Source of the DNA: Nemertoderma westbladi
Lineage: Eukaryota; Animalia; Xenacoelomorpha
Length of the DNA: 64,000 nucleotides
Direction: 5' to 3'
Assembly (NCBI GenBank): GCA_032718475.1
Contig: JAUCBJ010001598.1
Location: 1-64,000, forward strand
Shown: piece by piece, positions 1 to 64,000 of the stretch
Layout of the letters: every line of letters starts with the position of its first letter
How positions within the stretch are numbered: position 1 is the stretch's first letter
Notes under the pieces: generated by a model
The model's database searches: none
What the model saw: the letters and a program-made list of their open reading frames with translations, nothing else
What the model was told of the DNA's origin: nothing
Program-made: the position numbers and the translations under genes

Positions 1-216
1 AAAACGCGTTTTCATAATATAATTAATTTTGCCAGTTCAGCCAAAAACGTGTTTTCATATTATAATTAATTTCGCCAGTTCAGCCAAAAACGTGTTTTCA
101 TAATATAATTAATTTTGCCAGTTCAGCCAAAAACGTGTTTTCATAATATAATTAATTTTACAACATCACCAAAAACGCGTTTTCATAATATAATTAATTT
201 TGGCCGAATTCAGCCA
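1..216. repeat. 43-bp tandem repeat (about 5 copies, cut by the window start)
   Basis: Unit aaaacgYgttttcataatataattaattttgccagttcagcca recurs with period 43. Confidence 0.9.
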
Positions 217-497
217 CCGTACTGTGTCTGCCAGAGCAAGAGCAGTTAGTTCTGTTATTAATTATTAATTATTGTAGTTGTTAGTTCTGCTGAGTTTAGT
301 CAGTCAGTAGTTAGTAATATAAGTTACTGCTTTACATTACCCAGTTACCGTACCAGTAAATAATGTGTAATGCAGTAATACTGTAGGGCCTACCTGTCCT
401 GTACCTGTAAGATAATACAACAATCCTGCAATCAGTCTATCAGTCTATTCCAATTCCACATTCTTTGTACTGATTCATCTGACATCGGCGATTTACA

Positions 498-1658
498 ATG
501 TCCAAAAAGTCAATTCGATTGGACTCAGACATTGAGCGTTCACGACATGAACGTAACTGGGATAAAGTCGTCGAATTATCCAAACAATTGAGCGCTACCG
601 GTACTAAACTTCCTGATAACGAGGCCTACGTTAATTTACTTCTAGCCGAAGCGAAAGTAGAGGAAATACTCCATCAACGATACTTCGTACATGGTGACAA
701 TAGCAAAAGTGTCGACGCGGAGACTTACAAATATTCCAAAAGCGAACTGACGTCCCATGAGAATATTCTCACAAATATTTGCCAAAAAGAAATAAAAGAA
801 AGGGCTTTTTTAAAGGAAGAAGCAACTGTACTTTTGGGAAAATTACATTATATTTGCGGGGAATTTACTGAATCCTTGAACAATTTAAATCATAAAAATA
901 CCGAGTTAATATTTAATTTAGTTAAAAGTAAACAAGATGCGTCTCCTACCGATAATTCTCTGCGACTTATGAGATTGACTGCGGAGGTCCTCGCATTGCG
1001 AGCGATGTGTCTAGAGGAGACAAACCCATCAGTCGTATCCAATGTAACAGCTAATCTAGACGAATCGTTTGCTACGTGTACCCGCTATCTGTTAGCGCTA
1101 GAGCGACACCGCTCCACCGCTGTAGGCCCTCTATCGGCGGGTCCCGAACCGACTTACGTCAGCCCGCTACTGGAAGCCGCCGTTTATAAAACACCGGCGA
1201 CTCACATAAAATCCGGGAACGTCGATACCGCCGTAGATCAATACCAGCGGTTCCTAACGGCCACAATATCGATCACATCCGCGCTGTCTGTGCGACAGAA
1301 GGTGGCGACTCAACTAGCCGGCGTTCTACTCCACCGCAGCGGGAAATATCGGAGTCCTTCATCCGGCGACGGGGCCCGGAAGACAGCCGGAGGAGGAGTC
1401 GGAAACTGGAAGAAGAGTACCGAGGTATTTGTGCCCCGATGCGCCCGGGAAGAGGTAATCCTACTCAGCGTTATAGGCGAGTCGTTGGCCACCAAGGACG
1501 CGGTGTTGAGTCGAGCCATCGAGTTTCAGACGTTACGGCAACGGACAATCGATAACGCTTCCGATATCTACAACAACCTAACCGTTTCTCTGGTCGACAG
1601 CGGGCAGTACAACCTCATAGTCGACACCTATGACCGCGCCCTCAGGTTCTCCTATCAG
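498..1658 (+). CDS. TTC7: Tetratricopeptide repeat protein 7 (TTC7A/B-like, PI4KA complex scaffold), exon 1 of 3
   Basis: The N-terminus RLDSDIERSRHERNWDKVVEL resembles TTC7 'RLETEIERCR.E.QW'. FVPRCAREEVILL and ATKDAVLSR also match TTC7. Phase-0 donor CAG|GT at 1658/1659. Confidence 0.88.
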
Positions 1659-2617
1659 GTTGGTTTTACATAAACGGCAGGTTTTATTTTTTCAGGGTAA
1701 TGGAATACCGGTAATTAATTACTAATTAGGCGGTAGGCTTAATTACTAGAATAATTAATTGAGAACGTGATTATTACTGATTAATACTGTAATATGTATA
1801 CATATTGCAAAGTAACAAAAGTCGACTTATTAATTAGTTATATAATAATTGGGGCCATAAACCATAGAAATCTTAGCTGAAGGGAGAGTTGTTGTCGGAT
1901 CATTGCGGTTAGAGTGCAGCAGTCGTAAGATTTGGCGCAGAACTAAACAGGTCGCACATTGTGTGCTTTATGTTTTGCCTGGGAAATAAAGTGCCTCGTA
2001 AAATAGTACTAATACAAATGAATAAAATATCGCAAAAAAAACATCATCAATTCAAAAATATTCTTAACTTCTTGTTGTATATACAGTTTGCATTATCGAA
2101 CTAACTGAAAGTTTCAGATTACAGTTTATATACAGTATCAGGAATTGCCCAGTGTGTAAGTTCTTTATAAACTGCATTTTTATTTCTTGAATAAAAGCAA
2201 CAATAAATATTATTAACATGGTTTTGCTATAATCTGCCGCTAGTTGACTTATGAGTATATTTTGCGTATAATTCTTTCGAGTTGACGCTCAAGAAAATGT
2301 TTGTCACGTGCTGCGCGAAGGTCCCACCTTGTGTTGTTTACATATCAGCAACTATCTTGCATCAAGAAAAAAGAAATACATCATCCGCTCATATCCATAT
2401 TTGAATTTACCTTTGGGTAAAGTTGTCAAATTGTATTTATGTGTGCCATATTTATATTTGTAAACAGTTTCGTGCATAAAAAATATTTTCCTTATTTACT
2501 TTTTTTTAATGGAAGAAACGAATTAAAAGTTGTTTTCTGTGTCCCTGGAATGGTATGCCAATTAACATAATTTGTAACACAATACTTTTTTTTTATTAAG
2601 TAATTAAACAGGACTTA

Positions 2618-2796
2618 GGATGATCCAACTCTATAGCAAATGGAGCGGTAAAAATGAATTCGCCATCGGAAAGATGCAGGAGCCTCCGTGGTGTAGTGGT
2701 TAGCATACCTGAACGTTTATCGGGAGACGCGGGTTCGATCCCCGCTGGTGGCGATTTCATTTTTTCCGTTCCATTTGCTATAGAGTTGGATCATCC
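2618..2796. mobile_element. 179-bp MITE with about 50-bp TIRs and TTA target-site duplication (PIF/Harbinger/Tourist-like), carrying a tRNA-like sequence
   Basis: ggatgatccaactctatagcaaatgga... (2618-2666) is the reverse complement of 2748-2796. TTA flanks both ends (2615-2617, 2797-2799). Confidence 0.75.
2682..2753 (+). tRNA. tRNA-like sequence (nominal GTT anticodon; probably a pseudo-tRNA or Pol III module)
   Basis: Folds by eye into a cloverleaf: acceptor GCCTCCG/TGGTGGC with one T-T mismatch, A-box TGGTGTAGTGG, anticodon stem CCTGA/TCGGG, perfect T-arm GCGGG-TTCGATC-CCCGC, T6 run at 2760-2765. The anticodon loop ACGTTTA lacks U33 and purine-37. Confidence 0.55.
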
Positions 2797-3029
2797 TTAG
2801 GTTTTTTTTTCTAAGGTTATCTCGACACATGTGACGTCGAATTGTCCTTATAGACACAATCACATTGCGGTTTTCCTTGCAAAGAAGTTTCCTAATTTCG
2901 TCATACGAATAGACGTGATCAAAAATCATGAAAAGCCCATTAATCAGCACTTTAACACTGGGCCAGTTCAATACACTTCTTATAATAATAACATAGATTA
3001 TATAAAAAGTTAACATTTAAGAAACATTA

Positions 3030-3350
3030 TGCAAAAAATACTTAAGAAAAATATGCTTCCGAAAAAAAATGAAACAATTACTTTCGAAAAAAAAAATGAC
3101 AAAAAAATACTTACTTTCGAAAAATATGAAAAAAAACTTTCTAACGTAAAATGAAAAACGACTTTCGAAAAAAATGAAAAAAATACTTACTTTCGAAAAA
3201 ATGACAAAAATACTTACTTTCGAAAAAAAAATACTTACTTTCGAATAAAATGAAAAAAATACTTAGCTTCGAATAAATAAAAATGAAAAAAATACTTATA
3301 TACTTTTGAATAAAATGAAAAAAATACTTACTTTCGAAAAATATGAAAAT
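3030..3350. repeat. Degenerate A-rich minisatellite (about 25-30 bp, aaaaatgaaaaaaatacttactttcg)
   Basis: The core tacttactttcgaaaaa recurs about 10 times. Confidence 0.8.
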
Positions 3351-3392
3351 AATACTCAAAAAGTAGTAAATAGGCGGAAATCACCACCGTAC

Positions 3393-3980
3393 GTAACCCC
3401 CTACTCAAAAGATAGACCTAATATTTATAAAAGATTACATCGACAACAACTATTTGCTAACATTGGCGCCAATTTCGTGGCTCGCCCCTCTAGTATTACT
3501 ATTTATTACTACTGTTTCTTCCAATTCATATCAGCAACAACTAGTTGTTACCTGAATAAATCATATGTACCAAGTTTTAGTTTAAAACTACTTTTGCTGT
3601 CGGAGTTAATATATTGTATGAAGTATTACTTAGTTGGTAAGATGTTAGTTAATTGCATTTATAATTTTTTGAAAAAGCAATTCTATATTAGATTAACAAA
3701 TTTTTATAATAAACGATATATTTGGAATTTTCATTAAGATTTTTTGTAACGAAATATTATCCTGTTATCCCATATTATTCAATTTTTAATTCGCTATGTT
3801 GTCAGTTACCAGTTTGGTTAACTATTTATATTGTATCTGTTGTAGGATTTCCGATGCAATTGGGGGAACTGTTTTTATTGTTTCTGGTTCTGCTGTATGA
3901 TTTCCATATAAAAGTGTATTACAATTTTAGTTAACTGCTTTTATTGTCTCCGTTCTAGGATTTCCACATGCGGTACCACA
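3393..3980 (+). repeat. Upstream duplicate of the 3' end of TTC7 intron 1, including decayed acceptor/exon-2-start copies
   Basis: Near-identical to 8897-9430 (shared spurious ORF ARPSSITIYYYCFFQF...). Ends in ttattgtctccgttctag|gatttccacatgcggtacca versus the true ttattgtttccgttatag|gatttctacatgtggtacca. Confidence 0.85.
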
Positions 3981-6127
3981 TGTGTTTCCAGAAGGTCGGC
4001 CTTAATCTGCCGCTCGAGAGGGTTTATAATAATATATCAATTACAAAATGTTGAACTAACTCGAAATATAAAACTAGGAGCTAGAAAACACGGAACTAAT
4101 TTACATACCTGGTAGTTAGATGATATGTATAAAGCTCACTCATGTGAGAATTCCAATAGGTTTTCAGTGATCACACTTCCACCGTTTGCCACTAGAGTGC
4201 CGTAACCTTTTTATATATTTTAACCTCGCGTGCGACCCAGTTCTGAAACACTTGGGGGTGACATAACTTCGCAATGATCGTTCAGTGGGGTTGTTGTGTT
4301 ATTGCATTATTTGGAGGGAAATGAAAGTCTTCAATCTCGAATCTACAGACTTTAACATTTTTTTGGATTTAACTAAAAACATTGTTCACAAAATAAATAA
4401 GCAACAATTTTAGGTTGCCTTAAAAAACAGGTTCAGTTTCATTTTTAGTTATAGTATTCTTCTGTTAATATATAAACCAATGAAATTATATTTATACATG
4501 TAAGTTTTCATATATTGTACTTATAAAACTAGTAAATATAAGGATATTTATATTTCAAAATATGTTTTGTAGATGATAAACATATTTAGATTTATCATTG
4601 AAAATAATTAATTGAAAATATTTATTATAGTTTTGCTTAATTATTAATTAGTTGACATTGTATTATATTTATGTTTATGTCACGCTGATATTAACACAAA
4701 ATATCCAACTCCGAAATATCAAGCTGTGGAAGGGGATGGGGTGGGGTTGGAATGTTGTCCAATTTCCACCAGGTCAATTCAAGTGGAATTATCATTATTA
4801 TGGAAATAATTGTAATATAATATATTGGTAGTATATTGTAACCAAAACAAACAAGAAGTTTCATTTTTCCTAATTTATCGTACTATTTAAGTATATTTTA
4901 TCCCTTGGAGCGAATTTCATTTTGCCGAGACTGATTTCAAAGATAGATCAAGCAGACAGATATATATAAATAAATATAAATATATATAAAATCCTCCTAA
5001 ACATATTTTATATTTTCCAACTAGTATTACTCGAAGATGGGCCTTCGCGCAGCACGTGAGCTAAATATAATAAGTCTATATAATATATATATGCGACAAA
5101 ATAGAAACAGATTTTCCTGATAACTGCCGACTTTTCAAGTTCACCCGCATCCCCTGGCACACCCTTGTTTAAATAATAATTAAATATTTATTTGGGATGT
5201 TCTATTAATACCTCCTTTTATACTTAAATATCAGATATCTCTATTCAAAGGATTTCGAAAGAATGGATATTGTAGAGCCCAACAATTAATTGGTTAGCAT
5301 AAATTGCTAATTTCTGGTTGTTATAGGAAATTTTCCTACTTTCTACTTACTTAGGTATAGTTGTTCATACGTATCAGCAACTATGTTGCCTAAAGAAAAA
5401 AAAAGTTTTATATGCAAGATTTTTCATCTAATATGAATTTACATTTGGTTATATAACGTTATCAAATTATATTATATATTATAATTATAATTTTATAGTG
5501 AATAACACATTTAAATTTATCATTAATATTAATATATTTAAAATATTTATTATTCAATTGCTAAATTTTAGTATTTTGCATTCAATATACCTCTTTCTGA
5601 TGCTGATCTGAACAGCAAATTGTATCTTTAGTCAGTCCACTTGTCAGTTTCTAGTAACACGTTTGTGGGGCCATCGCGCAGGATGAGGCTCAGTTATTAG
5701 ATACAGATTCAAATTGAGCAATTCTATCCCAAAATCGGTACTTAAGAAATTTAAATAAAAAATAATTAAGAAAATTTAACCAAAACGCCAATAAGAATAA
5801 ATCAAAGAAGAGAGGAAAGTTCCCTCCCTCGCTTCAACCGCCCCCTTAATCTGCACCACCCCAACCGCAAAGGAGCAGAGGATTAATGAAAGGCAGAGGT
5901 ATTAACAGGAAATTAGTGTTTTAAAATAAATATATTTTTAGGTGCGGAGGCAACCCAATTTGTACGAAATATACAACTGACCTTATGTCGATAGTATTGA
6001 TACTGAAATATTAATTTATCATGTCAATGCCTCAACGAAATCATTTAGCTAATATCTGAGAATCAATATTAAATTCAGCCAATCATTGTGCTAGATAGAG
6101 CAGGCTGAGTCATGAGATGATTGAAAT

Positions 6128-6490
6128 GTGGGGCGAGCGACGAAAGTAAGCGAGCTTAGCATACAGGTACCACTAACTCAATCGGTGTGTCTGTTGATCT
6201 GTCGATCTGTTGTTCTGTTGTTCTGTCGTTCTGTTGTGTCCAATTTTAAACGTTAATAACTCAGCCAAATGTTAATGAAATTTAACCAAACTTGGTACAC
6301 ATGTAGTCTGGCCAAAGTTTAGAAATTTTCCAAGTTGAATTTGCGTGGGGTCTTCGTGCAGCATCTGTGTAACTGTCTTACAGTTATAATAAATTAATCT
6401 ACCCTAAAATTATTAGGCTTGGCATCAGCTGGTTGCTAGGAGACTAAAGAATTACACGTTTGTGGGGCCTTCGCGCAGCACGAGGCCCAG
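6128..6490 (+). mobile_element. Non-autonomous interspersed repeat (Helentron/DINE-like); inverted copies at about 7466-7667 and 8636-8837
   Basis: gtggggcgagcgacgaaag...(ctgtY)n microsatellite...aaatttaaccaaacttggtacacatg occurs here and in reverse complement at 8636-8837. The motif gtggggccttcgcgcagcacg recurs at about 2306, 5037, 5666, 6462 and 42433. Family assignment is by architecture only. Confidence 0.5.
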
Positions 6491-7226
6491 TTATGAGATG
6501 CAAATTAAAATCGAGCTACTGTATCACAAAATCAGTATTTAACTTTATAAATTAGTAAAATTTAGAAATTTAACCACACCGCCAATCAATCAAAGAAAGA
6601 GGGGCAGTACGTGTTCAGCCCTTTTAATCTGCACCCCCCCCCCCCCCCCCCCTTCCAATCCACCAATACATAACCGCGACATCTACCACCCACGGAAGGG
6701 TAGCACGAACTTATTTCCAAGCGCACGTTCAATATGCGAAGCCAGGTGGTTTATAGGAATATAATCAACGCAGTACTAAATACAGTCGATGCAGTCATGA
6801 ATGATATTCAAATAATTTATTTAATATACTGTTAATGCCTCTGAAAACTTTTAAGACAATTAAAATACACAGAAATCCCATCAAGAAATAATAAGCCTAA
6901 TATTTTGAGAAATAAACAATTTTGGATATAAGCCTTCTGCAGTGGTAATGTTATTGACTGACAATCATTAAATGAGATCTGTCTATTACCTGAGACTAAA
7001 GAACACAGACTCTGTAGTGTAATAGGAGGTAGGGAATGCAGGTTTCAATCTCGTTGGTCTAGCTGGCCAATCTCTCTACCAGCCGTGTGGTGAGTTACAT
7101 ACAACCCCCCCTCCACTGGCATTCCCAGCAACTGGCTGCCTTACGCACACATCCTTCCCATCTATGTACCAGCCAACTTGCATGTTGGCCAATAAATGAG
7201 CAGTATTTAATGAGAATCAATTTTTT

Positions 7227-8837
7227 ATGCCGTTTTAATTACTTTAGATCAATTAAATTAAAGACACAATTATTAAAGCAAATCACTTGAACTAATTAAA
7301 AACTATAATAGAATGGGGTATTTGGATTACATCTGTATAATTTTTAAGTATAATTATTGAAGTCTTATACTGTAAAATAATTAATATCCTTTAACAGGCA
7401 GGTTGAAAGTGATGTTTTTACCGTAATCAATTTAATTAACTAATTAACTGCTATTATCTTAGCTTCTCGAAGGCCACACGAAAATTCAACTTGGAAAATT
7501 TTTAAACTTTTGCCAAACAACATGTGTACCAAGTTTGGATAGATTTCATCGAAGATTGGCCGAGTTTTTAACGTTTAAAATTGAACACTGCAAAAAAAGC
7601 GACAGAACGACAGGTTGATTAATGGTACCACTACGCTAAGGCTCACTCACTTTGTGGCTCGCCCCACAGTACGGTACCGGTACTGTTAACTGTTACAGTG
7701 GTACAGAGTTACCGGTACCGTCTTCAGTTCGTTGGTCGTTGGCAAGGCCATCTAAACAACTTCTTAATCTAAACAGCTTCCGACAGTCCGATATATCTGG
7801 ACCCGAGCAGCCGAGTGGCATCAAGATGCGATTAACTGAGGAATAAATACTACGGAATTGCTTGCTTGTCAGTAAGATTCTATTTACTACACTGGGAATA
7901 CGGCAGTCGGTCGGATCGTAATGCGGGCCACTGCCAAGTTCCTCATGCCTCACTCAAGCCACCCACCTTGGAGTGCGGTGGGAAGAGTCCGACTTACGTC
8001 GACGACTGGACGAATCGACGAGGATTGCGATTTGGGTTTAGCGGCGGCCCGGACAGCCGGATCCTGGGATCGCCTGGGGGAAATTGTTGAAAGTCGGGCA
8101 GACGTGTATCGCACCGGATTACGTTCTCTGCCACGCGAAAGTGTGAGGCGAATTTGTTGTCGAATTGGGTCGGAAGCTGCGGGAATTCTACTGTTCTACG
8201 GGAATAAACCGCAGCTGTCCGGTGACTACGGACGGATACTGGGATGAGCAGGTATTTCAATCGAGTTTCTCGTATTCTCGATTTTCCCGAATTCTCGATA
8301 TTTCCTATAACGACAACGACAACGTGTTTCCCATCTAATAGGCAATATCAAGAATGCCAAGGATTGATGAGACTGGAAGTATAATGTGATGGAATGCATT
8401 TTAACTTAATTACGTTTAGATCAATTAAAAACACATTTCTTAAAGCAAATCTCTTGAACTAATTAAAAACTATAATGGAATGGGGTATGGGGAATACAGT
8501 TATATCATTTTGAAGTAATTATTTAAATCTTGTACTAGAAAATAATTAATATCCTTTAAGAGGCAGGTTGAAATTGCTGTTTTTACCCTAATCAACTTAA
8601 TTAACTAATTAACTGCTATTATCTTAGCTTCTCGAAGGCCACACGGAAATTAAACTTGGAAAAGTTATAAACTTTGGCCAGACTACATGTGTACCAAGTT
8701 TGGTTAAATTTCATTAACATTTGGCTGAATTATTAACGTTTAAAATTGAACACAACAGATCGACAGAACAACAGACACACCGATTGAGTTAGTGGTGCCT
8801 GTATGCTAAGCTCGCATACTTTCGTCGCTCGCCCCAC
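7227..8837 (-). repeat. Two direct copies (7227-7667 and 8395-8837) of an about 440-bp repeat ending in the Helentron-like module
   Basis: Both carry ttagatcaattaaa...aaagcaaatc.cttgaactaattaaaaactataat.gaatggggtat...ctcgaaggccacacg. Confidence 0.75.
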
Positions 8838-9408
8838 GAAGTAGCATATCATATCATAGTACATAGCAATCCTGCCTGCCTCATGCAAATTATGGCGTAA
8901 CCCCCCTACTCAAAAGATAATATTTATAAAAGATTACATCGACAACAACTATTTGCTAACATTGGCGCCAATTTCGTGGCTCGCCCCTCTAGTATTACTA
9001 TTTATTACTACTGTTTCTTCCAATTCATATCAGCAACAACTAGTTGTTACCTGAATAAATCATATATGCCAAGTTTCAGCTTAAAACTACTTTTGCTGTT
9101 GGAGTTGATATATTGTAGGAAGTATTACTTAGTTGGTAAGATGTTAGTTAATTGCATTTATAATTTTTTGAAAAAGCAATTCTAAATTACATTAACAAAT
9201 TTTTATAATAAACGATATATTTGGAATTTTCATTAAGATTTTTTGTAACGAAATATTATTATGTTATCCCATATTATTCAATTTTTAATTCTCCATGTTT
9301 TGTAATTATAATTATATGTACCATTTTTCGGTAACTATGTTTATTATTTATTGTAGAATTTCCCGTGTGTACCATTTTAGTTAACTGTGTTTATTGTTTC
9401 CGTTATAG

Positions 9409-9993
9409 GATTTCTACATGTGGTACCAGTTTGGTCTATCCCTCCTTTCTGCGGGTCGACCTAGCCGTGCCATTGACGTCCTCCAGCAATGCTTCCAACT
9501 GGATCCCTCCCACCCCTCCGTGTTGGTCCTCCTAGCTCGCACCAATCTCGAGTACCTCAACCGACCCGACGTGGCCGTCGACTACGCCACTAAACTACTC
9601 GATCTCGGCTCGGTGAACCCGGTGCTAGCGGCGCGAGCTCGTCTCGTGCTCGGTGCTGCACAATCGGCTCTTGCTGCTCGCGCCCCGACCCACGCCGATA
9701 AAGTGAAGCACAACAAGTCGGCGTTGACCAACTTCCGACGTGCCAACGAACTTGATCCCCGGGACAACGTGGCGCTCTACGATCTCGCCCTCTTCCACGG
9801 CATCAACCGGCAGCTCTGCGAGGCTCTGCACTTCGTCGGTCGGGCCCTCAAACTCCATCCCAACCACCTCGCCAGTCTGCACCTACTCGCACTCATACTC
9901 GCTGCCCAGGGTAACTTAGAGGAGAGTTACAAAATAGCGAGCAAAACCCTAGAGGAAGTTTGTGCAGATGATATCCTGCTTCTATTTACCAAG
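9409..9993 (+). CDS. TTC7: TTC7 exon 2 (TPR repeats)
   Basis: Acceptor ttccgttatag| gives RFSYQ|DFYMWYQFGLSL (TTC7 consensus FHLWYQFALSL). Also HLASLHLLALILAAQ and LLLFTK. Phase-0 donor AAG|GT at 9993/9994. Confidence 0.9.
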
Positions 9994-10679
9994 GTTAAAA
10001 TATTTTGAATATAGTCTGAAACTGAAAGTAATAAAATAAAGCGGCGACCGTTACTATGGCCATTCGCTGTGCCTATTTATAACAGTAATCACTGATAGAT
10101 GACGGTTCGATTTATTGTTTCTGACGAATTGTGGGTCAGGACATGGTGGACCCGACCTAACGGCTTACTGAGTGTAGTGCCTATAGCTTGTCTGCGTAGC
10201 CGACGCAGTTTCAGATTATACTATTAGGATAACAACTGGCCTTTTTGTGTGTTTGGTCTTACAGTGTAGTTCCTGGGTATACCGAATATAGCTGGCTTTG
10301 TGTGCGGTTGGACCAATAGTTAATTAGTTGTGAAGCCTGTGTGAACCAAAAATAAATACTATTAGAGTCTTTCAGAATGAGTCAATTTTTGAGACAGGGG
10401 TTGGGAGGGGGGGACTGGACGCATATCTCATCTCGCGAATTAATATCCCGCCTCAATGTTAAATTCTCAATTTAGGGAAAGGAGCAGGTTACAGAGGCAC
10501 GTTATTCTAACCAAAATAATAAACGAAACACAATAGAACAGGTTATAGTTTTATTTTTGTGAGTAATCAGCTGATATTTGCTTTATTTATTTTGATTATT
10601 TGTGGCGTGTCAAGTAGAAACGTATAGTATCAAAAAAAGGCGTTCTGAGAAAAACGCATTTAAAGTTTTATGATATGTT

Positions 10680-11530
10680 GTTTATTTTTCTTCTGGCAAG
10701 ACCCCATGGGCTAGAACCACAGTTTCTGACTCAAAATTTTTCGAGGAATCCGAAAATGTTGATTTAAACCACGTAGACGCAATCCTTTGTTCGCAAATAT
10801 CGAATGAAAGACAGATTGGAAAAATGATGGACAGGCGGACAGACAGTCTAGATTTCGTGAAATGTGACAACTGACATCAGAAATGAAATCACGAACCCGA
10901 GAAACCCCCATAGCGAGAATTTTAGTTAGTTTGTATGTTTTCTTAATGTTTGACGGACAGTCTGACAAAAAGACGGACAGACAGACTAACGGACAGACAC
11001 TCTATATTACGTGAAATGTGAAAACTGACATCGGAAATGAAATCACGAACCCAAAAAACCTCTATGGCGATAATTTTAGTTAGCCTGTATTCTTTTTTAA
11101 TTTTCGACAGACAAACAGACCGACAGACAGAAATATGAATGGATGTCTCGTGTCGTTTTGAACTCTGAACTCGTTTTGAATAAATTATGAGCAATTACCC
11201 TTTAGTTTTCGTCAAATTGCTCCAAATGGAAAATGATAGAAGATAAGTGTTATATACCACTAGATAGCCCGAAAAATTCTCTACCAGAATCGACCGTAAA
11301 AATATTCGATTTTTCTGATACAATACGTTTCTACTTACGCCACATTTGCTGATATTTGATATTAGCTTGGAGAAGGATGAATTTGTATTACGTCGAAAGC
11401 CCACCCCCATTATATTATTATCTGCAATTTCTTCTCTGCTTCTATTTGGACTAATTATATTGGCCTGACTGATCTTAGTTCGAAAAGTTTTTGCTCTGAC
11501 GGGCAGACAGACAGACTTACAGACATACGG
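10680..11530. mobile_element. Probable non-autonomous repeat (Helentron/DINE-like) with an internal about 170-bp tandem duplication and (gaca)n microsatellites
   Basis: cgtgaaatgtga.aactgacatc.gaaatgaaatcacgaaccc occurs twice (about 10856 and 11010), with gacagacagac tracts. Confidence 0.45.
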
Positions 11531-11585
11531 GTTGTTATATAATAAACTTGTTACCATTATACATTTTTCCTAAATTCCAACTTAG

Positions 11586-12374
11586 GTTAAGCTGGCTCGC
11601 CGACTGGGGCTAATGGAATCCAGTCTCTCTACCTGCCAGAGGATGTTAGAGTTATGGCGGGCGTCCTTCGAGTCCTTCCTGTCCGGAGACCAGACGACTA
11701 AACCAACGAGTCCAGGTCTCCTCGCCGCCCGCCTGGAGGAGCAGTTCGCCTCCGGGCGGTTCGCCTCCCAACCGCTCCTCAGCGAGGAGTCCCTGGACGG
11801 CCGAGGGGGCTCGACTTCGGTCCCGCTGTCCCGGATCGAGTTGGCGCTCAGTGACGTCACTAACGGAAGTCGTGGCGGCGGAGCCGGTCGGCAACAGCCC
11901 TGGGTTCTACAGAACCAGATCTGGGTGGCCGTCGCCGAGGTCTATATGGATATGGGCGATTTTAGGGAGGCGGAGTCCTGTCTCGCTGAGGCCAGTAATA
12001 TGATCCCGATGTCTTACTCGTTGCTATACCAACGGGGACGATTGTTCGAGTCGTACGGCGACTCGGAGGAGGCTTCGCGTTGCTACGAGACCGCCTTGTC
12101 TATCTCGCCCACCCACGCCCCCAGTCTGGTCGCCCTCGCCCGGTTACGCCATCGAGCGGGGTACCATGGCATCGCGTTTAAACTTCTTCGTGACGTCATC
12201 CATGACGAGCCCTCGTGTCACGCCGCTTGGCAACTCCTTGCGGAGGTTCTGCAGTCTCAGTCTGATAACCCAGAGAGAATAAATTCCTCCAAATACCTCT
12301 TGATGGCTCTACAATTAGAATCTACTTCAACTGTAGTTCCCTTCTCAATTCTAAACTTCATAATTTCTAATTAA
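11586..12374 (+). CDS. TTC7: TTC7 exon 3 (C-terminal TPRs, stop codon)
   Basis: Acceptor cttag|GTT AAG CTG is in frame with the ORF at 11613. QIWVAVAEVY, AAWQLLAEVLQSQ and ALQLESTSTVVPF match the TTC7 C-terminus. Spliced product is about 844 aa. Confidence 0.9.
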   Translation, partial: VKLARRLGLMESSLSTCQRMLELWRASFESFLSGDQTTKPTSPGLLAARLEEQFASGRFASQPLLSEESLDGRGGSTSVPLSRIELALSDVTNGSRGGGAGRQQPWVLQNQIWVAVAEVYMDMGDFREAESCLAEASNMIPMSYSLLYQRGRLFESYGDSEEASRCYETALSISPTHAPSLVALARLRHRAGYHGIAFKLLRDVIHDEPSCHAAWQLLAEVLQSQSDNPERINSSKYLLMALQLESTSTVVPFSILNFIISN

Positions 12375-12804
12375 TTCTTTAACTATTATTTTATATTCTC
12401 TATATTTTTTATGTATTTATTTCTTAGCGTAAACTTTAATTTGATGTTGTTGAAGTCATTGGGTATTTTATTGTTGCATAGCCATAATATTCCAGCCATA
12501 TTGGTGCCACGATGTAGTTTTATTAATAATTAATTAGTCATCAAATATAACTAACTCACGATTCTACCGTTGATTACGTCATTGTTGTAGGAATTATTAT
12601 TTTTGGTTATATATCGTTGAATTTCAAGTTGATTAAAATGGGTTGGTGAATAGCTGACTAATGAGCTTTAATTTAATTATATTGCTCTGGAAGCGCCTGT
12701 AAATAGCCCCTCTTCAACAAGTCAACAGACATTCAACCATTGACTGTTTTTGCTGACGGGGCTCTGTCGAACAACGCGTCCCGGATAGCAGTAAAGGGGG
12801 TGGT

Positions 12805-13758
12805 CTCTTTATGAGGGGTGAATGTCTGACCCACAACTATACTTCCCTTAGAAGAACCTGGTCTCCATTTAGCTACGACCATAAGGATGCGTCCTGTAGT
12901 GTCCTGTTAAAACATTCATTCCGAAACGAAAACTCCCCTTTAGGGGCTCGACGTTGTTAGTGTTTGTAAAAACGTATTTAAACTCATTGTAAATTCATCG
13001 TTAAACTTATAATAATATTAGCGATGAGAAGACTTTATAGTTTATATCAAAATCTTTTAGCTCCCTGTTGAATCCGTCTTTCCTATTGAATCCGTCTTTC
13101 CGCTCTCTGTTTTTAACATAATGAATTGGTTCATTCATATTGGTTCATATGAATCACATTGATTTCAAATCTCCTTGGTTTGTTGTGATATATTATCAAA
13201 TTATACTACTATTATTTTTTGTGATAAGATTAAGATTCTCCCAACAACGACCTGATAATATACACTGTTATATTGTGATGTTTATACACTCTTTATGAGG
13301 GGTGAATGTCTGACCCACAACTATACTTCCCTTAGAAGAACCTGGTCTCCATTTAGCTGCGACCATAAGGATGCGTCCTGTAGTGTCCTGTTAAAACATT
13401 CATTCCGAAACGAAAACTCCCCTTTAGGGGCTCGACGTTGTATGTTAGTGTTTGTAAAAACGTATTTAAACTCATTGTAAATTCATCGTTAAACTTATAA
13501 TAATATTAGTGATGAGAAGACTTTATAGTTTATATCAAAATCTTTTAGCTCCCTATTGAATCCGTCTTTCCGCTCTCTGATTTTAACATAATGAATTGGT
13601 TCATTCATATTGGTTCATATGAATCACATTGATTTCAAATCTCCTTGGTTTGTTGTGATATATTATCAAATTATACTACTATTATTTTTTGTGATAAGAT
13701 TAAGATTCTCCCAACAACGACCTGATAATATACACTGTTATATTGTGATGTTTATACA
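12805..13758. repeat. Recent head-to-tail duplication (copy 1 12805-13288, copy 2 13289-13758)
   Basis: ctctttatgaggggtgaatg...tattgtgatgtttataca occurs twice, nearly identical apart from small indels. Confidence 0.92.
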
Positions 13759-14006
13759 GATTAATAATACGTAAAATATAATAGATAAAATAAATAAAAA
13801 AAAAAAAAATAAAAAAAAATAAATATAATAGAATACGTAAAATAACTGGATAAAATTGTGTATTCCATAAAAAAAACGTTTCCGAAATAACTCCTTGTCG
13901 TTAGTTTTCACAGCAAAACAAGTTAAATATAAACATTAGACTGTCTATACAAAGATGGCCTGATGCTTTTAAAATTAATAAATAAATATAATGAATGGCC
14001 TCTAGT

Positions 14007-16999
14007 CGTCAGTATTTTTTCAAAACCCCATAAACACCATTGACCTCATTTTTCATAAACAGAAAAAAACACCTAGAAAAATCTGAAATTAGTGAAATAG
14101 ATCCAAACAAGTCTCAGTGAATTATAAATTTAATTATCGATTTGATAAAATAAAAGTAAAGTATACAAAATTGCATTAAATTTGTTTAATTAATAAATTT
14201 GGCGTTTATGTTGTTTTGAAAAAATTGCTTATATATAAATTGTATTGAAAGCATTGTTTTTCAAAACAACACAAATGCCATGTTTCGCAATGATAGATAT
14301 TTTTTTTATCATTATGCGCCAATGAATAAAACTAATATTACATAGGTCAGTAAGGGATATCAAGAATACATTTTTTAGATCAATTCAAATATTTCAAAAA
14401 TATAAGAGTGTAGACAATTGATATTTCAATTCTTAAAAGTCAGAATCCTCCTCATCTGTTTCATTCAACCTATCCGGGACAGAGTTGAGTGAGACCATTC
14501 GTTCATATTCTGAGCAATAAGAAGGTGGAATTACTCCATTTCTGCAGAGTTTCATTAAATCGTTGTACTTTGCAGTGGAGATGGCAACTGGGTGCTAATA
14601 AGCAATCTCAGGAAGGAACGTTATCAGAAGGCCGACCGCGCCTCTGACGTACGATAATAGAATGTTCAACAGCATTACTTTGAGCCGACTCTGTATAAAA
14701 AATACTAATCTTCCCAGAAGAGTTCTCTTTTACAAACTTCACATTTCGAATCTGGCTCCACCCCACTTTTTCGCCGATCTCATTGACATTGTTTTTGAAT
14801 TCAGGATTCTTATCCCAAGAGAAAATATTATCACGACCCATCTTTACTGTTTCATATGGAAATGGTGTATGACGCGCCATACGGATAACTGTTGGCCATT
14901 CAGAAGGTCCCCAGACAGCCTTATGCTTAACAAACGTTTCAATTGTAGAATGAACAGAGTCAACTGGCATCTCAGTGTGACCTGGTAGCAGGAAAGTAAT
15001 GGATATGGTTAAGATGTTAGTAAAATGGCTCAATACCTGGAATAAGGCTGACAAAACCATTCGATTCTTGTTCTGCCCGCTGGTAGAATCACAAAATAGA
15101 TGAACCTCCTTAACAATACAAAGATTTTCTACATCATTTAGGTACTTATACAAGACCGATGCGACTTCATTATATCCACGTTTTCCATCACATTCTCCCC
15201 ACAGAAAACATATGCCCCTCTGAGTATGGCTTTCATAAACGGTCTCATTATAATAGGCATACCTTCGAGAATATCCTACAAGCATTGAATCAGTATGTGG
15301 AGTGTTCAGTACTTTCTGTAGGTCGAAACTCGCGCAACGAAATCCTGGATCTGTTCGCTCCTGTGCAGTTGTAAAGACAACACCAACGGCCTCCTTTTCT
15401 TCGTTATGAGTTTTACTCATGTCATCACTAATTTCCTTCCTTTTGTGCTGCATGCACAAATTGCACTTGTCTTTCTTTGGCATATGGATTCCAAGGTTGA
15501 AATCTTTAAAATAAACACTCCTGAATGTTCCAAACTTAGCACCCCTTGGCTTCTCTCTCTTGTACATCCGATACAGATTTTTCATGCTTCTAACGTCTTT
15601 GGGGAGGTACTTTCGAGAATAATTTTTTCTACAATAGTGTGAAGGTAGGGCCGGCAACTCCCCAATCCAATCCCTGACATCATTTCTTTTGGATTCAGAA
15701 ATAATGTTATGTCTCCCGCCCCTTCCAATTGTTGGCATTGTGGTGCCCCCACTTATTGATTTCTTCTTCGATATAGTACGAAGTTCCTCGGCCGTAACAT
15801 CTAATGTGCATTCTAGAAATTTCTTGCAAACTTGTTTCCTATGGCCACCCCTCAACGCGATAGAATAGGTCATTGTCTGATTGCGTACCGGTGTATCATT
15901 ACCATTACGATGTCGTCGAACTTGAGACACTTCAACACATGATGCAAGGTATGCACGCTGATCGATTATTGTGGGACAGGAATAGTATTCAGTGAACACT
16001 TGTTGCCGCAAATTCTCTGGAATTTTATTTCACTGACGCAAGCACGAACTTTTGCATGGGACCGGGCGAATCTTTTTTTCAACATGAACCTTCCCCTTTG
16101 AGGAAACAAAGGATAATCCTCTCAAACGAGCATCCTTGCGGCTTCCAGTCTCATATGGAAACTTGGACTTCTTTGCATTGGGATTTCCAACCACAGCACC
16201 AACCACACCCGTAGAAAGAACAGCCGAAGGTGTAGAATCCTTAAAACCTGGAAAAAAGTCATCAGAGCTACTGGAATCTGAAGGAACATAGCTACTCCCT
16301 TCATAGTCATATTCTGGATCCACATCTGAATTTGCTGGTTCCACCTCAGTAAAATTGACAACTACCAAATCATCCTGTTGGGCTTCCAGATTCCCACTTT
16401 CTGCACTCATGGTATCAACCATTATTGAAGATACATCGTCATTTACAACATCCCCCTCTTTATTCACAAGTATTTCAAGAAGTTCTAAATCCAGAGTCTC
16501 TTCCATTGTTTCAGGGCAATGTATAGCATGTACGAAAAACCGCAGAAATTAATATGCAGTATACCTGTACCTGTACCTGTACCTGTATATATACAGCTAT
16601 TAATAGGTAGTCCAAATCAGCTGGGTGTCTATTTGAGAGAAAACCATGTTACTAATTGCTTGTTGGCTAAAAAAAATAGCTGAGTACAATGTGCTCCCAG
16701 GTAGGTTCCGTCATTTGTGGTGTTTTAAATTGAATTATAACTGTCCATTTGGCGTTTGTGTGGTTTTTGAAAAATAAAATAGCATCTCATAGACTTTGTC
16801 ATTTGTGGGGTTTTGAAAAAACCATTCCCTGGAGAATGGCGATTGTGTGGTTAACAATTTGTCATATAATGTTAATTCCACCAATGGTAGCCCTATAAAA
16901 TGTTTAGAATAACTGCGGATTATTGTCTAGTATAACGTGACACACATATCTCATTTTTGACAAAAATGTCGTTTGTGGGGTTTTGAAAAAATACCGACG
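14007..16999 (-). mobile_element. About 3-kb cut-and-paste DNA transposon, Sola-like, with about 29-bp TIRs and subterminal repeats
   Basis: cgtcagtattttttcaaaaccccataaac (14007-14035) matches the reverse complement of 16971-16999. Internal gtg.ggttttgaaaaa repeats near both ends. Encloses a transposase. No clean TSD seen. Confidence 0.75.
14433..16506 (-). pseudogene. Disrupted DDD/E transposase (Sola-like)
   Basis: Motifs SHYCR, PKKDKCNLC, FDLQKVLNTP, WGECDGKRGYNEVAS, FCDSTSGQNKN, GHTEMPVDSVHSTIE. An in-frame TGA at 16030-16032 separates ORFs 16030-16506 and 14608-16011. A frameshift and stop near 14600 precede the tail ISTAKYNDLMKLC...DSDF*. Confidence 0.8.
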
Positions 17000-17500
17000 C
17001 TATATCAGTACCTAATTCACTCCCAGAAAATTCTGGTGAGTAAATTTACATTATACTGTAGGCCTAGTTTATAAACGTTAGCGCAATAGGCCTACTGTAG
17101 ATCTATTTATGTCTCATCATTGTCATCATAGTGCAATTTAGGCCTACAGTAGCGTGTTTATTGCCAAATATCTGTATGCATATAGTATACAGTAAGTTGC
17201 GCTACGCTAGGGATAATGTCAACCAATCAAACTTGTTGCACTACCAAGAACTTAGGTGCTGAGTGTAGGCGGCGGCCTACTGGTTAGTGGTGGTGGGTTT
17301 TTGGTGGGAATCACCAAAAATCCAAAGCGATCTATCGCAGGTAGGTGAACGAAAAATTGCGAACTAATATCTCAGCTCAGGTCTATTTAAGCGCAATAAT
17401 TATCGCTACCAGAGAAAGCAAAAATATTAAATAAATCTGTTATTAAAAAGTATAATTTCAAATTTTGGTTATAAAAGTATAAGTAGTAAGTCGAGACACA

Positions 17501-17566
17501 ATGGCTAAATTTTGTTTTATTATTTTTGCTAGTTTAGCAATACTATGTGCATTATTTGTTAATATG
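17501..17566 (+). CDS. IL-17-like secreted cystine-knot protein, exon 1 (signal peptide)
   Basis: ATG...MAKFCFIIFASLAILCALFVNM followed by a perfect phase-0 donor GTAAGT, in frame with the exon at 18273. Confidence 0.75.
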
Positions 17567-18272
17567 GTAAGTTATTTTTATATATTCAATAATAGTGATC
17601 ACTGATCGCCCCGCAATTAGGCGTCGTAAATTTCTCAATTTGTGTAGATTTATGAACGCCTTAGTAAAATCTATTGAACATTTCAGTTAGCTTTTCCATG
17701 TTTTCACTTCAATTGCTTGCTATGCTCTGTAGTATTTATTGTTCGGCTTTGCATGGTGTTAAATCTTAAAACGTATGTAACAAATTTATAAAAATTTAAT
17801 ATTAAACCGCTTTAAACCATAATTATTGACTTCATTGTTTGAAAATTAGCACATTACCGCTTTTTTCGCTCTCGAGTATGAATCTATGTGCGAGCGAGCG
17901 CAATGAGTGAGGTACTGCTTATAAATCAATGAGGGTTTGGATTCCTACACTGTATAAATACCAAATGTAGGCCTATGCTTTAATTCATATGAAAATAAAG
18001 TGTTCTTCTTTGGTTAAAGTTTGCGTTGATACTGCAGTAGGCCTATAATACTGTGTAAGTGAAGAACAATATTATGATGACGCAGTGGGCCTATTAGCCT
18101 TTCATTGAAAGTTAGTAGATTTGTTGTTGCTACTGGATTTGTGTTTCACATGCCAGAAATGTCTTAAACACTATTTTAAAACATGTAACCGATTGTGCTG
18201 CACTTCAATAAAATTAATACTTCCGTGAAAATTTGTTAATTATCTTTTAAATTTGTTAATATTTTCTCCTAG

Positions 18273-18725
18273 GTTGCATCGGTACCGAACCCAGAGAATT
18301 GCAACATCACTTCTCATTGCGTCAATCCGAGACCATCGACTTCTGGTTCAAATGCGGACATCCCATTGGCTATGAGCAACCGAACGAAACGTTCGATTGG
18401 TGGACCGTCAGACAACCGGCCCTGTCCCTTTAAATGGAACCCTACGTATAATGGCCATAGGTTCCCGACAGAAATAAAATATGCGGAACTGGATTGTAGC
18501 GGTAGTACCGATTGCGGACATTGTGAGTACTTAGAGAAACAACACGGTAACAGTTGGTACCGTTGGCAAGGGTACTGCACATCAGTAGTGTACCCGGTGC
18601 GGGTACGAGAGTGTCTGGGATGTGAGGATGATGGAACCGAGGTGTACCACACTGGCTGGGAACCGGTACCGGTAGCGTTTGTGTGCCAGGGAACACACAA
18701 GGAGTCTATCACTATAACTTACTAG
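18273..18725 (+). CDS. IL-17-like secreted cystine-knot protein, exon 2 (about 172 aa total)
   Basis: Acceptor ttttctcctag|. RPCPFKW...HRFPTEIKYA...CTSVVYPVRV...Y...EPVPVAFVC follows the IL-17 pattern RSxCPW..RYPxxI.xAxC..V.VGCTC. RTKR convertase site. AATAAA at 18863. Confidence 0.7.
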   Translation, partial: VASVPNPENCNITSHCVNPRPSTSGSNADIPLAMSNRTKRSIGGPSDNRPCPFKWNPTYNGHRFPTEIKYAELDCSGSTDCGHCEYLEKQHGNSWYRWQGYCTSVVYPVRVRECLGCEDDGTEVYHTGWEPVPVAFVCQGTHKESITITY

Positions 18726-20015
18726 CGCAATATTACAGTATTAACGATAACTTAAGACTGCGATTATATTAGATATTAATCAAAATATGACAATTTCTCT
18801 GAAAGCGAGATATGGTACCTATGATGTCTTTTACATAATTATTTTTTTACTTTACACTGGAGAATAAACTTACTATGTTGAAACATTTTTAGGCCCACTG
18901 TATTGAGAGCATATGTTTATTTAATACTGTAGGGCAACTCTACTGTATGCAAGATATTTTGTGCTTTAAGTGTTTTGTAGAGCATTATGTGCTGTACTGT
19001 AGGTTTAATTATTAAAAGCCTATGTGTCATTTATATTTTGTAATTTTTATTAAGTTCATATTTCTTAATTGTATGCGACATATTTTATGCCTGTCCTTTA
19101 CTTTTGGATTAACATATGTTGTTTCACCTATATTTTACATACATTTTTGTACTGAATGTTTATTGAATGGATACAACTTCTACTGTTTCTTAGTCTCTAT
19201 CTGGCAGCGTTGGTTATTGAATAGTAGGCCTACTATATGTAATACTGTAGATAGATTAAAATATAATTAAGATAAATACACCAGCAATAAATTATTCAGT
19301 TTCTTTGTTTACTGAAAGCCAAATTCATGCAATTGAGTCTTCATGATATTTTGTAGGCCTATGTTTCGTTTAAATTGCTTTATAGAAATATTTGAATTTT
19401 ATTGTAACTACTGTACTTGTTATTTGTTATGTAACCAATTAATCTTTGTTTAATTATTCTGTGCTTAACTAACATTAATAGCAATACCATGTTACCAAGG
19501 TTACGTTAAATGTATCGTTTTGTTATCACATGGTACATAAAGTTCGGTGGCCTAATCAATTTAATATTATTGCAATATTAGTTTTATACAAAAACTGTTT
19601 GTGTTGCTTATCATTGCTTATACACCCCACTACTGTACTGTATAATAATACACTGCGACTGCATCATTTCATTTCATCTTATTTTGTATTTCTTATTGTA
19701 TGGTATTTTGTTTGGGGATATTTTTAAATTTTGTTGGTAAATTTATTTTATTTTGTTGGAAATTTAACTTATTTTAAATGGAGTTAATATTTTAAATCTT
19801 CCAATTTTTTGACAAATTATATGTCTATTGTTTTCCTTAATCATATTTCACTGAATAAAATAAGCTATATAGGTATAAATCCTCCGGGAGAAAATCAATT
19901 ACTGCTGGTGTATCGAATATCGAAATTGATTCCATTGTAATGGAAAAAAATACTGTACAATAATTAATTATCATATTTCAGCAGTAAGCCGATATGTAAA
20001 TTACAAATTAATTGT

Positions 20016-20174
20016 TCACTTGGTAAACCGTTGGACATTCTTATATTCCAGGAAGTCGTTTATTGTTTCTGCACATCTGTTAGCGTTTTGTGTTTTGGCA
20101 TCTTGCAGAGAGGCGAAAAAGTCCTGTACCTCTTCGGAATGCTTTTTGTGTTGTTTCAGTCCGTATTCAAAAAG
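20016..20174 (-). pseudogene. DRC3: Exon of dynein regulatory complex subunit 3 (DRC3/LRRC48), probably a partial or pseudogenic copy
   Basis: Minus-strand acceptor ttttccctttag| followed by LFEYGLKQHKKHSEEVQDFFASLQDAKTQNANRCAETINDFLEYK, resembling human DRC3 IFEYGLKQQEKRKTELDTFSECVREAIQEN as recalled. No strong donor; runs to a TGA. Not in the ORF track. Confidence 0.7.
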
Positions 20175-20268
20175 CTAAAGGGAAAATTGTAATTAAACTT
20201 TCCTACAAGAATCAGATGTGCGTATTTCATACCTTGGCAAAAGAACTTACTGTGACTTACTTACTTAC

Positions 20269-21036
20269 GGTTAACTTACTGTACGTGTAAAGGGTTAACT
20301 TACTGTACGTGTAAATGGTTAACTTACTGTACGTGTAAAGGGTTAACTTACTGTACGTGTAAAGGGTTAGTGTAAAGGGTTAACTTACTGTACGTGTAAA
20401 GGGTTAACTTACTGTACGTGTAAAGGGCTAACTTACTGTACGTGTAAAGGGTTAACTTACTGTACGTGTAAAGGGTTAACTTACTGTACGTGTAAAGGGT
20501 TAACTTACTGTACGTGTAAAGGGTTAACTTACTGTACGTGTAAAGGGTTAACTTACTGTACGTGTAAAGGGCTAACTTACTGTACGTGTAAAGGGTTAAC
20601 TTACTGTACGTGTAAAGGGTTAACTTACTGTACGTGCAAAGGGTTAACTTACTGTACGTGTAAAGGCTTAACTTACTGTACGTGTAAAGGGTTAACTTAC
20701 TGTACTTGTAAAGGGTTAACTTACTGTACGTGTAAAGGGTTAACTTACTGTACGTGTAAAGGGTTAACTTACTGTACGTGTAAAGGGTTAACTTACTGTA
20801 CGTGTAAAGGGTTAACTTACTGTACGTGTAAAGGGTTAACTTACTGTACGTGTAAAGGGCTAACTTACTGTAGGTGTAAAGGGTTAACATACTGTACGTG
20901 TAAAGGATTAACTTACTGTACGTGTAAAGGGTTAACTTACTGTACGTGTAAAGGGCTAACTTACTGTACGTGTAAAGGGTTAACTTACTGTACGTGTAAA
21001 GGGTTAACTTACTGTACGTGTAAAGGGTTAACTTAC
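20269..21036. repeat. 24-bp minisatellite (gggttaacttactgtacgtgtaaa, about 32 copies)
   Basis: Period 24 is directly visible. The minus strand reads CA|GTAAGT once per unit. Confidence 0.97.
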
Positions 21037-21204
21037 AGGCGGCAATGTGAATGAAAATGTCGGAGTTACAATCTTGATACAGAATTAAGTAAAATGATTT
21101 ACTGAATTTAAGTACTTGTGTAGGCCTATAGATACTAGATTACTTCTTGAATTTCTTCTCTTTGAACGCCTCCATTGGTTCCTCCCTACCTGTATAGATA
21201 TCCT

Positions 21205-22061
21205 AGTACTACTAGGATTGGTATGATGCATTGCAACTGCATTTTCAAGAATGCTGTGCCGGCCTGCCGACAAAATCGCGCCGCCACAACTCCCTATCAC
21301 CCATGACATTTGCTAGATCGTCCGCATCTTCAAGGCCAGTTTCCTTGAAGATGCGTCGCAAGAAAGTCATGGGCTGTCCACCATGCTTACTCACTCCATG
21401 AGGCCGCCGAAGCACAATATTATGCACTGGCTGGTCCTCACGGCGAAAACAATGTCCTGCAAAGCGGAGGCGACTTTGTTCTAGTGTCAAGCTTGGGGGA
21501 ACCAATGCGACACCTCCAATGTTATATAGTGTCTGGTTGGAGATGTGTGCAATGCACTTGACACAGTGAACCCGACGTAGCATTCTTGTGAATGTGCCAT
21601 CCAGAGATTTGGTGTCCTCAGCAGTTAGAGCCCAGCATGGCCTCCCATAGAGGAGTACAGGAACTACTGGTGCTCTAAATAATCGGATCTTAAGTTTCCG
21701 ATTAATTCTCTGTGACTTCCAAATCCTGGAAAGCCTTTTCAAAGCTGCCCGGCCATGCCTTTCCCTTACGTATTCGAAAGTGAATATGGGTATGCTGACT
21801 TCCGGATCCATGATCCCAGGTAACATAAGTCGTCCACATGCTCAAGCATACCATCATTTGAGCTTATGCTCATCCGGGCAGAGACTTGCTGAGAACTTTC
21901 AAAGTTAACTGTCAAAATGTTGGTCTTATTGGAGTTAATAAAAAGACCCACACTACAGTAGAAGCAGCTTGTTCTAATGAGCTGAGGAGCCTTTGGGCTA
22001 CCTCTAGTGATTCTGAGAGTACTCCTAAGTCATCAGCAAAGTCTAGATCAGTTAGGTACTT
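21205..22061 (-). mobile_element. 5'-truncated RTE-clade LINE fragment (RT C-terminus and 3' end), degraded
   Basis: YLTDLDFADD, CYLGSWI and RLRFAGHCFRR motifs. Paralogous to 25150-25990. (TAG)n tail at about 21205-21215. Contains frameshifts. Confidence 0.9.
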
Positions 22062-24512
22062 TATCCTTATACACGTTTCTTTGACCTCCTCCAATGGTTC
22101 CTCCCTACCGGTAAAGATATACTAGTACAAATTTCTTTGACCTCCTCTAGTGGTTCCTCCTTACCGGTATAGATATACTAGTACACTTTTCTTTGAATCC
22201 TCCAGTGGTTCCTCCCTACCTGTATAGATATACTAGTACACTTTTCTTTGAAGGCCTCCAGTGGTTCCTCCATGCCTGTATAGATATTCTAGTACACTTT
22301 TCTTTGACCTCCTCCAGTGGTTCCTCCCTACCTGTATAGATATACTAGTACACTTTTCTTTGACCTCCTCCAGTGGTTCCTCCGTACCTGTATACAGTAG
22401 ATATACTAGTACACTTTTCTTTGACCTCCTCCAGTGGTTCCTCCCTACCTGTATAGATATACTAGTACACTGTTCTTTGACCTCCTCCAGTGGTTCCTCC
22501 CTACCTGTATAGATATACTAGTACACTTTTCTTTGACCTCCTCCAGTGGTTACTCCCTACCTGTATAGATATACTAGTACACTTTTCTTTGACCTCCTCC
22601 AGTGGTTCCTCCCTACCTGTATAGATATACTAGTACACTTTTCTTTGACCTCCTCCAGTGGTTCCTCCGTACCTGTATACAGTAGATATACTAGTACACT
22701 TTTCTTTGACCTCCTCCAGTGGTTCCTCCCTACCTGTATAGATATACTAGTACACTTTTCTTTGACCTCCTCCAGTGGTCCCTCCCTACCTGTATAGATA
22801 TACTAGTACACTTTTCTTTGACCTCCTCCAGTGGTTCCTCCCTACCTGTATAGATATACTAGTACACTTTTCTTTGACCTCCTCCAGTGGTTCCTCCCTA
22901 CCTGTATAGATATACTAGTACACTTTTCTTTGAAGGCCTCCAGTGGTTCCTCCCTACCTGTATAGATATACTAGTACACTTTTCTTTGAACTCCTCCAGT
23001 GGTTCCTCCCTACCTATATAGATATACTAGTACACTTTTCTTTGACCTCCTCCAGTGGTTCCTCAGTACCTGTATACAGTAGATATACTAGTACACTTTT
23101 CTTTGACCTCCTCCAGTGGTTCCTCCCTACCTGTATAGATATACTAGTACACTTTTCTTTGACCTCCTCCAGTGGTTCCTCCCTACCTGTATAGATATAC
23201 TAGTACACTTTTCTTTGAATCCTCCAGTGGTTCCTCCCTACCTGTATAGATATACTAGTACACTTTTCTTTGAAGGTCTCCAGTGGTTCCTTCCTACCTG
23301 TATAGATATACTAGTACACTTTTCTTTGAAGGTCTCCAGTGGTTCCTCCCTACCTGTATAGATGTACTAGTACACTTTTCTTTGAATCCTCCAGTGGTTC
23401 CTCCCTACCTGTATAGATATACTAGTACACTTTTCTTTGAAGGTCTCCAGTGGTTCCTCCCTACCTGTATAGATGTACTAGTACACTTTTCTTTGACCTC
23501 CTCCAGTGGTTCCTCCCTACCGGTATAGATAGATATACTAGTACACTTTTCTTTGAAGGCCTCCAGTGGTTCCTCCCTACTTGTATAGATATACTAGTAC
23601 ACTTTTCTTTGACCTCCTCCAGTGGTTCCTCCCTACCTGTATAGATATACTAGTACACTTTTCTTTGAATCCTCCAGTGGTTCCTCCCTACCTGTATAGA
23701 TATACTAGTACACTTTTCTTTGAAGGTCTCCAGTGGTTCCTCCCTACCTGTATAGATATACTAGTACACTTTTCTTTGACCTCCTCCAGTGGTTCCTCCC
23801 TACCTGTATAGATATACTAGTAGACTTTTCTTTGAATCCTCCAGTGGTTCCTCCCTACCTGTATAGATATACTAGTACACTTTTCTTTGAAGGTCTCCAG
23901 TGGTTCCTCCCTACCTGTATAGATGTACTAGTACACTTTTCTTTGACCTCCTCCAGTGGTTCCTCCCTACCTGTATAGATATACTAGTACACTTTTCTTT
24001 GACCTCCTCCAGTGGTTCCTCCCTACCTGTATAGATATACTAGTACACTTTTCTTTGAATCCTCCAGTGGTTCCTCCCTACCTGTATAGATATACTAGTA
24101 CACTTTTCTTTGAAGGCCTCCAGTGGTTCCTCGATGCCTGTATAGATATACTAGTACACTTTTCTTTGAAGGCCTCCAGTGGTTCCTCCCTACCTGTATA
24201 GATATACTAGTACACTTTTCTTTGAATCCTCCAGTGGTTCCTCCCTAGCTGTATAGATATACTAGTACACTTTTCTTTGACCTCCTCCAGTGGTTCCTCC
24301 CTACCTGTATAGATATACTAGTACACTTTTCTTTGACCTCCTCCAGTGGTTCCTCCCTACCTGTATAGATATACTAGTACACTTTTCTTTGAATCCTCCA
24401 GTGGTTCCTCCCTACCTGTATAGATATACTAGTACACTTTTCTTTGAAGGCCTCCAGTGGTTCCTCCATGCCTGTATAGATATACTAGTACACTTTTCTT
24501 TGACCTCCTCCA

Positions 24513-25991
24513 TAGATAGATTCTACCGAACAACAAGAGTCCCACAAGAAATGAAAACAAATAAGTTGGTACCAGTTCCCAAGAAGGGCAACCTAACACT
24601 CTATGGTTCTTTTCGGGGAATCTCATTGATCTCGATTGCTGCAAAGCTATACAATAGGATTCTATTAAATCGCATCAGGGATCCCATTGAGAGACTGCTC
24701 CGTGGAAATCAGAATGGGTTCCGTAAAGGTCGTGGGACCATGGAGCCCATTTTGGCACTTAGAAGGATAATTGAAGAGTTATCAAAAAAGAAAGACAGGC
24801 ATCTGGCTGTTATCTTTGTTGACTTCTTCAAGGCCTTTGATTCAGTCTCTCGCTTACGTATGTTCAGCGTACTTTCATTATATGGGATTCCAGATGAAAT
24901 TATTGCAGCAATCAGATCAGTATACGATGGTTCGACAACATTTGTGTCTACTGTTGACGGTGATCCGTCAAGTATCCGGTGACAGAACCATTTGAAGTGT
25001 TATGGGGCGTCCTCCAAGGAGACACACTTGCACCATTCTTGTTCATTATTGTGGTTGACTATGTTCTACGCATGTCTTTAGATCATTATAATGATGATGG
25101 GGTGATGATAACTCCACCTACTGGCTCCAGAAGTCGAGGAAATCCTGCCAAGTACCTAACTGATCTAGACTTTGCTGATGACTTAGGAGTACTCTCAGAA
25201 TCATTAGAGGGAGCCCAACGGCTCCTCAGCTCATTAGAACATGCTGCTTCTAGTGTTGGTCTTTTTATTAACTCCAGAAAGACCAAAATTCTGACAGTTA
25301 ACTTTGAAAGTCCTCAGCAAGTCTCTGATCGGATGAGCATAAGCTCAAAGGATGGTATGCTTGAGCATGTGGACGACTTCTGTTACCTGGGATCATGGAT
25401 CCGGAAGTCAGGTGAGGACCTTCGAATACGTAAGGGAAAGGCATGGGCAGCCTTGAATAGGCTTTCCAGGATTTGGAAGTCACCGAGAATTAATCGGAAA
25501 CTTAAGGTCCGATTATTTAGAGCAGCAGTAGTTCCAGTACTCCTCTACGGGAGTCCATGCTGGGCTCTAACTGCTGAGGACACCAAATCTCTGGATGGCA
25601 CATTCACAAGAATGCTACGCCGGGTTCATTGTGTCAAGTACAATGCACACATCTCCAACCAGACACTATATAACATTGGAGGTGTCTCATTGGTTCCCCC
25701 AAGCTTGATACTAGAACAAAATCGCCTCCGCTTTGCAGGACATTGCTTTCGCCGTGAGGACCAGCCAGTGCATAATCTTGTACTTTGGCAGCCTCATGGA
25801 GTGAATAAGCATGGTGGACAGCCCATGACTTTCTTGAGACGCATCTTAAAGGACACTGGCCTTAAAGATGCGGATGATCTAGCAAATGTCATGGGTGATA
25901 GGGAGTTGTGGCGGTGCAATTTTGTTGACAAGCCGGCACAGCATTCTTAAAAATGCAGCTGCAATGCAGCATGCCGATCCTAGTAGTAGTA
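24513..25991 (+). mobile_element. 5'-truncated RTE-clade LINE inserted in the satellite, 11-bp TSD
   Basis: RT motifs VPVPKKG, RGISL, QNGFRKGRGT, FVDFFKAFDSV, GVLQGDTLAP, FADD. Frameshift at about 24979. (TAG)n tail. GACCTCCTCCA at 24502-24512 and 25992-26002. Confidence 0.93.
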
Positions 25992-28900
25992 GACCTCCTC
26001 CAGTGGTTCCTCCCTACCTGTATAGATATACTAGTACACTTTTCTTTGAACTCCTCCAGTGGTTCCTCCCTATCGGTATAGATATACTAGTACACTTTTC
26101 TTTGAACTCCTCCAGTGGTTCCTTCCTACCTGTATAGATATACTAGTACACTTTTCTTTGACCTCCTCCAGTGGTTTCTCCCTACCTGTATAGATATACT
26201 AGTACACTTTTCTTTGAACTCCTCCAGTGGTTCCTCCCTACCTGTATAGATATACTAGTACACTTTTCTTTGACCTCCTCCAGTGGTTCCTCCCTACCTG
26301 TATAGATATACTAGTACACTTTTCTTTGAACTCCTCCAGTGGTTCCTCCCTACCTGTATAGATATACTAGTACACTTTTCTTTGAAAGTCTCCAGTGGTT
26401 CCTCCCTACCTGTATAGATATACTTGTACAATTTTCTTTGTAGGTCTCCAGTGGTTCCTCCCTACCTGTATAGATATACTAGTACACTTTTCTTTGAAGG
26501 CCTCCAGTGGTTCCTTCCTACCTGTATAGATATACTAGTACACTTTTCTTTGAACTCCTCCAGTGGTTCCTCCCTACCTGTATAGATATACTAGTACACT
26601 TTTCTTTGAAAGTCTCCAGTGGTTCCTCCCTACCTGTATAGATATACTTGTACAATTTTCTTTGTAGGTCTCCAGTGGTTCCTCCCTACCTGTATAGATA
26701 TACTAGTACACTTTTCTTTGAAGGCCTCCAGTGGTTCCTCCCTACCTGTATAGATATACTAGTACACTTTTCTTTGAAGGCCTCCAGTGGTTCCTCCCTA
26801 CCTATATATATATATACTAGCACACTTTTCTTTGAAGGTCTCCAGTGGTTCCTTCCTACCTGTATAGATAGTAAACTTTTCTTTGACCTCCTCCAGTGGT
26901 TCCTCCCTACCTGTATAGATATACTAGTACACTTTTCTTTGAAGGCCTCCAGTGGTTCCTCCCTGCCTGTATAGATATACTAGTACACTTTCCTTTGACC
27001 GCCTCCAGTGGTTCCTTCCTACCTGTATAGCTAGTACACTTTTCTTTGACCTCCTCCAGTGGTTCCCCCCTACCTGTATAGATATACTAGTACACTTTTC
27101 TTTGAAGGCCTCCAGTGGTTCCTCCCTACCTGTATAGATAGATATACTAGTACACTTTTCTTTGAAGGCCTCCAGTGGTTCCTCAAGATATACTAGTACA
27201 CGTCTCTTTGAAGGCCTGCAGTGGTTCCTCCCTACCGTATATATATACTAGTACACTTTTCTTTGAAAGCCTCCGCAGTGGTTCCATCCTACCTGTATAT
27301 CTAGTACACTTTTCTTTAAACTCCTCCAATGGTTCCTCCCTATCTGTATAGATAGATATACTAGTACACTCCTCCAGCGGTTCCTCCCTACCTGTATAAT
27401 ACTAGTACACTTTTCTTTGACCTCCTACAGTGGTTCCTCCCTACCTGTATAGATATACTAGTACACTTTTCTTTGAACTCCTCCAGTGGTTCCTCCCTAC
27501 CGGTATAGATATACTAGTACACTTTTCTTTGACCTCCTCCAGTGGTTCCTTCCTACCTGTATAGATAGTACACTTTTCTTTCAAGGCCTCCAGTGGTTCC
27601 TCCCTACCTGTATAGATAGATATACTAGTACACTTTTCTTTGACCTCCTCCAGTGGTCTCTCCCTACCTGTATAGATAGATATACTAGTAAACTTTTCTT
27701 TGAACTCCTCCAGTGGTTCCTCCCTACCTGTATAGATATACTAGTACACTTTTCTTTGAACTCCTCCTGTGTAGTTCCTCCCTACCTGTATAGATACTAG
27801 TACACTTTTCTTTGAAGGTCTCCAGTGGTTCCTTCCTACCTGTATATATATACTAGTACACTTTTCTTTGACCTCCTCCAGTGGTTCCTCCCTACCTGTT
27901 CTTTGAAGGCCTCCAGTGGTTCCTCCCTACCTGTATAGATATACTAGTACACTTTTCTTTGAACTCCTCCAGTGGTTCCTCCCTATCGGTATAGATATAC
28001 TAGTAAACTTTTCTTTGAAGGTCTCCAGTGGTTCCTTCCTACCTGTATAGATATACTAGTACACTTTTCTTTGAACTCCTCCAGTGGTTCCTCCCTACCT
28101 GTATAGATATACTAGTACACTTTTATTTGAAGGTCTCCAGTGGTTCCTTCCTACCTGTATAGATATACTAGTACACTTTTCTTTGAACTCCTCCAGTGGT
28201 TCCTCCCTACCTGTATAGATATACTAGTACACTTTTCTTTGACCTCCTCCAGTGGTTCCTTCCTACCTGTATAGATAGATATACTAGTACACTTTTCTTT
28301 GACCTCCTCCAGTGGTCTCTCCCTACCTGTATAGATAGATATACTAGTACACTTTTCTTTGAAGGCCTCCAGTGGTTCCTCCCTACCTGTATAGATAGAT
28401 ATACTAGTACACTTTTCTTTGAAGGCCTCCAGTGGTTCCTCAAGATATACTAGTACACGTCTCTTTGAAGGCCTGCAGTGGTTCCTCCCTACCGTATATA
28501 TATACTAGTACACTTTTCTTTGAAAGCCTCCGCAGTGGTTCCATCCTACCTGTATATCTAGTACACTTTTCTTTAAACTCCTCCAATGGTTCCTCCCAAT
28601 CTGTATAGATAGATATACTAGTACACTCCTCCAGCGGTTCCTCCCTACCTGTATAATACTAGTACACTTTTCTTTGACCTCCTACAGTGGTTCCTCCCTA
28701 CCTGTATAGATATACTAGTACACTTTTCTTTGAACTCCTCCAGTGGTTCCTCCCTACCGGTATAGATATACTAGTACACTTTTCTTTGACCTCCTCCAGT
28801 GGTTCCTTCCTACCTGTATAGATAGTACACTTTTCTTTCAAGGCCTCCAGTGGTTCCTCCCTACCTGTATAGATAGATATACTAGTACACTTTTCTTTGA

Positions 28901-31900
28901 CCTCCTCCAGTGGTCTCTCCCTACCTGTATAGATAGATATACTAGTAAACTTTTCTTTGAACTCCTCCAGTGGTTCCTCCCTACCTGTATAGATATACTA
29001 GTACACTTTTCTTTGAACTCCTCCTGTGTAGTTCCTCCCTACCTGTATAGATACTAGTACACTTTTCTTTGAAGGTCTCCAGTGGTTCCTTCCTACCTGT
29101 ATATATATACTAGTACACTTTTCTTTGACCTCCTCCAGTGGTTCCTCCCTACCTGTTCTTTGAAGGCCTCCAGTGGTTCCTCCCTACCTGTATAGATATA
29201 CTAGTACACTTTTCTTTGAACTCCTCCAGTGGTTCCTCCCTATCGGTATAGATATACTAGTACACTTTTCTTTGAAGGTCTCCAGTGGTTCCTTCCTACC
29301 TGTATAGATATACTAGTACACTTTTCTTTGAACTCCTCCAGTGGTTCCTCCCTACCTGTATAGATATACTAGTACACTTTTATTTGAAGGTCTCCAGTGG
29401 TTCCTTCCTACCTGTATAGATATACTAGTACACTTTTCTTTGAACTCCTCCAGTGGTTCCTCCCTACCTGTATAGATATACTAGTACACTTTTCTTTGAC
29501 CTCCTCCAGTGGTTCCTTCCTACCTGTATAGATAGATATACTAGTACACTTTTCTTTGACCTCCTCCAGTGGTCTCTCCCTACCTGTATAGATAGATATA
29601 CTAGTACACTTTTCTTTGAAGGCCTCCAGTGGTTCCTCCCTACCTGTATAGATAGATATACTAGTACACTTTTCTTTGAAGGCCTCCAGTGGTTCCTCAA
29701 GATATACTAGTACACGTCTCTTTGAAGGCCTGCAGTGGTTCCTCCCTACCGTATATATATACTAGTACACTTTTCTTTGAAAGCCTCCGCAGTGGTTCCA
29801 TCCTACCTGTATATCTAGTACACTTTTCTTTAAACTCCTCCAATGGTTCCTCCCTATCTGTATAGATAGATATACTAGTACACTCCTCCAGCGGTTCCTC
29901 CCTACCTGTATAATACTAGTACACTTTTCTTTGACCTCCTACAGTGGTTCCTCCCTACCTGTATAGATATACTAGTACACTTTTCTTTGAACTCCTCCAG
30001 TGGTTCCTCCCTACCGGTATAGATATACTAGTACACTTTTCTTTGACCTCCTCCAGTGGTTCCTTCCTACCTGTATAGATAGTACACTTTTCTTTCAAGG
30101 CCTCCAGTGGTTCCTCCCTACCTGTATAGAAAGATATACTAGTACACTTTTCTTTGACCTCCTCCAGTGGTCTCTCCCTACCTGTATAGATAGATATACT
30201 AGTAAACTTTTCTTTGAACTCCTCCAGTGGTTCCTCCCTACCTGTATAGATATACTAGTACACTTTTCTTTGAACTCCTCCTGTGTAGTTCCTCCCTACC
30301 TGTATAGATACTAGTACACTTTTCTTTGAAGGTCTCCAGTGGTTCCTTCCTACCTGTATATATATACTAGTACACTTTTCTTTGACCTCCTCCAGTGGTT
30401 CCTCCCTACCTGTTCTTTGAAGGCCTCCAGTGGTTCCTCCCTACCTGTATAGATATACTAGTACACTTTTCTTTGAACTCCTCCAGTGGTTCCTCCCTAT
30501 CGGTATAGATATACTAGTACACTTTTCTTTGAAGGTCTCCAGTGGTTCCTTCCTACCTGTATAGATATACTAGTACACTTTTCTTTGAACTCCTCCAGTG
30601 GTTCCTCCCTACCTGCATAGATATACTAGTACACTTTTATTTGAAGGTCTCCAGTGGTTCCTTCCTACCTGTATAGATATACTAGTACACTTTTCTTTGA
30701 ACTCCTCCAGTGGTTCCTCCCTACCTGTATAGATATACTAGTACACTTTTCTTTGACCTCCTCCAGTGGTTCCTTCCTACCTGTATAGATAGATATACTA
30801 GTACACTTTTCTTTGACCTCCTCCAGTGGTCTCTCCCTACCTGTATAGATAGATATACTAGTACACTTTTCTTTGAAGGCCTCCAGTGGTTCCTCCCTAC
30901 CTGTATAGATAGATATACTAGTACACTTTTCTTTGAAGGCCTCCAGTGGTTCCTCAAGATATACTAGTACACGTCTCTTTGAAGGCCTGCAGTGGTTCCT
31001 CCCTACCGTATATATATACTAGTACACTTTTCTTTGAAAGCCTCCGCAGTGGTTCCATCCTACCTGTATATCTAGTACACTTTTCTTTAAACTCCTCCAA
31101 TGGTTCCTCCCTATCTGTATAGATAGATATACTAGTACACTCCTCCAGCGGTTCCTCCCTACCTGTATAATACTAGTACACTTTTCTTTGACCTCCTACA
31201 GTGGTTCCTCCCTACCTGTATAGATATACTAGTACACTTTTCTTTGAACTCCTCCAGTGGTTCCTCCCTACCGGTATAGATATACTAGTACACTTTTCTT
31301 TGACCTCCTCCAGTGGTTCCTTCCTACCTGTATAGATAGTACACTTTTCTTTCAAGGCCTCCAGTGGTTCCTCCCTACCTGTATAGATAGATATACTAGT
31401 ACACTTTTCTTTGACCTCCTCCAGTGGTCTCTCCCTACCTGTATAGATAGATATACTAGTAAACTTTTCTTTGAACTCCTCCAGTGGTTCCTCCCTACCT
31501 GTATAGATATACTAGTACACTTTTCTTTGAACTCCTCCTGTGTAGTTCCTCCCTACCTGTATAGATACTAGTACACTTTTCTTTGAAGGTCTCCAGTGGT
31601 TCCTTCCTACCTGTATATATATACTAGTACACTTTTCTTTGACCTCCTCCAGTGGTTCCTCCCTACCTGTTCTTTGAAGGCCTCCAGTGGTTCCTCCCTA
31701 CCTGTATAGATATACTAGTACACTTTTCTTTGAACTCCTCCAGTGGTTCCTCCCTATCGGTATAGATATACTAGTACACTTTTCTTTGAAGGTCTCCAGT
31801 GGTTCCTTCCTACCTGTATAGATATACTAGTACACTTTTCTTTGAACTCCTCCAGTGGTTCCTCCCTACCTGTATAGATATACTAGCACACTTTTATTTG

Positions 31901-34900
31901 AAGGTCTCCAGTGGTTCCTTCCTACCTGTATAGATATACTAGTACACTTTTCTTTGAACTCCTCCAGTGGTTCCTCCCTACCTGTATAGATATACTAGTA
32001 CACTTTTCTTTGACCTCCTCCAGTGGTTCCTTCCTACCTGTATAGATAGATATACTAGTACACTTTTCTTTGACCTCCTCCAGTGGTCTCTCCCTACCTG
32101 TATAGATAGATATACTAGTACACTTTTCTTTGAAGGCCTCCAGTGGTTCCTCCCTACCTGTATAGATAGATATACTAGTACACTTTTCTTTGAAGGCCTC
32201 CAGTGGTTCCTCAAGATATACTAGTACACGTCTCTTTGAAGGCCTGCAGTGGTTCCTCCCTACCGTATATATATACTAGTACACTTTTCTTTGAAAGCCT
32301 CCGCAGTGGTTCCATCCTACCTGTATATCTAGTACACTTTTCTTTAAACTCCTCCAATGGTTCCTCCCTATCTGTATAGATAGATATACTAGTACACTCC
32401 TCCAGCGGTTCCTCCCTACCTGTATAATACTAGTACACTTTTCTTTGACCTCCTACAGTGGTTCCTCCCTACCTGTATAGATATACTAGTACACTTTTCT
32501 TTGAACTCCTCCAGTGGTTCCTCCCTACCGGTATAGATATACTAGTACACTTTTCTTTGACCTCCTCCAGTGGTTCCTTCCTACCTGTATAGATAGTACA
32601 CTTTTCTTTCAAGGCCTCCAGTGGTTCCTCCCTACCTGTATAGATAGATATACTAGTACACTTTTCTTTGACCTCCTCCAGTGGTCTCTCCCTACCTGTA
32701 TAGATAGATATACTAGTAAACTTTTCTTTGAACTCCTCCAGTGGTTCCTCCCTACCTGTATAGATATACTAGTACACTTTTCTTTGAACTCCTCCTGTGT
32801 AGTTCCTCCCTACCTGTATAGATACTAGTACACTTTTCTTTGAAGGTCTCCAGTGGTTCCTTCCTACCTGTATATATATACTAGTACACTTTTCTTTGAC
32901 CTCCTCCAGTGGTTCCTCCCTACCTGTTCTTTGAAGGCCTCCAGTGGTTCCTCCCTACCTGTATAGATATACTAGTACACTTTTCTTTGAACTCCTCCAG
33001 TGGTTCCTCCCTATCGGTATAGATATACTAGTACACTTTTCTTTGAAGGTCTCCAGTGGTTCCTTCCTACCTGTATAGATATACTAGTACACTTTTCTTT
33101 GAACTCCTCCAGTGGTTCCTCCCTACCTGCATAGATATACTAGTACACTTTTATTTGAAGGTCTCCAGTGGTTCCTTCCTACCTGTATAGATATACTAGT
33201 ACACTTTTCTTTGAACTCCTCCAGTGGTTCCTCCCTACCTGTATAGATATACTAGTACACTTTTCTTTGACCTCCTCCAGTGGTTCCTTCCTACCTGTAT
33301 AGATAGATATACTAGTACACTTTTCTTTGAAGGCCTCCAGTGGTTCCTCCCTACCTGTATAGATATACTAGTACACTTTTCTTTGACCTCCTCCAGTGGT
33401 CTCTCCCTACCTGTATAGATAGATATACTAGTACACTTTTCTTTGAAGGCCTCCAGTGGTTCCTCCCTACCTGTATAGATAGATATACTAGTACACTTTT
33501 CTTTGAAGGCCTCCAGTGGTTCCTCAAGATATACTAGTACACGTCTCTTTGAAGGCCTGCAGTGGTTCCTCCCTACCGTATATATATACTAGTACACTTT
33601 TCTTTGAAAGCCTCCGCAGTGGTTCCATCCTACCTGTATATCTAGTACACTTTTCTTTAAACTCCTCCAATGGTTCCTCCCTATCTGTATAGATAGATAT
33701 ACTAGTACACTCCTCCAGCGGTTCCTCCCTACCTGTATAATACTAGTACACTTTTCTTTGACCTCCTACAGTGGTTCCTCCCTACCTGTATAGATATACT
33801 AGTACACTTTTCTTTGAACTCCTCCAGTGGTTCCTCCCTACCGGTATAGATATACTAGTACACTTTTCTTTGACCTCCTCCAGTGGTTCCTTCCTACCTG
33901 TATAGATAGTACACTTTTCTTTCAAGGCCTCCAGTGGTTCCTCCCTACCTGTATAGATAGATATACTAGTACACTTTTCTTTGACCTCCTCCAGTGGTCT
34001 CTCCCTACCTGTATAGATAGATATACTAGTAAACTTTTCTTTGAACTCCTCCAGTGGTTCCTCCCTACCTGTATAGATATACTAGTACACTTTTCTTTGA
34101 ACTCCTCCTGTGTAGTTCCTCCCTACCTGTATAGATACTAGTACACTTTTCTTTGAAGGTCTCCAGTGGTTCCTTCCTACCTGTATATATATACTAGTAC
34201 ACTTTTCTTTGACCTCCTCCAGTGGTTCCTCCCTACCTGTTCTTTGAAGGCCTCCAGTGGTTCCTCCCTACCTGTATAGATATACTAGTACACTTTTCTT
34301 TGAACTCCTCCAGTGGTTCCTCCCTATCGGTATAGATATACTAGTACACTTTTCTTTGAAGGTCTCCAGTGGTTCCTTCCTACCTGTATAGATATACTAG
34401 TACACTTTTCTTTGAACTCCTCCAGTGGTTCCTCCCTACCTGTATAGATATACTAGTACACTTTTATTTGAAGGTCTCCAGTGGTTCCTTCCTACCTGTA
34501 TAGATATACTAGTACACTTTTCTTTGAACTCCTCCAGTGGTTCCTCCCTACCTGTATAGATATACTAGTACACTTTTCTTTGACCTCCTCCAGTGGTTCC
34601 TTCCTACCTGTATAGATAGATATACTAGTACACTTTTCTTTGACCTCCTCCAGTGGTCTCTCCCTACCTGTATAGATAGATATACTAGTACACTTTTCTT
34701 TGAAGGCCTCCAGTGGTTCCTCCCTACCTGTATAGATAGATATACTAGTACACTTTTCTTTGAAGGCCTCCAGTGGTTCCTCAAGATATACTAGTACACG
34801 TCTCTTTGAAGGCCTGCAGTGGTTCCTCCCTACCGTATATATATACTAGTACACTTTTCTTTGAAAGCCTCCGCAGTGGTTCCATCCTACCTGTATATCT

Positions 34901-37900
34901 AGTACACTTTTCTTTAAACTCCTCCAATGGTTCCTCCCTATCTGTATAGATAGATATACTAGTACACTCCTCCAGCGGTTCCTCCCTACCTGTATAATAC
35001 TAGTACACTTTTCTTTGACCTCCTACAGTGGTTCCTCCCTACCTGTATAGATATACTAGTACACTTTTCTTTGAACTCCTCCAGTGGTTCCTCCCTACCG
35101 GTATAGATATACTAGTACACTTTTCTTTGACCTCCTCCAGTGGTTCCTTCCTACCTGTATAGATAGTACACTTTTCTTTCAAGGCCTCCAGTGGTTCCTC
35201 CCTACCTGTATAGATAGATATACTAGTAAACTTTTCTTTGAACTCCTCCAGTGGTTCCTCCCTACCTGTATAGATATACTAGTACACTTTTCTTTGAACT
35301 CCTCCTGTGTAGTTCCTCCCTACCTGTATAGATACTAGTACACTTTTCTTTGAAGGTCTCCAGTGGTTCCTTCCTACCTGTATATATATACTAGTACACT
35401 TTTCTTTGACCTCCTCCAGTGGTTCCTCCCTACCTGTTCTTTGAAGGCCTCCAGTGGTTCCTCCCTACCTGTATAGATATACTAGTACACTTTTCTTTGA
35501 ACTCCTCCAGTGGTTCCTCCCTATCGGTATAGATATACTAGTACACTTTTCTTTGAAGGTCTCCAGTGGTTCCTTCCTACCTGTATAGATATACTAGTAC
35601 ACTTTTCTTTGACCTCCTCCAGTGGTTCCTCCCTACCTGTATAGATATACTAGTACACTTTTATTTGAAGGTCTCCAGTGGTTCCTTCCTACCTGTATAG
35701 ATATACTAGTACACTTTTCTTTGAACTCCTCCAGTGGTTCCTCCCTACCTGTATAGATATACTAGTACACTTTTCTTTGACCTCCTCCAGTGGTTCCTTC
35801 CTACCTGTATAGATAGATATACTAGTACACTTTTCTTTGACCTCCTCCAGTGGTCTCTCCCTACCTGTATAGATAGATATACTAGTACACTTTTCTTTGA
35901 AGGCCTCCAGTGGTTCCTCCCTACCTGTATAGATAGATATACTAGTACACTTTTCTTTGAAGGCCTCCAGTGGTTCCTCAAGATATACTAGTACACGTCT
36001 CTTTGAAGGCCTGCAGTGGTTCCTCCCTACCGTATATATATACTAGTACACTTTTCTTTGAAAGCCTCCGCAGTGGTTCCATCCTACCTGTATATCTAGT
36101 ACACTTTTCTTTAAACTCCTCCAATGGTTCCTCCCTATCTGTATAGATAGATATACTAGTACACTCCTCCAGCGGTTCCTCCCTACCTGTATAGATATAC
36201 TAGTACACTTTTCTTTGAACTCCTCCTGTGTAGTTCCTCCCTACCTGTATAGATACTAGTACACTTTTCTTTGAAGGTCTCCAGTGGTTCCTTCCTACCT
36301 GTATATATATACTAGTACACTTTTCTTTGACCTCCTCCAGTGGTTCCTCCCTACCTGTTCTTTGAAGGCCTCCAGTGGTTCCTCCCTACCTGTATAGATA
36401 TACTAGTACACTTTTCTTTGAACTCCTCCAGTGGTTCCTCCCTATCGGTATAGATATACTAGTACACTTTTCTTTGAAGGTCTCCAGTGGTTCCTTCCTA
36501 CCTGTATAGATATACTAGTACACGTCTCTTTGAAGGCCTGCAGTGGTTCCTCCCTACCGTATATATATACTAGTACACTTTTCTTTGAAAGCCTCCGCAG
36601 TGGTTCCATCCTACCTGTATATCTAGTACACTTTTCTTTAAACTCCTCCAATGGTTCCTCCCTATCTGTATAGATAGATATACTAGTACACTCCTCCAGC
36701 GGTTCCTCCCTACCTGTATAATACTAGTACACTTTTCTTTGACCTCCTACAGTGGTTCCTCCCTACCTGTATAGATATACTAGTACACTTTTCTTTGAAC
36801 TCCTCCAGTGGTTCCTCCCTACCGGTATAGATATACTAGTACACTTTTCTTTGACCTCCTCCAGTGGTTCCTTCCTACCTGTATAGATAGTACACTTTTC
36901 TTTCAAGGCCTCCAGTGGTTCCTCCCTACCTGTATAGATAGATATACTAGTACACTTTTCTTTGACCTCCTCCAGTGGTCTCTCCCTACCTGTATAGATA
37001 GATATACTAGTAAACTTTTCTTTGAACTCCTCCAGTGGTTCCTCCCTACCTGTATAGATATACTAGTACACTTTTCTTTGAACTCCTCCTGTGTAGTTCC
37101 TCCCTACCTGTATAGATACTAGTACACTTTTCTTTGAAGGTCTCCAGTGGTTCCTTCCTACCTGTATATATATACTAGTACACTTTTCTTTGACCTCCTC
37201 CAGTGGTTCCTCCCTACCTGTTCTTTGAAGGCCTCCAGTGGTTCCTCCCTACCTGTATAGATATACTAGTACACTTTTCTTTGAACTCCTCCAGTGGTTC
37301 CTCCCTATCGGTATAGATATACTAGTACACTTTTCTTTGAAGGTCTCCAGTGGTTCCTTCCTACCTGTATAGATATACTAGTACACTTTTCTTTGAACTC
37401 CTCCAGTGGTTCCTCCCTACCTGTATAGATATACTAGTACACTTTTATTTGAAGGTCTCCAGTGGTTCCTTCCTACTTGTATAGATATACTAGTACACTT
37501 TTCTTTGAACTCCTCCAGTGGTTCCTCCCTACCTGTATAGATATACTAGTACACTTTTATTTGAAGGTCTCCAGTGGTTCCTCCCTACCTGTATAGATAT
37601 ACTAGTACACTTTTCTTTGAAGGTCTCCAGTGGTTCCTTCATACCTGTATAGATATACTAGTACACTTTTCTTTGACCTCCTCCAGTGGTTCCTCCCTAC
37701 CGGTATAGATATACTAGTACACTTTTCTTTGAACTCTTCCAGTGGTTCCTCCCTAACTGTATAGATACTAGTACACTTTTCTTTGACCTCCTCCAGTGGT
37801 CTCTCCCTACCTGTATAGATAGATATACTAGTAAACTTTTCTTTGAAGACCTCCAGTGGTTCCTTCCTACCTGTATAGATGATATACTAGTACACTTTTC

Positions 37901-38138
37901 TTTGACCTCCTCCAGTGGTTCCTCAAGATATACTAGTACACTTTTCTTTGAACTCCTCAAGTGATTCCTCCCTACCTGGATAGATACTACTGTTACTGTA
38001 GTACACTTTTCTTTGAATACTCCCCCAGTGGTTCCTCCCTACCTGTATAGATACTACATGTAGTACACTTTTCTTTGAAGGACTCCAGTGGTTCCTCCCT
38101 ACCTGTATAATACTAGTACACTTTTCTTGGAAGACCTC

Positions 38139-38574
38139 TGTAACAGGCTGAGATAACTCCCCACCAAATATGATTCCCCAGTCTTCTCAGCCTAGGCTGA
38201 GAACACTCCCCAGTTGTCTCCCTATATTTCTCAATTAACGGAAAGAAGCAGGTTACATATTGGCGGGCTTTTCTAACCAAAACAATAAACGATAACTCAA
38301 TAACATAGGTTACAGTTTTATTTTTGCTATATACGAAAATAACACAGGTACGGATATGAATAATAACTCAATTAGGGGAGTCATCTCAGCCTAAGGGGAG
38401 TCATCTCAGCCTAAGGGGAGTCATCTCAGCCTAAGCTAAGGTAGTGTTCTCAGCCTAGGCTGAGATAATTGGGGAGTGTTCTCAGCTTAGGCTGAGATAA
38501 CTGGGGAGTGTTCTCAGCCTAGGCTGAGATGACTGGGTAGTCATTTCAAGAGGGAGTTTTCTCAGCCTTGTACA
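38139..38574. mobile_element. Non-autonomous TIR element with TGT...ACA ends and 4-bp TSD (Ginger-like)
   Basis: tgtaacaggctgagataactcc versus the reverse complement of ggagttttctcagccttgtaca. CCTC at 38135-38138 and 38575-38578. Internal ctcagcctaggctgag palindromes. Internal segment is related to about 10480-10560. Confidence 0.7.
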
Positions 38575-38597
38575 CCTCCAGTGGCTCCTCCCTATAC

Positions 38598-38695
38598 CTG
38601 TATAGATATACTACAATGTAGTACACTTTTCTTTGAAGGCCCCCCCCCCCCAGAAGTGGTTCCCCCATGCCTGGTAACTGGTTGAATTTCCTCCC
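38598..38695 (-). pseudogene. DRC3: DRC3/LRRC48 exon remnant, founder copy of the 56-bp satellite
   Basis: Minus strand reads GRKFNQLPGMGEPL[poly-G]AFKEKCT[7-nt insert]SISIQ|gt, matching human DRC3 GNNLSYLPGVGELLETYKDKFVIICVN as recalled. The phase-0 donor fits the acceptor at 20175. Net +17 nt frameshift as assembled. Confidence 0.65.
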
Positions 38696-39232
38696 AGCTC
38701 AAAGTATTGAAATTGCGGGTTGTGCCTTAATCTTCCTTCATTGTCTTGCCGAAGGAAACGCAGTGATAACAATGCCAAAATGTATACATTAATAAAATTA
38801 TATGATATTAAAGTGAAACTGGGCTACAATGGCATTTATATCTCTAGCTGTACACAAGCTTGGCAGCATTTGATAGATATTGGTAAGATGACTAGGCCAG
38901 TGGATACAAAACTATCTGGTTGACTAATGGGTGTGTGGGTTGGGTGTTAGTGGAAGTTGATTATTCAGAGGCCATTCCTAAATCCTGAACTGTCATTGGC
39001 TGATTGGTTAATTATTGTTATCTTTGTCGTAGGTTTCTTATTTTTATACCGGTACCGGTATAATCTGTCTGTCTAGTCCAGTCCAGGAGCTGAGTCCAGT
39101 AATCTTAACTGAACGTACTTCAGTCTGTCAGTACTTGGTGGAATACGGCATTGAACATAGGCCTGTAGGCAAATGGCAGAATGGCAAAGCACATACAGAC
39201 ATCTGGACATAGTCAGATAGTTTACCTTACCG

Positions 39233-40010
39233 GATGACTAGGCACCACCTAACTCCAGATGACTTTTCTGAATCTGGACTACTTAACTTAGATAGTCGAG
39301 TTAAGCAGCTACGCCTTAACCATGTGCATAAAGTGTATAATGGTAAATGTCCCAATTACCTAAAACAAAAATTAAACAGAGTACGCGATACACACTGTTG
39401 CAATACCGGCAACCGGTACCAGATCTAGTGCTTCAAACTTCTACCTCCCGAATTGTAAATCCTTTGAATCTGATACTTTCTTTTTTAACGGCATTAAAAA
39501 ATTGGAACGCTCTGCCTAATGAAATTAAAAACCTAAATAATCAACACTCTTTTAAATATGCAGTTAAATATCACCTCCGTCAGTCCGTGTGCCGTGTGCA
39601 ATGTAAAATAGGTACAATAGTCATACAGTAAGTTATTAGTTTATTAATTATTTACTATTTATACTGTAATTACGTTTTATAATAAATTGTTCTGTACATT
39701 ACATCTTTATCGTTGAGTCGGACATTGTCACGTTCTCGACAGGCTAAAGTTGTACATGTACATAGGCCCTAGTGTAATTACTGAATTACGTTTTATATTG
39801 GTTTTAGGTTAGCGTAGTGTAATATTGTAGGCCTATTTGTAACCAAGTAACATAAAGGACCCCCTTGAAAATAAGCTGCAAAGCTTTAGGGGTACCTAAT
39901 CCTATATGTTATGTTGGACAATACCTTTATACCGGTACATTGTTAGGTGTATTCAGGTATTTGTTATTGTTTTTACATAATGTATAAATAAATCTATCTA
40001 TCTATCTATT
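39233..40010 (+). mobile_element. 3' fragment of an L2/CR1-group LINE
   Basis: LLNLDSRVKQLRLNHVHKVYNGKCPNYL and KNWNALPNEIK...SFKYAVK are typical ORF2 C-terminal motifs. A 3' stem-loop (ggacccc...ggggtacc) and AATAAA-(tcta)n tail follow. Confidence 0.7.
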
Positions 40011-41129
40011 ATTCCATATCCAGATATCTCAGGATCTGTATTCATTATTATCACACTCCCCTTGCTGCCTTGCAGCATAAAAATGCACTGCGCGTCAGAC
40101 CCGACCCATTAGATTAGATAGATACTATTGTAATGAATAAATATTCGGAAGGAATTCGGGAATAAATCCCATTGCAGCGTATATGTAGGCTGATAGGCCT
40201 ATAATGATAATTAAGTAGGCCTTTCCAGAGGTTGCGTATATCTCTCCTTAATACTAAGGTCTTCCTCTATCAATTCAGTCATCGTATATCTGTATATGTG
40301 GGAGTTCAGAGTTTATCGACAATAATGACAGGCTAGCGACTCTCGCTGCCAATATAAGCCCCTCAACCACCAACCGGCCCCCGGACGCGGACAGCCTGAG
40401 ATCCTCAGCGCCGGTGTACTGTCGTCGCTGTGCAGCTGTGTCTCTCGCCAACGTAGTAGCTACAGAGCTAAGCTATACAACGATTACAATAACCAGCGCG
40501 AGTCACTCCACTGTCTGACTGTCCGGATACTGCCATAGTGCTGCAGTTGTAGGCCTCCTAGTGCCTAGAGCTGTAGAGTCAGAGACAGAGAGAGTAGGGA
40601 CTCTACAGCAGAAACCGCATTGTATGCATTGTCAGATTGTACCGGTAGGCCTACCTACTGACCTATCTTCTCTATATCTTCAGGTGGTACGGGCAGGCAG
40701 TGCAGCAGGGTGGCATTGACATGATGGCATGTCATGTATGGGTATGCTGTGCAAGTCAGAAAGTACCGGTCAGCCGGTGGCTGGTAATTGGATTGGAGCA
40801 TGTTTGCTAAGCTTTTAGGTATTTTAGGTAGCCTACTGGTCTGCTGGTAGGTTGTAGCTGTAGGCTTGTAGCGTAGGCTGGTAGGTCTATTGTAGGTTAT
40901 CTATCAGGTTGTTACCCATACGGCCATACAGCAGTCAGGCAGTTGAAAATTGTGTGAACTACTTAAACTGAACTACTGAACTATATTCATGTTGCTGGTG
41001 AATTAGATATATTCGCAACTCATACGGTGTCTATAATTGGTTGACTCGTTGCAGCGTTGATTCAATTCCATCTCCACCTGGGGGTCAATTGGAGCAAACA
41101 ATATCGTTCTTCACATACCGGTAGTTAAC

Positions 41130-41145
41130 ATGTATGCCCAAAGAA
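41130..41145 (+). CDS. Candidate short start-codon exon of beta-catenin (MYAQR + phase-1 donor)
   Basis: ATG TAT GCC CAA AGA A|GTAAGT. Phase 1 fits the acceptor at 44099. Vertebrate CTNNB1 also starts with a tiny phase-1 ATG exon. No other support. Confidence 0.3.
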
Positions 41146-42985
41146 GTAAGTTCAGAAGTTAGATTGTTAATTCTGTAACTAGAAAGCCAGAAAGCTGGCT
41201 ATAAGAAGACCGTCTATAAGACAACAAAACCGAAAACTAAATGATAATCTAATCCCCAATCAAATATCAATCGCAATCAATGTATAAACCTCTCCCTCCC
41301 TCCATGCAGCTGTGCAGCCTTGGAGAAAGCAGAATTAATACCATGACCTGAGCAGTTCACAACAGACAACCCACCCCAACCATTGGACTTACTGAGACAC
41401 ACTCAACACTCCAACCAGCTTGCTACCTGTCTTCCCAGCTAGCTAGAGTTAAATAATTATACAACGTTGCTATGATACAGAGAAATTCCTTCCCTATTCG
41501 CTACCATAGGCAAAGTTCAGGCTGCGTGAGGGAATATTACATATTTATACAGATACACTATTTTATTTTAATCAATAAATAATCATACATCTTTATATTA
41601 AACACTCGAATATAATAAAAACTTTGTGAGAATGGGACACGGCGAATTGACCTGTGCTATTTTTATACAGCAAGAGCTTAATTTTACCCGCTTAAATAAT
41701 TAATAACCCAAATAATCGATACATTTCTTTATATAGTTGGCCACGAAGTAGAGCACTTCTTACCCTTCCAAGCCAATATCAATGTGCACAAACAAACACA
41801 CAGACGTTTTTTTTTTGACAGCAAGAAGCCCTGACGGTCTTCTAATTAATTGAGGGATTCTTAGGTGTTAGGACTATTGAGGGACGTTGCGATACCCTAC
41901 AGCCCTAGCAATACATGCAATACAAATCTAGCTTGCCGAAATATTAGGTTCCGGTACGGTAGGCCTACGCTTTAAGTTATATACCGGTAGGTCCTATAGT
42001 TTGTGGTTTATAAATGTAACTTGTATGAAATTCAAAATCTTTATGTTTACTTTTCAGTGCAGCAGTGAGTTAACATACATTTATAATGGGCCCTATAATA
42101 AACGTATTACCGGTATATAGCAATTTGATAGGATGGTTAAAATTACAAAATGATCTACCAGTAGGATCGTATTGGCCACTGCGATTTCGCGATGTCGCGA
42201 AACTATCCACCTACATTCCACATACGAGCTAACAAGCGTTACCTTCATCTTCAGATCGTGGGACCTGGGCTCCTTTACTAAGTTACATAGATTAGGCTAT
42301 ACAGTTATAGGCCTATATACTGATATATGATTTCGTTTTTTGCCTATGGCCACATCATAGTGTCATACACCTACTATAAAGAAAGACACCTAATACAGCC
42401 TAATATATATAGTATACTTTATTTACACGTTCGTGGGGCCTTCGCGCATCACGATGCTCAGTTATGAGATACAAATTAAAATTGAGGTATATTCGGATTT
42501 TCCACATTTAACAATTTTCGTAACAATTTATTTTATCAGTAATAAATTCACATTAAATATTTTATGGTACCCATTCCCCATTTGATGAGTGGCACTTATA
42601 TTTTATTTATTTTATTTTTATTTAAAACACTCAGTTTAATTTTAAAGAATAAAATATAAACAGGGGGAACACCACCTAGGTACAAATACCTAATTAGAAG
42701 TTATAATTAGATATATAAAATTACACTTACAGGTGGATAAAATACACATTTAAGTAGAAGGGCAAAGGCAACAGATAGAGGGATAAACGCTAAAATACAA
42801 ACAACAACAATAAAACTACAAGAATGACCAACGAAATAAAACCAAGTAAACAGAGATTATATCATCAAGTAAAAAAAACATAATTTGTTTCGAAAGCCAT
42901 TGATCCTTTTTATAAAAATGACAAAAATATTAAAAACTATTTGGTAGATTAAATATAAATAAAAACAAATAAAAAATATATGTGG

Positions 42986-43475
42986 TTAATTTAAAAATCT
43001 GTTAAAATGACAATATGGCAATAGATCAACATCTTTCAATTTATCAGTAAAAATATTTACATTTGCAGAATTGACAATTTCTTCGGGTAAGGAATTCCAA
43101 ATATCTACAGTTCTGTTTGAAAAAGAGTTTTTTACAATTTGTAGACGGCAAAACGATTTGAAAAGCTTACGGTTATGGCCTCTATTTCTAATATTGGTAC
43201 TTAAAGTGAAAAAGTCATTAAAATTTAGATCAACATCATTATGAAAAATACTATACACCATTTTTAAATCATAAATATGCCTACGTACTTTACTTCTAGA
43301 GGTTGTAGCTTAAGAAAATTAATTCTCTCCATGTAACTACGGCTGCCGAGGTTACAGCGCTTAAAAAGACGCCGGGTGAAGTAACGCTGAACCCGTTCGA
43401 TTAAATCAATACTACCTAACGTAAATGGAGAGCAAACGGCAGTACAATATTCTAGTAATGGTCTGGCAACATATT
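42986..43475 (-). mobile_element. 3' fragment of a CR1-type LINE
   Basis: YVARPLLEYC...IERVQRYFTRRL...SYMERI and RGHNRKL...NSFSNRTVDIWNSLPEEIV motifs, frameshifted. Confidence 0.85.
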
Positions 43476-44098
43476 TGCTTACATTAGTAGCTTTCCGCAC
43501 TCATACTGTACCTATGTTATTATCACTACGTCATATTGACAAAAGCTACAAAATCGAGTAGGCCTATAAAGCTGTTATATAATTGTTTGTTAATAATGTG
43601 TTTTTTGTGAGTAATAATTAAGTTCCTTGCCTTTTTTTGTTTCTAGTCTACGTATGTATATCCTTCACATTTTAAATAATTGCACTGCAAACTTGATATT
43701 ATAAATAATTACCGGTGTAGCAGAGAATTTCCACCTGAGATTTGGGGATTGATAATTCCGTTGTATTATTATAGTAGACAGATACTAAACCAAACCAAAG
43801 TCGCAACAATTCTACTTACCGTACTTATAAGAGGACGGGGTTCGTGATTAGTAGTTATTATTAAAAAGTGCCCCCACTCGGCTATATAGAGTGCACCCTC
43901 GGTTGCTACTGGGTTGCGATTATTAGCATGTTATAGTATATACTGTTCTTTACTGTGTAGCTGAGTGAACCGACTTTGTATCTGGGTCACACAAATTTAA
44001 ATGGTCTTATAGGCCATGGCGGCTCTACCCATGTCGGGATATATATTTAATTAAATATTATTGCACATCATAACACATCATTAAATATTATTTTCTAG

Positions 44099-44335
44099 CT
44101 GGATATGTTGACCTCAACCAAATCCCGCAATCCGACCCCAAGGCGAGCACCATGCAGTGGCAGCAGAGTTACCATGGCGACAGCGGGGTCCAGTCTGGGT
44201 CTACGACCCACGCCCATTCGATGAGCAGTAGGGACAGGCGTGACTCTGAGATGGACGATGAATTGGATCCAGCCAAGCTCTTGTATGATTGGGAGACAAA
44301 CTACGGACACGGGTACACACCCCAGCAGGTCGATG
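44099..44335 (+). CDS. CTNNB1: Beta-catenin exon carrying the phosphodegron
   Basis: Acceptor ttttctag|. WQQSYHGDSGVQSGSTTHAHS contains the DSGxxS degron with S33/S37/T41/S45 equivalents. LYDWE...GYTPQQVD follows. Phase-1 donor G|GTAAGT. Confidence 0.92.
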
Positions 44336-44817
44336 GTAAGTAAATACAAACTACGGACACGGGTACATACCCCAGCAGGTCGACGGTAAGTAAATACAAA
44401 CTACGGACACGGGTACACACCCCAGCAGGTCGACGGTAAGTAAATACAAACTACGGACACGGGTACACACCCCAGCAGGTCGATGGTAAGTAAATACAAA
44501 CTACGGACACGGGTACACGGGTACACACCCCAGCAGGTCGACGGTAAGTAAATACAAACTACGGACACGGGTACACACCCCAGCAGGTCGACGGTAAGTA
44601 AATACAAACTACGGACACGGGTACACGGGTACACACCCCAGCAGGTCGACGGTAAGTAAATACAAACTACGGACACGGGTACACACCCCAGCAGGTCGAT
44701 GGTAAGTAAATACAAACTACGGACACGGGTACACGCTACACGGGTACACGGGTACACACCCCAGCAGGTCGATGGTAAGTAAATACAAACTACGGACACG
44801 GGTACACACCCCAGCAG
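44296..44817 (+). repeat. 50-bp minisatellite: last 40 nt of the beta-catenin exon plus first 10 nt of the intron (10 copies, 9 intact GTAAGT donors)
   Basis: Unit acaaactacggacacgggtacacaccccagcaggtcgaYg|gtaagtaaat. Some copies carry internal gggtacac duplications. Confidence 0.95.
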
Positions 44818-46333
44818 TACTAAGTACACGGCACGAGACGGGGGATACACAAACCACGTTCTGTCTGTGCTAGTGTTATATTATGTAATAACGAGAGAGT
44901 GATACTGCCCCGTAGTTAATAATGGTAACTGACATAGGCCTACACCTTCAGTCTTCAGTTGTTCACCATGTCAATGATAATGAATATTGAATAATAGTCT
45001 AAAAATGGGTTAATAGTGTACGATCAGTCTTATGCATGAATTGTGAAATTATTGATAATGTTTTAACTTGTAAATAAAAATTCTGACTCACAGAAAACAA
45101 CTCTATGTGCAGGGTTTTTTTTTTCAAAATGTCCGCTGTGAGAAGTTTCTTAAACGGCGAGGAAAAATTTAGAAAATCTCTAATTTATTTAGGAACCAAA
45201 ATAATTTGCCCAATGACGAATTTGAAAGATTAATTTTGAAACGTAGGCCATGCATTACTTCCTGTATTGCTTTGTTTTCTACTTTATTCAACCATACGGC
45301 ATTGTACTGGTAAGTCGTATGTCGTACAGTATATGTCATAAGTCAAAATAAATTATGGAACACATTGGTTTCATTGGGAGTGCTCCCTGTTCCATCATTT
45401 GACATACGACTCATGAGTTATATCCGGCAAGAGGCCTGTGATTGGTTACTTTGGGTACCAGCAAGCCAGAAAATATTGTACATCAATTTATGGTGTTCCA
45501 TTAACTCTTAGGCGCATCTTATATTTTTTAAGAAAAGACTTATGACTTATCAGTGGATCACCGGAGATATATGCCTACTTTTGATTTTAACATCGACGGA
45601 CTCAGACAAAATCTGAAAGCGATTTTATGACATACGACTCATGAGTTACCAGTGGGGCGCGGGCCTACGTTATCTTATATATCATCCGAAATATTAAACT
45701 AATAGAGACCTACTACTCTATGTAATGCAGCTTTGGTAAATTAATGCCATTTTTATTGGGAAGGAATATTCCACATAATTGGGGTGTTGGGACAGTAAAA
45801 TAAGTATAAAATTTATATGACTATAAATTATGGGAATGTCAGTGAAACACTCGTAGACTGTAACACAGTCGATGTCGATCTACTTAGAAATAAACAATAC
45901 CACGAGAAATGAGTGAGTTTATTCGATATTATAGAATTTGGTACAAATGAAGCTGATGGAGATGAATCAGATTTAGAGGATCAATTATTCGATTCTGGTG
46001 AATAAACAAGGAACAAACAACATTAATAATAAATTAAAATGGTTAATCTTAAATTTTGATTTACAGGTGTTTTTATTTCAAACGCTGTAGTAAAGTTTAT
46101 ATTTTTCAATTCGTTGTTTGCAATATTTACGTTTATAAATATTTCTAAACAAGTTTAAAAATTTTATAAATCACTATTTTTATTTATAAATTTCACTAAC
46201 ATATTTAGAAAAAAAAAACTCTGATATGTCGGTTTATGGTCGTTTTGTCATTATCGCGTTACGATTTGTATACGGATTTTTTATGTACCTGAATTAAGTG
46301 CAGTAGATTTCAATATATTTTATTTGTTTATAG

Positions 46334-46587
46334 AAATGAGTCACCAGTTGAACGAGACTCGATCGCAACGCGTCCGTGCGGCGATGTTCCCCGAGACTAT
46401 GGGCGAGGTAACGGGGATCCCGTCTACTCAGTTTGACCCGGCTCATCCCACCGCCGTACAACGCCTCAGCGAGCCCTCACAGATGCTCAAACACGCCGTC
46501 ATTAACCTGATTAACTACCAGGACGACGCAGATCTCGCTACCCGCTGCATACCGGAGCTCACTAGACTGCTCAATGATGAGGACCAG
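46334..46587 (+). CDS. CTNNB1: Beta-catenin exon (alpha-catenin-binding region, start of ARM1)
   Basis: [14 protein letters not shown]...[47 protein letters not shown]. Acceptor tttatag|, donor CAG|GT. Confidence 0.96.
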
Positions 46588-47408
46588 GTTGGTAATGGTA
46601 GGATCTTTGTCACGTTGCTCAACCTGCACCCTATATTTGATTACGTTCCATATACGTGGCTTTCTGCGCCTTCCGTGTGGTTAAATAATATTTATAATGT
46701 TTATCAGCCTGTTTTTACACGTCACCTTTACACCCATACCGGGTGTCGGTGTTTCAGTTTCAATATTTTAATTAAAATTTGGTCCCCGGAAATGACAGAA
46801 GTTACTTATTTGATACCATAATCCATAATGAATTGCAATTCAATCAAGTAGGTAAATTTGAACGGCGCAGGGCCGGGGGCGTCTGTGAACATCAACATTT
46901 CGGAAAAAAATTATATCTAGGCATTCCTTGTCTCCATGAGCCTAAAACATTATTCCATTCAATGTATTTATTGAAATGATGTCCCTGTTGTTTATTGCCG
47001 CACTATAGCCCGGCCCACCATTACCGCGATGCTACCAATGTCATCTTAGCAACTGCAGTCTATCGTCATTTATTATCACGATTATAGTATATCGATATAT
47101 CCTAATGTTTATCTTTTTCATTATGCGTCAATTATGCATCCTGCGTAGCCGCAATATACTAAATAATAGGATGGGCGGACAACTTTACGTGTTTACCTAC
47201 TTATTTTTATAACAAACGATCGATAATAGTCATAATAATAGGGTCTAACTGCAAGTTTCAGTTTACGCGGAACAAACTCCATGGATCTGAGTTATTCGTT
47301 GAAACTACCCAGGTCCAGGAAATTATTTCATACTGTATTAACGTTCATAGGTCCAGGGGTCCCAGGGGAAAAAATATTTTTTCCTTCCTATCATGTCATT
47401 GCATATCT

Positions 47409-48085
47409 TATAATAAACATAGAAGATCAAATTTTTAGAACAGTGATTGTTTCTTAGTCATTCCATTTTATATTGAAAATATTTGACTTCAAAGTTTGCC
47501 CTAATATCGCAGTTATCAAAATAAAAAATGCACTTGTTATGAATTTGGCTGGAAATGATAAAAAAATTCATGTTTACTAAAACTTTTCTTGTCATTACAT
47601 AAGTATTAAAGTCTAATGTAAGGAAAAACATCCAAAATGTAATTCTGGGTAATATTACATTACATTTTTAGTTTTTCAGTTACATTTTTTAATTATCTTG
47701 TAAGTTGTACTGGATTATTCACATACTTTACTCTTTGTGGCATTTTAGAGCACATAACAGTCTTACTTTGTATGCTTAACCAAACCATGGCTTACCAAAT
47801 GTAGTGGAAGCTTAGAAATTAAAACTTTTAGTTATATTATGTTACGTTGTTACAAACGAAAAGTAACATTTCATTCGTAAAGTTGGTCACAACTATATTA
47901 TCCAGAATTACATTTTGGATGTTTTTCTTCACATTAGGCATTAATACTTATACAATGACAAGACCAATTTTAGTAAACATCAATTTCTTATCATTTTGAG
48001 CCAAATTCAAAATATGGGCAATTCATGGAATGACCAAAAAACAATCACTGTTCTAGAAAATTTGATCTTCTATGTTTTATTATAT
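47409..48085. mobile_element. Fold-back/MITE-like element with long (about 200-250 bp) imperfect inverted arms
   Basis: 47410-47466 is the reverse complement of 48026-48085, and 47542-47656 is the reverse complement of 47892-48008. Confidence 0.7.
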
Positions 48086-48571
48086 AAAACATATATTTGT
48101 ATACAATATGAATGAACATAATTTAATTTGCAAATGAAGTAGTGGTCTTAAATGTAACACACGTAACGTAACACACGTAACGGGAGTCACTCGCATTTTT
48201 GGTCTACTACTTCAGTCAGAATTGGTTTTATTCCTTGCAACTATTTTATTTATCATTTTAGATATTTAATTTTTTATGAAATTTAACTTACATTATTTGT
48301 CCAATTTTGGGTGCATTTCATGTGTAACACGCGTAACACTTTTTTAAATGCTTACTGTGAATCTAATATTTACTTTGTTCAATAATATTTCACATACACA
48401 ACATGGAATAACCAAACAATTATACAGAAACTAAAAGTTATTGTTTGTGAAGTGTTTTCTAATAAAATTTGCATGATGAACTTCAAAAATCGTGTCAGGA
48501 TGAAACACACGTAACATGGAATGGACCCATAGAGGATCGTCAAGTTAACCTGCTTGTTTGTTTGTGTGTAG

Positions 48572-48810
48572 GTCGTGGTGAGCCAGGCTGCTAACATGGT
48601 GCACCAGATATCCAAAAAGGACGCATCTCGTCACGCCATATCGAATTCGCCCCAGATGGTCGCCGCTGTTATTAATGCGATGCACAACACGAACGACGCG
48701 GAGACCACCCGCTGCGCTGCAGGCACACTCCACGAGCTGAGTAAACAGCAGACCGGGCTGCTACAGATATTTAAGAGCGGAGGAATTCCAGCCCTCGTCA
48801 AGCTACTGGG
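48572..48810 (+). CDS. CTNNB1: Beta-catenin exon (ARM repeats 1-3)
   Basis: [32 protein letters not shown]...AAGTLHELS...[18 protein letters not shown]. Phase-2 donor GG|GTTAGT. Confidence 0.96.
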
Positions 48811-49163
48811 GTTAGTTGCGTTCCTAGGCAAATTTAAATTTAGTACCGGTAATATTTGTTTTATTTTAGAGAGAAAAATATAAAAAATCTGGCTCGGAAA
48901 TCTCATTTACTTTTATCTTGTATAACCACATCAGTTAGCTGACATTAGATATTGGTTCGGGGCAGATCGTCTTCATTATTTCACAATTTAAAATATATGA
49001 AGTTGGTAAAAACCGCACATGTTTGGACGGACATGGGGGGGGGGGGGGGGGGGGGGTGTCTGAAAATCCGAAATTTTCTCTAACGACCTTTATGGACGAC
49101 CCCTTGCACTTTTGTGCATATTTTATTTCTCAGACACCAAATAACTGACTACTACTATCTATT

Positions 49164-52100
49164 ATTGGTTTCCTAGTTGAGTCTGTACTATTCTACGCTA
49201 TCATTTGTTTCCCAGGCACCCCGTTGAGTCTGTACTATTCTACGCTATCATTTGTTTCCCATGCACTCCGTTGAGTCTGTACTATTCTACGCTATCATTT
49301 GTTTCCCAGGCACCCCGTTGAGTCTGTACTATTCTACGCTATCATTTGTTTCCCAGACACCCCGTTGAGTCTGTACTATTCTACGCTATAATTTGTTTCC
49401 CAGGCACCCCGTTGAGTCTGTACTATTCTACGCTATCATTTGTTTCCCAGGCACCCCGTTAAGTCTGTACTATTCTACGCTATCATTTGTTTCCCAGGCA
49501 CCCCGTTGAGTCTACTATTCTACGCTATCATTTGTTTCCCAGGCACCCCGTTGAGTCTGTACTATTCTACGCTATCATTTGTTTCCCAGACACCCCGTTG
49601 AGTCTGTACTATTCTACGCTATCATTTGTTTCCCATGCACCCCGTTGAGTCTGTACTATTCTACATTATCATTTGTTTCCCAGGCACCCCGTTGAGTCTG
49701 TACTATTCTACGCTATCCTTTGTTTCCCAGGCACCCCGTTGAGTCTACTATTCTACGCTATCATTTGTTTCCCAGGCACCCCGTTGAGTCTGTACTATTC
49801 TACGCTATCATTTGTTTCCCAGGCACCCCGTTGCGTCTACTATTCTACGCTATCATTTGTTTCCCAGGCACCCCGTTGAGTCTACTATTCTACGCTATCA
49901 TTTGTTTCCCATGCACTCCGTTGAGTCTACTATTCTACGCTATCATTTGTTTCCCAGGCACCCCGTTGAGTCTGTACTATTCTACGCTATCATTTGTTTC
50001 CCAGGCACCCCGTTGAGTCTACTATTCTACGCTATCATTTGTTTCCCATGCACTCCGTTGAGTCTACTATTCTACGCTATCATTTGTTTCCCAGGCACCC
50101 CGTTGAGTCTACTATTCTACGCTATCATTTGTTTCCCATGCACCCCGTTGAGTCTGTACTATTCTACGCTATCATTTGTTTCCCAGGCACCCCGTTGAGT
50201 CTACTATTCTACGCTATCATTTGTTTCCCATGCACTCCGTTGAGTCTACTATTCTACGCTATCATTTGTTTCCCAGGCACCCCGTTGAGTCTACTATTCT
50301 ACGCTATCATTTGTTTCCCATGCACCCCGTTGAGTCTGTACTATTATACGCTATCATTTGTTTCCCAGGCACCCCGTTGAGTCTACTATTCTACGCTATC
50401 ATTTGTTTCCCATGCACTCCGTTGAGTCTACTATTCTACGCTATCATTTGTTTCCCAGGCACCCCGTTGAGTCTACTATTCTACGCTATCATTTGTTTCC
50501 CATGCACCCCGTTGAGTCTGTACTATTCTACGCTATCATTTGTTTCCCAGGCACCCCGTTGAGTCTACTATTCTACGCTATCATTTGTTTCCCATGCACT
50601 CCGTTGAGTCTACTATTCTACGCTATCATTTGTTTCCCAGGCACCCCGTTGAGTCTACTATTCTACGCTATCATTTGTTTCCCATGCACCCCGTTGAGTC
50701 TGTACTATTATACGCTATCATTTGTTTCCCAGGCACCCCGTTGAGTCTACTATTCTACGCTATCATTTGTTTCCCATGCACTCCGTTGAGTCTACTATTC
50801 TACGCTATCATTTGTTTCCCAGGCACCCCGTTGAGTCTACTATTCTACGCTATCATTTGTTTCCCATGCACCCCGTTGAGTCTGTACTATTCTACGCTAT
50901 CATTTGTTTCCCAGGCACCCCGTTGAGTCTACTATTCTACGCTATCATTTGTTTCCCATGCACTCCGTTGAGTCTACTATTCTACGCTATCATTTGTTTC
51001 CCAGGCACCCCGTTGAGTCTACTATTCTACGCTATCATTTGTTTCCCATGCACCCCGTTGAGTCTGTACTATTATACGCTATCATTTGTTTCCCAGGCAC
51101 CCCGTTGAGTCTACTATTCTACGCTATCATTTGTTTCCCAGGCACGCCGTTGAGTCTACTATTCTACATTATCATTTGTTTCCCAGGCACCTCGTTGAGT
51201 CTGTACTATTATACGCTATCATTTGTTTCCCAGGCACCCCGTTGAGTCTACTATTCTACGCTATCATTTGTTTCCCAGGCACGCCGTTGAGTCTACTATT
51301 CTACATTATCATTTGTTTCCCAGGCACCCCGTTGAGTCTGTACTATTCTACGCTATCCTTTGTTTCCCAGGTACCCCGTTGAGTCTGTACTATTCTACGC
51401 TATCATTTGTTTCCCATGCACCCCGTTGAGTCTACTATTCTACATTATCATTTGTTTCCCATGCACCCCGTTGAGTCTGTACTATTCTACGCTATCATTT
51501 GTTTCCCAGGCACTCCGTTGAGTCTACTATTCTACGCTATCATTTGTTTCCCAGGCACCCCGTTGAGTCTACTATTCTACGCTATCATTTGTTTCCCAGG
51601 CACCCCGTTGAGTCTACTATTCTACGCTATCATTTGTTTCCCAGGCACTCCGTTGAGTCTGTACTATTCTACGCTGTCATTTGTTTCCCAGGCACGCCGT
51701 TGAGTCTGTACTATTCTACGCTATCATTTGTTTCCCAGGCACCCTGTTGAGTCTGTCTGTACTATTCTACGCTACCATTTGTTTCCCAGGTACCCCGTTG
51801 AGTCTGTACTATTCTACGCTATCATTTGTTTCCCAGGCACTCCGTTGCGTCTACTATTCTACGCTATCGTTTGTTTCCCAGGCACCCTGTTGAGTCTGTA
51901 CTATTCTACGCTATCATTTGTTTCCCAGACACCCCGTTGAGTCTGTACTATTCTACGCTATCATTTGTTTCCCAGGCACCCCGTTGAGTCTACTATTCTA
52001 CGCTATCATTTGTTTCCCAGGCACCCTGTTGAGTCTACTATTCTACGCTATCATTTGTTTCCCAGGCACCCCGTTGAGTCTGTACTATTCTACGCTATCA

Positions 52101-55100
52101 TTTGTTTCCCAGACACCCCGTTGAGTCTGTACTATTCTACGCTATCATTTGTTTCCCAGGTACCCCGTTGAGTCTGTACTATTCTACGCTATCATTTGTT
52201 TCCCAGGCACCCCGTTGAGTCTGTACTATTCTACGCTATCATTTGTTTCCCAGGTACCCCGTTGAGTCTGTACTATTCTACGCTATCATTTGTTTCCCAG
52301 GTACCCCGTTGAGTCTGTACTATTCTACGCTATCATTTGTTTCCCAGACACCCCGTTGAGTCTGTACTATTCTACGCTATCATTTGTTTCCCAGGTACCC
52401 CGTTGAGTCTGTACTATTCTACGCTATCATTTGTTTCCCAGGCACCCTGTTGAGTCTACTATTCTACGCTATCATTTGTTTCCCAGGCACCCCGTTGAGT
52501 CTGTACTATTCTACATTATCATTTGTTTCCCAGGCACCCCGTTGAGTCTGTACTATTCTACGCTATCATTTGTTTCCCAGACACCCCGTTGAGTCTGTAC
52601 TATTCTACGCTATCATTTGTTTCCCAGACACCCCGTTGAGTCTGTACTATTCTACGCTATCATTTGTTTCCCAGACACCCCGTTGAGTCTGTACTATTCT
52701 ACGCTATCATTTGTTTCCCAGACACCCCGTTGAGTCTGTACTATTATACGCTATCATTTGTTTCCCAGGCACCCTGTTGAGTCTACTATTCTACGCTATC
52801 ATTTGTTTCTCAGGCACCCCGTTGAGTCTGTACTATTCTACGCTATCATTTGTTTCCCAGGCACCCCGTTGAGTCTGTACTATTATACGCTATCATTTGT
52901 TTCCCAGGCACCCCGTTGAGTCTACTATTCTACGCTATCATTTGTTTCCCATGCACCCCGTTGAGTCTACTATTCTACGCTATCATTTGTTTCCCAGACA
53001 CCCCGTTGAGTCTGTACTATTATACGCTATCATTTGTTTCCCAGGCACCCTGTTGAGTCTACTATTCTACGCTATCATTTGTTTCCCAGGCACCCCGTTG
53101 AGTCTGTACTATTCTACATTATCATTTGTTTCCCAGGCACCCCGTTGAGTCTGTACTATTCTACGCTATCATTTGTTTCCCAGGCACCCTGTTGAGTCTG
53201 TACTATTCTACGTTATCATTTTTTTCCCAGGCACCCTGTTGAGTCTGTCTGTACTATTCTACGCTATCATTTCTTTCCCAGGCACCCTGTTGAGTCTGTA
53301 CTATTCTACGCTATTATTTGTTTCCCAGGCACCCCGTTGCGTCTGTCTGTACTATTCTACGCTACCATTTGTTTCCCAGGCACCCCGTTGAGTCTACAAT
53401 TCTACGCTATCATTTGTTTCCCATGCACCCCGTTGAGTCTGCCTGTACTATTCTACGCTATCATTTGTTTCCCAGGCACCCTGTTGAGTCTGTACTATTC
53501 TACGCTATCATTTGTTTCCCAGGCACCCCGTTGAGTCTGTCTGTACTATTCTACGCTACCATTTGTTTCCCAGGCACCCCGTTGAGTCTGTACTATTCTA
53601 CGCTACCATTTGTTTCCCAGGCACCCCGTTGAGTCTGTACTATTCTACGCTATCATTTGTTTCCCAGGCACCCCGTTGAGTCTGTACTATTCTACGCTAT
53701 CATTTGTTTCCCAGGCACCCCGTTGAGTCTGTCTGTACTATTCTACGCTATCATTTGTTTCCCAGGCACCCTGTTGAGTCTGTCTGTACTATTCTACGCT
53801 ATCATTTGTTTCCCAGGCACCCTGTTGAGTCTGTCTGTACTATTCTACGCTATCATTTGTTTCCCAGGCACCCCGTTGAGTCTGTACTATTCTACGCTAT
53901 CATTTGTTTCCCAGGCACCCCGTTGAGTCTGTCTGTACTATTCTACGCTATCATTTGTTTCCCAGGCACCCCGTTGAGTCTGTCTGTACTATTCTACGCT
54001 ATCATTTGTTTCCCAGGCACCCTGTTGAGTCTGTCTGTACTATTCTACGCTATCATTTGTTTCCCAGGCACCCCGTTGAGTCTGTACTATTCTACGCTAT
54101 CATTTGTTTCCCAGGCACCCCGTTGAGTCTGTACTATTCTACGCTATCATTTGTTTCCCAGGCACCCCGTTGAGTCTACAATTCTACGCTATCATTTGTT
54201 TCCCAGACACCCCGTTGAGTCTACAATTCTACGCTATCATTTGTTTCCCAGGCACCCCGTTGAGTCTGTCTGTACTATTCTACGCTATCATTTGTTTCCC
54301 AGGCACCCTGTTGAGTCTGTCTGTACTATTCTACGCTATCATTTGTTTCCCAGGCACCCCGTTGAGTCTGTACTATTCTACGCTATCATTTGTTTCCCAG
54401 GCACCCCGTTGAGTCTGTACTATTCTACGCTATCATTTGTTTCCCAGGCACCCCGTTGAGTCTGTACTATTCTACGCTATCATTTGTTTCCCAGGCACCC
54501 CGTTGAGTCTGTACTATTCTACGCTATCATTTGTTTCCCAGGCACCCCGTTGAGTCTGTCTGTACTATTCTACGCTATCATTTGTTTCCCAGGCACCCTG
54601 TTGAGTCTGTCTGTACTATTCTACGCTATCATTTGTTTCCCAGGCACCCCGTTGAGTCTGTACTATTCTACGCTATTATTTGTTTCCCAGGCACCCCGTT
54701 GAGTCTGTACTATTCTACGCTATCATTTGTTTCCCAGGCACCCCGTTGAGTCTACAATTCTACGCTATCATTTGTTTCCCAGACACCCCGTTGAGTCTAC
54801 AATTCTACGCTATCATTTGTTTCCCAGGCACCCCGTTGAGTCTGTCTGTACTATTCTACGCTATCATTTGTTTCCCAGGCACCCCGTTGAGTCTGTACTA
54901 TTCTACGCTATCACTTGTTTCCCAGGCACCCCGTTGAGTCTGTACTATTCTACGCTATCATTTGTTTCCCAGGCACCCCGTTGAGTCTGTACTATTCTAC
55001 GCTATCATTTGTTTCCCAGGCACCCCGTTGAGTCTGTACTATTCTACGCTATCATTTGTTTCCCAGGCACCCCGTTGAGTCTGTACTATTCTACGTTAGC

Positions 55101-58100
55101 ATTTGTTTCCCAGGCACCCCGTTGAGTCTGTACTATTCTACGCTATCATTTGTTTCCCAGGCACCCCGTTGAGTCTGTACTATTCTACGCTATCATTTGT
55201 TTCCCAGGCACCCCGTTGAGTCTGTACTATTCTACGTTAGCATTTGTTTCCCAGGCACCCCGTTGAGTCTGTACTATTCTACGCTATCATTTGTTTCCCA
55301 GGCACCCCGTTGAGTCTGTACTATTCTACGCTATCATTTGTTTCCCAGGCACCCCGTTGAGTCTGTACTATTCTACGTTAGCATTTGTTTCCCAGGCACC
55401 CCGTTGAGTCTGTACTATTCTACGCTATCATTTGTTTCCCAGGCACCCCGTTGAGTCTGTACTATTCTACGCTATCATTTGTTTCCCAGGTACCCCGTTG
55501 AGTCTGTACTATTCTACGCTATCATTTGTTTCCCAGACACCCCGTTGAGTCTGTACTATTCTACGCTATCATTTGTTTCCCAGGCACCCCGTTGAGTCTG
55601 TACTATTCTACGCTATCATTTGTTTCCCAGGCACCCCGTTGAGTCTACAATTCTACGCTATCATTTGTTTCCCAGGCACCCCGTTGAGTCTGCCTGTACT
55701 ATTCTACGCTATCATTTGTTTCCCAGGCACCCTGTTGAGTCTGTACTATTCTACGCTATCATTTGTTTCCCAGGCACCCCGTTGAGTCTGTCTGTACTAT
55801 TCTACGCTATCATTTGTTTCCCAGGCACCCCGTTGAGTCTGTACTATTCTACGCTATCATTTGTTTCCCAGGCACCCCGTTGAGTCTACAATTCTACGCT
55901 ATCATTTGTTTCCCAGGCACCCCGTTGAGTCTGTACTATTCTACATTATCATTTGTTTCCCAGGCACCCCGTTGAGTCTACTATTCTACATTATCATTTG
56001 TTTCCCAGGCACCCCGTTGAGTCTGTACTATTCTACGCTATCATTTGTTTCCCAGGCACCCCGTTGAGTCTGTACTATTCTACGCTATCCTTTGTTTCCC
56101 AGACACCCCGTTGAGTCTGTACTATTCTACGCTATCATTTGTTTCCCATGCACCCCGTTGAGTCTACAATTATACGCTATCATTTGTTTCCCAGGCACCC
56201 TGTTGAGTCTGTCTGTACTATTCTACGCTATCATTTGTTTCCCAGACACCCCGTTGAGTCTGTACTATTCTACGCTATCCTTTGTTTCCCAGACACCCCG
56301 TTGAGTCTGTACTATTCTACGCTATCATTTGTTTCCCATGCACCCCGTTGAGTCTACTATTCTACGCTATCATTTGTTTCCCAGGCACTCCGTTGAGTCT
56401 GTACTATTCTACGCTGTCATTTGTTTCCCAGGCACGCCGTTGAGTCTGTACTATTCTACGCTATCATTTGTTTCCCAGGCACCCCGTTGAGTCTGTACTA
56501 TTCTACGCTATCATTTGTTTCCCAGGCACCCTGTTGAGTCTGTCTGTACTATTCTACGCTACCATTTGTTTCCCAGGCACCCCGTTGAGTCTACAATTCT
56601 ACGCTATCATTTGTTTCCCAGGCACCCCGTTGAGTCTGTACTATTCTACATTATCATTTGTTTCCCAGGCACCCCGTTGAGTCTACTATTCTACATTATC
56701 ATTTGTTTCCCAGGCACTCCGTTGAGTCTGTCTGTACTATTCTACGCTATCATTTGTTTCCCAGGCACCCTGTTGAGTCTGTCTGTACTATTCTACGCTA
56801 CCATTTGTTTCCCAGGCACCCCGTTGAGTCTACAATTCTACGCTATCATTTGTTTCCCAGGCACCCCGTTGAGTCTGTACTATTCTACATTATCATTTGT
56901 TTCCCAGGCACCCCGTTGAGTCTACTATTCTACGCTAGCATTTGTTTCCCAGACACCCCGTTGAGTCTGTACTATTCTACGCTATCCTTTGTTTCCCAGA
57001 CACCCCGTTGAGTCTGTACTATTCTACGCTATCATTTGTTTCCCATGCACCCCGTTGAGTCTACTATTCTACGCTATCATTTGTTTCCCAGGCACTCCGT
57101 TGAGTCTGTACTATTCTACGCTGTCATTTGTTTCCCAGGCACGCCGTTGAGTCTGTACTATTCTACGCTATCATTTGTTTCCCAGGCACCCTGTTGAGTC
57201 TGTCTGTACTATTCTACGCTACCATTTGTTTCCCAGGTACCCCGTTGAGTCTGTACTATTCTACGCTATCATTTGTTTCCCAGGCACTCCGTTGCGTCTA
57301 CTATTCTACGCTATCATTTGTTTCCCAGGCACCCTGTTGAGTCTGTACTATTCTACGCTATCATTTGTTTCCCAGACACCCCGTTGAGTCTGTACTATTC
57401 TACGCTATCATTTGTTTCCCAGGCACTCCGTTGAGTCTACTATTCTACGCTATCATTTGTTTCCCAGGCACCCCGTTGAGTCTACTATTCTACGCTATAA
57501 TTTGTTTCCCAGGCACCCCGTTGAGTCTACTATTCTACGCTATCATTTGTTTCCCAGGCACCCCGTTGAGTCTGTACTATTCTACGCTAGCATTTGTTTC
57601 CCAGGCACCCCGTTGAGTCTACTATTCTACGCTATCATTTGTTTCCCAGGCACTCCGTTGAGTCTGTACTATTCTACGCTATCATTTGTTTCCCAGGCAC
57701 CCCGTTGAGTCTGTACTATTCTACGCTATCATTTGTTTCCCAGGCACCCCGTTGAGTCTACTATTCTACGCTATCATTTGTTTCCCAGGCACCCCGTTGA
57801 GTCTGTACTATTCTACGCTAGCATTTGTTTCCCAGGCACCCCGTTGAGTCTACTATTCTACGCTATCATTTGTTTCCCAGGCACTCCGTTGAGTCTGTAC
57901 TATTCTACGCTGTCATTTGTTTCCCAGGCACGCCGTTGAGTCTGTACTATTCTACGCTATCATTTGTTTCCCAGGCACCCTGTTGAGTCTGTCTGTACTA
58001 TTCTACGCTACCATTTGTTTCCCAGGTACCCCGTTGAGTCTGTACTATTCTACGCTATCATTTGTTTCCCAGGCACTCCGTTGCGTCTACTATTCTACGC

Positions 58101-61100
58101 TATCATTTGTTTCCCAGGCACCCTGTTGAGTCTGTACTATTCTACGCTATCATTTGTTTCCCAGACACCCCGTTGAGTCTGTACTATTCTACGCTATCAT
58201 TTGTTTCCCAGGCACCCCGTTGAGTCTACTATTCTACGCTATCATTTGTTTCCCAGGCACCCTGTTGAGTCTACTATTCTACGCTATCATTTGTTTCCCA
58301 GGCACCCCGTTGAGTCTGTACTATTCTACGCTATCATTTGTTTCCCAGACACCCCGTTGAGTCTGTACTATTCTACGCTATCATTTGTTTCCCAGGTACC
58401 CCGTTGAGTCTGTACTATTCTACGCTATCATTTGTTTCCCAGGCACCCCGTTGAGTCTGTACTATTCTACGCTATCATTTGTTTCCCAGGTACCCCGTTG
58501 AGTCTGTACTATTCTACGCTATCATTTGTTTCCCAGGTACCCCGTTGAGTCTGTACTATTCTACGCTATCATTTGTTTCCCAGACACCCCGTTGAGTCTG
58601 TACTATTCTACGCTATCATTTGTTTCCCAGGTACCCCGTTGAGTCTGTACTATTCTACGCTATCATTTGTTTCCCAGGCACCCTGTTGAGTCTACTATTC
58701 TACGCTATCATTTGTTTCCCAGGCACCCCGTTGAGTCTGTACTATTCTACATTATCATTTGTTTCCCAGGCACCCCGTTGAGTCTGTACTATTCTACGCT
58801 ATCATTTGTTTCCCAGACACCCCGTTGAGTCTGTACTATTCTACGCTATCATTTGTTTCCCAGACACCCCGTTGAGTCTGTACTATTATACGCTATCATT
58901 TGTTTCCCAGGCACCCTGTTGAGTCTACTATTCTACGCTATCATTTGTTTCCCAGGCACCCCGTTGAGTCTGTACTATTCTACGCTATCATTTGTTTCCC
59001 AGACACCCCGTTGAGTCTGTACTATTATACGCTATCATTTGTTTCCCAGGCACCCTGTTGAGTCTACTATTCTACGCTATCATTTGTTTCTCAGGCACCC
59101 CGTTGAGTCTGTACTATTCTACGCTATCATTTGTTTCCCAGGCACCCCGTTGAGTCTGTACTATTATACGCTATCATTTGTTTCCCAGGCACCCCGTTGA
59201 GTCTACTATTCTACGCTATCATTTGTTTCCCATGCACCCCGTTGAGTCTACTATTCTACGCTATCATTTGTTTCCCAGACACCCCGTTGAGTCTGTACTA
59301 TTATACGCTATCATTTGTTTCCCAGGCACCCTGTTGAGTCTACTATTCTACGCTATCATTTGTTTCCCAGGCACCCCGTTGAGTCTGTACTATTCTACAT
59401 TATCATTTGTTTCCCAGGCACCCCGTTGAGTCTGTACTATTCTACGCTATCATTTGTTTCCCAGGCACCCTGTTGAGTCTGTACTATTCTACGTTATCAT
59501 TTTTTTCCCAGGCACCCTGTTGAGTCTGTCTGTACTATTCTACGCTATCATTTCTTTCCCAGGCACCCTGTTGAGTCTGTACTATTCTACGCTATTATTT
59601 GTTTCCCAGGCACCCCGTTGCGTCTGTCTGTACTATTCTACGCTACCATTTGTTTCCCAGGCACCCCGTTGAGTCTACAATTCTACGCTATCATTTGTTT
59701 CCCATGCACCCCGTTGAGTCTGCCTGTACTATTCTACGCTATCATTTGTTTCCCAGGCACCCTGTTGAGTCTGTACTATTCTACGCTATCATTTGTTTCC
59801 CAGGCACCCCGTTGAGTCTGTCTGTACTATTCTACGCTACCATTTGTTTCCCAGGCACCCCGTTGAGTCTGTACTATTCTACGCTACCATTTGTTTCCCA
59901 GGCACCCCGTTGAGTCTGTACTATTCTACGCTATCATTTGTTTCCCAGGCACCCCGTTGAGTCTGTACTATTCTACGCTATCATTTGTTTCCCAGGCACC
60001 CCGTTGAGTCTGTCTGTACTATTCTACGCTATCATTTGTTTCCCAGGCACCCTGTTGAGTCTGTCTGTACTATTCTACGCTATCATTTGTTTCCCAGGCA
60101 CCCTGTTGAGTCTGTCTGTACTATTCTACGCTATCATTTGTTTCCCAGGCACCCCGTTGAGTCTGTACTATTCTACGCTATCATTTGTTTCCCAGGCACC
60201 CCGTTGAGTCTGTCTGTACTATTCTACGCTATCATTTGTTTCCCAGGCACCCCGTTGAGTCTGTCTGTACTATTCTACGCTATCATTTGTTTCCCAGGCA
60301 CCCTGTTGAGTCTGTCTGTACTATTCTACGCTATCATTTGTTTCCCAGGCACCCCGTTGAGTCTGTACTATTCTACGCTATCATTTGTTTCCCAGGCACC
60401 CCGTTGAGTCTGTACTATTCTACGCTATCATTTGTTTCCCAGGCACCCCGTTGAGTCTACAATTCTACGCTATCATTTGTTTCCCAGACACCCCGTTGAG
60501 TCTACAATTCTACGCTATCATTTGTTTCCCAGGCACCCCGTTGAGTCTGTCTGTACTATTCTACGCTATCATTTGTTTCCCAGGCACCCTGTTGAGTCTG
60601 TCTGTACTATTCTACGCTATCATTTGTTTCCCAGGCACCCCGTTGAGTCTGTACTATTCTACGCTATCATTTGTTTCCCAGGCACCCCGTTGAGTCTGTA
60701 CTATTCTACGCTATCATTTGTTTCCCAGGCACCCCGTTGAGTCTGTACTATTCTACGCTATCATTTGTTTCCCAGGCACCCCGTTGAGTCTGTACTATTC
60801 TACGCTATCATTTGTTTCCCAGGCACCCCGTTGAGTCTGTCTGTACTATTCTACGCTATCATTTGTTTCCCAGGCACCCTGTTGAGTCTGTCTGTACTAT
60901 TCTACGCTATCATTTGTTTCCCAGGCACCCCGTTGAGTCTGTACTATTCTACGCTATTATTTGTTTCCCAGGCACCCCGTTGAGTCTGTACTATTCTACG
61001 CTATCATTTGTTTCCCAGGCACCCCGTTGAGTCTACAATTCTACGCTATCATTTGTTTCCCAGACACCCCGTTGAGTCTACAATTCTACGCTATCATTTG

Positions 61101-64000
61101 TTTCCCAGGCACCCCGTTGAGTCTGTCTGTACTATTCTACGCTATCATTTGTTTCCCAGGCACCCCGTTGAGTCTGTACTATTCTACGCTATCACTTGTT
61201 TCCCAGGCACCCCGTTGAGTCTGTACTATTCTACGCTATCATTTGTTTCCCAGGCACCCCGTTGAGTCTGTACTATTCTACGCTATCATTTGTTTCCCAG
61301 GCACCCCGTTGAGTCTGTACTATTCTACGCTATCATTTGTTTCCCAGGCACCCCGTTGAGTCTGTACTATTCTACGTTAGCATTTGTTTCCCAGGCACCC
61401 CGTTGAGTCTGTACTATTCTACGCTATCATTTGTTTCCCAGGCACCCCGTTGAGTCTGTACTATTCTACGCTATCATTTGTTTCCCAGGCACCCCGTTGA
61501 GTCTGTACTATTCTACGTTAGCATTTGTTTCCCAGGCACCCCGTTGAGTCTGTACTATTCTACGCTATCATTTGTTTCCCAGGCACCCCGTTGAGTCTGT
61601 ACTATTCTACGCTATCATTTGTTTCCCAGGCACCCCGTTGAGTCTGTACTATTCTACGTTAGCATTTGTTTCCCAGGCACCCCGTTGAGTCTGTACTATT
61701 CTACGCTATCATTTGTTTCCCAGGCACCCCGTTGAGTCTGTACTATTCTACGCTATCATTTGTTTCCCAGGTACCCCGTTGAGTCTGTACTATTCTACGC
61801 TATCATTTGTTTCCCAGACACCCCGTTGAGTCTGTACTATTCTACGCTATCATTTGTTTCCCAGGCACCCCGTTGAGTCTGTACTATTCTACGCTATCAT
61901 TTGTTTCCCAGGCACCCCGTTGAGTCTACAATTCTACGCTATCATTTGTTTCCCAGGCACCCCGTTGAGTCTGCCTGTACTATTCTACGCTATCATTTGT
62001 TTCCCAGGCACCCTGTTGAGTCTGTACTATTCTACGCTATCATTTGTTTCCCAGGCACCCCGTTGAGTCTGTCTGTACTATTCTACGCTATCATTTGTTT
62101 CCCAGGCACCCCGTTGAGTCTGTACTATTCTACGCTATCATTTGTTTCCCAGGCACCCCGTTGAGTCTACAATTCTACGCTATCATTTGTTTCCCAGGCA
62201 CCCCGTTGAGTCTGTACTATTCTACATTATCATTTGTTTCCCAGGCACCCCGTTGAGTCTACTATTCTACATTATCATTTGTTTCCCAGGCACCCCGTTG
62301 AGTCTGTACTATTCTACGCTATCATTTGTTTCCCAGGCACCCCGTTGAGTCTGTACTATTCTACGCTATCCTTTGTTTCCCAGACACCCCGTTGAGTCTG
62401 TACTATTCTACGCTATCATTTGTTTCCCATGCACCCCGTTGAGTCTACAATTATACGCTATCATTTGTTTCCCAGGCACCCTGTTGAGTCTGTCTGTACT
62501 ATTCTACGCTATCATTTGTTTCCCAGACACCCCGTTGAGTCTGTACTATTCTACGCTATCCTTTGTTTCCCAGACACCCCGTTGAGTCTGTACTATTCTA
62601 CGCTATCATTTGTTTCCCATGCACCCCGTTGAGTCTACTATTCTACGCTATCATTTGTTTCCCAGGCACTCCGTTGAGTCTGTACTATTCTACGCTGTCA
62701 TTTGTTTCCCAGGCACGCCGTTGAGTCTGTACTATTCTACGCTATCATTTGTTTCCCAGGCACCCCGTTGAGTCTGTACTATTCTACGCTATCATTTGTT
62801 TCCCAGGCACCCTGTTGAGTCTGTCTGTACTATTCTACGCTACCATTTGTTTCCCAGGCACCCCGTTGAGTCTACAATTCTACGCTATCATTTGTTTCCC
62901 AGGCACCCCGTTGAGTCTGTACTATTCTACATTATCATTTGTTTCCCAGGCACCCCGTTGAGTCTACTATTCTACATTATCATTTGTTTCCCAGGCACTC
63001 CGTTGAGTCTGTCTGTACTATTCTACGCTATCATTTGTTTCCCAGGCACCCTGTTGAGTCTGTCTGTACTATTCTACGCTACCATTTGTTTCCCAGGCAC
63101 CCCGTTGAGTCTACAATTCTACGCTATCATTTGTTTCCCAGGCACCCCGTTGAGTCTGTACTATTCTACATTATCATTTGTTTCCCAGGCACCCCGTTGA
63201 GTCTACTATTCTACGCTAGCATTTGTTTCCCAGACACCCCGTTGAGTCTGTACTATTCTACGCTATCCTTTGTTTCCCAGACACCCCGTTGAGTCTGTAC
63301 TATTCTACGCTATCATTTGTTTCCCATGCACCCCGTTGAGTCTACTATTCTACGCTATCATTTGTTTCCCAGGCACTCCGTTGAGTCTGTACTATTCTAC
63401 GCTGTCATTTGTTTCCCAGGCACGCCGTTGAGTCTGTACTATTCTACGCTATCATTTGTTTCCCAGGCACCCTGTTGAGTCTGTCTGTACTATTCTACGC
63501 TACCATTTGTTTCCCAGGTACCCCGTTGAGTCTGTACTATTCTACGCTATCATTTGTTTCCCAGGCACTCCGTTGCGTCTACTATTCTACGCTATCATTT
63601 GTTTCCCAGGCACCCTGTTGAGTCTGTACTATTCTACGCTATCATTTGTTTCCCAGACACCCCGTTGAGTCTGTACTATTCTACGCTATCATTTGTTTCC
63701 CAGGCACTCCGTTGAGTCTACTATTCTACGCTATCATTTGTTTCCCAGGCACCCCGTTGAGTCTACTATTCTACGCTATAATTTGTTTCCCAGGCACCCC
63801 GTTGAGTCTACTATTCTACGCTATCATTTGTTTCCCAGGCACCCCGTTGAGTCTGTACTATTCTACGCTAGCATTTGTTTCCCAGGCACCCCGTTGAGTC
63901 TACTATTCTACGCTATCATTTGTTTCCCAGGCACTCCGTTGAGTCTGTACTATTCTACGCTATCATTTGTTTCCCAGGCACCCCGTTGAGTCTGTACTAT
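49164..64000 (+). repeat. 47-bp satellite (about 315 units in the window, continues past the end): 3' splice site plus first 34 nt of the next beta-catenin exon
   Basis: Unit atttgtttcccag|G CAC CCC GTT GAG TCT GTA CTA TTC TAC GCT ATC encodes (G)HPVESVLFYAI, continuing [11 protein letters not shown] as in beta-catenin GSPVDSVLFYAITTLHNL. 45- and 51-bp variants occur. Higher-order periods are 182 bp and about 6.28 kb. Confidence 0.96.

Follow-up and report, generated by a model that had tools for sequence, protein, structure and literature searches.

Junction-spanning minisatellites of the mirage kind at beta-catenin, DRC3 and TTC7 in Nemertoderma westbladi

Introduction

Tandem repeats whose units lie across exon-intron boundaries have been described in amphioxus as mirages, on both the donor and the acceptor side, in the genes for Adh3, the globins BflGb6 and BflGb9, troponin C and PGBD5 (available text of PMC3087553 and PMC3902484). 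The same text proposes that mirages may be general in cephalochordates and may provide a route to intron gain, and it reports normal splicing to be undisturbed by them. In humans, donor-spanning VNTRs are listed in the available text of PMC1557585 for F7 IVS7 (37 bp, 5-9 copies), 6-16, CBS, lamin B2 and PDGF; in F7 the most upstream donor alone is used. The VNTR in intron 18 of ABCA7 has 25-bp units and alleles of up to 10,678 bp, equivalent to about 427 donor units, and it demonstrates that such arrays can alter splicing (available text of PMC5954066). The accessible parts of PMC9940879 and PMC10078293 contain nothing on junction-spanning units. Within the literature covered, which consisted of main texts and included few subscription papers, a genome-wide mirage survey and an acceptor-side array as large as the one described below were not found.

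Here we analyse 64,000 nucleotides of DNA (the window) from the intron-bearing animal Nemertoderma westbladi, contig JAUCBJ010001598.1, positions 1-64,000. Besides TTC7 and a small unnamed gene, the window takes in the 5' part of beta-catenin and, on the minus strand, a piece of DRC3. Eight arrays have a period of at least 20 and at least 3 copies; three span a splice junction, and the other five do not and are ordinary. Minisatellites in general look abundant in the window. The junction-spanning repeats, including an eroded one in TTC7, are head-to-tail arrays with periods of 47, 50, 56 and about 52 bp, within the 10-160 bp range of mirage units, and by comparison inside the window each unit stays within its own gene region. 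That the units cross real exon-intron boundaries follows from homology and phase for the 50-bp and 47-bp arrays, from a spliced contig for the 56-bp array (whose units include no more than 5 nt of intron), and from frame and Pfam for TTC7. The splice dinucleotide is retained in 9/9 full 50-bp units and 288/315 47-bp units, and 205 of 257 56-bp units read ACAG|GTA.

The arrays are dense, very large members of a kind that has already been described, and it is their size that stands out. The original prediction had regarded them as an undescribed general system, which does not hold, since mirages in amphioxus have been proposed as possibly general (PMC3087553, available text). As in amphioxus, both sides of the intron and several genes of one invertebrate are affected, many units carry AG or GT, and the edges are less homogenised. 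Copy numbers in amphioxus are 2-7; here they reach 315 units, over more than 14.8 kb, and the higher-order blocks and LINE insertions seen here are unlike the amphioxus mirages as described in that text. Length instability and normal splicing have been demonstrated for the amphioxus mirages, whereas the beta-catenin arrays are known from sequence. The 50-bp and 56-bp arrays resemble the human donor VNTRs in that the first unit crosses the boundary and the donor is repeated; the human examples given, unlike those here, have 5-25 copies and are all on the donor side, and the F7 unit is mostly intron (4 nt of exon and 33 nt of intron), whereas the units here are mostly exon. In ABCA7, too, every unit opens with a donor GT, and use of the second donor leads to a frameshift, whereas its unit starts at the junction, holds no exon sequence and occurs on the donor side only (PMC5954066, available text).

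The arrays of beta-catenin

Beta-catenin was recognised by a PDB match (E 8e-34) and by tblastn matches; the best full-length matches, from a crinoid, hemichordates and insects, are 83-85% alike, and a word-index protein search with the first beta-catenin exon returned no match. The features of the gene that concern us are:

44100..44335, plus strand: beta-catenin exon encoding the N-terminal phosphodegron region; its last 40 nt are unit 1 of the donor array
44296..44817, plus strand: 50-bp donor array, each unit 40 nt of exon end followed by GTAAGTAAAT; nine donors and a decayed tenth unit
46334..46587, plus strand: beta-catenin exon
48572..48810, plus strand: beta-catenin exon ending …VKLLG, phase 2
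49143..64000, plus strand: 47-bp acceptor array of 315 units, continuing past the window end

The 50-bp unit comprises the last 40 nt of the beta-catenin exon (…TNYGHGYTPQQVD), as placed by tblastn to homologues, and 10 nt of intron. Nine units with G|GTAAGT lie at 44335-44774, followed by the decayed tenth, so that the original prediction of a ten-copy donor array stands as to the junction, by tblastn and phase, with a donor in nine of the ten. In silico, the reading frame stays open from the first donor alone, running through the next two exons collinear with homologues, and all eight later donors lead to a stop at codon 80.

Splicing of the exon on its upstream side is recorded in run X2, which was labelled 'DNA?' but was taken as RNA-like, given that its contigs leave out GT..AG stretches and connect one exon to the next. 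Blanks in X2 (38560-38943, 11 of the 30 bins of 38560-44290, and the gene at 18274-18725) were counted as evidence for nothing. An X2 contig covers exon 44100..44335 and skips the upstream GT..AG stretches 39080-40908 and 41145-44099; the joint across the latter places the acceptor of this exon in use. The two 5' exons, at 39038-41145 on the plus strand, appear as spliced X2 pieces bounded by these two joints, and the first starts about 350 bp from the DRC3 piece described below, head to head with it. Short-read contigs break at the arrays: the X2 contig ends at 44325, 30 nt inside unit 1, as do contigs of X1, X3 and X4, and 44325 is the last 31-letter word having a unique base. The X2 end is a weak hint that the library contained repeat-to-repeat sequence, whether from unspliced RNA, DNA or leaky donors.

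The 47-bp array is an acceptor array. From 49204 to the window end there are 315 units, in agreement with the predicted number of about 315, with CAG at the junction in 288 and CAT in 27. Each unit consists of 12 nt of intron and about 35 nt of coding sequence, (G)HPVESVLFYAI, in a phase that fits the exon ending …VKLLG at 48810. The stretch PVESVLFYAIT matches homologues at 11/11 positions, and SSP[VM]ESVLFY[AT]ITT occurs at the matching place in 96 of the 102 homologues that could be parsed out of 120. At the 5' edge, positions 49143-49176 resemble a decayed 47-bp unit, with 6 of 2000 shuffles scoring equally well. Among 306 parsed units there are 50 distinct types. An exact repeat of 5044 bp occurs at a lag of 6281 inside the array (52676-64000) and reflects either a very recent duplication or a block doubled by the assembly.

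Upstream 47-bp acceptors lead in silico to a stop within 137 codons in 283 of 283 tested (287 were found by motif), so that decoy use produces an early stop codon at this array as at the 50-bp array. No selection keeping or destroying the decoy AGs of the 47-bp array was seen, and a single allele (G>T) accounts for all 27 AG losses. By consensus, CTGAC near 49145 is the best-looking branch point for these acceptors. The last acceptor belongs to a unit beyond the window and lies 14.8 kb or more away from this candidate, a distance that would not be favoured under a simple model of first-AG scanning. Given a correct assembly, splicing of beta-catenin has to pass 288 or more near-identical decoy acceptors, which makes the locus a natural experiment for setting exon definition against first-AG scanning at the 3' splice site.

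The DRC3 array and its LINEs

The third large array lies upstream of beta-catenin, on the opposite strand, in a region with the following features:

20038..20174, minus strand: shortened DRC3 exon (LFEYGLKQ…LEYK), missing the 25 nt and the donor with which the expressed form ends
20269..21036, minus strand: 24-bp array of about 32 copies, not junction-spanning, each unit having GTAAGT on the DRC3 strand
21130..21210, minus strand: decayed distal 56-bp unit
21204..22062, minus strand: second LINE copy, of the same family as the copy at 24513 and 91.5% alike, on the opposite strand
22070..38132 plus outliers, minus strand: 56-bp DRC3 donor array with 1257-bp higher-order units
24513..25993, plus strand: LINE copy (RVT_1) inside the 56-bp array, with an 11-bp direct repeat at its flanks
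38560..38700, minus strand: 5'-most units joined to 14 DRC3-like codons (GRKFNQLPGMGEPL), broken

By motif, 257 units were found in 21120-38700, close to the roughly 260 copies predicted. They are organised into 1257-bp blocks, with 2-3 differences among the four copies compared. The higher-order blocks, the insertion of LINEs into an existing array and the decayed outer edges are observed directly, as are the anatomy and copy numbers of the units here and in beta-catenin. The 24-bp array, which stops 94 nt before the DRC3 acceptor, was considered as a fourth donor array and rejected, as attachment to an exon is absent.

The 56-bp unit codes for (GM)EEPLEAFKEKCTSISIQ and aligns to the DRC3 fragment P0126 with a score of 37, which none of 5000 shuffles reaches; P0126 itself matches the PDB DRC3 at E 1e-13. 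Together with the tblastn homologues of beta-catenin, this alignment bears out the earlier claim that the monomers match the exon ends of the two genes. Used directly against PDB, the 24-aa query from the unit gave no match at E 10 and the exon at 20174 gave a weak match to DRC3 (E 0.005); a word-index protein search with the DRC3 exon found no match. The intron share of the unit is at most 5 nt, GTAGG in place of the exon's GCATG, and three units are wholly exon-like at the same length of 56 nt (CAG|GCATG or GCATC). It had been predicted that all monomers extend into the intron: this is so for the 50-bp and 47-bp units, by 10 and 12 nt, and only for those few nucleotides, or none in three units, at DRC3. 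The 56-bp register pairs CAGGCATGG inside the exon with CAGGTAGGG at the donor, alike at 7 of 9 positions, and slippage between the two would yield both types of unit.

An X2 contig of 2004 nt aligns to 20038-20176 with 2 differences, and at its loose end stands the end of a 56-bp unit. This unit end is joined to the exon at 20174, which shows the predicted junction to be real and spliced; the gene itself, as it stands in the window, is not intact. The contig is normally spliced, from one intact 56-bp unit end unbroken through the next DRC3 exon, but it comes from another form of the gene and departs from the window sequence at 20038.

State of the DRC3 copy

The DRC3 of the window is a broken copy rather than an intact gene whose intron has been inflated. 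Its exon-proximal unit (38620-38700) is disrupted by a run of 12 Gs and a 6-nt insert, and an X4 contig over 38560-38696 confirms the disrupted unit with 0 differences and 0 gaps. The insert is absent from the DRC3 transcript, and a search of the window that tolerated up to 5 errors did not find the 25 nt with which the expressed exon ends. A search of all six frames of the window for the leucine-rich-repeat DRC3 exon gave five motif matches, none of them credible by eye.

Two samples, X1 and X4, contain a second genomic form of DRC3 with 25 extra exon bases and a CAG|GTGAG donor. Both also carry the form of the window (19913-20082, 0 differences), as does X3, with 1 difference over 19913-20250. 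The expressed form and that of the window are 99% alike over the common part of the exon, and in the contigs the intron sequence adjoining the exon is common to the two forms. Contig depths for the two forms are 26 and 26 in X1 and 28 and 23 in X4; although depth is not copy number, these values fit two DRC3 loci, and the form of the window may be a second locus or an allele. At the disrupted unit X1 and X3 differ from the window (38664 C>T), with 27 gaps in X3 over 38627-39238 compared with 13 in X1 over 38655-39238, so another haplotype may lack the G run.

With the DRC3 array lying within a broken copy, inflation of a working intron is not demonstrated at DRC3, and splicing likely no longer constrains the array there. 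Two claims of the original prediction are thereby narrowed. That arrays of more than 10 kb inflate introns is right as to their sizes and does not apply to DRC3; that the exon-proximal copy is the one joined to the rest of the exon holds for the first 50-bp donor, with its open frame, and at DRC3 the copy in question, joined to 14 DRC3-like codons, is disrupted.

The TTC7 acceptor

TTC7 has three exons (Pfam TTC7_N, E 6e-46) and one small repeat at a splice junction:

9312..9435, plus strand: eroded TTC7 acceptor duplication, two units followed by the exon at 9409

In 9312-9408 lie two units, each with an acceptor, directly ahead of the exon; the predicted threefold acceptor repeat is thus an eroded duplication, the exon start standing where a third full copy would be. 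A second stretch, 3392-3994, is an 88% copy of the intron end (8896-9430) with its own decayed acceptor units; at 3959-3994 it retains a 36-nt in-frame remnant of the exon start followed by a weak donor, possibly a pseudo-exon. Across 498-12333, TTC7 is encoded in only three large exons, while its neighbour beta-catenin has short exons and many introns. By eye, a tRNA-like stretch lies at 2666-2737 inside an inverted-repeat element of TTC7 intron 1, and a near-identical tandem duplication of about 470 bp is found downstream of the gene (12822-13750).

Origin and persistence of the arrays

We consider it probable that these mirage minisatellites arose as short local duplications across a splice junction and persist because the exon-proximal site stays joined to a whole exon. 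In such a scheme, slippage or repair at short homology would found the array; the first donor or last acceptor would remain joined to the whole exon, making the change near neutral, and the remainder of the array would leave with the intron. The array could then grow as an ordinary minisatellite, by slippage and unequal exchange, and any leaky decoy products would presumably be cleared by nonsense-mediated decay. Use of the exon-proximal site is inferred at both beta-catenin arrays, and the acceptor case would mirror the donor case of F7. That such duplications survive because splicing removes them, as suggested in the original prediction, is likely for beta-catenin and TTC7.

Another account would have a junction-biased process, through splice-site microhomology or transcription-linked repair, seed duplications well above chance in this lineage. 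Given 18 junctions in collapsed sequence of about 29-33 kb, chance would place about 0.2-0.3 arrays across a junction; three of eight are so placed (binomial P 0.0005-0.002), and four of nine when TTC7 is included (P about 1e-4). These counts were made by the analyst in a window picked for the pattern from some 250,000, so the excess does not speak for a bias across the genome. The register of the 56-bp unit fits CAG|G microhomology, while breakpoint microhomology is not demonstrable for the 50-bp and 47-bp units, and we regard such a bias as unlikely. A related proposal is that the DRC3 intron was itself born by tandem duplication of the last 56 nt of the exon, so that the array made the junction. 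This would be intron gain of the Rogers type, in which a duplication at or across splice-site-like sequence provides the splice signals, and which may fit the DRC3 intron; a new intron is not demonstrated here, and the beta-catenin arrays, unlike that model, sit within introns with ordinary far ends. The three wholly exon-like 56-nt units have AG|G(T) at both ends, and three of three informative homologous fragments (of six; P0124-P0126) are intronless at the site, though they are distant and may have lost the intron. The last 58 nt of the intron run from GT to AG and share 28 of their 58 positions with the unit, a weak match, since with a register set by eye it is equalled by 3.7% of 3002 AG-ending stretches and by 87 of 3000 shuffles. 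The 47-bp and 50-bp units are not exonic units bounded by AG|G(T). The acceptor (TTTCCCTTTAG) is unlike the end of the 56-bp unit, and we find birth of the DRC3 intron by this route doubtful. We would give equally little credence to the combined reading, in which junction satellites arise in this lineage well above chance with their register set by splice-site microhomology, the spliceosome reaches the last of about 290 near-identical acceptors across 15 kb of an essential gene, and the DRC3 intron was created in the same manner.

The very large sizes might also be assembly artefacts in part, with blocks written twice or two loci joined within a satellite. The 5044-bp repeat without a single difference in the 47-bp array and the unequally intact look of the two ends of the DRC3 copy speak for such an error. 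Against this, the 1257-bp blocks differ from each other by 2-3 letters, the 47-bp array is diverse in unit types (the 50 counted above), the flanks equal short-read contigs letter for letter, and 182 of the 47-bp units remain after one 6.3-kb block is dropped; an artefact of this sort appears improbable to us. Finally, the decoy sites might be regulatory, tuning the level of beta-catenin through unproductive splicing. The decoys are largely intact, in the proportions given above for acceptors and donors, array length correlates with mis-splicing in ABCA7 (PMC5954066, available text), and the end of the X2 contig at 44325 hints weakly in the same direction. However, the units are 95-98% alike, such that youth alone predicts intact sites, and the G of the AG ranks fourth of 47 positions for substitution and falls outside the conserved ones. 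A regulatory role for the decoys therefore seems very improbable, and we return to short junction-crossing duplications, retained through their exon-proximal site, as the probable origin of the arrays.

Other features of the window

Two further elements lie between TTC7 and the DRC3 copy. At 13850-17020 on the minus strand is an element of about 3 kb with a long minus-strand reading frame interrupted by several stops and with repeated end motifs, by eye a DNA transposon. At 17501-18725 on the plus strand is a small gene of two exons, one of them cysteine-rich and 150 aa long, with a start resembling a signal peptide; the gene has no Pfam match.

Follow-up and report, generated by a model that had tools for sequence, protein, structure and literature searches.

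Organization of the locus

The window, by which we mean the whole 64-kb stretch of DNA analysed here, holds a complete TTC7 gene and exons of a beta-catenin gene on its plus strand and, between them on the minus strand, a fragment of DRC3 (LRRC48) with a 56-bp satellite in its intron (Table 1). The presence of the array itself was confirmed. With one monomer as blastn query against the whole window, 270 matches were obtained, every one of them on the minus strand and within 21155-38644; 246 of them were at least 45 nt long, the mean identity was 92.8%, and no match lay in the window outside this interval. The array spans ~16 kb, with ~270 tandem copies. The range given for it in the initial annotation (22062-38695) described a real array, but two monomer pieces lie beyond that range and two pieces of a non-LTR retrotransposon (LINE) interrupt it. 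An Rfam search found nothing inside the array, and viral contigs gave no match to the monomer pattern.

At the protein level, the two spliced beta-catenin exons shared 60-65% identity with named brachiopod, amphioxus, centipede and sea-urchin sequences, which marks the DNA as animal; none of the 120 matches listed was a close relative. Directly upstream of TTC7 there is a 43-bp array with an acceptor-like motif inside (1-216), and intron 1 of this gene contains a tRNA-like Rfam match (2682-2753, 43.9 bits) between inverted arms (2614-2800), probably a tRNA-derived repeat. A direct tandem duplication of ~485 bp, 95% alike, lies behind the gene (12805-13758). Long minus-strand open reading frames of 473 and 172 codons at 14200-16850 (DUF7869, E=8e-10), flanked on either side by short repeated motifs, look like a DNA transposon, and two short minus-strand frames at 42989-43500 resemble what we take to be the end of a decayed retrotransposon reading frame.

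Table 1 Features of the window and the evidence on which they rest
Feature	Position	Strand	Evidence or remark
Complete three-exon TTC7 gene, 844 codons, no stop	498-12371	+	Pfam TTC7_N
Decayed ~55-bp repeats of TTC7 second acceptor and exon start	9316-9445, 3806-3989	+	Sequence comparison
Acceptor AG (20176-20175) and downstream DRC3 exon, residues 287-331, cut at 20038	20038-20176	-	Homology, run contigs
Separate 24-bp array, 32.5 copies, same intron	20269-21036		Straddles no junction
Last monomer remnants, past retrotransposon piece	21155-21220	-	Two pieces, blastn
Second, shorter LINE piece, same family as 24513-25990, inside a monomer	21230-22065	-	Sequence comparison
Simple monomer block	22060-24520	-	44 matches; three of the four GGC-junction units inside (22278, 24140, 24474)
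Decayed non-LTR retrotransposon (LINE) piece, inside a monomer	24513-25990	+	RVT_1 E=7e-10, DUF6451
Simple monomer block	25990-27150	-	21 matches
Higher-order repeat block	27150-37300	-	186 monomer matches, 1257-bp unit
Degenerate array edge	37300-38140	-	16 monomer matches
Palindromic insert between first copy and array, ~430 nt	38140-38570		Arms 38145-38220 and 38494-38568, 85% alike
First, exon-attached monomer; donor GT 38597-38596	38596-38673	-	10-nt G-run insertion and 7-nt insertion
Unique 5' exon remnant, 10 codons, GRKFNQLPGM, DRC3 residues 260-269	38666-38695	-	Best of 514 offsets in L001 DRC3
Beta-catenin exons	starting by 44100	+	Homology
50-bp array, ~10 units, predicted to combine 40 nt from the end of a beta-catenin exon with 10 nt of donor	44296-44800	+	First unit reads as in-frame exon end
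47-bp satellite, 14.8 kb, 315 copies, predicted acceptor and start of next beta-catenin exon	49176-64000	+	TRF; continues past window end

DRC3 origin and structure of the 56-bp array

A metagenome scan returned four loci (L001-L004), L001 among them coding for a complete DRC3 (E=8e-182 against PDB chain 9fqr_Qv). When the 5' remnant (38666-38695), a reference monomer (24416-24466) and the downstream exon (20038-20174), each cut out by its coordinates in a script, were joined, the peptide aligned without gaps to residues 260-331 of L001, with 46% identity over 72 amino acids and a pairwise E-value of 3e-23. The initial annotation had named this joined peptide as one of two points on which its DRC3 reading could fail, and the similarity proved significant; the other, a monomer spread over many unrelated loci, found no support within the window. 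Relative to DRC3/LRRC48 (PDB 9fqr_Qv and 8j07_3), the three pieces encode these residues, which belong to the coiled-coil region, in order, whereas the LRR domain and the C-terminal part are absent from the fragment and its frame is broken. The downstream exon consists of 45 open codons and begins, as predicted, with a phase-0 acceptor before LFEYGLKQH (AG at 20176-20175). It reached the DRC3 chains in PDB on its own (E=0.0046), and as a profile of 20040-20174 with four relatives it gave E=3.7e-7 for 9fqr_Qv and E=5.8e-7 for 8j07_3. The upstream 27 residues alone were identical to L001 DRC3 at 13 of 27 positions, the best of 497 offsets. Similarity to DRC3 ends near 38695, the frames further upstream scoring -31, -30 and -6 against residues 240-259; it may be that the 5' break marks the edge of an intron.

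For the monomer alone, held in fixed register, seven of 17 residues were identical to L001 (best of 507 offsets) and none of 20000 DNA shuffles matched its score; against two more distant DRC3s, four of 17 were identical, and five and three of 20000 shuffles, respectively, scored as high. Because the 17 codons match the DRC3 of other animals in register, the sequence was already coding long before its amplification. The same match refutes the reverse direction, in which an existing satellite unit would have been recruited into a DRC3 exon; no point in favour of such recruitment was found, and we give it practically no credence. The monomer peptide alone retrieved nothing from PDB at E up to 10 and only tblastn matches with E=3.6-11, the short peptides of the 5' piece retrieved nothing from PDB at E up to 10, a 70-codon frame across 38614-38823 had no PDB or Pfam match, and word-based protein searches gave no long DRC3 relatives. 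Register-exact protein homology, together with a spliced contig described below, supports the view, already put forward in the initial annotation, that the monomer corresponds to the last 51 nt of a DRC3 exon followed by the first 5 nt of the intron, that is, its donor. Conservation of this intron position in other animals found no support: L001-L004 are unbroken across it, P0002-P0004 start at the same residue merely because it is Met, and P0005 extends at least six residues upstream. The DRC3 contigs L002-L004 appear to be partly spliced, with introns retained.

The unit had been described as 17 codons plus gtagg on the minus strand, which agrees with unit 24416-24466, whose 17 open codons end in CAG and are followed by GTAGGG. 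Across the array we counted 205 CAG/GTA and four CAG/GCA junctions; many units are deleted or shifted, and 215 cut units, when compared by distance, fell into 62 distinct types. The A-F codon type quoted at first is ancestral but not typical, with 36 exact copies compared with 70 and 55 for two derived types. Exon-type A-F codons were present in all four units with the exon-type GGC junction, which are mutually non-independent, compared with 30 of 181 GT-type units. These four units look like relics of the founder, and the retention of the ancestral GGC ATG by some units could be verified exactly, as CAGGCATGG at 38673, 24474 and 22278. The G-run in the first copy could in part be a sequencing error. 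It had also been thought that the array merges directly into the unique piece, but the palindromic insert, which is probably MITE-like, intervenes. The 1257-bp higher-order units form long head-to-tail runs of near-identical multi-monomer blocks, with identities of 98.7-100% among six copies and of 92-97% for another two. An alignment of the two retrotransposon pieces has 53 substitutions over 829 columns (6.4%).

Two look-alike sites were found 56 nt apart in register, in agreement with the microhomology-mediated tandem duplication that had been proposed. The array most likely began with a 56-bp duplication between these similar sites, one exonic and the other at the donor. Since one whole exon with its donor stayed upstream, such a duplication would have done no harm even to an active gene, as in arrays of the human F7 type, where the first donor is used. 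The array would then have been enlarged by unequal exchange, the retrotransposons would have inserted afterwards, and the 1257-bp block would have multiplied last.

Relationship of the fragment to the expressed DRC3

To relate the locus to expressed DRC3, four sequencing runs (X1-X4) were compared with window positions 19000-20265. Run X2, listed as 'DNA?', probably represents RNA, because it covers the downstream exon and has no depth over the intron end or the flank; no run labelled RNA was listed in the run search. An X2 contig of 2004 nt joins monomer sequence to the acceptor at 20176. The 30 letters beyond the acceptor have 114 exact copies in the array and none elsewhere in the window, and the broken first copy is not among these matches. 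The distance from the exon to the contig ends is 1081 nt on one side and 923 nt on the other, which would fit a full-length DRC3 mRNA. X2 departs from the window at 20038, and its continuation had no match in the window at three mismatches. At position 20140, all four runs have C and the window has T; the C restores an Arg conserved in relatives, and the T could reflect either a rare allele or a sequence error. It should be noted that the unit of the 24-bp array holds a donor-like GTAAGT motif on the minus strand, and that run X3 joins this array at 20253 without a short piece that is present in the window and in X1.

The intact acceptor, the 45 open codons and the link between monomer and exon in X2 would all be expected if the window contained a working DRC3 with a giant satellite intron, its first donor being spliced as in human F7. 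However, the first copy carries two insertions and mismatches X2, the exon is cut at 20038, and tblastn with four DRC3 queries found only one significant exon in the 64-kb window and no other DRC3 exon, the LRR domain included, so that we regard a working gene at this site as very improbable. The initial annotation missed that this is not the expressed gene but a broken and truncated piece.

In X1 and X4, two DNA paths each were observed at 20038-20082. The window-like path had a depth of 26.1 in X1 and 27.6 in X4, and the second path, which shares ~25 nt with X2 and then continues into a GT donor, had 26.3 and 23.3; the flank beside them had 29.2 and 29.8, with one piece at 18 and 15.7, contig depth being a weak measure that gives no copy number. 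X3 contains the window path only, in one unbroken contig. The second path was thus present in two of the three DNA-like runs and the window path in all three, so that the 20038 junction is no assembly error; X1 and X3 are one sample, maybe the window's own source. A second DRC3 locus is likely to exist, the intact locus being seen for only ~30 letters. We therefore favour, with good but not full confidence, the reading that the locus is a dead two-exon duplicate of a DRC3 gene expressed elsewhere, with the satellite in its intron.

It could be argued instead that DRC3 has a single locus with two alleles, the window being a rearranged dead haplotype and the intact allele having the same array. 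The two exon paths differ at only ~1 site in 139, the last 80 nt of the intron have no listed branch in any run, and the retrotransposon pieces are 6.4% apart, so the array may predate the split. Yet both paths were near flank depth rather than half of it in two samples, and the fragment is enclosed by an intact TTC7 and by beta-catenin; two alleles at one locus are in our opinion unlikely. The same comparison, with far more divergence between the retrotransposon pieces than between the exon paths and no branch in the intron, means that the array is possibly older than the duplication, and we rate the chances that the intact gene also carries it as even. Under the favoured reading of a dead duplicate, both ends of the fragment fall inside exons around an 18.4-kb intron, which would be surprising after a random duplication if the intron had not been shorter at the time. 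Capture of the fragment by a DNA transposon is unsupported, as a search of the window found no long inverted repeat enclosing it.

A function for the array was also considered, in which ~200 repeated donors would bind U1 snRNP or produce antisense RNA tuning DRC3 or beta-catenin. CAG/GTA is kept in 205 of ~270 units, and a few kb separate the array from the beta-catenin exons downstream. On the other hand, many units are deleted or shifted, recent copying alone predicts that the GT is kept, and X2 has no depth over the intron end or flank within the compared region (19000-20265). Such a function seems to us highly improbable; the fragment probably has no function and is inert, and the array is probably neutral repeat DNA.

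Comparison with known systems and arrays at predicted neighbouring splice junctions

Satellite DNA with higher-order repeats is well represented by primate alpha satellite. The DRC3 array resembles it in having ~93% alike monomers in near-identical larger units, degenerate edges and retrotransposon insertions, and differs in being short and single and in having an identifiable coding ancestor. Introns may also be gained by tandem duplication of an AG/GT site, the AG of the downstream copy serving as acceptor and the intron being the duplicate. This candidate was rejected: the acceptor used in X2, at 20176, follows a pyrimidine tract in unique sequence and is not a monomer.

Repeats spanning a splice junction are an already described kind, which the initial annotation had not mentioned, and the DRC3 array belongs to a class of which a few human genes offer smaller examples. 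Minisatellites whose first monomer lies across an exon-intron boundary occur in human F7, 6-16 (IFI6), CBS, LMNB2 and PDGF, the F7 repeat in IVS7 having 5-9 copies of 37 bp and the CBS repeat lying in IVS13, and splicing is confined to the most upstream donors (PMC1557585). As in F7-type minisatellites, the first DRC3 unit straddles the exon end and the donor is repeated down the intron, all 205 CAG/GTA junctions lying between the first copy and the acceptor. As far as the human cases are described there, the DRC3 array has roughly ten to fifty times more copies (~270 over 16 kb with a higher-order repeat, compared with 5 to ~26), a larger share of coding exon in the monomer (51 of 56 nt, compared with 4 of 37 in F7), and as its host a broken fragment rather than a working gene (PMC1557585). 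F7-type minisatellites lie in an expressed host that is spliced from its most upstream donor or donors; the expressed DRC3 form derives from somewhere other than the window copy, and its own locus may carry the array. Internal tandem repeats at exon-intron boundaries are also described for human segmental duplications (PMC2812944). Both cases involve repeats that vary at exon-intron boundaries of gene copies duplicated recently; in the cases described there the splicing of expressed paralogues is altered, whereas here the repeat is of satellite scale and no transcript was observed from the fragment. A literature search mostly outside subscription papers did not turn up a satellite derived from DRC3, or an invertebrate in which arrays are biased to splice junctions throughout the genome, and a term search of a satellite review gave no passage on exon origin (PMC10048060).

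Repeats at predicted splice junctions were also observed in both neighbouring genes, those of TTC7 being decayed. For the 47-bp satellite, 12 codons matched the residues that follow in 120 beta-catenin homologues at a median of nine of 12 positions (at least nine in 96 of the 120), which none of 20000 shuffles equalled; 286 acceptor motifs were present, and the monomer peptide had no PDB match with an E-value of 10 or less. The exon to which this satellite belongs must continue outside the window. The satellite also matches itself strongly when offset by 6281 bp, which points to a duplication or a large higher-order unit. In TTC7, ~500 bp of the intron end occur twice, 5.5 kb apart (3392-3884, upstream, and 8896-9400, 88% identical).

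Three of the eight longer-period arrays in the 64-kb window straddle predicted coding junctions, namely the DRC3 donor, the beta-catenin donor and the beta-catenin acceptor; the decayed repeats at the TTC7 acceptor would be a fourth set. Compared with ~2% expected for each, this excess corresponds to P ~0.0004-0.0008, or ~0.01 without the DRC3 array, in a rough count whose classes were picked after seeing the data from one window; it hints at a bias in this lineage. The lineage might build satellites on splice junctions as a rule, through microhomology duplications linked to splicing or transcription, a tentative proposal that we consider rather doubtful. Its corollary, that live genes single out one of hundreds of identical splice sites, is put forward no less tentatively.

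Satellites with a provable ancestor are rare. Here, the ancestor, the duplication junction, the array, the insertions and the higher-order repeat are all legible in the sequence, making the locus a clean case of the birth of a satellite from coding DNA. It is also a warning for annotation, as the fragment resembles a DRC3 gene with a giant intron and is none. If the clustering at splice junctions should hold genome-wide, this organism would be a natural test of how a donor or acceptor is chosen among hundreds, and the beta-catenin gene next door would be the best place to study such splice-site choice.

Follow-up and report, generated by a model that had tools for sequence, protein, structure and literature searches.

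A beta-catenin gene of Nemertoderma westbladi, probably a working one, harbours a mirage minisatellite: about 300 tandem copies of an intron/exon boundary, of which splicing likely uses only the last. The array occupies positions 49176–64000 of the forward strand of the 64,000-nucleotide stretch of DNA analysed here (the window) and extends past the window end. A first-pass annotation had treated this arrangement as unprecedented; "mirage" minisatellites are, however, already described in amphioxus, in the globin genes BflGb6 and BflGb9, Adh3, troponin C, and PGBD5 (PMC3087553, PMC3902484).

The host gene

Three exons on the forward strand form one open frame together with the exon part of the repeat unit. 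The first (44099–44335) encodes an N-terminal phosphodegron, which we take to be the CK1/GSK3 degron motif, and keeps the DSGxxS...T...S spacing when compared with the N-termini of homologues; the start codon would belong to an exon further upstream. The top named matches of the second exon (46334–46587) are beta-catenin/armadillo proteins, with up to 85% identity, and the third (48572–48810) has beta-catenin as its best PDB match (E 1e-33; plakoglobin, 5.5e-29). Judging by these matches, the armadillo repeat region is closest to beta-catenin. Among the best 120 of 1360 matches, the closest named homologues come from sea urchin, acorn worm, and crinoid (~67–70% identity; ~70% over 253 aa), with proteins from arthropods and from unnamed records tying at 67–70%. 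At 48810 the third exon terminates in a phase-2 GT donor, as initially annotated, and this donor faces the array.

A second mirage of the same gene affects a donor. Nine tandem donor copies of exon 44099–44335, followed by a degenerate last unit without a donor, lie at 44296–44817 on the forward strand, in units of 50 or 58 bp that comprise 40 nt of exon and 10 nt of intron. Each of the eight later donors gives an immediate stop, and the loose end before 46333 in contigs of sequencing run X4 (see below) is the end of exon 44099–44335. Elsewhere in the window, TTC7 ends at 12374; a homologue search at 1e-20 with its first exon gave no match, and the exon at 18273–18722 matched no Pfam family. 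A 56-bp array was considered as a candidate mirage of an adjacent gene; inspection by eye of 36 ORFs at 38100–44100 recognised no host exon.

Structure of the acceptor array

TRF reports a 47-bp array of 315.3 copies (score 24676) at 49176–64000, and a unit parse of the window yields 315 acceptor anchors, with AG in 288 and AT in 27, in good agreement with the original estimate of about 300 near-identical 3′ splice site copies. Each unit joins 13 nt of intron end to 34 nt of the start of the next beta-catenin exon and thus spans a boundary of the host gene; its exon part recurs in the spliced contig of X4. The complete units (n = 314) measure 47 bp (178), 45 bp (90), or 51 bp (46), sizes within the 10–160 bp given for amphioxus mirages (PMC3087553), and the frame within the exon part is shifted in the 136 units of 45 or 51 bp. 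Intact monomers had been said to read G-HPVESVLFYAI; exactly this reading is found in only 108 of the 288 AG units. The expected continuation TTLHNLL is indeed missing from the window, where no frame of the six contains TLHN, LHNL, or HNLL.

Inner units differ from the modal unit by 0–3 substitutions, whereas the boundary copy carries changes at 3 of 18 intron letters and is 8 exon letters short. The array has thus evolved in concert, with the boundary units left out. The splice signal persists in many units but not in every one, the AG being lost in 27 of 314 at a rate that resembles that of other columns. The likely ancestral intron end lies just upstream on the forward strand (49140–49176), with a consensus branch motif CTGAC (A at 49148), a pyrimidine tract, and an AG at 49175–76, 28 nt after the motif. 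The exon start behind this earlier acceptor is the one without the 8 nt, and its product is Gly-stop.

A 7-nt microhomology exists between intron positions 49159–65 and exon positions +30 to +36, at a spacing of 47 nt, i.e. one unit. Mispairing at this microhomology may have produced the first duplication, and unequal crossover would then have enlarged the array, as its higher-order blocks suggest. On the forward strand, the 5,044 bp at 52676–57719 are repeated exactly at 58957–64000, the final 5,044 bp of the window, with a lag of 6,281 bp or 133 units. The second copy reflects either a recent unequal crossover or assembly inflation, so the unit count may be inflated by it; 209 units stand before this copy. 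The array measures at least 14.8 kb within the window, and the intron at least 15.2 kb.

Presence of the array in other samples

Four of six runs, X1–X4, were examined as contigs with depth, X2 and X3 being one sample. Contigs of X1 and X2 (records 8 and 16) pass from the unique intron into the array, the tandem joint ("goes back 45") is present in X1, X2, and X3, and the 51-bp variant also appears in contigs of other samples. The array is not an artefact, because the tandem joint and the flank–array junction occur in contigs of two other DNA samples. Depth at 49227 reaches 12,678 in X1 and 4,281 in X2, compared with 28–34 and 19–20 on single-copy exons. The resulting ratios (~375–446-fold in X1, ~210–221-fold in X2, and ~6-fold in X3) are not copy numbers, given that X3 is so low although it is the same sample as X2. 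Mirage minisatellites are expected to be polymorphic in length between haplotypes and somatically unstable. That assembly created the array or a large part of it is very unlikely: the exact 5,044-bp duplication at its 6,281-bp lag and the low X3 depth would fit such an origin, but the 314 complete units fall into 52 distinct types in an ordered pattern, and the flank junction, tandem joint, 51-bp variant, and high X1 and X2 depth recur outside the assembled sample. At most, the exact unit number is doubtful.

Spliced contigs in run X4

Run X4 is recorded only as "DNA?", is labelled as the same organism, and represents a different sample from the window; the run search listed no RNA data set with this sequence. 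It is likely an RNA data set, judging by its spliced contigs and the missing cover of unique intron. One contig skips from 46585 to 48570 (1984 nt, GT..AG), with a depth of 542 on the exons of this joint and 0 in the unique-intron bins at 46597–47289; the same joint has depth 0 in X1–X3. At the array, a loose end before 49215 matches the final 16 letters of the donor exon (48794–48809 in the window); behind 49248, a loose end of 255 letters encodes, in frame, the conserved armadillo helix found in homologues. Mean depth in bin 49171–49250 is 296.8, which equals 698.3 × 34/80; therefore, all cover there comes from 49215–49248 and none from the intron part of the unit.

X4 thus joins the 48810 donor to one copy of the exon start, its RNA status being our reading of the contigs and the donor side comprising 16–17 letters, which is below the 31-letter bridging rule and appears as a loose end instead of a joint. 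Cover is interrupted from 48739 to the donor. With X4 taken as RNA, we infer that regular mRNA is still made and that the gene is spliced past its decoys, as had been suggested. The continuation reads A-I-I-T-L-H-N, and the pattern YAITTLHN, proposed as a guide to the final unit, would miss it.

Signals and products of the decoys

The yTnAy branch motif occurs nowhere in the array, and 237 of the 288 AGs have merely a minimal TNA 19–37 nt upstream. This absence is weak evidence, as the relaxed motif is missing from 21% of shuffled monomers and the strict one from 62%; such a motif is also absent at two of six true acceptors of the window. Selection against branch motifs was considered, but a motif would arise from 12 of the 141 possible single changes, and the lack of any such change is too weak a signal. 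Donor-like 9-mers in the array match at best 6 of 9 consensus positions (15 units), and the common one matches 4. RNA structure hiding the AG was rejected: three units gave a z of 0.96, and 163 of 200 shuffles fold equally well.

Of the 288 decoys, 285 are readable to a stop inside the window, and all of these stop after 10–137 codons, which agrees with the predicted truncation from upstream acceptors; pure 47-mers yield the very product quoted in the first-pass annotation. These stops fall far upstream of the next junction. A 45- or 51-mer as the second-last copy would give an in-frame insert of 15 or 17 residues, and 116 of 287 AG units would have this effect in that position. No aberrant decoy transcripts were found among the X4 contigs, which drop rare variants; NMD would also hide such products.

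Possible explanations for the array

Among the options raised earlier, exon definition choosing the last copy fits best. The acceptor in use would be the terminal unit past 64000, probably chosen because no other copy has the remainder of the exon and its donor behind it. The decoys would be weak on their own, with 13 nt of intron each and neither a consensus branch motif nor a good downstream donor, and would be outcompeted by the copy with the complete exon, while rare leak products would meet premature stops and be removed by NMD. The repeat itself is most likely a functionless, tolerated by-product.

Leaky splicing masked by NMD, in which decoys are used frequently and array length tunes the dose of beta-catenin, is an unlikely alternative modelled on the human ABCA7 VNTR, where one unit is retained and splicing is described as varying with length (PMC5954066). 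The universal stops of the readable decoys, far from the next junction, suit it, as does the expectation that NMD targets would be hidden in steady-state contigs. On the other hand, X4 contains no mis-spliced contig and the depth arithmetic agrees, the amphioxus accounts report mirages without aberrant mRNA (PMC3087553, PMC3902484), and the AG is neither specially kept nor removed. It is quite unlikely that the array acts as a length-variable rheostat, with decoy transcripts going to NMD or encoding a 15- or 17-residue armadillo insert; if it did, Wnt output would vary with repeat length between individuals.

Recursive splicing proceeds through ratchet points in long introns. Stepwise removal at such points in the array, also proposed initially, is extremely improbable here: the intron is long (at least 15.2 kb) and has internal AG sites, with AG|GT in 15 of 315 units, but a step of this kind would regenerate a donor with 4 of 9 consensus positions, compared with 6–7 in the three real donors of the gene, and no AG|GT regenerates a strong donor. 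These sites are variants of a repeat and not single, conserved positions; array turnover seems to have spread one C>T change, of which the exact duplicate holds several copies. The further suggestion that this allele or locus is disabled while another beta-catenin copy works has hardly any probability either. The somewhat divergent sequence (in a 253-aa comparison, the nearest named homologues among the best 120 of 1360 matches are ~70% identical) would be in line with it, but the three exons and the unit exon part share one open frame, the degron is kept, and the X4 contig, with its in-frame junction, is only 2 and 1 letters off the window in two exons.

Comparison with known systems and implications

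The BflGb6 mirage, like the beta-catenin array, combines an intron 3′ end with the 5′ part of an exon and is described as normally spliced (PMC3087553). In the amphioxus descriptions and in this gene alike, the signal survives in many units but not in every one, homogenisation spares the boundary units, and boundaries of either type, 5′ or 3′, can be affected. In contrast to the 2–7 copies given there, the beta-catenin array has at least 315 (at least 209 outside the exact duplicate), spans at least 14.8 kb with higher-order blocks, and resides in an essential developmental gene. The human CBS 844ins68 also duplicates an intron/exon junction, with the distal site strongly favoured and normal mRNA (PMC2630376), but is described as a single polymorphic insertion with two copies instead of hundreds. 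The VNTR in ABCA7 intron 18 is a minisatellite that holds a splice site and reaches up to ~427 units (10.7 kb), with measurable leakage (PMC5954066); for beta-catenin none was seen, with a blunter tool. The F7 IVS7 VNTR contains silent pseudo-donors, similar to the 9-copy donor array of beta-catenin (PMC1557585). In these two donor-side cases the first transcribed copy is described as the correct one, whereas in the beta-catenin array it would be the last, transcribed 14.8 kb or more behind the first decoy.

What is new is the size on the acceptor side and the essential host gene, a gain in scale and not in kind, as both the class and the outcome have been described before. For annotators, the locus is a warning that gene models may break at boundary-spanning arrays. 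By itself, exon definition does not rule out use of the two or three final decoys, which lie only 47–141 nt upstream, and the locus also bears on how these are rejected. The presence of donor and acceptor mirages in one gene makes the first-donor and last-acceptor rules testable together. An essential gene here tolerates ~300 near-identical decoy acceptors before the real one, contrary to what first-come scanning predicts, and the locus is therefore a substrate for setting exon definition against co-transcriptional order. Even if it is no rheostat, the array would offer a natural test that a spliceosome is able to pass ~290 near-identical acceptors, made minutes earlier, and to commit to the last alone.

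A beta-catenin gene with an array of acceptor copies

On its forward strand, the window contains the 5′ portion of a beta-catenin gene, with exons at 44099–44335, 46334–46587 and 48572–48810. The second of these returned 1,360 protein matches, and among the best 120 the informatively named proteins are beta-catenin/armadillo; the third matches solved beta-catenin structures (E 1e-33). Joined by script to the exon part of one array unit, the three exons form a single open frame of 253 codons, about 67–70% identical to its best homologues from several phyla (top named matches among the same best 120 of 1,360: sea urchin, acorn worm and crinoid). The spacing of the N-terminal degron is retained.

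In the intron that follows, the array occupies 49176–64000, with a period of 47 and 315.3 copies according to TRF. Parsing yields 315 acceptor anchors and 314 complete units of 52 distinct types (178 of 47 bp, 90 of 45 bp and 46 of 51 bp), each joining the last 13 nt of the intron to the first 34 nt of the exon. The AG is retained in 288 of the 315 units, and 108 of these 288 decoys give the exact reading G-HPVESVLFYAI. All but three of the decoys (285/288) run into a stop within the window, 10–137 codons on, the others running past its end, and the conserved beta-catenin continuation is absent from all six frames of the window. Thus, the observation in the first-pass annotation of some 300 copies of the gene's own 3′ splice site holds and was mostly well described. 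A segment of 5,044 bp (52676–57719) recurs exactly at 58957–64000, at a lag of 133 units and with 209 units ahead of the second copy; its source is either unequal crossover in the very recent past or an assembly that inflates the array.

A second mirage, as minisatellites with a unit spanning an intron/exon boundary are called, affects the donor at 44335, which is present nine times in units of 50/58 bp; each of the eight later donors leads to an immediate stop. Sequencing run X4 links the end of exon 44099–44335 to the next exon, by 30 letters that do not tell the donor copies apart. The end copy on the intron side of each mirage is damaged exactly at the splice junction (donor lost at 44785–44830; eight exon letters lost at 49159–49203); with just two instances, this may reflect chance or decay of the boundary. 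Another beta-catenin intron holds a multi-copy element with inverted parts (47358–48527), with a depth of several hundred in all four runs compared and opposite-strand joints.

Presence in other samples and probable origin of the array

Six runs carry the same organism label, none recorded as RNA, and four of them (X1–X4) were compared with the window over 46300–49250. Contigs of X1 and X2, two other samples, enter the array from unique intron sequence (records 8 and 16), the joint that goes back 45 is present in X1, X2 and X3, and the 51-bp unit variant is present in X2. These flank–array contigs and tandem joints make the array common to the window and two other samples; the array is real. 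Depth at 49227 relative to single-copy exons is about 375–446x in X1, 210–221x in X2 and only 6x in X3, which shares the sample of X2 and illustrates that run depth is not copy number. At several exon positions the other samples have letters in common that are not those of the window, so none of them seems to be of the window's own haplotype.

The apparent old end of the intron lies ahead of the array, where a branch motif that fits the consensus (A at 49148) stands 28 nt upstream of an AG at 49175–49176. This boundary copy was overlooked in the first-pass annotation. Of its 18 intron letters, 3 depart from the modal unit, and 8 nt of the exon start are missing, so splicing to it would yield Gly-stop. 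Seven letters at 49159–49165 are repeated at exon +30 to +36 (the last three taken from an X4 loose end), a spacing of 18 + 29 = 47 nt, or one unit. Mispairing at this repeat could have set unit length and register, and unequal crossover could account for array growth and blocks.

Splicing past the array

From its behaviour we infer that X4, whose record is labelled "DNA?", represents RNA. One contig (depth 542) omits 1,984 nt, GT..AG, between two exons, a joint absent from X1, X2 and X3, and X4 depth in unique-intron bins is 0. At the array, the 16 letters of a loose end before 49215 equal 48794–48809, the end of the donor exon; this donor side falls short of the 31 letters that the tool requires for a joint, and cover has a gap from 48739 to the donor. 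Behind 49248, a loose end of 255 letters begins with 30 that read in frame I-I-T-L-H-N-L-L-L-H, the helix that comes next in homologues. Since the bin mean at the array (296.8) equals 698.3 × 34/80, X4 cover there is confined to 49215–49248, leaving the unit's intron part uncovered. This is a view of contigs, with rare forms dropped, X4's own array unseen and 57 further loose ends outside those listed. Taking X4 as RNA, the main beta-catenin message contains one exon-start copy, in frame, and the copy used is presumably the terminal unit, beyond 64000.

Probable choice of the last copy

The upstream context is nearly identical for all units. No yTnAy motif occurs anywhere in the array, and 237 of the 288 AGs have just a minimal TNA within 19–37 nt upstream, the branch-point distance range of PMC10078293. 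The motif is also missing from 21% of shuffled monomers and from two of the six true acceptors in the window, and its absence is thus weak evidence. Concealment of the AG by RNA folding was considered, and folding shows no such effect. Behind the decoys there is no good donor, the common GT 9-mer fitting 4 of 9 consensus positions as against 6–7 for the gene's real donors.

What distinguishes the last copy is the remainder of the exon and its donor, which makes exon definition, one of the options in the first-pass annotation, the best reading. Recursive splicing through the array, also proposed there, could draw on the 15 of 315 units in which AG is directly followed by GT, but the regenerated donor fits just 4 of 9 consensus positions, and the proposal finds no support; the suggestion that the locus is disabled conflicts with the spliced, in-frame message of X4, given its inferred RNA status. 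The last acceptor is therefore likely chosen by exon definition, which would pick the copy with a complete exon and donor, while NMD would serve as back-up for decoy products. Exon definition alone does not account for why the final two or three decoys are passed over, which would call for enhancers within the exon or a rule favouring the nearest site. A literature search for classic duplicated-splice-site experiments returned nothing relevant. That array length acts as a rheostat on beta-catenin is improbable, and nothing in this analysis shows a function for the repeat.

Other features of the window

A TTC7 gene (498–12374, +; Pfam TTC7_N, E 5.6e-46) encodes 844 codons in just three coding exons. 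A dispersed duplication (3392–3990 versus 8896–9430; 95% over 410 bp) seems to reach a decayed extra TTC7 exon-2 acceptor near 3958, together with about 20 letters of the exon; the real acceptor lies some 5.5 kb downstream. Long reading-frame pieces at 14400–16500 (−) are DNA-transposon-like by eye. A two-exon ORF of 172 codons (17501–17566 and 18273–18725, +) begins with hydrophobic residues, contains a basic cleavage-like site and is rich in cysteines, resembling a cystine-knot cytokine by eye, and finds no family in Pfam.

Each unit of a 24-bp array (20269–21036, 32.5 copies) has a donor-like GTAAGT on the minus strand. A 56-bp array (22070–38132, roughly 240 units; stray units near 21170–21200 and 38570–38660) shows a 1,257-bp higher-order repeat, with a longest exact run of 1,242 bp; its unit resembles a splice boundary on either strand, and inspection by eye of 36 ORFs at 38100–44100 found no host exon. 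Two related, oppositely oriented inserts in this array bear reverse transcriptase (24512–25995, +; 21230–22070, −), each with a FADD motif and LINE-like by eye; both end in short TAG runs similar to the 56-bp unit.

Comparison with known mirages

Mirages were first described in amphioxus, the founding study reportedly being that of Adh3. The acceptor array shares its intron-end-plus-exon-start anatomy with amphioxus BflGb6, which carries 6 and 3 units, with boundary units that escape homogenisation and regular splicing (Ebner et al, PMC3087553). Other papers describe mirages of 2–7 copies in troponin C and PGBD5 (PMC3902484) and minisatellites that can change gene structure (PMC2812944). Human parallels are CBS 844ins68, in which the distal site is preferred (PMC2630376), F7 IVS7, with silent pseudo-donors (PMC1557585), and the leaky donor-side array of ABCA7, with up to about 427 units over 10.7 kb (PMC5954066). 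A published acceptor-side array of hundreds of copies was not found in a literature search of the main texts of mostly open-access papers. The array thus belongs to a known class, and its size and host gene are unusual; the beta-catenin acceptor mirage is useful as a test substrate.
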